Shown: positions 1-64,000, counted from the first letter of the stretch. The stretch: DNA of 64,000 nucleotides from Ylistrum balloti (GCF_031769215.1 NW_026782247.1:310001-374000); one strand, 5' to 3'. Numbers and translations: made by a program. The notes: generated by a model not told the origin, from the sequence alone.

Positions 1-75
1 TGAACCAATAACCCTTGATCTCTGTGAGCCAATAATCCATGATCTGTGTGAGCCAATAATCCATGATCTGTGTGA
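1..75. repeat. 24-bp tandem repeat (GAGCCAATAATCCATGATCTGTGT), about 3 copies, possibly continuing off the left edge
   Basis: Repeating units visible directly. Confidence 0.85.
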
Positions 76-821
76 TTTCAAAACTTGAATTTTTGTAAGG
101 TGTACTTGTATGTATTAATCTAAATGAGCTTAGAAGTGGATTTCACGTTAAAATGGATTCCTAAACTTCATTTTCTATAATGTTTACTTGAAATATTATG
201 GTGAATATTTAAACAATAATTTAGCCAGGTTTTAATAGGTATGTGATATCTTCTGAGTTTCTGTTCCATTTTCATGGAAGCTAATTTCTGGGTGGCAGAT
301 GGACTCTGTCAATATATATTATAGTAGGAGTTTAGATACAGCCTGTAGCATGCCATACCTCAATGTACTCTAGACAACCCTTGTGTACAGAGATGTTTAT
401 CATTAGGATCTAGACTTAACAAGATATACAGATTTACCTGTCAGCAGCTTTGACAGGTAGATGTATTGTACAGGTATGTTAACCCACCTGGCCAGGTGTT
501 CCCGACCTGTACTGTCTATATCCCATGTAGTGTCTCACCTCACTTCATCATTGACCTACATATATCAATTCCCACACAGTTGTAAAAAAATTCTTTCTCC
601 AGGTGTGAAAAAAAGTTTCATGTGAAATCCATTTGTATGTTAATTACAAGTTTAATGATTTAACGATTTATTGCTCTGCAGATGGGAAATAATGATATCC
701 ACTATTTCACATGAAGATTATTGATACATTAATGCACTGATTGAAAAAAAAAATGCTTTTGTTAAATTATTCATGGAAGTAATTAGACCAATAAGATGCT
801 TCTACTGAAACTAGATTTCAG

Positions 822-905
822 GTTTGAATAGTCTGCAAGATTTTGTGTGACAGAGCAACCTAGGTTTGAATAGTCTGCAAGATTTTGTGTGACAGAGCAA
901 CCTAG
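822..905. repeat. Tandem duplication of about 42 bp (GGTTTGAATAGTCTGCAAGATTTTGTGTGACAGAGCAACCTA) x2
   Basis: Two identical adjacent copies. Confidence 0.9.
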
Positions 906-1001
906 CTAGATCAGAATGGTACTGGGATAGTTTAGTTTGTTTCCCTTGGTTTGATTTAATGCCCCATGTATAGACAGGAATTAATTAATTAATTAATTTG
1001 A

Positions 1002-1190
1002 GGGTGATTTGGTGGCACAGTGGTAATACACTCGCTTTTCACCTCGCTGTCCGGGGTTCGATTCCAGGAATGAATGTGAAAATGTTTCCTCCCATAATCA
1101 GACCCCCAGCGGTTATATCCGAGCTAACAAGAGTGATTGATATAAGTTGAAATAATGATCAACGTCACTTGTTGTAAAATAAATGCAGTT
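1002..1190 (+). mobile_element. tRNA-derived SINE, family B, internally deleted copy
   Basis: A-box TGGCACAGTGG (1013-1023) and B-box GGTTCGATTCC (about 1055-1065). The 3' part AACAAGAGTGATT..ATAAGTTGAAATAA..TTGTAAAATAAAT is shared with the minus-strand copy at 59267-59454. Preceded by (AATT)n. Confidence 0.8.
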
Positions 1191-1626
1191 TATATACGGT
1201 ATATATAATTTGAGAATGTAGCTGACGAACAACTTATGGGAGGCCTGTCACATGATATCTAGAGCAATTGGTGTCTTGTCCATGTACAAAACTACAACAG
1301 CACAGACTGGTCTATTTTCTCTGCTTCTTAAGATACACAAACTGCCACTGTTACAACAGGAACCTCAGACTTGTGTATGTAGGGGGAGTTTACCAACACT
1401 TAACCAATGGAGCCCTAGTTGACTTTGGTACTGGGATGTATAATGAATATATATATATACAATAATGTTTCACTTATAATTGGAAAATTTGAAATATGGA
1501 AAAAGAAAATCACTCCATAGCCTAACTCTCAGTCAATATATTCTGTAGATTAATATACAGTAATGCGTGTGTTGTTCAGAGCTTGCAACTTTAAAACTCA
1601 TTAAAAAATCATTTCATAGAGTAAAG

Positions 1627-1688
1627 CAATTTTGGTAGATGAATCAATTTTGGTAGATGAATCAATTTTGGTAGATGAATCAATTTTG
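1627..1688. repeat. 18-bp tandem repeat (CAATTTTGGTAGATGAAT) x3.4
   Basis: Repeating units visible directly. Confidence 0.9.
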
Positions 1689-2600
1689 CTATTAATCCTT
1701 TTTATAATCATGGAGTAATTGTGTAACTTTTCGCATTGTTAGTTTAAATGCAGATTTTGAAAAAAAAAAACCTAAGCATTGATTTTGCTGGGTGAAAAGT
1801 TAATAAAAATTGTCTTTGTGTTTATTGATTGTTTGTGATAATTAGAGACCAGGATAATGAGATGTATTTAAGTCAGATTTCACATATTGAACTCGGGCAC
1901 TAAAAACAGATTTGTCAAATAAATGTAGAATTAATTTAATTATGGCTTCTTAGAAATTAAAACACAATTTGCAAGAATTAAACCGATGGATGAATTCTGA
2001 AAGTGATGGAAAGATGCGTCAGGCTCCCGAGATCAGATGTGGCACTCATCTTCCTCTTCTTTGTTACAGCGTCACAGGTCCATCACAAATTCATTAAGTG
2101 TTCGGAAAAGACATCAGAAAGTTTCTTCAAATTATTGTAATTTCTGTTTGATTAAAAAAAAAAGATCTATCAGATGGAGGGTTTCCTTGTATGAAGTTGT
2201 AACAGTTGGATGTTTAAATAAAACATTTTAAGAGTGAAGCATTTATAATATATTCCAGTTAAATGGGATCAGAAGTCAAATTTACCATGTACCACAGTAT
2301 TAGGTGGTGAAGTTTTAAATTATGAAAAAACAGAAAAAAAACATCAAGAAATAATAAACTGTCTCAGAAATTAATATATCTTTTAGTGATAAAATAACAC
2401 AATTTTATTGGTCAGGAATCAAGGTTGCCTGAACTTTAATTTTGTCTTTGTCCATAACTTTGATCAAATGTCAAACCAGAATTGGTTTTTTGTACAAATC
2501 CAATCATTGTCGTCTGTATTCTAATACAGATTGAATCTCTCAGTGGGCCTGTTTGTATCATTTTGTGAAGCTTAATAAAAGCCTGTATGATTTGATAAGG

Positions 2601-3350
2601 GAGGAGGATGGTAAGGGTAGGAAACCAAGTAGAGGGGATGGTAAGGGTAGGGAACCAAGTAGAGGAGGATGGTAAGGGTAGGTCACCAAGTAAAGGGGTA
2701 TGGAAAGGGTAAGGAACCAAGTGGAGGGAGATGATAAGGGTAGGGAACCAAGTGGAGGGGGATGGTAAGGGTAGGGAACCAAGTGGAGGGGGATGGTAAG
2801 GGTAGGGAACCAAGTAAAGGGGTATGGAAAGGGTGAGGAACCAAGTTGAGGGAGATGGTAAGGGTAGGGAACCAAGTGGAGGGGGATGGTAAGGGTAAAG
2901 AACCAAGTAGAGGGGGATGGTAAGGGTAGGGAACCAAGTGGAGGGGGATGGTAAGGGTAGGGAACCAAGTGGAGGGGGATGGTAAGGGTAGGGAACCAAG
3001 TAGAGGGGGATGGTAAGGTTAGGGAACCAAGTAGAGGAGGATGGTAAGGGTAGGGAACCGAGTAGAGTGGGATGGTAAGGGTAGGGAACCAAGTGGAGGG
3101 GGATGGTAAGGGTTGGGAACCAAGTGGAGGGGGATGGTTAGGGTAGGGAACCAAGTAGAGGGGGATGGTAGGTGTAGGGAACCAAGTAGAGGGGGATGGT
3201 AAGGGTAGGGAACCAAGTGGAGGGGGATGGTAAGGGTAGGGAACCAAGTGGAGGGAGATGGTAAGGGTAGGGAACCAAGTAGAGGGGGATGGTAAGGGTA
3301 GGGAACCAAGTTGAGTGAGATGGTAAGGGTAGGGAACCAAGTGGAGGGGG
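2601..3350. repeat. G-rich 31-bp minisatellite (GATGGTAAGGGTAGGGAACCAAGTGGAGGGG), about 24 copies
   Basis: Period 30-31 bp. It explains the Pro/Leu-rich minus-strand ORFs between 2436 and 3387. Confidence 0.95.
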
Positions 3351-4361
3351 AATGAGATTCAGAAATGCCAACAAAGGGAGTGATCATTGAGGATCAGCAG
3401 CCAGGGATTTCACACTAGCAGATGACTAATAATTCAAGAGAATTAAGGCTTAATTAAAAACAAAGTTGATATATAATTCAATTCTTTGATTGTCTAATAA
3501 ACAGAAAATGTTGTGATTGTGGAACAGACGTTGTTCTTCATGGGGAATTTAAGTCTTTATTATTTTTCCTTGAAAACCAATTTTGCATTCTTTGAATATG
3601 TTTCATGTATCAGGTTGAATTTGGCTGCACAATTACGAATGGTGTCTGGTTGTATTTATACGCATACTAGTCTGGGTTTCACAATCACCTGATCATGAGT
3701 TTGATTCCCTATTCATATTTAATTTACTTACAAAACAAAAGTAGTTTAAAATTGGATTTCATTGTTATCTTGTCCTATGACTTTTGATGTTTTCTTCCTC
3801 TGTATTCATGATTGGGCTGTTGTATTTGTCGCCTTCACTAAAGTAAATGGGGCTGTTTTGTCTTTCCCCCCCCCCTTCTCATTTTTGAATTTGATTTGGC
3901 TGTTACGCTTCCCTCCCATTTATATGCTGCTTTGAAAAATCATGGCTTAACTCCCAGAAACTGCCATCATATATCAGTCTTCACAGGTCCATTGAACTAT
4001 GATGTTGGTGTCTACTACACAAACTCTGCTGTTGATGAGTGAATATATCTGTTGAGGTCTAGTGGTAGACATGTTGGAACTTTGAGATATACACACGATA
4101 AACCTGAAGATATATAACGATCCATAGAAGAGACTGCACTTTAAATGTCACAACTGAAGGCAGATGTTTTTTAGGCTTGTTTACTTACACCTCGTGTTTT
4201 GCTGCCTTTAGGACGCTAAAGATTTAGTGATTTCCAGCAGATTAGACAGTTTTCATTTCTTCTATTTTGTATTTTTTAGTAAACAGTTTTCATACATTTT
4301 CTTGCATATTAGTCGCTTATCAAATCTTGTCATTCATATGAGATAGTTTTCATACCTTCTG

Positions 4362-4905
4362 TTTTTGTGTCGCCTGCAGAGCTGGCAGACACTTAGGAAT
4401 CACTTTGTCCGTCTTCACGTGTCGTCTCGGCGGCATCAACGTCTTCCATACGAAAGTTTTCGGGACTTTTTTCGATCATGCTTTGAGTTATCAAAATGAA
4501 ATTTGTATATGGCTTTTTGTTACAAGAATACAGATTAAGTTTGATTCCTGACTGTCTGTGACCCTTCTTGGCTGAGTTATGCCCCTTTGAACTTTGAAAA
4601 TTTCTCAGGAATATTGCTTCGCGCAGTTTTCCCTGTATGCTTCAAGTTATAGAAATGAAATTTGGTATTACAACTTTATGGTTGATTGTTGCACATACAG
4701 TTCAATTTCTGGGTGACCGTGACACTTTATGAAGGCGACACATACAGTTCAATTTCTGGGTGACCGTGACACTTTATGAAGGCGACACATACAGTTCAAT
4801 TTCTGGGTGACCGTGACACTTTATGAAGGCGACACATCCAGTTCAGTTTCTGGGTGACCGTGACACTTTATGAAGGCGACACATACAGTTCTGAGGAACT
4901 CTTGT
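4362..4905 (+). mobile_element. Non-autonomous Helentron-type element (HINE) with its 3' 47-bp segment amplified x4
   Basis: 5' TTTTTGTGTCGCCT and 3' AGGCGACACA form subterminal inverted repeats. GTCCGTC-like motif near the 5' end. Degenerate core repeats (GAAATTTG..TATGCCCTTTGAACTTTG). Terminal hairpin AGTTC-TGAG-GAACT followed by CTTGT. Confidence 0.75.
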
Positions 4906-4950
4906 CATACCTTTTCTTTCATATTAGTCTCTTATGAAATCTTGTCTTTC

Positions 4951-5485
4951 ATATTAGACAGTTTTCAGTCCTTCTGTTTTGTGTTAGACAGTTTTCAGTC
5001 CTTCTGTTTTGTGTGAGATAGTTCTCATACCTTCTGTTTTATGTGAGATAGTTTTCATACCTTCTGTTTTGTGTTAGACAGTTTTCATTCCTTCTGTTTT
5101 GTGTGAGATAGTTTTCAGTCCTTCTGTTTTGTGTGAGATAGTTTTCAGTCCTTCTGTTTTGTGTGAGACAGTTTTCATACCTTCTGTTTTGTGTTAGACA
5201 GTTTTCAGTCCTTCTGTTTTGTGTTTGACAGTTTTCAGTCCTTCTGTTTTGTGTTAGACAGTTTTCAGTCCTTCTGTTTTGTGTTAGACAGTTTTCAGTC
5301 CTTCTGTTTTGTGTGAGATAGTTCTCATACCTTCTGTTTTGTGTGAGATATTTTTCAGTCCTTCTGTTTTGTGTTAGACAGTTTTCAGTCCTGTTTTGTG
5401 TTAGACAGTTTTCAGTCTGTTTTGTGTGAGATAGTTTTCAGTCCTTCTGTTTTGTGTGAGATAGTTTTCATACCTTCTGTTTTGT
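4951..5485. repeat. 30-bp minisatellite (GTGTTAGACAGTTTTCAGTCCTTCTGTTTT / GTGTGAGATAGTTTTCATACCTTCTGTTTT), about 18 copies
   Basis: Period 30 with two interleaved variant types. Confidence 0.95.
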
Positions 5486-6505
5486 ATCTTACAAATTTAC
5501 AATTTCTCACAGAGAAATAAACTCTATATTTGAATATGCTGAATTATGATAAAAACATAATCAGACCATTAAATGTTATAGCAATCTTAAAAACGATCAA
5601 TTAACACCTGTTTCTATGCCTTTTGTACATGTTATCTCATCTCTATATACCGATTAAAGCAACAAATATGTTTTCTGATTGAAATCTATTTCTTTGTCAA
5701 GATATTCATTTCACAATTTGTAATCCTTGGATAGCTGCAGTGCTAGAGAGTTGGAATATAAATTACTGCATTTATGTCCCATTAAGCCTACGTCTGGTAA
5801 TAAGCCCACCTGTATTGACCTCTATTCAGTAAAGAGTTACCAAAAAAAACTTTTTTCATCATAGTCCAGTCATCATTTAGAATGTGTAGTTTGACTGTGT
5901 ATGATAAATTTTTATTTTTTAAAAACTTTATAAAGCTGTCTGATGTACCGGAAAACCTGTAGACATTTTGATAACTAGAAGTGCTAATTCAGTGGGCGGA
6001 TAATTTAGTCATTTTCAAAACCTGGCTTGGGTATTAAGTTGGGTGTTTACCATATCTTTGTACATTAAACATGGATGAAATATAAATTATGTTTGCCTCT
6101 GGAAGTTTGACTATAGGGAGTGACTTCCTTACATCCTAATTAACAGATTATATCTGTGGATATATGACTGTTTCAATAGCTGTACAATGGTATAGACATC
6201 AGAATCTCATCTTGTTTTGTGGGAGGGGACATAACTCTTGTTCAGGGTAAGGAAGAATTAAAGGGAGATAATTATGACTTTTCTGTTGCTAGGCATTGGA
6301 AACTCATCTGGGAGGGAGATGATAAACTTTCCTTTTTGCTTTTTTTTCTGGCAGTTTTAAAATTGAGCTTAGAGGTTATCTGTGACATGGAACCTACTGC
6401 ATGTGTCAAGTGTACTGTTACAAGCAGCACACCTGCTTATTTTCAATGAAATATGAGCTATCACCAGATGCAAAAAAAATCTCTTTTTTTTGTTTTTGTA
6501 ATTAA

Positions 6506-6650
6506 GAGTTATCTGCACTTTTGAGCAGGTATTGATTATAAAGTCTGTTTTTTATGCGGATAATTTGTCATATATTTGTGAGAAGATGTAATTTTCTTGT
6601 ACAAACTATTGATATAACAATAAGTAACTGCTAACAAGAGCAGATAACTC
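6506..6650. mobile_element. Small inverted-repeat-bounded element (MITE-like), copy 1
   Basis: Ends GAGTTATCTGCACTTTTG ... CAAGAGCAGATAACTC are inverted. Internal sequence is similar to 54245-54386. Confidence 0.55.
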
Positions 6651-7998
6651 AGTGTTACAAAAAAATAAAATATTCATACTTTCTTTGCATGTCCATTTTA
6701 TCTCCACTGATGATCATATCTAGCAATGCAACTTCTCCAGAGTATTTTTCTTTAAATTTGTAAAACTCTTTCTTTTTTGACTGACATGTCAAATCCAGAT
6801 CTGATAAAGGCATTTTTTTCACAAAATAAATAATTGTTGAAACATTACACAATATCTCTGTTGACTGTACTTCGTGCCATGTCTGAATATCTTTGAATCA
6901 CGCAGAGAGCAGTCAATTAAATATAAATTGAGGCAGATCTTTCTCTACCTGTTATCAGTACCTCTCCAGGTGTTACACCTGGGGCAATAATAAACGTCAG
7001 TCATGTGAGGGTAACATACATTTGTGTAATTCCAGACTACAGTGTAGTTCTGATTCAGGTGAGCTCTTGATCCAAACCTTATAGAATCATGGAGTTGAGC
7101 TCTATAAAGAATCAAACACAATTCAAGCTCAATTTATAAATCTCCTTTATTTTAAGAAAACATTTCATTGAGTATAATTGTATTTGTGTTGCAGATTCTG
7201 GCTGCTTTTGAAAACCCAAGATATTGAGTGTGATAACAAACCAATTCCTCATTAATATTAAGTGCTAGCATAGTATCTAGCAGTAAACACATTTGTGAAA
7301 AAACTATATTGAAATCAATTGCAGATTCAGCAGAAATGCCAACAATTACAATATATATATATTTATCATTACCATAAAGTCAGTAATTTCCAAAGGTCAA
7401 AATTTTCGCATCTTTTAAAATGAGAAAAATGATTTTTGAATGAAATTTGAAATTTTGCAATATGTTTGTAAAATAAAATCTAATATGTACATGCCTCATA
7501 ATTTCGTTGATTAAGTTTTTGCAGTCATGCATGATAGCATGATCATAGCATGATATTGTGGAAAGATTATCCCTGCAAATATCACCAGTAATACCATACT
7601 CTGAAATAAGCCACGCCCCCAAACTAGAGGTTAGAGATTTAAGATGGCCCCAAGGGTATAGCAGTATAGATGGAGTGATTGTCAACCAGGTCACTTAAAA
7701 CCTTTATGGAAAAGGAATCGCTAGGTTTAAACTAAATATGAGTTATGGTAGAAAAGCATTTTCTAGTTGATGATATTGTGGCAATATATCGTCACCCTGG
7801 TGTCATGCCCTTATTGATTAAATCTAATTTACTGGAAGAACCAGAGTTGACAGTGTGAACGGGGAAAGAAGGCGATTATATATTTTCAGTAAGTGTTGAA
7901 TCCGGGTATGAGGGTGTCTAATTGGTAAATGTTTCAATTACTGGCAGTACCTACAATGCTGTAATATAACACAGCACAGTATGATACCAATTAGTCTT

Positions 7999-8345
7999 CT
8001 CAACCACCTTGGTATGACCTCTGTTGTCTTCCATAGTATGCCTTCTCCACCACCTTGGTATGATCTATGTTGACTACCATAGTATGCCTTCTCCACCTTG
8101 GTATGATCTCTGTTGTCTACCATAGTATGCCTTCATGACCTTGGTATGATCTCTGTTGTCTTCCATAGTATGCCTTCTCCACCACCTTGGTATGATCTCT
8201 GTTGTCTTCCATAGTATGCCCTCTCAACCACATTGGTATGACCTCTATTGTCTTCCATAGTATGTCTTCACCACCTTGGTATGATCTCTGTTGTCTACCA
8301 TAGTATGCCTTCACCACCACCTTGGTATGATCTCTGTTGCCTCTC
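7999..8345. repeat. 43/46-bp minisatellite (CCACCTTGGTATGATCTCTGTTGTCTTCCATAGTATGCCTTCT[CCA]), about 8 copies
   Basis: Periods of 46 and 43 bp, differing by one CCA-type triplet. Confidence 0.93.
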
Positions 8346-10319
8346 TAACACCTCTGTCTTGGTCAGTTCAGACAAATTGGACATAAACTTCGGTAGTTTC
8401 AAATACTCTCTCTATCTTTATTTCCCTGTAGAAAACTGGATATCTGTTGAAAGTCAAGAGGTCACTGACAGCATCCGGGGCTAATCAGTATTGAAGAGAC
8501 TAAGCATTGGTAAATGCAGATTTAAAAATGGTCATAGATTTCATTTGGATTGCATGAGGTCAAAAGCTAAAGGTTTTGAAAATGAAACAAAAGAATTATC
8601 TCCACTTTTAGCGTTTCAAAAACCTGAAGTTGATAAAAAAGAGATAAAATTGTGTACTTTCCACTTGAACAATAGAGATTAGGTTTGGCTTATGTGTGGA
8701 GGGTTTGGAATAACTGATGTTTAATTGCCCTGGAGAATAAAAAATAACCCTGTAACCTACCTTTAGACGGGTTTAATTACTCTGGTTATCAAGGCAGGTT
8801 AATAGAAAAAAATTCTGCTGGTACTGTTTATGTAGGGATGTAACTATGGTGATGCATGTTTGGACGTTAGGGAATCAGGATTGAAATAGGGTACAATGGT
8901 CAATTTAAAGGAAGGGGAGGGAACTTGTGTCATAGGGGCGGGTCAACACAGTTCTTTGTTTTAGAGCATTTGATTAGTTTAGAATTCTCGGCAGAGACCC
9001 AGAAAGGAAAGTCAAGATTTTCAGGTCCGGGTCAACGGGGAAGTGTAGGGCTTGGGTCAATGCATGTACTTGATAGTATTATCAAATTTGCATTGCTCCA
9101 CACACTTTGATTACGTAATGAATTGATAATGGAATTATTGCTGTCTTTTTAGTGTAGTTGAGGGAACAGTCGGCCATTCAGCATGTGACTAACATGCTGT
9201 CAGACACTAGACTATGTCTTAATCTTTGAGAGATGAATTTAGGGTCTGAGTTGTTGAAGATCGATGTAATGAAAAGATTTGATTCAAATCTTGCCTGTCG
9301 ATGACTGATTACTAACCTCGGAGGATATGGTTTTGAGGAAGATTCACATGTTTGTTTTTTTTATACAATCTATTGCTTGATAGATAAGCTGTAAGTCCAG
9401 TTTATTACAAAAAAATGTTTGCAGTTGTTTCATATATAGTTTTATAATGAAAATCGTTTTTGGGGTTGTTCAACTTCATATAGTACAGAATGTAGGGATG
9501 CAGACTCTATACCTAATTATGTGACAATATTATTAGCGCTGTTTTTTCTCCTTTGATTACCAGCATCCTTTGCCTCCAGAACTTGGGAAATATAATGAGA
9601 TTTTCTGTCAGTTTTGTAAAATATTCTTGGATTTTACTTATTTTTGGGAAAATAATCTAAATTTTGGCTTAGGGAATCAGCATTTTGTTCGACTGTGAAA
9701 CAGCTAGAGCAGGAACTCACTGGCTATTATGCTGACAGGTCACCAGGTATATGTGAATACAAGCTCAGAGTGATAACCACTAATTCCACATTTGTTATTT
9801 AATTAAACAGTGATTTATCTACATTTTAAAATGTCAGGATATTTTAAATAAAAAAATGCAAATATCAGGACATTCCCTATATAGCATGTTAAAATTTTCT
9901 AATTTTAACAGGACAATTTAGATAAGTTGGGAAGTTTTGGTGGATTAATCTGATGTGTTATAATGATTTCTTGTTAATTAGAAATATAAAAACACAGTGA
10001 AGTTTACTTAAAGGTATAAAAATGGAATATGTATGGATCAAGTATTGTGTTAATCCTATTGAAGACTTAACATAGAGTATACTTGACTCTTAAGAAAGAT
10101 TAGGAGAAATAGAATCTAGGATGTTTGAAGTGGCCTAAGCTGATTAGCAATAGAGCACTTAACACCAGAAGTGTAAAAGCTAGGAATGCTTATAAATCCA
10201 CTTATACATATAATGGGCCTACAGTTCTTCTTAACTATGTAAGTGCATTATGATAAGATATTATGGTGATGCACACTGTAGTGTATGTAAATCAGGACGA
10301 TGAAAGGAATGTATCCCAG

Positions 10320-11212
10320 GTTTACTGTAGGTCACATGTACTTAATACTGCCTTATATATTATATATGTAATTATAGAAGAGTTAAGGGGGAATCCTACC
10401 TGTACCAACTGTAGGTGACAGGTACCTATCTGATACTGCCTTATATATTATACATGTACTTTGTGGTGCAGTTAAGGGGGTATCCTACCTTTGTTAGCTG
10501 TAGGTCACATGTACTTAATACTGTCTTATATATTATACATGTACTTTGTGGTGCAGTTAAGGGGGTATCCTACCTTTGTTAACTGTAGGTGACAGATACC
10601 TATCTGATACTGCCTTATATATTATACATGTACTTTGTGGTGCAGTTAAGGGGGTATCCTACCTTTGTTAGCTTTAGGTCACATGTACTTAATACTGTCT
10701 TATATATTATACATGTACTACCTTTGTTAACTGTAGGTGACAGATACCTATCTGATACTGCCTTATATATTATACATGTACTTTGTGGTGCAGTTAAGGG
10801 GGTATCCTACCTTTGTTAACTGTAGGTGACAGATACCTATCTGATACTGCCTTATATATTATACATGTACTTTGTGGTGCAGTTAAGAGGGTATCCTACC
10901 TTTGTTAGCTTTAGGTCACTTGTACTTAATACTGTCTTATATATTATACATGTACTTTGCGGTGCAGTTAAGGGGGTATCCTACCTTTGTTAACTGTAGG
11001 TGACAGATACCTATCTGATACTGCCTTATATATTATACATGTACTTTGTGGTGCAGTTAAGGGGGTATCCTACCTTTGTTAGCTGTAGGTCACATGTACT
11101 TAATACTGTCTTATATATTATACATGTACTTTGTGGTGCAGTTAAGGGGGTATCCTACCTTTGTTAACTGTAGGTCACATGTACTTCATACTGTCTTATA
11201 TATTATACATGT
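10320..11212. repeat. Two-monomer satellite (85-bp A and 89-bp B) with about 174-bp higher-order alternation
   Basis: Unit starts at 10327, 10411, 10500, 10585, 10674, 10733, 10822, 10911, 10996, 11085, 11170. Confidence 0.93.
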
Positions 11213-11799
11213 GATTTGTAGTGGGTTTAGGATATTGATTTCTCTGTTTTACTTGTATTTTTCGAGGAATAAGGACCTATTCCACCATCTGCTGTGTATG
11301 TTTGATATGTGTTTTACACAAATTTAACTTAAATTTTGATTCATCCTTCTTCCATAGGAGTCGTATTTGTGATAATCCTGATCTTATATTTAAAGGTTTG
11401 AAATATGAATATTATTTCATATGACAATGTGATGGTTTTATGTATATATCACTGGTTTGATATACCCTGAATCATCTTTCATTGGCTACTTAAGTCATAA
11501 ATTAATGCCATATAGAAAATGGTGTTACATCATATATTGAAAATGGTGCAACAAAATGGTTGCCTTCGTTTGATTTTGTCCTCCACATTTGGACTTTAAA
11601 ACCTATCAAAATGCAACTTTGATAATGTGATAAAAAGTGTCTTAGATTTGTTTTATTTCATATGTGATTTTATGAAACCTGTCTTGAATTTTCAATTTTT
11701 GCTTTTTAAGACTTACCAAAATGAAAAACCTGACGACTTGTTTCATAAATTCTCATTTGAGATGAAAACTCATTTAAGATGTTGTATATATATTGGGAT

Positions 11800-13050
11800 C
11801 ACATTGGGGCCTTTTTATAAGTCCACCCAATTCTACTTTGTATCCAGAGTTCTATTTGGCTGCTTTCCTCTCAAACATCAGTGTTTCCTGATCACTCATG
11901 TGCAAAGGTGAAAGGGCAAGGCCACTGATACTATAAATAGATATCGGTTGCTAATACAGTTTATTGAATTCTGTTGTGTAGTTTTCACTCTGTCTTTATT
12001 CAGGGCTTCTCCTCTGATGGTGGTGACTTAGTATTGTTTTTCATGTCTGTAGGTCAAAGGTCACGTCACTCTTATCATAAATGAGACCACTTCATCAAAA
12101 TCTTCAAAAGTTTTTCCTTACAAAACTTTGTACATCAATGAAATATTCTGCTCTCCTGAATCTGGATAAAACTTGCAGTAATGTAATTTTGCGCTGTTTT
12201 AAATATGTACATGAATCACTACTAGGATGAATCTGTTATCAGACATAAGAGTTTGAGATTCAAAATGTCTGCTTCTGTTGTATATTTGTAGAAAAGAGTA
12301 TAGTAATGAGTGATAACACTAGACGCCTCGGGCACGAGGTCTGTATATGTATCTTCAATAATGAAATATTCATAAATCTCCACCAGGAAATGAAAAGACT
12401 TTCACCTTTGTGAAGTAACTACTGCTTGGCATTCAAAACTCTTCATATTGTAAATAATAAACTCAAAACATCATGTATAATGGAAAGACCATCAAATATT
12501 TATATTTGTGGCAGATGAAATATTTCTGTAATGGGCTCTTTAGTCATAAATAGTTTTAATCTACCAACTGATAGGTTCAGTGGCCAACACTAAATATAAT
12601 TCTAATGATTTACGTGCAATGCAGATTTTTTATGGCCTCAAAATATACATTTCAATAAAACAGAATTTATTGGTGTACTTTAGCTGCCATTTTTTACCAT
12701 GGAAAAAAAGTTAAAGTGAGATTGTTATAGATGATATAATGGGCCTTGGATGATGTTCATTCGGCTTACCAGACAGGGTTCAATACTACATATCATCGTG
12801 CTCAAAATGTATAATTTATAGACTATGAACTGAAGTTTCAGGGGTCGAAGACCTAGGCCAAGGCCACTTATTAAAAAATCATTACAGTGACATCACACAA
12901 GTGACTTCCTGACTTACTGCATTTTGAACGAATTATATAATAAGACTACCTTATATGGATTTAGGTTTCCAAGGTTAAGGTCAGGATTACTGTGAAGAAA
13001 AAAAGGATATCGTAAATTGCATGGAAGTGTACCTAGACATTTTGTTTTTT
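11800..13050. mobile_element. Degraded HINE-like core repeats (low-confidence boundaries)
   Basis: Motifs AGGTCAAAGGTCA (12051-12063), AAAATCTTCAAAA, GGCCAAGGCCAC and AAGGTTAAGGTCA are typical of bivalve HINE cores. No clear termini. Confidence 0.3.
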
Positions 13051-13491
13051 CTTAAACATTCTTGAAACTAACAAAGTGCTTGTGATGTTGGTTTCCATCA
13101 TCTCCATAGGAGAAATTTAAAAAGCTTTTAAAAATGTGATGACGAAAGTAAAAAAAGAAAAATCATACAACACGCAGATGTTGCTTTTTCAGTGACTATA
13201 TAGCTTATCAAAGCAAGTCCTCCCTACCTAGATATAGGGGCACTGGTTTGGTTTTGGTGAAACCAAATTAAGATTTAGAATTAACCCTGGAAATTGAAAC
13301 TGGTGATTCTTAAAATTTAGAGGAAACAGTGATTAATGTATATCAAACTTGCTATAGATGTTATATAGTGGTAGATATTTAACAACATTTAGAAATAAAG
13401 GATTGTCAGAAATGAAAATCGTCTTGTTTGATGTACAAATGATTTCTGAAAGTTTAATACTAATGATTTTTTTTTTGAAAAAATTAAAGAT

Positions 13492-13525
13492 GTTTTTTTT
13501 ATTTTCTGTTTTTTTTCAGGTAAGT
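13492..13525 (+). other. Candidate recursive splice site RS1 (zero-length exon / ratchet point)
   Basis: tgttttttttattttctgttttttttCAG|GTAAGT: CAG 13517-13519, GTAAGT 13520-13525. Branch-like TACTAAT at 13458-13464, although an intervening AG lies at 13488-13489. Confidence 0.6.
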
Positions 13526-14744
13526 GAATGTTACAGTGGAATACAGATGAAAGGTATTGATTCCTGCATGGTTACCACAGAAAATAACAAAGAGTTCTTC
13601 ACATTTTACGTTAGATGCTAACCGGACGTAGTTTGGTAAGCTTGGTATTGAAGATGCAAGATTGGTTTAAATACAGTATACAGCTGTGAAAAGTTTCAAC
13701 ATTTCCAGAGGTTAAAAAACACTGGTGCAAACATATGCAATTCCTATCTGAAGTTATTTATCAAGAAGTTGAGATTAGGGATCTGCAATGGAGTGGGTGT
13801 GTCCCGTGGTGAGAAATTTTACTTATTACTCATAATAGCATCCAACGCTTATCCATTTAGTGTGAAGATCATATGACGGGCCTTTGGTATGATGTTCAGT
13901 GATACAGCCACCAGGTACTACAAGGAGACCTCATCTGAAAATGACCCTGACTTAATTCATGCTTTGATAAAACAAGAGAATAACCCCAATGTTTTGCAAT
14001 TGTGACATTCATAGTATTAATATATCTGCATTATGTATCAGGATCTCAATCCATAGTTTTACACTGAATACTCCAGCTGTTGGCATTCCTGACATCCCAG
14101 TACACCATTATTGCCACTGTCAAATCTTCCATAATGAATTTTTACTTTTCCAATAATTTCATCTGCCTGTGGAAACAGAGTTTATGAAGTGCATTCATTG
14201 ATGTGAATCTTACTTTTGGTTGGGGATGATAGCTGTTGATTTGCTTTACAGTTCATTTTTGGTGTTACCATGATTTATTTCTAACTCAAATAGAATTGAG
14301 ATGGGAAGTTTAGAAAATGAACTTGAACATGTACTTGCCAATCAAATTAATATTGGGGTAATTGTCAAGGCAATTTCAACATGTACAAAATTTTAGTGCT
14401 GTGTATGACAAAAGGGTTTCAGGATCAATTTTCTCAGAAAACTTCCTCACATTAGGCCACATTTAAAATGAAAATCCTCCGAAAAAAAAAAGAAAAATAA
14501 TTTTTGCTGGTTTCTTTTGGATCTGTATATCTAATTTGCCAGTGCGATGGTCTGATAATTATTAACAGTGTAGTAAGTGCTTTAAAAGTTTGCACAAAGT
14601 CAACATGTTGTTTACATGTTATCTGGACTTCAAAATTATTTTGATTTTCAGAGAAAAATAAAAAGTTATTTGATCTTTTTTTGAAATCTAGGAAAAAATC
14701 TTAATGAGGAAATGACTTTCTATACAGCAAATTAAATACAGGAC

Positions 14745-15117
14745 CAAAAACCAGTGGTCTTTATAGACAGGTAGTCAGTATGTGAATGTGTCCTGTATAT
14801 AGAGATCTGTTATATAAATCTTTATATAAAATCGTTTTTATAAATAGGTAGTCTTTTATAGAGTTTATATTCATAAAGATGTGGTCTTTTTATAGAGGTA
14901 ATGTTATTAAAGGGATGGTCTTGTTATAGAGGTTATATTCATTAAGAGTTGGTCTTTTATAGAGGTTATGTTTATAAAGAGATGGTCTTATTATAGAGGT
15001 TATATTCATACAGAGGTGATCCTGACATAGGGGTTGTCTTTAGATAGAAATAATTATTATATAGTGGTTGGATTTATATAGATAGTCGTTATATGGAGGT
15101 GGTCATTATAAAGAGAT
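14745..15117. repeat. Degenerate short-period GGTCTTT(T)ATAGAGGT repeat region, probably derived from a MITE-like element
   Basis: Recurrent ggtctttatag / agaggt motifs starting at accagtggtctttatagacaggt. Confidence 0.55.
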
Positions 15118-15740
15118 GGTCTTTATACAGATATGGTCTATAAATAGAAGTTGTATTTATGTAGAAGTAGTTCTGTCTTTATACAGAGATGGTCTATAAA
15201 TAGAAGTTGTATTTATGTAGAAGTAGTTCTGTCTTTATACAGAGATGGTCTATAAATAGAAGTTGTATGTATGTAGAAGTAGTCTTGTCTTTATACAGAG
15301 ATGGTCTATAAATAGAAGTTGTATGTATGTAGAAGTAGTGTTGTCTTTATACAGAGATGGTCTATAAATAGAAGTTGTATGTATGTAGAAGTAGTCTTGT
15401 CTTTATACAGAGATGGTCTATAAATAGAAGTTGTATGTATGTAGAAGTAGTCTTGTCTTTATACAGAGATGGTCTATAAATAGAAGTTGTATGTATGTAG
15501 AAGTAGTCTTGTCTTTATACAGAGATGGTCTATAAATAGAAGTTGTATGTATGTAGACGTAGTCTATATATACCACTTGTCTTTATACAGAGATGGTCTA
15601 TAAATAGAAGTTGTATGTATGGAGAAGTAGTCTATATATACCACTTGTCTTTATACAGAGATGGTCTATAAATAGAAGTTGTATGTATGTAGACGTAGTC
15701 TGTATATACCACTTGTCTTTATACAGAGATGGTCTTTGTA
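15118..15740. repeat. 56/68-bp minisatellite (CTTTATACAGAGATGGTCTATAAATAGAAGTTGTATGTATGTAGAAGTAGTCTTGT)
   Basis: Unit starts every 56 bp from 15121 to 15513, then 68-bp units (next starts 15581, 15649, 15717) carrying an ATATATACCA-containing insert. Confidence 0.93.
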
Positions 15741-16834
15741 ATGAGGTGGTATTTATATAGAGGGGTGATTATCTAGAGGTGGTATTTGGTTCACATTTAT
15801 CAATAATCTTTTTCTATTCATCTAAATAATGAACTGTAAACAATCTTTATTATAGCTTTTATCAATAATTCTTAGGTGTACATGTATATGCTTTATCATA
15901 ATTGAAAAAAAAATTACATTCTGAAAACTTTTCAGCTCTAAAAAGTCTTACTAGGACTAGTAAGCGTAGGTTTTGTTACAGATCTGCATGATATAGCATA
16001 CACATTTGTAGGCATTATTCAGAAAAAAATTCCTCATGATATGAGGTCAATGTTTTCTGGTTTCATAAGAACACAGGATAGCTGTGACATGTGTATAACG
16101 ATGCATTCATTAATGGTTACAATATTCCTGTCATGGCTTGCTCTTTTCTACATGAATTCATGCATCACATACCTGAAAATCGACTGAGGGAGAAAAAAAT
16201 CTCTCGTCATAGAAGTGGAAATGTGTTCATTGATGGGGAAGATTGGACGGGGACCTATTTGCCACACAATATTTTTTCATGTCACTGGCGGCAATAGATT
16301 GATTGGCATGACGACATTGAGTCTGGCTTGCATACTTGGCCTCAAATTAGCCAAAATTCAGAAATTTTTTCAAGTAGAATTAATTAATTTTTTTAAGTAA
16401 TATTGAAAATTTATGCAGTATTAAGTTTAAGCGATTGCGAGGGGGGGATCTCTTTTGTGGTGTTTAGTGAATTTTTTCATTCATTGGGACTTTCATTTCG
16501 TAACTGATAAAAAAGCATTTTAACATCTAATATCTGTTAAAAGTTGTGACCTTTCTGTTCATTAAAATATTAAAATGTTGGCTTAAACAATTTGTTAAGA
16601 AACACATAAATATCACAATAAAATAGGCTGAATCCAATGTTGATTCTTCTGGTTATTGTTTGGAGTGTATAAATCATTAGAAAGCGGAGGGTTCAAACAA
16701 GCTTCCAAAAGGTCACGTGATAACCTAGGTTATCTTGGGTTAAAACAGTGACTTGCAGTAGAAACAACAATGAGTATTGATCAGTGTTAATTGGAAGCTG
16801 ATAATCGTTATCATTTTTTCTTAAAAAGTGCTAT

Positions 16835-17179
16835 AATTATGTTCCAGGATCAAAAGATGAGGGACATATTATTTTTGTGCTGTCTGTTGTCAACTTTAAC
16901 CTTGCCCATAACTATTGAACTGTAAGAGACGGGATTATCATATTTAGAATGTGTGTTCCTTGTGATAAGACCTTTCTGATGGTATACAAATTTTTGACCA
17001 TGTGACCTTGACCTTTGACCTACATTTGAAAGTAAAAAAGTTGTTACCACAGCAAAGACATAAGTTTGTCACAAAGTGTGCATGCAATTAGCACATGCCT
17101 TACACAGAACAGTTTTAATGCAGCACTTCAGAATTTTGCTGCCAGCAGGGGCTTGGTGTTTCATAAACACATCTTGTTT
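16835..17179 (+). mobile_element. Non-autonomous Helentron-type element (HINE), single core unit
   Basis: 5' TTATGTTCC..GGGACATA inner inverted repeat. Core CATGTGACCTTGACCTTTGACC. 3' GCAGGGGC followed by the hairpin GTGTTT-CAT-AAACAC and ATCTTGTTT. Confidence 0.7.
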
Positions 17180-18678
17180 CAAGTATAGTCTAATTTAAAG
17201 AATCACAATGCTTGCCCAAAATCAAACGCTTGAAAAAGATAATGAAATCTATCAATTTAGTTTCCTTCAAACGTTTTGCGTAATATTAAAGATTAATTTT
17301 AAAAGGAGATAACTTTAATGTGTTCAATAATACAAAACTTGTTTTGTTTTATTTAATGTTCAAAATAAAATGGAATTATTTATAGACAAATAATTATCAT
17401 AAAGACCTGGCTTTTTAAAACATTATCTTCATCAGTTTCATGCGCATTTTCTGATAAAAAAAAAAAATGAAAAAAAATCAGTCTGTTAGTGGACTGGTAT
17501 TAAATCTCGAGCTTTTATTACAAAGTTACAAAACAAATGTTTTGAAATATTGATATTAAAAATAGTGGTTAGTTTATGGAGGTCTGACTAGATGCTTTTA
17601 TGCAATGATTTATGTGATAAAAGTTATGTTTATGTTGATGGCAGAAATTCCTTGAAAGTAAAACGCCCCATATTTTTTCATTTCCTACTTGTCAGTCTTA
17701 TCCTGTTCTTTTACTGACAAAGCATTGAAAGGTTTTAGCACATATTGTGTTTTTCCGATATTAAAAAGCATGTATCATGTTTAGGTATTGTGTGCTGTGG
17801 TGTGATGTCCTACTTAATGGTAACACATCTTGATATACGATGAGATGTTTACCTTTCAAGCTGCTTTCTCATGATGGAACAGAGAGCGATTTGCCAGGAG
17901 ATGTGTGGCTACTAGTTGCTGCAGATTCCCAGATCTATCGCTGTGGTGACGATAACTGTGATTGATATGCTGTTGTAACGCAAAGGAAGTGAAAGTCATT
18001 TAACCTGTTGCGAATTACGGAACAAATCAATGGCAATCCTCAACACGAACCACGACAATGATCAGGGTCAAAGGTCAGGGTGCCAATTGAAATTTTGTGA
18101 TCAATAGCAATGCAATTCTGATGATATTTCATGTTGGGTCAAAATCCTCGCTACAGCACAAAAAAAAAAAAAAAAATACCATGTCATTGATTTTTTATTA
18201 GTCTGTTTCTTTATTTATTCTCTGAAGAATTTTGTGTTACTCAAAATTGTTACAGAAGAAAAGAACCACGTGGAAGATTAATTTAGTGGGTCAAAAGTCA
18301 GATCTAACATTTAGACAATCAATACTGAATTTTCTATTTCAGTACCACTGACGGGTGAGAGGTCAGTGTTGTCAGTGCAATGCTGATTGGCTTAAACAGA
18401 ATCTCATTGAGACAGGATCTCAGAATGGTTGAAAATGTCAAGGAATTGACAATTCATTTTACAAATGTATGGCAAATTGTAGAGATCGCAAATCCAATTT
18501 TTAAGCCCAAGAAAGAGTGTTGCAATTGATTATTTGGTTGCCATGGAGATGGCATAGATTTTTTCTGAAAGGCTGTCAGATTTTTTAGTGTTTCTTACGT
18601 GTGGGAGCTGCACAAAATTTGTGTTTGAAGAAAATTAAGGCTTTGTAAATTTGCATAAGTTATCCTACCAGATAGGGT

Positions 18679-18986
18679 CATACAGTGAATGGTTTGACTA
18701 GGGGGACAACACACAGCTGGGTCATACAGTGAATGGTTTGACTAGGGGGACAACACACAGCTGGGTCATACAGTGAATGGTTTGACTAGGGGGACAACAC
18801 ACAGCTAGTTCACACAGTGAATGGTTTGACTAGGGGGACGACACATAGCTGGGTCATACAGTGAATGGTTAGACTAGGGGGACGACACACAGCTGGGTCA
18901 CACAGTGAATGGTGTGACTAGGGAGACAACACACAGCTGGGTCATACAGTGAATGGTTTGACTAGGGGGACAACACATAATTTGAT
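18679..18986. repeat. 44-bp minisatellite type 1 (CATACAGTGAATGGTTTGACTAGGGGGACAACACACAGCTGGGT) x7
   Basis: Unit starts at 18679, 18723, 18767, 18811, 18855, 18899, 18943. Confidence 0.95.
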
Positions 18987-20068
18987 CATACAGTGAATGG
19001 TTTGGGTAGGACAACAGATAGCCAGGTCATACAGTGAATGGTTTGGGTAGGACAACAGATAGCCAGGTCATACAGTGAATGGTTTGGGTAGGACAACAGA
19101 TAGCCAGGTCATACAGTGAATGGTTTGGGTAGGACAACAGATAGCCAGGTCATACAGTGAATGGTTTGGGTAGAGGGACAACAGATAGCCATGTCATACA
19201 GTGAATGGTTTGGGTAGGACAACAGATAGCCAGGTCATACAGTGGATGGTTTGGGTAGAGGGACAACAGATAGCCAGGTCATACAGTGAATGGTTTGGGT
19301 AGAGGGACAACAGATAGCCAGGTCATACAGTGAATGGTTTGGGTAGAGGGACAACAGATAGCCAGGTCATACAGTGAATGGTTTGGGTAGGACAACAGAT
19401 CGCCAGGCGCCAGGTCATACAGTGAATGGTTTGGGTAGAAGGACAACAGATAGCCAGGTCATACAGTGAATGGTTTGGGTAGAAGGACAACAGATAGCCA
19501 GGTCAACAGATAGCCAGGTCATACAGTGAATGGTTTGGGTAGAGGGACAACAGATAGCCAGGTCATACAGTGAATGGTTTGGGTAGGACAACAGATAGCC
19601 AGGTCATACAGTGGATGGTTTGGGTAGAGGGACAACAGAGCGCCAGGTCATACAGTGAATGGTTTGGGTAGAGGGACAACAGATAGCCAGGTCATACAGT
19701 GAATGGTTTGGGTAGGACAACAGATAGCCAGGTCATACAGTGAATGGTTTGGGTAGAGGGACAACAGATAGCCAGGTCATACAGTGAATGGTTTGGGTAG
19801 AGGGACAACAGATAGCCAGGTCATACAGTGAATGGTTTGGGTAGAAGGACAACAGATAGCCAGGTCATACAGTGGATGGTTTGGGTAGAAGGACAACAGA
19901 TAGCCAGGTCATACAGTGAATGGTTTGGGTAGAGGGACAACAGATAGCCAGGTCATACAGTGAATGGTTTGGGTAGAGGGACAACAGATAGCCAGGTCAT
20001 ACAGTGAATGGTTTGGGTAGGACAACAGATAGCCAGGTCATACAGTGAATGGTTTGGGAAGAGGGACA
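18987..20068. repeat. 41/44-bp minisatellite type 2 (CATACAGTGAATGGTTTGGGTAG[AGG]GACAACAGATAGCCAGGT), about 25 copies
   Basis: Contiguous with type 1 and shares the 18-bp prefix CATACAGTGAATGGTTTG. Confidence 0.95.
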
Positions 20069-20795
20069 TTTATTTCTTTTTCTCTTTTAGTCAATCTCAG
20101 CCTTTTAAGAACTGTAGAATTATATAAAAGTTCATCGTTGGTATCGAAACTTTCAGCCTTTTTGCATTTGAGACAATTTACATGTCTGGGTGTCATAAAT
20201 TGGAAAGATTTATTAGAAATTCTCCGAGTTCATGAGGCATTGTAGACGATATGTATGGATTTGGGTTCATGGGGATTCTGGAATTTTTTGAGCCTCTAAA
20301 GCATTGTATGTAGGTAGATTTATGGGATTTTTGGTTTTTGGTCATTTATTGTCCTCTGGCATAATATATTGACAAGACTTGATCAGTATAGGTACTGGAA
20401 CATCCTTCCTCCTCCGACAAGTTTATGGCATTATACATATGGATGAGTGTATATACAGGGTGTCTTCTAGTCAATTAAAGTATATGTACATATCTACCTA
20501 TGTATGAACAGGTGCCCTTTATTACACTGTAAAAGGGGGATCATGATGGCTTGTAGTTTATCTGTCAGACAGGAAGGCTTAGTGATGGAAATCTGGTGTC
20601 ATGTCTGGTATGTGGTGACCTCTGTCCATTTATCTTACAATATAGACAGCCTATCCAAAATAAGTATGTATATGCTATATGTAACCTAATAAGTGCCCTT
20701 GCTCATATCATATATTGCCTGTTTATAGATTTTCCATGGAGGTACATCAAACCTTGGATAAATTTTTGGAGGTTGAGGGTTCCAATTCTGTGGAA

Positions 20796-20987
20796 GGGCC
20801 ACAGTGGCAGAGTAGTTAAGGCATCTGTCTGTTCACTAGCACTCCACTTTCTGGGTCGCAAGTTCAAGGCACATGTGGGTGTGTTGCCAGGTGTTGGCCA
20901 CAGGTTGAAGGCGGTGATTTTTCTTTGGGATCTTTCCTCCACCACCCAAACCTAGCATGGGCTTAAATGACTCTATTAATAGGATGT
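20796..20987 (+). mobile_element. tRNA-derived SINE, family A (diverged, near full length)
   Basis: GGGCCACAGTGGCAGAGTAGTTAAGGCATC head and degenerate B-box AGTTCAAGGC. Core GGTGATTTTTCT..CTTTCCTCCACC. Tail TTAATAGGATGT. Homologous to 39541-39755 and 42731-42875. Confidence 0.8.
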
Positions 20988-23900
20988 ATAGTACCAATGA
21001 ACATTCTGTGTATTGTGGAACAGAAATAAAAATATCTGGATAATCATATGAGAAGGCGATAGGCTTGTAAACGGCTATATACGGTAACAGTCTTGATATA
21101 TAATTACAAGTGAATGTAACAGACAGAAACGAATATTTTTTTCATGCAAAGAGATCAACTTGACCACTTGACAATGCAGATGAAGAGATGATAGAGACTC
21201 AGAGACCAACAGCAAAGAGTGCACACAACATGTAGATACTATATAGACTTGACAGTAATGTAAAAGTACTTATTACAAAATGGCCGGTTTAGCATAAAAT
21301 AGGGTTCCTTTTATGAATATGACTGACACCTAAATATATAGTGGTCGTTCTGTCCATCATTACTTCATGGTTGAAGGTGATCACCAGTTTGATGGACATA
21401 TGTCACGGTTCATTATTTTGGTAAAGTCTGGTTTATTTTAGGAAATAACTGTATCTCACTATTATGGTCATTGTCAGAGGTTGATACACATATTGATTAA
21501 CCTAGATATTGAGATATTGACCGATGTGATTGGCAGAATAATATCAGATATTGTAAGATGAAAAAGTAAGCCTTTTTCTCAGCTTGACCACTTTAATTTG
21601 ATGAATGCAGGTGAGAGACACACAGGTAGATGGGGTCAATATATTAACCCAGTACTAGATGCACAGATTACAAGTATGTTCTGTAAAGCTTGGGTTCATT
21701 TCCTACAAATCAATTCCATGAAATATAAGATAACATGAAATTGCAATGATTAGAAAATGAATATAATCTGTTGTAAAATGTGACATTTTTTTATTCAAAT
21801 AATTTTTGTTAATCTATGAAAGTTTGAGCATTCACAAAGAAACCCTTTCAGTTATTGCATATATAGCACTAAATTTGCAAGGAGAACGTTTTTTAATTAA
21901 GGAATATTTTATTTATTTTGGTATTGATATTGGACAAGTGATATCTGTTCGTATTTTCTGATCAGATTTAGTCAGAGTTGATGTGTCTAGTTTATATCTA
22001 TATAACAAATACAGAAAAATCAATTGAAATAAATCTAGTTTTAATTGGAAGTGTTGATCTCGCTGTAGACTTCTCTGTAATACACTGCTGATTTCTTTGT
22101 TGTGATAGGACTAACGATTGAGTTGACAGACTCTACATGAGTCACATGGATTCACAAGAATATGCATACTGTGCAGCCTGCTTCTCTTCCAGCCTGTTTC
22201 CCATTCTAGTGCTTTTTGATACACGGTGCATGATACTGTGGTATGTAAAGCCATACCATGTTACTTTAGGATATGAAATCTCAATGAAACTGACCTTCAT
22301 GGTCAAAACCTTGACCTTTTTCTTTTGGCTGCATCGCCTCTGATCTGTACATGTAAGGAACATGTTTTTACCAACCAACAGGTTTGGTGTTGATACAACC
22401 CTCAGAGTATCCATTTCAAACATATGTATTATATTTATTATTGCTTACATGGATCTAACATGAAAAAAATATCCATCTAGCTCCATACTTTTTGGTTGTC
22501 TCCCCTTAGATTGAGAAGGGTGTGTTTAATGTAAACTATCTAACATTATTTTTGTAGCTTATCTCAATTTATTTTGAAATAGTATTTTTTGTTTAGGTGT
22601 AATATTTTCGCTTGGACATGTATATTTTGACCATTATTGTCTTGTAATACTGGAATCTGTATCACAAAGTTCAACAACAGAACATGGATTTGGTCTTACA
22701 GATTTCTTGATCAGTGTATTTTCTGTTTCTTCATGTATATTTGAGGTCTTTTGTCGTTTCTTTGACATCAAGAGCTTAAGTGTCAGAAACCACAAGACGT
22801 CCTGTGATGTTTACTTACACCATTCGCAGATTATCATGAATATATTTTATTTCTTTGTTTCTGTCGGATACTAAGTACATCATCCTTTGAATTCTGTGTC
22901 TTGTTGACAGCACCGGCTGTAGAAACAGAAGCCATGAGTTGTCTCATCCTTTGCTACGCATCTGGACAAGTGATTATATATGTGATAGTAATTTGTGTTT
23001 TATAAGAGAATCGGTCGTGTAACACCTGTATAATTATCAGGGAATGAATACACAGCTGTAGCCATTCCAGTCTCGTTATCCAATCGATGGTTGGCTATTG
23101 TGTAGCACAAAGTAGGCATTACCAAATAATTACAACAAACGTTACTATTTCTACATCAAACACATTCTCCACAGGAACATACAGATCTACCAGAAATTCC
23201 TGGTAGACCTCGCGCAGAGTCTATCATACTGTCAGGACTTGTAAATATGTTCCATGTACTTGTGTAAATTGGGAATGATAGGAATGGATTGCTACAGGGA
23301 CAACCAAGGTTTTGAAGGATGAAAGAATGCTTCTACTAGTCATCTTAAAACTTTATTCAGCAAAAATTTCTTTATTGCTTTCGTGCGAGTTCTTTGTGTT
23401 AAAGATATTCTTGTTTGATTCATATTTATCCTTGATAATAAGGTTAATCAGACCATCCTGTGCTATCGTGGTTGTGTCCTTGGGCAAGACTATTTATCAC
23501 TGCACTGGATGGTATTTGGTGGGCCTTTTTTATGTTGTTCAATGAGGCAGCAACCGGCTGCTGTAAGGAGACTGGTACCACAACTCAAGGTGATGGACTG
23601 ATAACACTAGTGAAAGAAACAAAAGATAATTTTGATTGGTCGAATGATGCGGCTAGTGCATTTACATTGACGTTTTTTTAAAAATCACTTTTGATCTCTT
23701 CATTCACGTCCAAGGTTTCCACATTTAGGTCCTTAGAATCACTTATGAGTCCTAGAAGGATGAATAGCTGTATGGTACTGTTTAATTCATTGTTTGGCTC
23801 TACTGTATCTAACTCTAAAGTAATAAAATGTGTTTTTTACACTCTAATAGAGCTAAATATTTTCTTTAAAAATTGACCTTTAAGTAGGATTGGGTATAAT

Positions 23901-25802
23901 ACAAATATTCTGCTGAAAACTATTTTTAACTTCACATCAAGAGGGACCAAAAAATAAGATCTTGAATTGTGCCAGGATTACTTGACAAAAAGATTGGCTG
24001 TAATTAGCAAAGTGGTGCAAAAATTACTAATTACTACCCATATATGGTCGCACAATTTGGTGTTTTAAACAATATTTTTGTTCTGCTATTAGCTGTGCTC
24101 GGAATTAAGTTGTCAGAAAGAATCTTATCTTCAGTTTACTGGTCTTCAAACACTCAATGACTCCTATTACCTTTTTGTCAATTATACTCCTCACTAAAGG
24201 GTCTTGATAGGCTGGTACTTTCAGAGTCAATAAAATTGACAACGGAAAGTGTAATAAATTATATATCACCCTGAGCTGCATTCAGCTGGAATTGTCCCGG
24301 TGTCCATTACTGTTGATTGTCGCTCAGACGGTGACACCGTTACGATGACGCCACTACCATTATTGACGGTGGCCAGTACAGTTTAATTACGGAGGAAGTC
24401 CCTGGAGCCAGGGGGACAGCTTCAGATGTCAGCAGGACAGTAAGATTTTAATTAAACATATAATGTCCTATTTAACTTGTTCAATGGATTGTTCTTCTTT
24501 GGAGATGATGACTGATTCTGTTCCTGATAAATATCCCATGGGTATCAGCATGTTGATGACATTTAAGGAGACTGGTGGTCACAACCTTGATCGGTCAGTG
24601 TGTTCCTACGGAAACGGTCAATCTGTCTTGTCAGTAAGGCTATAAGAGAGCAACAGAGAAATGTTTAGTTTGTCTTACATAAGAAAGTTATCAGTTCAAA
24701 ATTTGGGATATGATTTACAACTTCAAGCTCTCTAGTTAGAAAAAAATAGCTTTTTTAGTAGGGAACTTTGGGATGTATGTTCTATTAGTCTTTATGCCAT
24801 GAAACGTTTCTCAGCTAGAGTCAAAAATAGAAATTTTAAGGAGACAGTGTCACATTATAAGCACCTGTATTGTTGTCCATGACCTTTTGAGCGGGTGTGG
24901 AATTATGTTTTAGAAAAGAAAGGTCAAGTTGACTAGCTAATTGTCTAGACCACCTGTGTCACACATAAGTGTTTGACTGCCAAGGCCAACTGGAGGATAA
25001 TCATGCTTTATAACCAAAGAAATTACAACTGTCTTCCCACCTACATTAATTCATGCACCTGACCTGATTCTTAATACCTACAACAGGTATAGTAATCAGT
25101 CTGTCTTGCCAGTTTTCTCCCTTTAGTTTGAGAATTATACAAAGTTAAATTTCGTTATCCTTTAAATGTAATTGTTGAAGAATTTGACGATTTTGGATAA
25201 GGGTAGAGATGACAGTTTTTAAATCTGAGCTGATGCGATGTTGTTTGATCAGGTTCCTTACAGCTCTTGTCCAGCTTATAATAATACCACTGTAATTGAA
25301 TGCTCACATTTTCCTTCATTACAGCTTATCCTACAGGGAATCTGTCACATTCTTGAGAATGATATCATTGGGTTTCCTTCCCTCTTGTAATGTAATGAAA
25401 AGACCATTTATTTGATTATGACTGATCCAATGTTTAATTTAGGGGTGGTCAGCAATGTTACTCCCTGCTTGACTTCATCTTAAATCTGACAGAGAAGAGA
25501 TGGCCAATGTCAAGCTTTTTGGAAACCCAGACAGAGTCAATCCAATTTTGAACCTTGAAAGACGTGTCCATTGTTAGTAACCATGGTGTAACCGTGGTGA
25601 TGGATGATAAACATTGCCGCAAATGAATCATGGCGGAGGACGAGTAATCGTGATCGCCAAGAATTTGGAGACAGATGGGCTGTTGACACTGCCAGTGTCC
25701 CACAGGAAACGGTCAATACTGAACATACAGTGTCCAAGCATAGCTTCCAATGTTTAATGTTGTTTAAAAGACACACAAGTTATTACAACCATTACAATAC
25801 AG

Positions 25803-25890
25803 ATCTAGAATTAGATAAAGTAGAGCCAAGTAATGAATTAAACTGTATCATACAGCTGTTTCGTCCTTCTTGGACTTATCTGTCATCCTA
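25803..25890 (+). repeat. Single un-amplified monomer plus flank homologous to the 45-bp array at 63433-64000
   Basis: TAGAGCCA..ATGAATTAAACTG..CATACAGCTGTTTCGTCCTTCT.GGACT is shared with the array. Confidence 0.75.
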
Positions 25891-26899
25891 GCAGTTAAAG
25901 TACAGGAGCCATTGCTGGGAAAAACCAAAATTGATGGAAAGAAATGTGAAAATCTTGATCTGGAGATGCACTAGCTCCCTCATTCAATAAACTTCTTAAG
26001 TTTCAATATTTAAGTCAAAATATATGTTTATATTCTGAATTATGTCACAATTCATGACATGTAGATTGTGACACAGAACGTCTAGGACTCTGATGGTATA
26101 TTGATGTTGTAGGAGATAATGCTATCTTACACGTTTCATGAGAAATAGATCGTAAAATGATTAAAGATTTGTTTCAAAACAAAAACTGATGAACACAAAA
26201 CAGTCCCTCCCAGCAGGTTGATATATTTTTTTTTTTCAATTGTCAGTTTTTCGAGGAAGGAACAAATTCACAAGAAAAAAATATCTCAAAGTATAATTAG
26301 ATAAAGTGGTGATGCACACTTTAATGTCTTTTGTGAAAACGATACTGAAGTTGTGATGACTGATTTTTTTTATAATCATGAAAGTTTGAACTGTAGAGAA
26401 ATCAGCCATGACAGTAAAGATGTAGCCACAGTTATGCTGTGTATACCATGGTTAAAAATGTCGCAAGTTCCTAGTAGCATGAACAAGGGGAACGTCTGAT
26501 ACATTGTATTATAAGGTTATGGCAACCAACCCTTTCTAATGTGTGAACATGAACATTTTGTTGCCTACTAATCAATTAAAATCATATGAAAGGAAATGAC
26601 CACACACATCAGTCTGGACCAGACTGACCGGAAATGATTTACAAAATGATTTAGGAGGACCAAGGCTAATATGTCTGGTCCGGATGTCATGACATCTGGT
26701 AGTGCTCTAGAGTTATTCAAGATTATCTCTTGGTAAAGTTTTACTCAGGATTACTTGACCTCTAAGATGGAAACTGGACAATAGATTTGTATAAGGTACA
26801 TAAATCAATATAATTACATCTGTTTCTATTTTATAACAGATATAGATTTGTTACAACTACATGCAACATGTTTAAAGTTATCAATCTACAATTTATTTT

Positions 26900-27216
26900 C
26901 ATTAATCCATTTCAGTTGTAAAGGACTTTTACAACTACCCTTTCAGCAGTATATGACATTTACAACAATGACCTCTTCAGCTGTATAGGACCTTTTATAG
27001 TAACAATAATGACCACTTCAGTTACAGAGGACAATCACAACAACTACCCTTTCAGCTGTATAGGACATTTACAATAATGACCTCTTCAGTTACAGAGGAC
27101 AATCACAACAACTACCCTTTCAGCTGTATAGGACATTTACAATAATTCCCTCTTCAGTTACAGAGGACAATCTACAACAACTACCCTTTCAGCTGTATAG
27201 GACATTTACAATAATT
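26900..27216. repeat. 68-bp higher-order repeat built from two related subunits of about 34 bp, running into the gap
   Basis: GTTACAGAGGACAATC units at 27021, 27089 and 27157 alternate with GCTGTATAGGACATTT subunits. Confidence 0.85.
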
Positions 27217-27491
27217 NNNNNNNNNNNNNNNNNNNNNNNNNNNNNNNNNNNNNNNNNNNNNNNNNNNNNNNNNNNNNNNNNNNNNNNNNNNNNNNNNNNN
27301 NNNNNNNNNNNNNNNNNNNNNNNNNNNNNNNNNNNNNNNNNNNNNNNNNNNNNNNNNNNNNNNNNNNNNNNNNNNNNNNNNNNNNNNNNNNNNNNNNNNN
27401 NNNNNNNNNNNNNNNNNNNNNNNNNNNNNNNNNNNNNNNNNNNNNNNNNNNNNNNNNNNNNNNNNNNNNNNNNNNNNNNNNNNNNNNNNNN
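27217..27491. other. Assembly gap (275 N)
   Basis: Run of N flanked by two different repeats. Confidence 1.
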
Positions 27492-27800
27492 AGAGGAATA
27501 GTGAAAGAGAGACCAAAAGAGAGAGAGAGAGAGTGCAAGAAAGGAATAAAGAAAGGAATAGTGAGAGAGAGAGAGTAGGAGAGAGAGAGTAGGAGAGAGA
27601 GAGAGAGAGAGAGAGAGTGCAAGAAAGGAATAGTGAGAGAGAGAGAGAGGAATAGTGAGAGAGAGAGAGAGAGAGAGTGCAAGAAAGGAATAGAGAGAGA
27701 GGAATAGTGAGAGAGGGAGAGTGAGAGAGAGAGAGGGGAGGGGAGAAATAGAGAGAAAGGAGTAGAGAGAGAGTTAGAGAAGAATAGAGAGATAGAGAAT
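27492..27800. repeat. (GA)n-rich polypurine microsatellite with GAAAGGAATAGT / GTGCAAGAAAGG interruptions
   Basis: Almost pure purine tract on +. Confidence 0.95.
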
Positions 27801-30800
27801 ATTTGTCACAAGTGTCAATATGTAATTTATTTCATCAGTGTACAAAAGTAATCTGCTAATTGCTGTCTTGTAGATTTGTCGTTGATGAAGCTAGCTGACG
27901 TGGCTTTTATAAAAACCACATGGATTTTGAAGTTGTTTGAGATACTGAGCGTATGTAGATAAGTTACATGTTTCACAGTACTTAACAGCTCTGTATCTCC
28001 AATCTTCATAGCTTAGTTCTTAGAAATCTCTGAAAGGGAAACATCACATTAAAAATAAAATTCATTCACACTCGCAATGATAACTTAGAAATTGCCGAGC
28101 TGCCTAAAGGGAAACCACTTTTCAAATTAAACTTTTAAGATCTCTTTATCTTGGCGCGAGTAAAATTGACAGTTTTTGATTAGAGGTGGAAAAGGAATAG
28201 AGATTGTTACCAGCGATATAGATTAGAGCTACTAATTACAAACGAATGCTGATCACAAACCAACACCGTTTTGTTAGCTTCATTCCCCAAAATCACTGTT
28301 ATTTCACTTGAAGAATATTGTTTTTTTGGTCTTGATTTAATCCTTATTTTGATTTCAAAAGATCTGAGTCAAAGTTAAAACATATCTTTATGATTTTTAA
28401 AAGATGTAAACTATGGTCTGAAAGAGAAAAAAATGAGAATGTTATGCAGAAGGAGTTGGATAGTCATGGAGTTAGTGTTAGTGGTTTCTTGCTGGTTGAA
28501 TACTCCCACTGTTCATTAATGCAGGATCCCTGTTTCACTGTGTCAGAGGTACTCCCTCTGGCTAAAATCACAATAAACTCATGTTGCTGAGCTGGGAATT
28601 TCTTTACACAATAAAACATAACTTTGTATCTGATTCTGCAGCTTTGAAAGTCAAAAATTTCCTGTGGTGTATATGAGAAATGTTAAATGTACTTGAACAG
28701 GAAAAAAATTTGTGTCATGATTATCGGTCTCTGTTTGGAGTTATACTCCAGGAGGCAAATTGTTTGACGCTGTAATTCTATATGAAATGTAGGGATTAAA
28801 ATACAAAAACATAGAACCTCCTTTTAGATGTGTTTGGGACTGTTAAGAAAGTATGAGAACATAATACAAATATTAACAAAAGTATTGATTGACAAAAATT
28901 CATTATTTTTTCAAAACATGAATTTTTATAAGTGCTGATACTTTCTAGTAATTAAGATTTTTAAAAGAAATAATTATTTCTGAGTATCCTAGGGAGGCAT
29001 TGCAGTAGTAGATAAATTACCTCCCCTTAGGAAGAAGTCTTCTGCACCAGACTGATATATACCAGATGAAAAAAAACCCAACACAAAACAAAAACATACG
29101 TTTCGGAGTGCTGGAGTTGGGGAATGGTAGAGTTGGGGAATGATAGAATCATGATAGATAAATGTCAGTCTCACCTCAGCATTGTCATATTTCATTTATA
29201 ATCTTATGTATGTCATATAATTATGTCATCTCTTTTGAATTTTGACCAAAACGTGTTGCTGGCTGGGATTTCTCCATTTCTCAAAATTGGCAAAAAAATT
29301 TCACCTTTTCCACCATTAGTTGTATCGCCCATGTTCTAATTAAAAACCCATGTAATGGGATGATAAGTCATCTTATGCACTGAACAATTTGACAACTTGT
29401 AAGGGGAGACAACTCTGTCTTGTGCTAGAGCATTAGTCTACTCTGTGTCCCATTTATCTGTAATCGCAGATACTACCATAAACTTGTTCTTGAAGTCCAT
29501 CAGGAAATTATTTCAGTGTTTAAACTGAATTTAATGCATCAAAATATTTGACTGACATTTTAAATATTGCCCTCCCTGGGTTAAATCCTTTTATCTGTGG
29601 AATGAGTCTACACTGTATCTAGGCTAAAGCAATAGATTTGTGATTATCCTGCAAGGTTGGAAGGATTCTTGAAGAACTCTGATAATGTCATTTAGTGTCT
29701 GACCTTCCTGTATAATGCCATTGAAATTGAAATATTGAGCCTTAAATTGCTCTTGCTGCTTTTCTGTCTTACAACTGGCAATGTATTATTACAACTGTCA
29801 AACGTCTGGTAAGTTAAAACACAAACAGGAACCTATCTGGGCAATATCTTTTTTTTTTGAAATTTGAATAATTTATATTGCAAGATTAAGATTTTAACTA
29901 CTGAAATATATGACAATTCAAAGTAATAGCAAAGATGTTCAAAGACTTGTTAGCTTTAAAATCTAAGAAGACATGAATTTGAATGGGTTTGTTATAATGG
30001 AAATTTTTACCTTTATCACGTTTTAGGAGGTGACATTCATTAAATGAGTGTGTGATTTACCTGATTTTTAGCAGTTTTTGTAATTGTTTCATGATAAAAA
30101 AGTAAATGTTAAAAATAATTGACAGTTACGAGTCCTTTTTTGAATGTGTTAGTACATAGACATGCTTTGATAAACTAATAAAACTTTAAATCACTCTTTT
30201 GATCTATGAGGATGGGGGTCGGATTTTAATAAACTTGTTATTTAAATAAAATTAAATGACGTAACTTTAAGGATCATACGACAGAAACATATCATGTACA
30301 AATTGATGGTTATTTATAGAATATCTTAAATCTCTGTCTAGCGATAAAGAGGCCCAGGCCAGTTAAACTGTTGAGATACTGACTGTGATTTATAACTGTT
30401 TGGGCTAGAAGTTGTTCTTTACAAGCCTTAATGGCAAACGTTTGTGCAATATTGGGATGAATTATATCCTGTAGATTAAAGGTCAAAGAAGCAACATTTG
30501 CTTGTCATGATGAATGCCAATTAAAGTCAAGGTCAAGGCCTTGAACTTTTCTGCAAGGCATTTTGCAGTCACAAATTTGTTCATGAATTTAGGAGTTATG
30601 TCATTGAATGGGTAGTTACCCTATTGATTGAGTAATGATATACACTTGATAATCAGTCCTTTCATGTTTATTATACTTAAATAAAAAGCCAATAGGCTAT
30701 TTCATTGTCCTTCAGTAAGTTTTTCCGCCACAGTGAGTCACATTTTACGTCTTAAATTCTTGGCTGATGAAGGAATAAATACAGTATTTTGTTTATACCA

Positions 30801-33800
30801 AATGACAGGCTTATTTATGACTCATAATGAAAACTCTTCATTGAAGTTACTTAATTAAAAGATTTCTTCAATTTTTTCCTCAAAATGCTGGTGTTTATTT
30901 ATACAGCTGGCTAAAATTATCGGTAATTATGTTGAAGATGTATGAAACATTTACACATTGTACTTACAGTTTGGGACAATGTTTCTATTTTATCATAACT
31001 GTCTGCTCAGATAATGTCTGTGCATCACTACATATAGAGCCACTGATTATTCACAATGCATTTCAATATCTGCACACTTGTGTTCCACTTCTATGAAGGA
31101 CGAGAGGAAGTCGTTCAGCTCTCGCCTCACAAGTGCTGAAACTCTGCAGGCGGCGATAGATTGGAGAAATTGACATATTGTTGATGAGTACTTTCCGTAC
31201 TTGAAGGGAGTGAAGAGTACAAGTGCTGTTAACATGGACAGTCAGTTATGAACGTGTAAATTATTTCTTCCGATTAATAATTACAAATTACAATTATCTG
31301 CATGGAGAAAAAGTTGGGAAGGCAGATTTTAAATTTACACATTGGTTGTTTTTGAGTAACAGTGAACGGTAATAGATGTGAATACTTTGTTTGTAGTAGA
31401 GCTCAATGAAAGGGCTGATATTGGTATGTTCTACTGAGAGAGAGCATGAGACTTTTCAACTTTAGGAAAACACCTAGCATGTAAGCCATGGTACCTATCC
31501 AGGACAGATTTGCATTTCTCATGAAGGTGAGGTCATGGACCTTTTTCTGCTCTCTGGTGGTCTCCATGTGCAAGCCATTTACTGTATATCAACATATTTT
31601 TGCCCCAGGTTATTTTTGCCCTTGTCCCATTATACAAAAATTTGCCAAATGATCATTTTGCCCTGTGAGGATTATATAAAAAGGGATACATAAGCGAAAC
31701 CAATTGTTTGCCCATTCTTAAATTTGCTGCCTTGTTCATGGACAAAAACGGTAAAATGTTAAAAGAGGGGAAAAAATGCCCTAGTATACAATAATTTCTT
31801 TCTTTCAGAAGCATGTAGTAGGCCTCCTGTATGTTGTTAGTGATCTAGTCGCCACTACCTATGAAATGGGACCCCACCTAAAATTGACCATTGCAGTTCA
31901 CGGGGTAATAAACCTAATAAAGAATCAAATGAATAATGATAATAATAAAAAACCAAGTGATACTTTTGTCTGCAGTACAGTATCTAAAGTTTTGAGACTT
32001 TACTGGGTTGTACTTGTACAGGGTTTGTTTGACAGGAAGCTCATGAAATAGTGATTGATGCCCGTTTCTGGTGTTCTATATATGTTCCAATGTTTCCATC
32101 CATTTGTTTGAGAATGATCGATTCAGGTTGTAAAAGCAAACACAGCTTTCCCACATTAATACTCAAGTTTTTAAAAACAAGTTAAGATTGATAATCTTTC
32201 ATACATAGAAATTTGGAAATTTTTTGGATATTAAGTGTTTGAAAATAATATGGAGGTTTTGAAATGATTGTTTCATCTTATTAATGTTGATTGATGGAAA
32301 ATTGCATCTTTTGAGAGTTAGATTTAAATGCATTAGCAATATATCATGAAATCTTCATGCTGTTGTACTGTTTTTTATGTAAATGAGAAAAGTCTGATCT
32401 TGTCTTTGAAATATCGACTCTGTTCTATTGGCTTTATTCTGCTGTGTCTAAATCTGGAGCCAGATATACTTCAGATCTATTCACCATGGCCCCCGAATTG
32501 TGATCTAGATCTGTTGGAAACAAACATCAGAATAAGACTCTATTGCAAAGGATGAGAATGAGTCTAGTTGCCTTGTAAATTCAAATAGCCTTGTATTAAT
32601 GTAATGATGCTGTAACTGGAATATTGAGGATTCCAGGAGCCAGGAAAACGAACGGAGCACTGACTATGGCCTAATCTGTTCACTTAGAACACATCTGTTT
32701 TCTACTAAATCATGAAAATAGAGTAATTATCATCTCAAGTATGAAGTTATATAGTTTTGTATTGCAAATTACATTTAAATGAATTAACACAGGATTTAAA
32801 GAAATATTCCATTTTAATTATAGTAAAGTAGAATCTTAGATGTAGTAATATTAATGGGACTAGCGCAGTAGTGTTGCTTCTTGCCAATAGCTCTTTGTGT
32901 CTATACACAGTTAACGTCATGCGATACAACGATCCCTCCCAGACATCTCAATATTCATTTCTTTAGTATATATATACATTTCATGTCATTTCTCATTTAA
33001 GAACTTGTATGAGTGGCGGAATCGCAGTAAATATTTCATCTTGCCGCCATAGAAATCGAAAATAATTGGTCGTTAACGGTTTCTTGGATTGAAGCATTGC
33101 CTTAGAGGATAAAAATTATTTGTGGAAATTTTCCAAACATAAACAATTTGTTTGGCGGTGCCTGTTTTTTGAGGCGATTTTCTTAATTTACAAACAAACA
33201 AATTCATCATTATATGTGTTGTTTTATCATGTTTTTCTTTTTTTTTCATATCTGAAATACATTTCCAGAGTCTAATAAGTACAGAATTCAGAATCTTCTT
33301 TTCAAATTGTTGTTTTTATCCTGTGAAAAACCCTCGGGGCAAATAAATTACTTTGTACTGAAAGTCAAGGGGTGGGCTTATTACAGGACAAAAACCCCAG
33401 GAGGCAAACAAATTACTAAAAAATCTGGCGCAGGGCTTATGATAGGACAGCAAGTCCATGGACAAAAAATTAGTTCTTACCTGACAAAAAAATCAAGCAA
33501 GCATCAAACTCAATGCTGGAGGTGAGGGTTTATCCTGTCTTACGGCAATGTCCAGGTTTATGCATTAAATGGTTTCACAATTTCTCTGTCTGCGAAACTG
33601 TTAGATCCCAGCTAAGATGGCTGAAGACGACTTATCTGTGCTGTCAATATCAGTGTCAACAGAGTTTTAGGAACATATCGATAAGCTATCTGACAAGATA
33701 TTATCATTTGTTTTAGGGATTGTTGATATATGAATAAGATTATACATACAGTCTAAGCCCTAGAGGGACAAACCTGAGCCAATCTTAATATGGTGCAGGC

Positions 33801-33959
33801 AATTTGATGGAAAGGACTTAATGTACCACGTATCTGTGAAATTATTGACTTTAAAAAACAGGAGGTTAAGTGGTGTTTTTTGTGTGCATGGATCAAAAAA
33901 TCGTTGTAAAGAGATTTGATAAGAATGGGAGAAAATGGATAGATCACTCCTAAAGATAA

Positions 33960-34330
33960 GGAAAATACACTTAATCACTCATAGCGCAGACATAAAGGGA
34001 CATAACTCTAAATTCTAAAGTAAAGGAATAGGTCCTGTTCTAATGTAAAATGACAAAGCCATAAAAAAGAAAGAAATAGATATGAAGTGGTATAACTTTA
34101 ATAAATGGGCGCAAGTCATAGTCATAGAAATAAAGGGATGTAACTCCAAGCTTATCAAGGGAGATAACTCTCATTTCTGAAATAAAGGGAGAAATAAGAC
34201 TACAAGAAGTCAATGTTAAGTTACACCATTAGGGGCCATCCCTTAACACTGAACATACAGCAGTAGTAACAAGGGAAGTAACTCACAAGAGAAGCGAAAT
34301 ATTTCCAAAGAGGAAAAAGATACAATCTGT
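33960..34330 (-). mobile_element. Degraded HINE-like core array (AAGGG[A/G]NATAACTC motif cluster)
   Basis: Motif copies at 33995, 34133, 34157 and 34271. Termini unclear. Confidence 0.35.
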
Positions 34331-34574
34331 TATAAAAAAAAATGTTTCAATTAAAAAATCTGTGCAAAAACATCAAAGAAAAATGGAAACATTCTGGGTA
34401 CAGTAAAAACTGTAACTTAAAAAGGAATCTTGGAAATTTCGGTAAAGGGAGAAAATCCCATCTACATATAAGACATAATGATGACATAAAGGGCACCAGC
34501 ACTTTATTGAAATTGCCCATTAATGGTTAGATGTCTTACTTAGAAATATCTACATGTGCTATAATGTCATTTAT

Positions 34575-34601
34575 AATTTGTTTTTATTGTTTCAGGTAAG
34601 T
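34575..34601 (+). other. Candidate recursive splice site RS2
   Basis: aatttgtttttattgtttCAG|GTAAGT: CAG 34593-34595, GTAAGT 34596-34601. A downstream alternative donor ATG|GTAAGA lies at 34662. Confidence 0.6.
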
Positions 34602-34849
34602 TGACATTTGTTGGTGAACTTTTGGTTTGAAATGAGGGAAATATGATGTGACAATGAGATGGTAAGAGTCAGCTGTTAGTGGATACAGTATCTAAATGGC
34701 AGGCAAAAATAGGTGTGTATGTGATTAAGAGCCCCAGAGTATGTATTAATCAAGCTAAAATTAATATGTTCATCCTCTATCAATAGACTATCTATTTAAA
34801 ATCAGGTTCCTGACAGCTCTTCCTTTTCTTGTGACTTACAACTCAAAGA

Positions 34850-35040
34850 GCTGGCTCTATTTTAGCCAGAGTTTTTATGTTGACTTCCACCTCAATATGC
34901 TGGCTCTCTATTTTAGCCAGAGTTTTTCTTTTGACTTCCACCTCAATATGCTGGCTCTCTATTTTAGCCATAGTTTTTCTGTTGACTTCCACCTCAATAT
35001 GCTGGCTCTCTATTTCAGCCAGAGTTTTTTCTGTTGACTT
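34850..35040. repeat. About 51-bp tandem repeat x3.7, each unit containing a CTGGCT...AGCCAG stem
   Basis: Unit starts at 34850, 34899, 34950, 35001. Confidence 0.9.
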
Positions 35041-37109
35041 ACATCTTCGCCTTATTTTAAGATAGATTTTGCCGTGACATATTAATTGCTGAAGACCCCA
35101 AGAAAAAGAATCATGATGCCAATTTTAATTTGGTTGTCTAGTTTGCTTTATGTTTCTGTGTAGATCAGGAAAGACTCCTAAGGAAAGCAGATTAAAAAGA
35201 AGAAAGAAAATGAAAAATAGGATTTCCTTCACTCAGTACATATATAAAACAACCTCTAGAGGGCGCTGTTCAGCCATTTGTCTCTGAACTTGTCTTGGAA
35301 CTAACTGTAATTTGATAAGTCCTTGTTATTCTGACAACATTTAAAGGTTACACATAGATAATCAAAAGTTCTTCTCAAACTTCTGTGTCTCTTGAGAAAC
35401 CATCAAAGAATCAGGTATTTTGTTTATTAAAGATAAATTCAATTTTGTGGCAAGGAAAGTGAATTAATATGATATTAGATTTTTGATGATAAGTTTATGT
35501 TTATAATTATTATGCCAACATAGAGACCTTAGATATAGTTGTATTCTCATAAGTAATAAGAGTGGGATTGGTCAGATTTTATAGCTTCAGAGGAAAGTCG
35601 CAGCTATATCAAAATTTACAAATGAAATTAAAAAAAATAGAAAAGAGAAAATTTGAAATGAAAGGAATAATATTGAATGCAACAGATTAATGGTTTGATA
35701 TGTCAGTTTATCTAGTTCAGACTTGTAGATAATATTTATTATAAATGGGTTAAACATATCTGAAACTCACAAGAAGATCTTGAAATTTCGAAAGAATATG
35801 AATACATAATGGTCTGCTGATTGACAGATTTTATGCACTTTACTTTAAAAGGATGTGGCTACCAGGCAGTCCATGTCTCCTAATAGGCCCACTCTATTTA
35901 AGTTTCTGTTTGTTAAAATAACCACTACTTAAGGTTATTATACTGTAAAAACCTACCTCTGACTCTGAACCAGGGTTGAAATGTCAATCCTGTGGTTGTA
36001 TTGCAAAATGCTTTGTTACTGTGAAAGCATATATTTTTATTTATCTAAAGTCTTGAGGTTTTAGAAAAAAAATGTAAAAATGCATTTTAGTTGCTACCTT
36101 AATTAATTGATTTTACCTAGTCGATCCTGTTGTAATAAGAATTATTTCAACATGTGTAGGTTTATAATTTCATGTACATGTATATTCCTGGATTAAGCAT
36201 ACCGATGAAATCAGTGAAAATTAAAACCCAACAACAGTTCATGCCTTACACATACCGTTGTGCCCTATCATGGTCAAAAATGTATCTACAGTAAAAAAAA
36301 AAAAGATTTCTCTATAGATGCCTTGTAATTTTGACTTTGTCCTGACAAAAGAAAACAGATTGATAACATTCAGTATGTTCGGAGGAACCAGATAATGTTT
36401 ATTAATAGTTGTTGACTAGAGATAACTCTTCACACAAAGAGGTAATAAAGTGTATGGTATCATGTTTCCTTAAATCTCTAACAAAAAATTACCTTCCAAC
36501 TGAGCTGTCCTCTGTTGATTGTGAGGCCAGTGACAGCCGAAAGATTCAAGGGAGATAATGCTAAAAAAGGGTTGTTGACTTTTGAACAAAAGGGTCATTG
36601 ACTTTGGAGAGTGAGGTTTGAGTCCAACGAAAACAGTTTTCACAACATCTGTAAAAATGTTTCAGAAATGGATGGTCAACTTGAAAAGAGTTTGTTATTG
36701 TATTATTAATATTGTTTATGTAGATGTTCACAGAAAAGTTTTTTTTTTCATTTTTCATCTTAAAAAAAATTTAAAGAAATTTAGGTGATCAATGATGGTT
36801 AAAATGATGTATTTGTATTAAGAGATGGTAGTTATATAGGAAGTTCATATATTATTACGGTGATATTATGATGATTTCTATCTTTTTTAAATCAACCTAA
36901 TCTGTATTTAGTTTTGTTTAGAATATTGGATGATATACAAATAGTGAATGATGACTTGTTGGTTGTCTGTGAGATAAGCTTGTGTACACTTTGTGTCTAG
37001 TATACATAGTGTTGACAATAACATCACTTAATCTCAGATTGGCAAAGAAATGTGAAATACAATCATAGAAGTTTCAAGTGTGTCAATATTTAGTTATGTG
37101 GAGACACCT

Positions 37110-37223
37110 AGATAACAGGTACCGTAGAGTTCTGAAACATCTGAACACTGAATTTAATGTAGATAACAGGTACGGTAGAGTTCTGAAACATTTGAACACT
37201 GAATTTAATGTAAATAACAGGTA
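37110..37223. repeat. 51-bp tandem duplication x2.2
   Basis: AGATAACAGGTAC..TAGAGTTCTGAAACAT.TGAACACTGAATTTAATGT at 37110 and 37161, partial copy at 37212. Confidence 0.9.
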
Positions 37224-39540
37224 TATTACAATATTGTAGTTATCACACTTTGATATGTGTGTACTGAACTGGATTTTGATGTATGTATTATCAGTAATTT
37301 ATCTTCATTGTAGCAATTTAGAAGTTTTACAACTATTTAAGAAAAAAAAGGGCCAAAAAAAAAAGAGTAAAATTTGTCAACTTAAATATATTGTAATATA
37401 GTCTGAAGGTGTAGGCCATTTTATGACATGTGTTCTTGATAATATGATAGATGCCAAACTTTAAGGGTTGATATTATAAACTACCTCATGTTGCTTGTCC
37501 AAACAAAATTATGGATTTTATCATGTGATGTCTTTGTTTATTGGTTGTTAGTGAAATTAGAGAATATTGTGTATATATGGTAATTTCTCCTTTTTTGTTT
37601 GGAGATTTCTCTTCACTATGATTTGTTCAATCAGTTATGATCTCTCCTGATTTGAGGGTATTTACTACAGTCAGTCTGCCCACTTTACAAAATTGTAGAC
37701 ATTTTAATTAAACAATTCGTATAGACATTTAAAAGTTTATCTATTTTTCTGCTTTTTTTCCACTGGCATTTCATTAGAAACCATATTATCTTATTTATAA
37801 ATTGATATATGTCTATTATTAAAATTCCCATCATATGAAGTTATATTGATCAGAAAATACCTGTAATTAGTTTGTCAAATATGTAGGCTCAAATTTCGCA
37901 GGTTCAAATATTTATGGTTCGGTTACTGGTGAAGATTTTTGCAGTGAACATTTGCACATTGTAATCAAATAGTAAATCATACATAAGTGTTCAGAGATAA
38001 GATATCAAATTAACTGGTTGTTGTATGTTTTTTTAAGTAATTTGAGCATTCACTGACATTTTAAAAAGAAAATATAATAGATCAGGATAGCTATATAGTT
38101 GATATCTTTATGTTATTTATAAAATGAAGTCTGTTAGTGTTTGAGTGGAATTTCTATGAAGGAAAAAGACCATTGAAGTCGTAAATATATGAATACATTG
38201 TACATGGTGTCAGAATCAAACATACTTTTATTTAGTCTTATGTGACTGGGGAGGAGGTTTCGTCCAGATTGTTATTTAGGCAAGCTTTTCAATTCAAAAT
38301 TGAATTTGTAAATCCTATGAACGGTAATGGTGTTTCACACTCCGTTAATGTTGTATAATACTTGGCCATGCATTCAACAGAAAGGATAGGCTAGCCTGTT
38401 AGGGATAGATTTCTGCTTTGTGAAACTTTTCGTTAAAATTAAGTTTATTTTTTAGAAATCATATTTGCACTAGATTACTTTTGTCAATAACGATAGGTTG
38501 ATGACGGAAAAAAATGGATTACAGTTTTTATGGAAATTTCATGTCGTGGCGTCTGTGTACGATATAAATCTCGTCTTCACATTATCGCGATAAGTTTGGC
38601 CTCGTCTTCATATGACTTGTAATATTGTAAAATTAAAATATCTCCCGCTAGTCAATTATTGCAGTTTTATTCTCTTGTTTTCTTATCTTTAGTAAAAAGG
38701 TAAATCTGAAATGGAACATTCTGATTTCAAATTTTTGAAACTTTTAGTTAATGGCTCAATAATTTAACACAATAATGCTAATGGGATATTTATATAAACC
38801 CTTTCAAAGAATTAAACACTTAAGAAGATATTAGAAACACACAGGAGATATACTTATATATGCTGAGATATGAGATGTGGACTCTGGCATTAAGCCATAT
38901 CCTTACCTCTCTCGTTCGCTTTCAGAATACAAATACTTGAGACAGAAAATCATTTTGAATCATTAATCACAAACAAGTAAGAATCATTTCTAAAAATGAA
39001 GATTGATGATATATGTTAAATTATCCTGTCTCTGAAGTTACCAATGTTTGGAGATAACATGCCTCAGATTTTGAAATGAAAACCTAAATGAACTGAGTTT
39101 TTGTTAGTATTGGGAGATATCAGCTGACAAAGTCATATGATAAACAATTTGCAGCTATCATCATAAATAGAATCTCTAGTACGTTATCACTATATTTTCT
39201 AAATGTCCTTTTATCGGGATATCTTGCCTAATGGTGAGGCAGATTCTAAGCTTGTCCATTTGGTGCTGTACTGGATTATGAGTTCAAGGATTGGACGGGT
39301 TATGAGTTGAAATTGTCTCCCTTCGTTGGCCATGTTACAATGTCTAAATAAATCACAATGATATACAATGCTGTATGTTGGTCTGAAGGTTTCAGATTTT
39401 GATTACAAATTAGAATTGTATTTGAGTTTGATGAACTGACAAACATATTGATAACATTGATATATATCATACATATGTATTTCGGAGGATTTCCCGTCCT
39501 TACCTGACTAAAAATAGAACAAAAATATATAAATAAATTG

Positions 39541-39755
39541 GTTTAGTTAATTATTGTGCTACATCCTATTAACAGCCAGTGTTATTTGAGAATAGGCCAT
39601 GTTTGGGTGGCAGAGGAAAGCTGGAGTTTCTGAAAAAAAATCTACCTGCAGCCAGTACCTGGTGACTGCCCTACGTAGATATCGAACCCATGACCCAGAG
39701 GTGGAGGGGTAGTGATAGACAGTTAGATGCCTTAACCACTTGGCCAAGAAGACCC
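39541..39755 (-). mobile_element. tRNA-derived SINE, family A, full length
   Basis: Reverse complement reads GGGTCTTCTTGGCCAAGTGGTTAAGGCATC (A-box) ... GGGTTCGATATC (B-box) ... CTCCAGCTTTCCTCTGCCACCCAAAC ... GGCTGTTAATAGGATGT. Confidence 0.85.
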
Positions 39756-42730
39756 TGTAAAAATAAACAAACAAATAAACAAAAAATTGTTATTTTTAGA
39801 TATTTTTGTGAATGACTGTAAATTTGAATGATAGGGTAAAATATCTTCTCATGAAAGGTAATCAGCTATCAGGATTATGTAAAACACTGATTTCTGAGAA
39901 AAAAAGAGAAGTATCAATACTGGTCATTGTCTGTTTCTGTATCATGATAAATGATATCTGTGTTATCAATGACAGCCTCAGTCTGAAAAGTACAAGTGCA
40001 TTAGATTCTTGCTCGTAATGCGACAGTTTGAGATAGGAAAGTAAATAGCGATGCAGGCTGGCTGACTCGGAGCGCTGCGCTTCATTAAAGAGCTCCATTC
40101 AAAGACCTGTAACTCTCATCAACCCCTGTCCATCCTCATAACTCATACTCAAGCTTGCCAAAGTGCCTAGAAAAATTGTGAAAAAATGGCCTCGAGATTT
40201 TGATTCAATCTTTGAATAATTGATAAGAAATATACTAGCAATGGATTGGTCATCGGATTCTGGCGCCATTTAGTCTTAAGCGTCACTGTGGAGACATCGG
40301 TCTGTTGACTTTCTAGTCAGGGTAGAGATGGTTTTGTAATTTGTCTTGAAGAATGAGGCCTCCCCATAGGGGATATGTTAAGGAGCTTACAGCCCCATGA
40401 AGGTTTATCTATACAAAGCTCACATGCATGGGGAAATAGTTTGACCTTTGAGTGTTCAGATTTTACATATTTAAATTGCATGTAACTGAAGCGAATCTGA
40501 TAAATGTAGGACAATGCTTTTAAAAAAATCTGAAGTGTTTTGATATTTTTTAAAATTCCAAACCACTGTCCGCCAAGGAGATTGAACCTGTAGAAGTTTT
40601 CAGAACAGGACAATCAAAATGGTTATGACAGTAGAAGATGTCTGTGGGGCTTTTATCATTAGGCTTGTTTCATTATTCCTTGTCTTGCTAGCATGCTTCA
40701 AGTCTTTATCATAGCATGGAGGGTCCCCATGGGGAATTATTCAGGTCAGAGGTTCTCATGGGGAATATTGACCCTGATTAAGATTTCATGCTTGTGGTAT
40801 AGAGTTTAGACTGAATATGTCCAGGTTTGGTAATGTTGAAATGTCAGTTACAGATTGCTGTATTCCAGTCTGTGTTTGGACAATTATCAGTGGCCTAGTA
40901 GCTAAGATTTCTTCCATCATGGATACCTGTATATGACCTTCATCACTAGCAAATGATTTTCTGTGTTCAGAGTGCAGAAGAATTAATGTATGTAACCTTC
41001 ACTTGTCACAAATATCTTGGTAACCTTGATTTTTCGCTATTAATGTAATGTAAAAGAATTCATGTAATATTTAACATGCCACAAATATCATTCTGACCTT
41101 GACCTCTAGAACAACGGTCTTCTATGTAGATTAGAACCTCAGATATCAACCGAAAAGAGTATAAGAAATTCTAAGTTTTGTTTATAAGTTGTGTTTGTGT
41201 GTTAGATATATGTTGTCAGTTCAATTAGAAGACTGCAGGCCTGTCAATACTCTTCATGTGCAGCAAGGTAGGTTATTGATCAATGATTTTTGTGTTGACT
41301 GTTTAACTGGTCCACTCAATGTTTGTGAAATTCTTCAGACTCGAGTCTACATGCTTTACAATTTGATGTCTAACACATGATCACTTTGGAATCTTAGTAA
41401 ATAGACTCTGAAACATCTTCTTCACTGCAGCAGAAACTTTTACAATTTATCGTAAACCCAGGTGTGTAATGTTCCTGTGTTACCTATAATTCTTCATTAG
41501 ACTCTTCCATTACTGATCTGGACCAATCCAATGTTACTACAGAGGAGATAAGTAGAATTCATTTAAACATTGTGACTTCCGCATTTAAACTAAAATAGGT
41601 GGAATTATCTAATAAACTTCAGGCAGAATTCAAAGGATGTGTTGATCGGGGCGGTGATTAGATCAAGGCTGAAACAGCATTAACACTTCCCGGAAAGAGA
41701 ATCTTAAAGAGCAATTTGTTCTTTTGATGGAAAAAATGATTGTATTAAGGTGACTCAGATGAAATCAAAAGGATCTCTTGAACTTCAAACCATCTTGTAC
41801 TTGAAGACTGTATGTAAATATTTGTATAATGTGAAAGTTGGCACAGGAGACGAAGCCAGATTGTTCTGTGGGATGTGGCAGCACAAGCAATCTCGTAAGC
41901 AACCTCGTCCTAGGACGAAATTCATGACATCAAGGATAATTAGTTTGATGTGTCGGATAATCATTAAAGAGATAGTTCGGTCTTCGTCATAATCAGATGG
42001 AATGTGTACCAAGTTACAGAGTAATCTGCCCTTGTTGCCATGAAAACAAGTTTAATTATAGCAACATTTTTTTTGTCATTTCATCTTTAATTTCATGGCA
42101 CTTGTTCCACTTGAGTGGTGTGTTAGTTCTATCAACCTTCTGTGTTACTATAATCAAATGTATCCTTTTAACTTCTTTACCAAACATGTTGGGATAATCT
42201 GCAACAGTTCTACCAAGTTTTTTCTTTAATCTTTGAAATTAAATTTCTGTCTCTATCTCTTTCCTACTTTTTCTTTTAATCTTAAGAATCTTAAGAAAAT
42301 AGCTGTGAATCATTCTTGGAGAAAAATGCAGTTTTCCTTTTAGAAATCTGTGTCCCGTTGGACCTGAGAATCTAATAGAACACAGCTTCAACATGTTCCT
42401 CTGTAGTCCGATTTTATTATTTCTGTGAGAGTTACAGACAAATCAATGTGCAGTTGAGGCGACCACTATTTCTGTAGGTACGTTAACACTGATCTTTTCT
42501 GACAGGTGGTTGGTGCTAAAAGGTTCCTTAATGTGATATTATAAATTGACCTTATGATACAAGTTATTAACTAAAAGCACTACATAAACCCTAAAAACAC
42601 TTTATACAGAAACAAAATGTAAACCTTGTGATAATCTTGTATAGAGTTGTCTGATTAAGGGTATGTTTGATGATTTTCTGTAGTGGATGAAGAAATATCT
42701 TTGGAACACTTAGGAAACCAATATCACATT

Positions 42731-42875
42731 TGGTTTATTGTTACTTTATGTCCTATTAACAGCCAGGGTCATTTAAGGATGTGGCAGGTTTTGGTGGTGG
42801 AGGAAAACACTGACCTTAGAACAGTACCTGGTGACTCCACCAAATAGGCCTCAAACTGGTGACCCAAAACTTGAG
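42731..42875 (-). mobile_element. tRNA-derived SINE, family A, 5'-degraded copy
   Basis: GTCCTATTAACAGCCAGGGTCATTTAAGGATGTGGCAGGTTTTGGTGGTGGAGGAAA..CAGTACCTGGTGACT matches the 3' half of family A. Confidence 0.8.
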
Positions 42876-44628
42876 AGCTAGTCTCCAATGATATTTCATA
42901 AAGAAAAGAAAAAGAGAAAAATGATTTGATGAACAAATGTCAATAACTGAACTTCAGTTTTTTTTTTTTGCAATACAACATGTTAAGTTTCAGAATCACT
43001 GAACCCACAGCATTGATGATATCCAAATCATGGTCGTTGCTTACATGAAAAAACTGTTGAAATCTAAATAAGAGAAGACAAATTTAAGATTTCAAAAAAG
43101 CATTGGGATTGGTGAGGCATAGTTTTTTTTTAAGTTAAATGATTTTTACTGCATGGGTTATTTCCATTCCAATTTTTTATCATGGAAATCAGCCTTGCCT
43201 TCTGAATGGTAAGTTGTGGTGCTGATTGAGTGTTACATGTTTATAGTGCACAATTATAGTTTTGTATGTAAATAGGCGACCAGAGGGAGGTAAACATATA
43301 CGCAACCTTGTAATTACTGATAAATTTTCATGCCAGAAAGTTGAAATTTCTATAAAACTATTACAAAACCAATTTCAGAGTTGTGAATGAGTTTTCTAAA
43401 CTTGAACAATTTGAATTTGACAAGATAGTTCTAAGGATTTCTGTAAATGTGTCTCATTATGGTTTTGGAAATGCTTCAAGCACTCAATCAGTTAGGGAGA
43501 GGAAGTACATATTAAAAGCACTTCAGAAAATTAAATTTAATGTTATATTGTAAAGGAAATATATTGCATACAAACTGGAGCATTGATGCTGTGTACATGT
43601 GTGTATGTGTTCATGATGAGTGAGAATGTGAATTTAAGAAGTGTTAGCGGCAAAGTAAAGTACAATTTTACACTTACTTTTCTGTAAAGGTTGCTTTTAA
43701 AATTAAAAAAATTAAATTTTGAAAAAAAAAACGTTTTTCGTAATTCAATCCAACTCAAAGATTCATCGAAAATAGATAAAAAATATTGATATTTCATTTA
43801 AAAAGAAGAATTTTGAAAAGTATATGAATTCTAGACTAACAAGGCTTTGTAGGCTGGAACTGGTCGGTAGCTGCATGATGTTTTTTTTAACAATTGTGGC
43901 AAAATGATTGAGGAAATGTGAAGTACAATATTTTGATAACAAATATCTAAAATGAAAAGTGGAATTTGAATTAAATACAGAGTTAAAACTCAATAAAATT
44001 TAATGAGTAACGATAAAAACTAGGTCAAATTACGCATGAAATATTGACAGATATCAGATGGTATTTAACGAAACAAAATTGATCAAGAATGACATTTAAA
44101 ATTTTCAATCATATAAAAAAATTTTCGCAGAACGATAAATGAATCTTTTTAATGTGAATTGGTTTTTCCACTTTTAACAGATTTGAACAACAATGATTTT
44201 GTTCAATGGGTAACGCCATTTCATTTGTATTATGTATAGAAAATTGCAGTAGAGCAAACATTATATTATATTATATAACTGTTTAATGAGTTGGTAGTTG
44301 GTACTGCGATAACAAAACTCACCTTCACCTTATTTAGTTCATGGACTAGCAGTAACTGTCAAGTACACTCTCTACCATGACTACTGTGTGTGTTCCAGGC
44401 TTATAGTCATTAACTTTCACCTTGCCTTATCCTTTGTTCATGGTCTTATAACTGTCACAGGTTAAAAACTCTTGTCAACAACTTCAGTCTTATCTATGAT
44501 TGACTGTAGGTTAAGCATTTTCACTTTGGTTATTTCTGATGTTCACATATATATAGCAAGCTCAGATACAAATCTGGAACTTTGAATCAACAACATTACT
44601 GTATATGATGCAATGTGTTAATCTATTG

Positions 44629-44895
44629 ATATTTTGGACAATGTAACACAATTAACAAAGAAAAACAACTTTTGACCTGTGCCCTGTCCAGGCCTCGAGC
44701 TCACAATCTGCGACATCAAATCGCCTAGCCAACAGACTACCTAACCGTTATACAACAGGGATGTCACGATGGTGTAACAATTAGACCGTTTGGAATTTCT
44801 TTGGCTGTGTGATTTGGTAGATTGTGAGCTCGAGGCCTGGACAGGTCATGAGTCAAAAATTGTCCTTCTTTATTGTGTTACATTGTCAAAAATAT
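44629..44895. mobile_element. Fold-back (palindromic) element with tRNA/SINE-head-like arms
   Basis: Perfect 27-bp inverted repeat CCTGTCCAGGCCTCGAGCTCACAATCT (44683-44709 and 44819-44845). Imperfect complementarity extends outward to TTTTGGACAATGTAACACAAT / ATTGTGTTACATTGTCAAAA and inward to a short spacer near 44757-44770. Confidence 0.85.
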
Positions 44896-45869
44896 ATATA
44901 TACCTATGTATAGAGGCTAATTATTGCAATTATTTAACAGCTCTTGACCTAGCTTTGGTGGTAACTTGATAAAGTTTGTGTGATAAATTACTACTGGAAT
45001 CAATGATTCCTGATTTTGGCTATGATTCTGTTCCTGGTCTGTACAAAGCTGACCTTCCATCAATTTGATACTGCTGTCCAAACTGTTGCTGGTGCCCAGT
45101 AAATGATAGACTTTGTAAACAAATGCTGACTTGGGTAAATACGCAGGAATTGAATTTGTAGGTCCCAAGCCTCTCATAGACTTGGCCGATACTTGTATGG
45201 ATTCTTTTACAATTCATTTTAATAGCAAATCCATCGGGGTATGTCCCATAAATGTATCTATTCTATCAGAATTTGAATAAATTGTTGGAAAAATTGATAT
45301 CAATATTGTGTCTCTACAGAAGATTTAGCATGTGAAGTAGGAATTGATATTAAATGGTTACTAAGGTTACAGTTTTCTTTCCTTTAAACTGTTCTGATAG
45401 TTTACTTACTGGATATTGTATTTTGACCCTTCAATTGTAATATCTATCAAATATCATTGTCAACAGTAAAACAATATTGATGGAAAATCACTAGGGACTC
45501 GCAGTTGTACCTGGATTTTGTAACATTTTAAATGTCAGTGTATATTCTGCATGCCAGGTAAAGTGAGAGCAAACTTCATAAATCCAATAGTTGCTAGGTG
45601 CTTTAAGATTATTTCTGATAAAAAGATAGACTCAGTTCCTGGCAATCAAAATTTAGTGCATTATCACTTTCGGCAAATTAAAAACATGATAAGTTAATGT
45701 ATCTACATTAATTCAAAACTCCTGGTTAACACCGTAATATTTGTGGGCAATATTTTCAGTGTGAAAATTTCAGAAATAAGATAACCTTGAAAATATGTAC
45801 ATGCAAAGAAACTCTTAATACTTGATGTTAAGTCATTGTGTACACTATCAATACTGAATACAAACATTC

Positions 45870-46200
45870 ACCTGACTTTATTTTCACTCTTGTATGAAAC
45901 TGTTCGGTGTTCTGTACGTCATACAAACATAAATATAAAAAAACACACATGTAATAACAACATTGTGATGTCATATAATGTCAAAATGACATCACTTTAA
46001 AAAACATATGCTGAGCATTTAATCAAGTATATCCTATAGGGAAATTGATTTAAGATATTTTGCTTATTTTTCAGAAATTTAGGTAATATGATAAATAGAA
46101 TCTTACACTTTTCTCTATGTGATATGGAATTTATGAAACTTGTTAAATAATTATAAAAATCGCATTAAAGTTGGTAACATCAAGTTATTGAAATTGTTTA
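45870..46200. mobile_element. Possible degraded non-autonomous DNA transposon
   Basis: ATGATAAATAGAATCTTACAC..GTGATATGGAATTTATGAAAC and TTTTCACTCTTGTATGAAA with TGA(C/T)GTCA motifs resemble a common bivalve repeat. From memory only. Confidence 0.3.
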
Positions 46201-46919
46201 ATAAATTCCCAATAAAATAACATTGACACGGGATTAAGATCCTCAGTATATTTCAGACATTCAACATTCACAGCTTTTGTTGTTATTAATTGGTAAAATG
46301 GATAAAAGTTAAAACTATGGAGAAAGGTTTTCCAATATACAGTAAAAGAACACGAAAGAATAAAATCTGTACTGGCATTTGAAAAAAATAAGTGATACAA
46401 GAAGAACCTTTAACATGATTGAATGTGATTATTGAAATCATTGTACTTTAGTACGTCTGACTTTCTTGACTCGGGTACACTGTACTTTTAGCCCCTTCTG
46501 TATGTAGGTGGAACAGAAAACAACTTATAAACTGTGAACTCCCCACTGTAAATTTACACGCACAGAGAGATCAGGTTTTCCAATTTGATTAATGTAGCAA
46601 TTAAATTAAGCAATGATTGGCTATGGACTCTGGTTTGTTTGCTCAACACATTTCCATCCCAAAGCAAAGGGCACATGCAGTGAAGACTAACAGTTTTGAT
46701 ACATCAGCGAAAAAAATGTTTTATGAAAATTCAAATAATTATGTCGGCTTGGTGTTATTATTTTGATGCCTTTGTGATGAAGAATCAGCAGGCCTGAGGG
46801 CAATGACTGGGTGAGGGTGATCTACTGCCTCCTAATGAAGTACTGGTCACAGATTTTTATGATAAACTGTTGATTCGGTACAGACCATATCAAGAACCAT
46901 CCTGATTATATACACCAGC

Positions 46920-47170
46920 AATATGATTGGTAGACCATGTTGTCATGGCCTACTGTGATTGGTTGTAACTGACAATCAACATGACAACCAGCTGTGATTG
47001 GTTGACACTGTTGCCATGACAACTAGCTGTAATTGGTTAAAACTATTGCTTGTTGAACTAACTGATTGCTTGGTTGTGGTTGTTCATATCACCATGACAA
47101 CCTGCTGTTAATGACACTGTTACCATGACAATTACAGCCAATTGGGATTTGGAAATATCACCATGACAGC
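46920..47170. promoter_or_regulatory. Cluster of RFX X-box-like and CCAAT (NF-Y)-like motifs in a degenerate repeat of about 40 bp
   Basis: GTTGCCATGACAAC (47010-47023), GTTACCATGACAAT (47119-47132), ATCACCATGACAAC (47088-47101). ATTGG x5. Confidence 0.35.
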
Positions 47171-48393
47171 AAGCAGTTGATATTTTGATGTAGTGCACCC
47201 TTTTTTAAGCGTTTTTTGACTGGACTTATTAGGCGAAATGTTGTCATGAATGTTCATATTATAAATTCTGGACAAGGTTACAATATAACGAGACTAGCTA
47301 TAACTTTGGCTTCCTGATGAAAATCTTATTATATAATTCCACACAGTCTACTGACTTGATTAGTTTGACAAAATGAGCATTTTCTTATTCTGATTTTGTC
47401 ATCAGTTTGATCAAATGAATGTCAGAATTTCATTTCAGCATTTCCCAGTGGTTTAACAAGTTTTTGTTTTCAAATGTCAGTAGATAGTGTAACCTTATAA
47501 ATCAATTTACAAGGAATCTGGGTTTGATAGGTCATCTCAGAGAAATGGTGATGGGTGTTTTCATGGTCACTTGATCAAACTATTGAATGAATAAGTCCCT
47601 GGTGTTTAATATTCTAAAGTGTGGACGACATTAGAAGAAAAAAATCAGTATATAAAAGTCTTCCTGGTTGTTACAGGCATTAGTTGATGAAGTTACGGTT
47701 TAATTTTTTTCGTGTTGTGTGAATCGTTTGATTGTTTCCTTGATTGTAGGACTCCAGTGAAATCTGTGTTTTAATTAAGTGATGTAACATATTGCAATTG
47801 GTAGAAAATGTGTTCTATCAAATATTCCATCTAAACAACATCTTATTCTGTATTTTCTTTCAAGATCATTTTTTTTAAAATAACATTCTTGTGTTGCTGA
47901 ACGGTAGCTAAAAAAATTGCTTTTTGAATTGGAAAAGAAAATTGTCATGCTATTGATTTGATACTGTTGTGTTTTGTTGCTCTGTTAGATGAAGATGCAT
48001 TTGTTGAATGTGATGCGTCTATCTGTACTAGAGTTTAGCAAGATATAGGTGGGCTTAGTACCGTCATCATCTGACTATTACTGCCTAGACATACTACTGG
48101 TACATTAGTGCAAAAGTCTGGGGATGCATAACCTTTGACCTTAAAAGTATATATTTGACCTTTAGGATCAGCTGTAGATGTCAATTGATTAATATGTGAC
48201 CTTGGAATCACTCAATGGAAATGTATAATTAGCATATTTTGGATTGAATTTTGTGAATTTCTGTAAAGGAAATTTGGATGAAGCCTTGATAGGATACCAT
48301 GAAATAGATATTTCACAAATCTCAAGGTATTGGAGTATATATCTTTCTGAAATTATATTCACTTATCAAGTGATAATTACGCCCTGAACAAGT

Positions 48394-48693
48394 CCTGAAA
48401 CGTCAACTGAATTAGGGAGAGACTAGTTACACTGTACAAGGCCTGAAACGTCAACTGAATTAGGGAGAGACTAGTTACACTGTACAAGGCCTGAAATGTC
48501 AACTGAATTAGGGAGAGACTAGTTACACTGTACAAGGCCTGAAATGTCAACTGAATTAGGGAGAGACTAGTTACACTGTACAAGGCCTGAAATGTCAACT
48601 GAATTAGGGAGAGACTAGTTACACTTTACAAGGCCTGAAATGTCAACTGAATTAGGGAGAGACTAGTTACACTGTACAAGGCCTGAAATGTCT
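48394..48693. repeat. 48-bp minisatellite (CCTGAAATGTCAACTGAATTAGGGAGAGACTAGTTACACTGTACAAGG) x6.2
   Basis: Unit starts every 48 bp from 48394. It explains the 16-aa repeat ORFs on the minus strand. Confidence 0.95.
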
Positions 48694-49565
48694 GAAGACT
48701 TAAGTTACAGTGTATATATATCCAGTAGGATTTGTGTTCTTGTAATGACAATTTTAAAAATGAAATGAACTGCTTGTATAACAAATTCTTTGCTGATAAG
48801 TTGCATTTTGGTTTATAAGAGTTCAATTTCAAGATTCTGTTGGTGTTGTGTATGAATGAAGCTGATATCTTTGTTCAGACATAGGAAGAGAACTTTTATA
48901 ACGAGTGTATGTCGTTCCATATCACTGTTAGGTTCACAATATACCAAACCTTATTAAGAATCATGATGATACAGAAATGAACTGTTTTCATCAATTTCCT
49001 TTGTAAGTTAGCTATAGACACAGGAGACAGGCCTCTGGAATATTTACAGTATAACCGTTCCTGGTATGCAGTGCCAAAGGCATTATATGACCAAATTGGC
49101 ACGATTTTTTGCAAGGTCGCATAAATCGAATGTTGCAATGCTTGATAATAAAGCGAAGATTGGACCCTATAATGAATATAAGGAAATGGCCCCAAGGGGT
49201 TCCAAACGACATCGAGGAATAACGAATATCTACTGTTCTCTAATGATGTAGATATTGTGGGTTAACATGCCAGGAGAATTCGGAGTGTCCATTTCTTTGG
49301 TAATGAGGAAAAAAATTTGTACATTGGTCACAGACCAAGTTAATGTGGATATTTTGTGTAGTAGTATCAGTATCATACAAAATGAGGTTCCTCATCTTAT
49401 CCTTTCTTCTTTAGACATTTTTGCTTTCAATAATGTGTTGATGAATTCCGATACATGAAAACCTTTTGCCAAAATTAAGCTTAGATCTTTCAGTAAACAA
49501 TAATCTCTTTACACAAACATATATTGGTAATATAGAACACTCTACAAGCTATTAGATAATAATAA

Positions 49566-49593
49566 CTTTCTTTTCTTGTCATTCCAGGTAAGT
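49566..49593 (+). other. Candidate recursive splice site RS3
   Basis: ctttcttttcttgtcattcCAG|GTAAGT: CAG 49585-49587, GTAAGT 49588-49593. Confidence 0.6.
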
Positions 49594-49607
49594 GGTGATG
49601 TGTTCTA

Positions 49608-49870
49608 GAAGTTGGTACCTGTATCTCTGGTCATGTGATACCTGAAGTTGAACATGTGATACTGGAAGCTATAATCATGTGATACACAGAGCTTGTCATC
49701 TGAAACCTGACGTAAATCATGTGATACCTGAAGCGAGTCATGTGATACACATAGATGGTCATGTGGTACCTGCAGAAAGTCATGTGATACATCGAAGCTG
49801 GTCATGTGGTACCTGTAGCTAGTCATGTGACACATGAAGATGGTGTGATACATGAAGATGGTCATGTTTT
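49608..49870. repeat. Degenerate 21-bp tandem repeat (GTCATGTGATACCTGAAGCTG-like), about 12 copies
   Basis: CATG spacing of 21-23 bp. Exact TCATGTGA x6. Confidence 0.85.
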
Positions 49871-52800
49871 CCTGAGGCTCTGTTGTACAGAGGGTGTTTT
49901 TTGTTTTCAATTCATCTCATCCTGATACACTTACTGTAGCAATGGGAGGTGCAGCACAAATAGCAATGGGAGATAACTCATGTGTTAATACATCAGATTG
50001 AGGTTGTTTAGACTAACTCTTTTATATTGTCAATCTTTGTGTACTTTGTCATATAGTAAAAATTGGGAAGGGATAAGTTAATAAACAGGGGAGGTAACTC
50101 ACACATTTTTTGTACTTTCTATGAACAAAAGTGGAAATTTCAATATGTAAGCTTTGTAGCATAAAAAAATGCATACAAGTATAAATGGGTTATTAAACCT
50201 AGAGGTTGAAAGCATGACCAACAGCGTTACATTATTGATGTTGAATTCGACTAATTGATTCTGGAAACAATCTTATACTCAGTTTAATCCTGTAGGAGAA
50301 AAATTATGCTTAAATTTTTTAATGTAAAATGGCTGTGGGAGCTATCAGAATTTTATCATTATTTATAACATTACACACAGAGGATAGAAAAAAAGGGAAA
50401 AATGTCTGGTTTAGATTTTCACACCAAAAAGAACAAAATTAGTAGCATAGAACCTTGTTCTGGGGAGCCAGTCCATTAGTCAGATTGATTAATGTGTGTA
50501 ATAATTATACCAGGGTTGAGGAGATGATGAACTGACTGTCAGATAATAAAACTTCTTTAGACCGTTTCTTCACAGGTGTTTAGGTCTAATGGGAACACGG
50601 AAGATTTCTAGATCTGTTTTGACTTTTACATATTCTTTATGTGAGACTGATGTAGTGTTTTCCTTGTTGATTGTTTCAAGGACCTATATTTTTTTTTAAG
50701 AAATAATAGATTTTTTTCCCATGAACCAATTTAAACTTAAACGGGTGTTATTTATAGCACATCGAGGGAAAACCCATGAAATTTCATTTAAAAAAGTCAA
50801 AAAAGGTCCCTAGGGTCTGTAAGATGGCATAGTTAATGTACCGAGTCATGGATGTAAGACAGGGTTCACTGCTTCATTTAAAAAAATCTTTCAAAACAAT
50901 ATTTTCTTTGATGTAAATGTTATGTTGAATCTTTTTAAACCTGTTCTGCAGGTTATTCAGATCAAAGAGCATTTTAATGAAATAACCAATGGGTGTCTAG
51001 GAAAAGTATTCTATGTTTAGTCAGCTTTGTTATATATTTCTTTTAGAGTGTTACGGTGTTAGTCGTAAGTATAGAAATAAAATCTCATCATTAATATCTC
51101 AATGATTTGTCAACTTAACATGTTAGTGAATAACAACTCCCCCCTCCCTCAAACTTTTCAAACGTTAAAAATAATAGTTTTTATTCCCTTTCCATATCAA
51201 ATTCAGTATTAAATTATAATTGATTTTTTTTCCAATGAAAAGTTAAGATAATTAGGCTCTGAATGTTTGTAAATCTCTCAATCACTTATAAAGAAAATAT
51301 ATATAAACTACACAACATAGTGATTGAGAGGGTGGGAAGATATTTGGATTAGTGTGATAGCAGTTATAACTAGTTATATCTCTTGAAAAGTGAATTGTGG
51401 GATGGATGTCTGATTGACCCGCGCCTAGTTTTAATCAAATCAAGGTTTAGAAATAATGTTTGTTTACTGGGAGGAAATTAAATTAAAGAAATGTCCTTCT
51501 GAATACAAGTGCAGTCTGTTCCCAAAAGACCAGTGATAGAGTTTGGTTAAGCTAGCTTGATTGTTGTGCTATAAGCCAGATGCCTAAAAACACAAAACTT
51601 CTAATGCCAATAGGTGGAATTTCGTTGAAATCAAGGTCATCCTAGTGTCCGATAAATCAGCATTAAGGACATGTGGTTGAAGGTTGTGAATAAATCTTGG
51701 TCAGTTAAAAGCATGAACTGAAGCCATTAACCTAGCAGGTACATAAACATGGTGGATTTGATGCTTGTAAGTCAATAAAGGTCTATTACTGTAGTTTTCT
51801 GGTTAGCATTACAGATCCAGATTCCATTTACACTACAAATCACTGCAGTAAAGTGTGTACACAAGGTGTACTAGAGGGCTTGTAGTGGACTTGTTGTGGT
51901 GTTCAGCCAGAAGGTTGGGGGGGTTATAGACTATTAAACATTCTACAGGCAAATATTACATTTTCCTTTCCATTTTTAAGACCTGTTTATTTTTACTTTT
52001 GTTGATTTGTACTGTAAAAGTTATTTTAGAGGGGTTACGATTTTTTCTCTATTTGAGAATCTATGTATAAAAATAGAATATATTCATACATTCATTAAAT
52101 TACATGATAAACACCTGCATTTTAGTTACAAATTTTAGGTAAAATACTTCAATAAAGTAAATAAAACAGGAGATATGCCCAAGTTTGATATTAAAATGCT
52201 TTTTGAAGATTAATGTAGCAAATATCTTTTGAAATTGTTTTCAGCATTTTCATTTACTTGTCTGACTCTAGGTAAATGTGCACATACATATCTTATCAAA
52301 CAATACTTGTGTAACCAGGAACATTTCCAAAATTCATCATGCTTTCCTGATTGCTCACTCCCCACTCCTCCCCCCCAACCCCTAAAAAAAGGGGAAAAAA
52401 GGATTTTCTGGAATTTCTTTTGAATTTTGTGGAATTCAGAAAGACACATCTTTTATTTTTTTTAATTTCATTAAAGGAATGAAAAAACATTTGATTTGTG
52501 TGTAAAGTAAGAAAGTCTAACTGATGAAACATCTTGAACAACAGTATCAGCCATTCTTTGTTAGTAAGTCTGAAGGTTTCAAGAAACTTTGGCAAACACT
52601 TTCCAATCTAGAGTGTGAAATGATTGAACTCCAGAGTTTTTCCATGAGTTTTAATATGTTTAGAAATATAAATCTTGGATTTTTTTCTTTTTTCAATGTC
52701 TGCTGGTGATAATTCTAAATTCCAGTAATTTTTTTTTCTCTGTGTAATCAAATTTAGAAAAAAAGGATAATGAAGTGAATTTGGCACGGTGTCCTTAACT

Positions 52801-53574
52801 TGGTATATATCCTGACAGGGTGCAATTACGATACTTTTATTCGACAATTTTTATTAAAACTGTGTGAGGGTTATCTCCCCTTACAAAAATGTGAATTCAA
52901 AATTACAGATCGATAGTACTCTGGTCAGATTCATTGATAAATGAAATTGACTAAGCATTATAGTTTTAATCCGAGTCCAACTTAGTAGAAATTTGAAATA
53001 TATTTAAGCGAAATATTGAATTCTTAACTTTTTTTTTCAGCTTGACCTTTAATTAGATTCGGCATGAATACAGCTTTGGTCACATGTCCTTAGTGTGTGA
53101 TGATAATCTAGTTTAAAAATTTTATTCCATTTGTTGTGTTATATGAGGGCTGAACTGAACTTTTGGTAAGTTCAGTGATATCAGCCGAGTTTTGTCAATC
53201 GCTGAATTAGCTCACATGAAATTTAGATAGATACTTTGTCTTTATACATTTAACTATTTAGCGAAGCAATCATTTCTTTAACTTCCATTTTGGATTCAAT
53301 AGAGTGCTATCGTCATGATGCATATTTGGGACCGAAAGCTTGAAAATTGTGATGAATTTGTTTATCATTAATTTTTTCCTGAGCACACATACAACCTTGA
53401 CTGTTTTAAGGATGTCTAATGGTGATTGATAATATTTGTGAATTTCATTCAGGCAAAGAAAGTAATATTGATCTCCTTATTAAAGATTTAAATTGCTGAA
53501 ATTTCTGTTATAAAAAGATGCCTTTTTGTTCTTTATTTGGTGTATGGTGAAGATAATTAACTATATTTGTATTT

Positions 53575-53795
53575 AAATGTCACTAAATCTGTATTTAAAA
53601 ATCATTAAATCAGCAATTGGAAGTCACTAAATCTGCTTTTGATAGACACTAGATTTGCATTTGAAAGACACTAATCTATATTTAAAAGTCACAAAAACTT
53701 TTTGAAAATCACGAAATCTACATTTAGAAAATCACTAAATCTGTATTTGAAAGTCACTAAATCTGTATTTGAAAGTCACTTAATCAGCATTTAAG
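53575..53795. repeat. Degenerate 21-22-bp tandem repeat (AAGTCACTAAATCTGTATTTGA), about 10 copies
   Basis: Recurrent cactaaatct spaced about 22 bp apart. Confidence 0.85.
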
Positions 53796-54244
53796 AGGAA
53801 CTGCCTTCCCACTCTTGTGTCACTTATATTGTCTGTTGATTTGGGACGATCATAACTGTGCCGTTAATGATTTGTCTTTGGGGAGACTGATGTTTGCTCC
53901 TGGCCTTGAATAGATCCGTTGGAATATTTCTGTCTAAGTGCTTGATTCAGAGACGTCTCGAGTTTTGCTTCAAGATTATCACGATGATCTAAAAATGTTT
54001 TTGTCGTGGTCAATATGTCTGAACAGTCTTATCGGATAGTCTTATCTGTGTCTGCAGGCCAAAACTCATTGAAACACATGGTCAATCATATTCCTTTATT
54101 TCTATCAACAAATCCATCTTCCCTAAACAGATATACAGATAGACCAGTCTGAAGTGATAAAGCTTGTGTCAACTTAAACCAGCTAGCAAAAGAATTTCAA
54201 AATGCTTGGACACAGTTTCAGAAATTTTACCTTTTGATAAAACA

Positions 54245-54386
54245 GAGTTATCTGCTCTTTTGCGCAGGTATTCGTTGTAACATTTTTTTTGTGTGTAATT
54301 ATATAAATTTGTGATAAAACGACATAATTTTCTCATACAAGCCGAAGATGTAAAGGTCAATACCTGTTAACAAGAGCAGATAACTC
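54245..54386. mobile_element. Small inverted-repeat-bounded element (MITE-like), copy 2
   Basis: GAGTTATCTGCTCTTTTGCGCAGGTATT ... AACAAGAGCAGATAACTC. Homologous to 6506-6650, including the downstream ..ACAAAAA..A.AATATTC flank. Confidence 0.55.
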
Positions 54387-57300
54387 TACATCACAAAAAG
54401 ACAGAATATTCAAACTCATGATAGAAAAAAAGCAACCTTGTACAGTAAGTAATGAGCCTGTGCCTGGAGATAGACCAACCAACATCCATGGCTGAACCTA
54501 ATTGTTTTCAACTCCAAATACACCAAGATTTCATCAGACAGGATAACAGCCACGAAATTCTATCAAGAATTTTGCTGAAGTTATATTTTTACACTGGCTT
54601 ATCTTCCCTTAGTTTTAAGCCTTAGAATCAGACAGAGATCAAAAGTTTTAATCTTATTTTGCCTTCCAAAATTGTAGGTTCTAGAGACACCAGCCAGTCT
54701 ATAGCTGTTAAACAGTGTTCTCTGATAGTTTCGGATTTGTGATGTAGTGATGTAACATAACAACAAACGTCATGTCTGAAGATAAATCCTATATCATTAA
54801 CGAGAATTGGTGTATCTTCTAACGAAACGTTACACTGAGTTCTATTATCTACCACCCAATCGTCAAGTTGGCCTGGATTCCGTAAGCCATAGGGATATGT
54901 TTCCACAGAGTGTGTGTACATCCGCCAGTTTGGACATGAATGTCCATCAACATTTCCGGTAGAATGACTATAGAGAAAGCAGAATTCCAATTAACAGTGC
55001 AAAAATAAACCCAATATACAAATCTTACGTCAAAACCTTGCCTCGTTGTTTGAAATTTAATAATGTCATTAAATTTTTATGTGTAAATTATATCTTAAAG
55101 TACAGTTCTATCTGAAACTCACATTGGAATGAAAATAAAAGTGTTAGAAGCCAATGTAATGAATGTCAGCAACGGGAGGGAAACAGTGTGGCTGACATAC
55201 GGAATGTCTTGTTACAAAGTGGAATGGATTTTAGAGAAAGATGGGGTCATTATGCACCTGTTTAGATAGAAAGGAGATTAATCCAATTGACAATGAAAGA
55301 AATGTCTTATGTATTCTCATTCTCCGTTTTACGGAGCACTAAAGTCCATTTTATATTGCCGAGCCAGTAGAAAAGAATTAGGATTTGGCAATGTCTTGTA
55401 CTGTGATTAAGTCATTTTGAAACACAAGTTTGAAAATCACTTATTTATAGGCAATGTGATACTATTTGTTTTAAAGAATTATACTCTAAATGCCAAATTT
55501 CTGATAAAGATTGTCACTCTGTAAACTCCTTCTCAATCTCACCAGCTGACACACTGTAGTGGGGTGGACCTTATACAGGCAGTCGTCTGTCACCCTTATC
55601 AGGGCTGTTCCACTTCGAGACCAGAGAAAATACAACATATATCTCATTCGTCCTTCTCCAGTTCCTCCTTAAAATCTGTGAAGGATGTGTTTGTCATGAA
55701 CTTGATGAATATATTTACTGCTAAACAGGTGGGTCTGCTTCATGATAAAACAACTCCTAGATTTCAAGTATTTCCTGGGATGTTAACTCTGACCCTTGAC
55801 CTATGATGTCATGACCTTGTATGACCTGATTATCATGACATTATGCCATGAGGTGTGGTATCCAAGTAATTCTTCTTTTAATTGTATTTAGCCAGTACTA
55901 AGCCCATACCTACTGATATGCCCACCCAGTGTTTTAGTGTTCAGTACATTTAATTACTTATCCTGTAAAAGTTGTCATATTCGAGGGATGGAACCAAATA
56001 TGTGAAATTTAGATACCATAAAAATAAATTTGAAAGAAAAGCTGTATTTTATTTTATGACTATGAAAAAATGCTTCCCTTTTTTTCTTCAAGATTTTGTT
56101 AAAACAAAAAATTTGGACCCTCAGCAAAAAAATTCTTTACAACTTAATTTACTGTAACAAGACCACAATGTGACTTTGAGCCAGTAGTTACTGATAGCAA
56201 CTCAAGCAGCATTGGTTTTGATTATAAAACTCTTTTTATCGGAGTCAAACATGTAAATATATCTGTACTGTTTATTTAAAGAATATGACCCCAGGATATA
56301 AAAACAGATTTAGTTAAACCATGATTCATGTATCTTCAGTATCTTGTAGAGGTAAGAACTTTGGCGTATTTTATCTAATGTTTATCAATTATACAAATAA
56401 ATATCATTATAAACAACACATGTCTCTATCAGAATCATTCTGCATTGTGTAATAAAATATGGCCACTTTCCAACAAAGCTGATAAATGTGTAGCTTCGAA
56501 TAGCAAGAAACTCGGTTTTAAAGATACAGCAGAACTTTTGACAGATGTGTAGCTTCCAGTAGCATGAAACTGGATATTAAGGATACAATTTAACTTGTTC
56601 TCAAACAGTAGCTGTTGATTCTTGTTCACTTTAATAAATATTTCTGCTCTGCCTACTGTGGAAAGATGAGATTGGCATATCCATGTTAACAGTTAGCGAC
56701 AATGAAACAAGGGAGAAGTCAGTTTTTACAGTGAAGGATATGAACTGCCATTTTATTCAATTTGTTTATAGATTTTGAACTGTTGTAGCAAAAGAGTTTT
56801 TATTTTGTACAAATAGGTTAAAGGGTTTTATGTTTTAATAGTATTAGTACCTTTCTGTTAATACGCCCACCCATGTATCAAATGCTTTTTTGATTGTTCT
56901 GTTATAAGCCCATCCCTCATTTCTGTTGGTCCCCAGCTGGGATTATTAATCAGTAATTGTGCATGATGTAGTAATGCAAGGGAGCAGTCATTTTCTGAAA
57001 AGGTATTCTATGTGTAGCATAAGTCTGATGTATATGGAACAGCCATTTCTTTGACTTACAGCAGTTTGTTCCCATAAAAATGTTGATGAGGTTGCAGGTT
57101 TCAGCAAGTTTAGAGTGAAGCATACCCATCATTTAGGTAATGTTTATGATCGATAATCATTTGGCACAGTTTCATGCAACAGCTTTTTGTATATTTCTTC
57201 ACTCAGGTTTTATTGCAGTAATCCTGTGTTATGTAGATGGTATGTTTTGTGAATCATGTGTTATGTGAGAATACGGCCTGTAACATTTTGCAATTTTTTT

Positions 57301-59266
57301 CATGACAAGTTATTGTAAATAAGGATTATAGTTACACATTTGTTGAAATCATGACATGACAAAAAACAAATAAAGCATGCCATTCCTGATCAGATCAGCC
57401 TCCTGCTGATCCAAGCATGTAATTGATCTTCATAAGATGAAGCCTTCTGTTGACCCTGATTGTCTTTCTGGTGTCAGTGTTTACGAGGACCTGAAGTGAT
57501 TAGTCGATGAAGACATCACACTTACTTGGAAGTAAACTTTTATTACGGTTCTCTGTACAGGAAAGTCTTCAAAGGATTCAAACATTTTATAGATGTCATA
57601 AAAGATTCCAGGTGATGGATAATCTTTATACTGTTGGTTTTAATAGCCATTGATTCAGTGTGGTAGCTAGCCAGGTATTGATTACCAGTAGGTGTTCAAT
57701 CTTCTTTTTAGTAGGTTATAAATTACTCTATAAAATGGATATATATGAGAAAATATATCGGAATTAAGGCCTACATTTAAATTCATTTGTTGTGTATATT
57801 GACAATATCTGTGATACTCCTGACTTCATGCTGAAGATGTTTCTTTAATCAGTTAGAAAAAGAGCGAAAAAGATATTAATGTTCTATTCATGTTGTTTTT
57901 TAAGATGGTTCAATTTTATAAAATCTTGAAGCAAAAAATTTACATTTCTTAGTTAGTGTCATGATATATAAAATATTTCCTGTATACAGAAGTTGTTTGA
58001 AAATGTACATAAACAATTACCGTGCCAAGTCTTATGGCATTTTAAACATTCTACCACTGCAGCAGGATTCTTCACCACTCTTTACAGAGAAGCTGAAGCA
58101 ATATTGGGTCTTGTAGAAGGCTTTGTTAAGGTCATAAATTTTCTGATGTAATGATTTTGTTTCAAATTTCAACAAGAATTGATTATGCCTTACAAATGGT
58201 TCATGTCAGGTTGAAAATGTATCACTTCTGTACAACAATCTGTAATTAATGTTAGCAAATCTAATTGGTTGGGAGATTTACTTTTCCAATTTTAACATAT
58301 AAATTAGAAGTGATGTGTTTTCAGGGGTTACAGGTGTGAATAGCAAACATTAAGTATTGAAGGTTTTGGTTAATTCGAAGGTGTTACATGTCAAAGTGGA
58401 ATGTTAACTGGACTAGGATTGGATAAAAAAATATCTTATACAGGCGAAAATTACTTTGTTCCATTATTGATGTACAGGTGGGCAACTCATTCCCAATTAA
58501 CTTAAACACCTGGCAGATAATGATCAAGAGTTACTTCCCTTGGTGATGAAATCATTGGATATTTCGGTTGGTCTCCTGAATGGCCTAAAGTTTAAAACAG
58601 CAGATCAAAAACCTGGTAAATGAATAAAAATATGAACTGCTTATAAGGTTTTGTTAACTTTTCTAAAAAAAACAAAATAAAAATGGCAAGGATTTAGTTT
58701 TTTCTCCAACACAAAAAAATATTGATAATCAGGCAATGAGTAGGTGAGCACATTTGTATTCATGGTGATTTTGCTCTGGAAGCAATCAAACTCTTGGTAC
58801 TGATAGTGATAAATACTGTCTTTTCTGGAATTATTTAATGGAAAAATGAAATATATATCGGGGGATGCTAGAACTAACCTACATAACAGAAGTAGGTCCC
58901 TAAAGTATCGGGGTTAAGTATTTTTTGTAGTATGCTAAATGATTTTATCATTTTAAATTATTTTCCAGATGACATTTTCCTTCTGTAATTGGTCAAAGTT
59001 GTATAAATAAAGTTATAATCTCATTGAAAACCAGGTAGATATTAATTGTATAACTACAGGTGCTTGGTGTTCGGGTTTTGTCCTAGTATTGTTGGTGGGC
59101 CACTTTCCTCTAATTAGCCCCTGTTTGATTTGTTTCCTGAGGTATCAGCATGGTCTTAATTTTCTGATCAACTTTATCTCTGTCAGGACCCCATGGGCCA
59201 GCACTAAAACATGGACTGGACCTTATAGACAGGAGATCTTCCTGAAAGAATCCTGGCAGTTACTGT

Positions 59267-59454
59267 AAACATTATTTATTTTACAACAGTTGCAAAACAA
59301 GTTATTTCAACTTATACTAATCACTCTTGTTGGCCTGGATGTAAGTGCATGAGGGATGATATTGTGGGAGGAAATCAGAGTACACGGGGAAAACTCAAAT
59401 GGTCAGGCAGGTGACCCTTACCTTTTCACGTCCATTCCAGGAGTCGAACCCCGC
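59267..59454 (-). mobile_element. tRNA-derived SINE, family B, 5'-truncated copy retaining the central core
   Basis: Reverse complement reads GCGGGGTTCGACTCC (B-box) ... TTTTCCCCGTGTACTCTGATTTCCTCCCACAA ... AACAAGAGTGATTAGTATAAGTTGAAATAA. Confidence 0.8.
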
Positions 59455-61194
59455 ACAAGAAACAATTCAAACAGAAGCATTTTTGTTATGGCGGGATTTT
59501 TTTAATGCTAGGTGTATAGCTGTGTTTATGTAAATAAGATAACAGTTGAATTCATGCCATCCCAGAATCAAGCCAATTATTTGACATCGACTGGAATTGT
59601 GCTATTTTTGTCCCTGGATCCTGAGCTTCTAATTCCTAAGTCCCCTATTCATTTCAATCGGTGTACACATCAAATTCAAGGTGCTAAAACTAAAACTTTA
59701 CCCTGATACACATAAATTTCCGTACTTATATCGTAATTTAAATCTGATAATTTTTGAAGTTTAATAGTTTCACCAAAACAGATTCTTTTGGCTTTTGTCA
59801 TCATAATGACCAGCTCTATATTATGATTAATGGACCCTAAGTATTTTTTCTTTTCTACTTCTTATGACAATAATAATGTCCTGTCATTGTCATTTTGTAG
59901 GTGTCGTTTTCAAAATGCTAAATTATTGTTTCATGGCTATGAGTCTAGTCTATAGTTTCCTGATTGCTCTGTATATAGACTGCCCACAGTGGGCTGGCAG
60001 AGTTATCTGTCCTGATAAATATATCAAGTCTGGTGTGATAGATAACAAGACTTACTAGGATACAATTTATGGGGGTGCTAATTTGACAAGGCACACAGGG
60101 AACTTCCTTTTGAAAGGGATATGTAAGCCTTTTTACCTACAAGGTTAATTATGCCAGGGATGGTAATTTGACAGGACACATTCAGTGTTCATTACCATTT
60201 ATTTCCTAGCTGGATTTTTATGTCTTGGACACTCGTTCTTTGCCATCTACCTACCGTGATGGCCAACTGGGGATTAAATCTATTCGAGGAATTGAAAGCT
60301 TGAGGTTTCTATTAAAAAAAGAGAGTATATTTATGTAAGAGATGAAATTTTCAATTGGGGAATCAAGGCTGTGGAACTTGTCAATTGTCATTGTAATGTT
60401 ACAGTTACATCTAGGGCAGTTTTTGTTCTGCGGGAAGTTGACATCACAGACTGTTCTGAGCTGTGATGGTTGTCCCAATTACTCTAGATAACATGATGTG
60501 GGCCTCCTGCATGATGTGCAGTTGGGTAGCTACAAACTACTACCAGAAGACACTGCCTGAATAGGACTTTGGCTGTACATGGGGTGATAAACAAAAGTAC
60601 ATTTGTAGCATTGGGTGATATGAAACTGTTAAACTTATCTATTTTTGAAAAATGATCATTAACTCCGGTTGGTGTAGATTTTCTTTGAGGGAGTTGGTGG
60701 CTGTGTGTGGGAGTATAGAATGTTGCACGTAATCTGTTACAGATAGGGATCACAAGGAGAACTTTCTTCTCCTCAAAAACCTGACACTCCCATAACTACT
60801 GGTGGTTCTTTTTCAAGGGAGTTATCTTTCCTTGATGTTTGGAAACCCAGCAGAGTTACAGATAATGAAAACCGTATAGAGAACACCTTTCTGACATCCT
60901 AAAGATGCCTGTTAAAGGGACATTTGTAAGGTCTGTCCTAATCCTGAAGTCCTACATTGAACCACCCTTCACGGTCTGAAACATTCACTTGAAGGTTTAT
61001 ACGCCTTGCTATATCAAATGTCTACCTTGTGATATAATCAGATTGGACAAGTTAACTATCTCATCATGTATAGACAATAAAAGTATCAGGAGAAATCAAA
61101 TATGACTGAGAGGTGGGGATGGAATGACCAAGTGCCCATGTCTGTGGTAGTTCATTATACACATTGAGGTTTGATGGTGAGGGGATCAGGTTGG

Positions 61195-61382
61195 AGGGTG
61201 GGGCAAGGAGGTTTAAGGGTCGGGCAAGGAGGTTTAAGGGTCGGGCAGTGGGTTTTAAGAGTGGGGCACTGAGTTTTGAGGGTGGGGCAGTGATTTTTAA
61301 GGGTGGGGCAGTGAGGTAGAAGGATGGGGCAGTGAGGTTTAAGGGTGGGGCAGTAAGGGTGGGGCAGTGAGTTTTGAGGATA
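61195..61382. repeat. G-rich repeat of about 21 bp (GGGTGGGGCAGTGAGGTTTAA), about 9 copies
   Basis: Repeating units visible directly. Confidence 0.9.
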
Positions 61383-61461
61383 GGTAATTAAGATTGAAAA
61401 TTTGGTGGTTTGGGATGCAAAAGATACCAGAATCTTTCAGGAGGTTGAGAATTATTATTGA

Positions 61462-62040
61462 GACTGAAGGTAAGAGTGGGGGAATATAGACTGAAGGTAG
61501 GGTTGGGAGAATATAGACTGAAGGTAGGGTTTGGAGAATATATAGACTGAAGTTAGGGTTTGGAGAATATATAGACTGAAGTTAGGGTTTGGAGAATACA
61601 GACTGAAGATGGGGTTTGGAGAATATAGACTGAAGTTAGGGTTTGAAGAATATAGACTGAAGGTAGGGTTGGGAGAATATAGACTGAAGGTAGGGTTTGG
61701 AGAATATAGTCAGAAGGTAGGGTTGGGAGAATATATAGACTGAAGGTAGGGTTTGGAGAATATATAGTCTGAAGGTAGGGTTTGGAGAATATATAGACTA
61801 AAGGTAGGGTTTGGAGAATATAAGTTTAAGGTAGTGTTGGGATAATATAGTGACTGAAGATGGGGTTTGGAAAATATAGACTGAAGGTAGGGTTGGGAGA
61901 ATATAGACTGAAGGTAGGGTTGGGAGAATATAGTCAGAAGGTAGGGTTTGGAGAATATAGTCAGAAGGTAGTGTTGGGAGAATATAGACTGATGGTAGGG
62001 TTGAGAGAATATATAGACTGAAGGTAGAGTTGGGAGAATA
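61462..62040. repeat. 27/29-bp minisatellite (GAAGGTAGGGTTGGGAGAATAT[AT]AGACT), about 20 copies
   Basis: Repeating units visible directly. It explains ORF 61710-62114. Confidence 0.95.
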
Positions 62041-63477
62041 TATTCCTTGACATATTTACAAGGGATGGTTATGATGAATGTTATGAAAGGTTTACAGATT
62101 GTAATGAGATACAAAGTATTTAATTAATAATCATAGGAGGAGGGTGCATAGATATTATTGGAAATAGCTTGGAGGAAATGAAGATTGCTACTGGTTTTGG
62201 TGCAGAAAGTTTGAAGGTATTGTGATACAACAATAAACTTGCTTGTTTTTGGTCAACACAACTTCACAGTAAAACTTTTTTATTTCTTGAAGATGATATA
62301 TAGTCTGTGTTCTCTTTGTGTTTGTAGGATGAGGAACGAATATTTAAGGGTACAATGGTGCAGAGTTGTATTCCTCCTACCCAATACATCATTTACTTAA
62401 ACATGGACGGGATGACTTTGTTGAAGTACATCGTTGTGTTTATTTTGTTTATAGAATTACAGAGGTGTTGAACAAAGTTAAAGAACAAAAGACATTGTTG
62501 TACTTAAAGTACAAAGGATGTAGGTAGGACATACTAGCACACCTCTAGGTAAATGTACTATATCTCATTAATAGGTACTTTGGCTATTCCGATGGCCTCC
62601 CTAATTGACTCCTGGGCTGTTACATTTGCCCCATTAATTAGTGGTTGGCAGGTGAGCTGAGTGTTCCATGGTGAACCGAAGACTAGTGTGATGTATAGGC
62701 TACCTCATATATCACAGCTTAAGAAGACTGCTACACAAATCACTTAAGATCATCCCATCCTCTATCTTACTAACTGGTTCTCTGACAATACCAGTGTCAC
62801 TTGGCATAAAATGTTTAAAAACATTTGAACTATAAATTTTCTCTGCCAATATTTAGGTGTAAACATTATGCAGAATCAGATGGCAGAGCCAGGTCAAAGG
62901 GAAAGAGGTTGGTCAGAGTGATTCCCCTTTGATCAAAGGGAGATAACAATTAGTGATATCTTTTAAGTAGATTTTCTCCATGTTTCTTTCATTGTCTTAT
63001 TCTTCTACCAAATCCTACTTCCATCTAACCTATAAAGATTGGTTTTTCATCTCTGTTATCTACACTTCCTTTTGCCCCTTTCCATGCATTACAGTTAATT
63101 GCTGACCCTGGGACTATGTGATGCCACACAAGCCTGGCAATGGCCCCAACAGAAATTCCTTACAACAAGTAGCCAACTTTGATTTCAGCTCACCTGTACA
63201 TAGAATCAGGTTTTGAGAGTCAAAGTGATTGAAGATTAAATTGCTGACCCAGACAGTTTAGAGTTCAGTGCGTTGTACTGGGTCAGCGGTACTCTGAAGA
63301 TTTCTCTCAAATTTTCACCTGTATATAAAGTACTATCCACCAAAACATTAACAGTGTAGAAAATTTATCAGCAGTGTCTACCACATGTAATCTCAAAGAT
63401 TGTACAAAAGACAAAAAAGTCAATAGCGGCTTTCTAATTTAGAACTAAATAGAGCCAGACAATGAATTAAACTGCAT

Positions 63478-64000
63478 GGTATAGCTGTTACATCCTTCTA
63501 GGACTCGTCAGTGATACTACATCATACAGCTCTTTCGTCCATCTAGGACTCGTCAGTCATGCTACATCATACAGCTGTTTCGTCCTTCTAGGCCTGGTCA
63601 GTGATACTACATCATACAGCGATTTCGTCCTTCTAGGACTCATCAATGATGCTACATCATACAGCTGTTTCATCCTTCTAGGACTAGTCAGTGATTGTAC
63701 ATCATACAGCTGTTTCGTCCTTCTAGGCCTGGTCAGTGATTGTACATCATACGGCTGTTTCGTCCTTCTAGGACTAGTCAGTGATTGTACATCATACAGC
63801 TGTTTCGTCCTTCTAGGCCTGGTCAGTGATTGTACATCATACGGCTGTTTCGTCCTTCTAGGACTAGTCAGTGATTGTACATCATACAGCTGTTATGTCC
63901 TTCTAGGCCTGGTCAGTGATTGTACATCATACAGCTATTTCGTCCTTCTAGGACAAGTCAGTGATTGTACATCATACAGCTGTTTCGTCCTTCTAGGACT
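63478..64000. repeat. 45-bp minisatellite (CATCATACAGCTGTTTCGTCCTTCTAGGACTAGTCAGTGATTGTA), at least 11 copies, runs off the right edge
   Basis: Unit starts every 45 bp from 63520. GGACTAG and GGCCTGG variants alternate in the distal part. Confidence 0.95.

Follow-up and report, generated by a model that had tools for sequence, protein, structure and literature searches.

Candidate recursive splice sites in a scallop: three fused acceptor-donor motifs in 64 kb of noncoding DNA

Experimental demonstrations of recursive splicing are confined to Drosophila, mouse and human (2026 review, PMC13149111), and sequence statistics point to it in other insects and sea urchin too (PMC2773006). The zero-nucleotide ratchet points of flies (Hatton 1998; Burnette 2005; Duff et al. 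2015, 10.1101/006163; Joseph & Lai 2021, PMC8605326) are composites of the form (Y)nNCAG/GTAAGT, with TT at positions -5/-6 in 99.5% of cases (10.1101/006163), and the recursive segments that they bound are 2.6-63.6 kb long (median 16.4 kb). The cryptic RS-exons of flies are short and generally out of frame or non-coding, and they end at a donor that is weaker than that of the ratchet point. Vertebrate sites (Sibley et al. 2015; Blazquez 2018, via PMC8605326 and PMC13149111) likewise consist of an acceptor followed by a reconstituted donor in long introns, with a competing donor downstream; they mostly define expressed exons under exon junction complex control, however, and only a small minority are fully suppressed sites of zero length. 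Shepard et al. 2009 (PMC2773006) compared juxtaposed consensus sites in thousands of annotated introns with the complements of those introns and reported densities per 100 kb (sense/complement) of 2.2/0.10 in fly, 0.81/0.10 in beetle and 0.54/0.066 in sea urchin, and a ratio of ~1:1 in vertebrates. The excess of sense over complement was ~20-fold in fly and 4-8-fold in bee, beetle and urchin (PMC2773006). That survey included no lophotrochozoan (PMC2773006), and our literature search found no report of recursive splicing in a mollusc, in agreement with a sequence-only reading of the DNA described here, which had called the phenomenon undescribed in this phylum.

We analyzed 64,000 nucleotides of the scallop Ylistrum balloti (GCF_031769215.1, NW_026782247.1:310001-374000), hereafter the window, whose counted GC content of 34.7% agrees with the value of about 34% that the sequence-only reading had assumed. 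An exact-match count over the whole window found three copies of the 9-mer CAGGTAAGT on the + strand (13517-13525, 34593-34601 and 49585-49593) and none on the - strand, so that the three junctions named in that reading (Table 1) were all recovered, as was its statement that the minus strand holds no exact copy. The strong T/C tract that it had described before each site was also evident: pyrimidines make up 18/20, 14/20 and 17/20 of the nucleotides immediately upstream of sites 1, 2 and 3, respectively, and 7% of window positions reach 14/20. Recomputed spacings were again 21,076 and 14,992 bp; the description "evenly spaced" was generous, because the two differ by a ratio of 1.4.

Table 1. 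Features of the window, in coordinates counted from its first nucleotide; a slash marks the splice junction.
Feature	Coordinates	Strand	Remarks
Candidate ratchet point 1	13493..13525	+	24-nt T-rich tract, then CAG/GTAAGT; junction 13519/13520
Weaker donor TTTG/GTAAGC	13630..13643	+	116 nt past junction 1; score 3.1 vs 9.1 for ratchet donor
Assembly gap	27217..27491		275 N, estimated length; between sites 1 and 2
Near-copy CAG/GTAAGA (33483)	33475..33500	-	T tract before; score 10.9
Candidate ratchet point 2	34577..34601	+	T-rich tract, then CAG/GTAAGT; junction 34595/34596
Weaker donor GATG/GTAAGA	34656..34669	+	66 nt past junction 2; score 4.2
Near-copy TAG TCAG/GTAAGG (39506)	39498..39530	-	T tract before; score 11.0
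Candidate ratchet point 3	49566..49593	+	C/T tract, then CAG/GTAAGT; junction 49587/49588
21/63-nt minisatellite	49628..49867	+	Starts 35 nt past site 3

The three + sites fit the fly motif closely, also in features that lay outside their first selection, namely TT at -5/-6, an AG-free zone, outlier status as composites and segment length. All three have TT at -5/-6, which is found at 23% of tract-plus-CAG sites in the window. The nearest upstream AG is at -31 in site 1 and at -33 in site 3, and 53 nt upstream of site 2 are without AG, giving AG-free zones of 31, 53 and 33 nt for sites 1, 2 and 3; YTNAY branch candidates are located at -19 (site 1) and -23 (site 2). Both segments, the longer of which includes a gap of estimated length, fall within the fly range. 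As in Drosophila, several composite sites on one strand are spread over exon-free tens of kilobases in segments of 15-21 kb.

The quality of these sites is non-random. We scored all 292 AG/GT sites on the + strand as the sum of acceptor and donor log-odds under a simple model of our own, with thresholds chosen after the data had been seen. Site 3 (14.9) is the best in the window, followed by site 1 (14.3) and site 2 (10.8), and the next best of the 292 scores 4.1; in order-3 Markov simulations, 0.05 sites per strand score at least 10.5. AAG follows CAGGT words only where these bear a tract (Fisher P=4e-4 on +). For the 9-mer by itself, the analytic expectation on the + strand is 0.25-0.34 copies (Markov orders 0-4), with a probability of about 0.004 for at least three; the rough estimate in the sequence-only reading was ~0.2 copies per strand. 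The window contains 4.7 sites per 100 kb on its + strand, a density that derives from our simple score and not from the 80% matrix of Shepard et al. 2009 (PMC2773006). Our approach is similar to theirs in inferring recursive sites from juxtaposed consensus sequences, but it considers one unannotated window.

Strand specificity is less clear. The sequence-only reading had cautioned that near-consensus AG/GT motifs occur on both strands, and two tract-bearing near-copies, at 39506 and 33483, bear this out on the - strand. Both stand well apart from the rest of their strand (11.0 and 10.9, with the next site at 5.9; P ~1e-3 to 3e-3). In this one window, the exact 9-mer and scores of at least 12 each give a + to - ratio of 3:0, and scores of at least 10.5 give 3:2; in Drosophila, by contrast, such sites are ~20x commoner on the sense strand. 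Neither near-copy has the TT of the + sites. The 39506 site has GA at -5/-6 and its nearest upstream AG at -5, and because this AG, 4 nt upstream, is a competitor, the site does not qualify as a clean zero-nucleotide one; the 33483 site has GT at -5/-6. The two - sites mean either that the null model understates such motifs in this genome, or that a factor other than splicing of the sense strand maintains them. The claim that the window is a recursively spliced intron is supported in part, by the fly-type sequence properties of the three sites, and is weakened in its strand specificity by these two good near-copies.

The surroundings of the sites would suit a transcribed gene. The sequence-only reading had seen no recognizable coding exons in the flanks, and searches of both strands agree with it. 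We found nothing convincing as an exon among ORFs of at least 90 aa on both strands of the window or among 336 stop-to-stop ORFs ranked by GC, and the ten best ORFs had no Pfam match below E=0.04. A splice-aware exon search returned three weak candidates on + and two on -, none of them convincing, and an Rfam scan of the window had no match at gathering thresholds. Relatives of an ORF spanning site 1 were searched for and none was found. Within the window, CpG is depleted (observed/expected ratio 0.31; 0.20-0.43 in 4-kb bins), compared with 0.80 for GpC; bivalve methylation has a mosaic pattern and lies chiefly in gene bodies, including introns (PMC4378273). With repeats masked, T exceeds A on the + strand in 15 of 16 bins and G exceeds C in 16 of 16. 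An excess of T over A on the coding strand is a general rule, and coding-strand GC skew is of opposite sign in vertebrates and in the invertebrates studied (PMC5786239); under a fly-like skew rule, the excess of G over C would indicate the - strand. A/T-run asymmetry, examined as a strand indicator, gave no clear signal. Together, the absence of exons, the uniform CpG depletion and the two skews would fit the body of a long transcribed gene whose sense strand is +. Since the interval between sites 1 and 2 spans the assembly gap, both the 21,076-bp spacing and the continuity of site 1 with sites 2 and 3 depend on the scaffold join being correct. The gap is flanked by a 34/68-nt minisatellite on the left and a GA-rich array on the right, and skew and CpG ratio are similar on its two sides.

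Downstream of sites 1 and 2 we found weaker donors, which could possibly close cryptic RS-exons there. At two of three sites the arrangement would resemble that of Drosophila RS-exons, in that a weaker donor follows at 66-116 nt and every frame is interrupted by stop codons. The donor after site 1 is weak evidence, because 12% of random positions match it within +20..+130; that after site 2 is equalled at 7% of random positions. Site 3 has no downstream donor scoring above 0.1, and 44% of background positions do as well. The putative exons after sites 1-3 contain stop codons in every reading frame.

At somewhat short of an even chance, we suggest that the three + sites are zero-nucleotide recursive splice sites in a very long + strand intron, with its exons outside the window. 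We infer that the + strand is transcribed, that the sites belong to one intron and that the spliceosome uses them. The upstream exon would first be spliced to the AG at 13519, which would rebuild a perfect U1-binding donor from the exon end and GTAAGT; this donor would then be joined to the AG at 34595, next to that at 49587 and lastly to the real downstream exon, so that the intron would be excised stepwise, about 15-21 kb at a time. As in flies, recognition of sites 1 and 2 may proceed via short cryptic exons that end at the weaker donors, 116 and 66 nt past the respective junctions. The window is accordingly a good candidate, at the sequence level, for recursive splicing in a mollusc. If verified, the scallop ratchet points would extend recursive splicing to Lophotrochozoa, and would suggest that long introns were already removed stepwise, via fused acceptor-donor sites, in the ancestor of bilaterians, so that this is not an insect speciality. 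They would also provide concrete test points in a group rich in long introns; at present the three sites amount to a well-formed prediction, short of a demonstration.

Other origins of the three sites have to be weighed against recursive splicing. Pure chance is a very unlikely source, even allowing for the many windows read. Three good matches could have arisen in AT-rich, T-tract-rich noncoding DNA and been selected from many such windows, and the post hoc thresholds favor this view, as do dinucleotide shuffles of both strands, which give 0.63 copies on average and three 9-mers over the two strands in 3 of 100 shuffles. Yet the analytic Markov expectation falls to ~0.02 (P ~2e-6 per strand-window) once a tract of at least 14/20 pyrimidines is required, and the TT rule contributes a further P of ~0.012. 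About 7 of 758 windows would be expected to have three 9-mers on one strand, with an all-tract fraction of ~0.002-0.02, and the distribution of scores is bimodal and not a tail. It is unlikely, though far from implausible, that the motifs are non-random but unused in splicing of the host gene, being relics of junction-derived duplications or mini-introns, or a strand-independent element. Such an origin would account for outliers on both strands (three on + and two on -, against ~0.05 expected on each), for the closeness of site 3 to a minisatellite (35 nt) whose units loosely echo the site, and for the 33483 site, where another GTAAGA 63 nt upstream creates a preceding mini-intron-like unit of the form GT...AG. 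However, none of the five sites is inside a tandem array or has flanks in common with another, no known mechanism yields isolated perfect acceptor-plus-donor composites, and the three + sites combine the TT of fly sites with AG-free zones, features that would not be required of a mutational relic. A described case, the "mirages" of amphioxus (splice-junction-derived minisatellites), also places splice-signal words next to tandem arrays, as at site 3; those arrays copy an exon end with its donor or an acceptor with its exon start, whereas the scallop sites are single, fused acceptor-donors.

The sites may instead be splice-competent but ordinary, serving as the acceptor of a noncoding, poison or alternative exon that starts with GTAAGT, or as the donor of a noncoding exon, in the host gene or in long noncoding transcripts of either strand, with no stepwise removal. 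We consider this rather improbable. The donors at +116 and +66 could close short exons of this kind, sites on both strands would suit sense and antisense noncoding transcripts, and vertebrate recursive sites are mostly of the exon type. On the other hand, an ordinary acceptor needs no perfect 9-nt match to U1 right after its AG, and an ordinary donor needs no preceding pyrimidine tract, yet all five CAGGTAAG words in the window have one; besides, the putative exons have stop codons in all frames, and site 3 is without a usable downstream donor. Use of both strands, with a long sense transcript spliced at the three + sites, an overlapping antisense transcript at one or both - sites, and ratchet points so similar in behavior to genuine exon-intron junctions that they seed minisatellites (site 3), appears highly improbable.

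A search of public sequencing runs with 30000-39999 returned a single run, made up of DNA contigs, and no RNA. Copy number and haplotype data were obtained from these contigs, aligned over 31600-37599. Both site 2 and the 33483 site have single-copy depth there. The flanks of the three + sites align to each other at random level, and none of the dispersed repeat families within the window covers any site; together with the single-copy depth at the two sites, these observations led us to reject a shared repeat or transposon origin. The second haplotype is ~1.6% diverged over the same interval. Among the 22 of 24 substitutions listed, none falls within 34558-34620, which includes site 2 and its tract, and the nearest are at 34557 and 34621; this 63-nt variant-free stretch is locally ordinary, with one of 75 nt nearby. 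Position 33499, inside the tract of the 33483 site, is changed in the second haplotype. By eye, the units of the minisatellite downstream of site 3 (GTCATGTGATACCTGAAGT...) loosely resemble GTCATTCCAGGTAAGT at that site.

The three copies of CAGGTAAGT that the sequence-only reading had proposed as ratchet points (zero-nucleotide recursive splice sites with an acceptor fused to a donor, (Y)nNCAG|GTAAGT) were all recovered on the + strand, with none on the - strand of the window. Their spacings stand at 21,076 and 14,992 bp, and the pyrimidine tracts described in that reading were also present, with 18, 14 and 17 pyrimidines in the 20 nt upstream of sites 1, 2 and 3, respectively; 7% of + strand positions in the window have at least 14 pyrimidines in 20 nt. 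The GC content, previously assumed to be about 34%, was counted as 34.7%. Under maximal-order Markov models (orders 0–4), 0.25–0.34 copies of the word were expected on the + strand (P of at least three copies ~0.004). When a tract was also required, scaling the Markov expectation by the rate at which tracts precede CAG within this window (6.8%) gave E ~0.02 and P ~2e-6. Dinucleotide shuffles, counted on both strands, had a mean of 0.63 copies, and 3 of 100 reached three. The flanks of the three sites showed no mutual alignment, and no dispersed repeat family within the window overlapped any of them. Because about 7 of 758 windows are expected to carry three such 9-mers on one strand and only ~0.002–0.02 to carry three with tracts, an origin of the + sites by pure chance is very unlikely, even allowing for selection.

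Candidate sites, assembly gap and minisatellites in the window
Feature	Position	Strand	Remark
CAGGTAAGT, site 1	13517	+	exact word search of window, both strands
CAGGTAAGT, site 2	34593	+	exact word search of window, both strands
CAGGTAAGT, site 3	49585	+	exact word search of window, both strands
Assembly gap, 275 N	27217-27491		between sites 1 and 2
Minisatellite, 31 nt x24	2601-3351		G-rich on +
Minisatellite, 44 nt x32	18676-20068		G-rich on +
Minisatellite, 21/63 nt	49628-49867		begins 35 nt past site 3
Minisatellite, 21/27 nt x9-21	61165-62043		G-rich on +

Every AG|GT was then scored on both strands by our own simple log-odds model, not a published matrix, with terms for the pyrimidine tract (-20 to -5), positions -4 and -3, and the donor (+3 to +6). 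The three + sites scored 14.9, 14.3 and 10.8, and the next of 292 AG|GT on that strand scored 4.1. The earlier caution that near-consensus AG|GT motifs occur on both strands proved justified: two - strand near-copies, -39506 (CAG|GTAAGG, junction 39504) and -33483 (CAG|GTAAGA, junction 33481), were outliers at 11.0 and 10.9, with the next of 230 at 5.9. Order-3 Markov simulations yielded 0.05 sites scoring at least 10.5 per strand and median best scores of 6.6 (+) and 6.3 (-). CAGGT continued with AAG only after a tract, in 3/8 cases vs 0/86 without one on the + strand (Fisher P=4e-4) and in 2/7 vs 0/51 on the - strand (P=0.013; strands pooled, P=5e-6); thus, the acceptor-like and donor-like halves are coupled in this window, on both strands alike. 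If the two - sites are taken as true background, the + strand excess falls to P ~0.03. On closer reading, -39506 is not a clean zero-nucleotide site, because a competing AG lies 4 nt upstream (TAG TCAG|GTAAGG), and -33483, the sole remaining clean - site, is by itself within chance (P ~0.05). The latter also has another GTAAGA 63 nt upstream, such that 33481–33543 (-) resembles a GT...AG mini-intron of 63 nt with a second identical donor directly after it.

Several features outside the initial selection of the sites bear on the same question. Fly ratchet points have TT at -5/-6 in 99.5% of cases (Duff et al., 10.1101/006163). This dinucleotide was found at 3/3 + sites vs 23% of tract-plus-CAG sites on the + strand of the window (P ~0.012), and was absent from both - sites. 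The zones upstream of sites 1, 2 and 3 were free of AG for 31, 53 and 33 nt, respectively, and the segments of 21,076 and 14,992 bp fall inside the range of fly recursive segments (2.6–63.6 kb, median 16.4 kb). Cryptic downstream donors, another feature of fly ratchet sites, were found at +116 (site 1) and +66 (site 2), both weaker than the ratchet donor and with stops in every frame, and none was found at site 3; equally good donors follow 12% and 7% of random positions, respectively.

With regard to genomic context, the lack of recognisable coding exons noted at first sight was borne out, as open reading frames, Pfam and splice-flanked open segments suggested none on either strand; an Rfam search of the window gave no match. 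CpG O/E was 0.31 overall and 0.20–0.43 across all 4-kb bins (GpC O/E, 0.80; 1–64000), and this uniform depletion implies long-term germline methylation of the whole window. Oyster methylation is mosaic and gene-body-centred, introns included (PMC4378273). Since it concentrates in gene bodies, the uniformly CpG-poor 64 kb, judged on the window's own CpG, would fit a gene body. After masking of tandem repeats, the + strand showed G>C in 16/16 bins (+0.092) and T>A in 15/16 (+0.030). An excess of T over A on the coding strand is the general eukaryotic pattern, and vertebrates do not share the sign of their G/C skew with those invertebrates that have been studied (PMC5786239); the skew therefore points, though not firmly, to a single long unit whose sense strand is +. 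Both the 21-kb spacing and the grouping of site 1 with sites 2 and 3 rest on the join at the assembly gap, which is flanked by a 34/68-nt minisatellite on the left and a GA-rich array on the right. Base composition, skew and CpG depletion were similar on its two sides, which is compatible with a correct scaffold join and is no proof of it.

To our knowledge, the recursive splice site is the sole known element with such a composite acceptor-donor signal, and on all available sequence tests sites 1–3 behave as candidate ratchet points. We put recursive splicing on the + strand of this window at slightly below an even chance, held there by the two - strand outliers and by a null model built on a single window. 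In long introns, RP sites show a sense-strand excess in fly (2.2 vs 0.10 per 100 kb) and sea urchin (0.54 vs 0.066), as well as in mosquito, bee and beetle, but not in vertebrates (PMC2773006); compared with the fly and sea urchin sense values, the + strand here, a single window, has 4.7. Recursive splicing has been experimentally proven only in Drosophila, mouse and human (PMC13149111). In line with the novelty claimed for molluscs, a literature search on recursive splicing with mollusc or oyster found no relevant report. If real, it would be a known mechanism in a new phylum, which is widely expected and would be useful rather than revolutionary.

The sole public sequencing run found for this stretch consisted of DNA contigs. 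Aligned to 31600–37599, they represented a second haplotype, with 24 substitutions over the 1.5 kb surrounding site 2. No listed variant fell within 34558–34620 (flanked by 34557 and 34621), but since a 75-nt variant-free stretch occurs nearby and 2 of the substitutions are unlisted, this interval has no weight as evidence. Site 2 and -33483 both had single-copy depth, and the tract of -33483 was changed at 33499. The second haplotype also had a 21-nt insertion at 34433, and about 20 variants clustered densely in 34200–34700, where heterozygosity was high (~4%).

As to repeats, units of the array next to site 3 read GTCATGTGATACCTGAAGT, with variants CCTGCAG, CCTGTAG and CCTGACGTAAAT, a loose echo of GTCATTCCAGGTAAGT at site 3 (49566–49627); the array looks as if it was seeded from the junction. 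The three G-rich minisatellites had local GC skew of 0.30–0.42, of the same sign as adjoining unique DNA. A single 73-nt copy at 25818–25890 shared 78% identity with the unit region in a 45-nt satellite at 63447–64000, the right end of the window, 37.6 kb apart. A short dispersed repeat occurred once at 6589–6680 and as an inverted pair at 54224–54283 and 54325–54416, and a distinct inverted repeat of 72 nt, with 81% complementarity and a loop of 77 nt, was found at 44654–44874; both look MITE-like. Finally, a ~30-nt word at 33361–33391 was covered at ~40x the single-copy level in the DNA run (393 vs ~10), with many contigs diverging on both sides; it probably marks the core of a short dispersed repeat.
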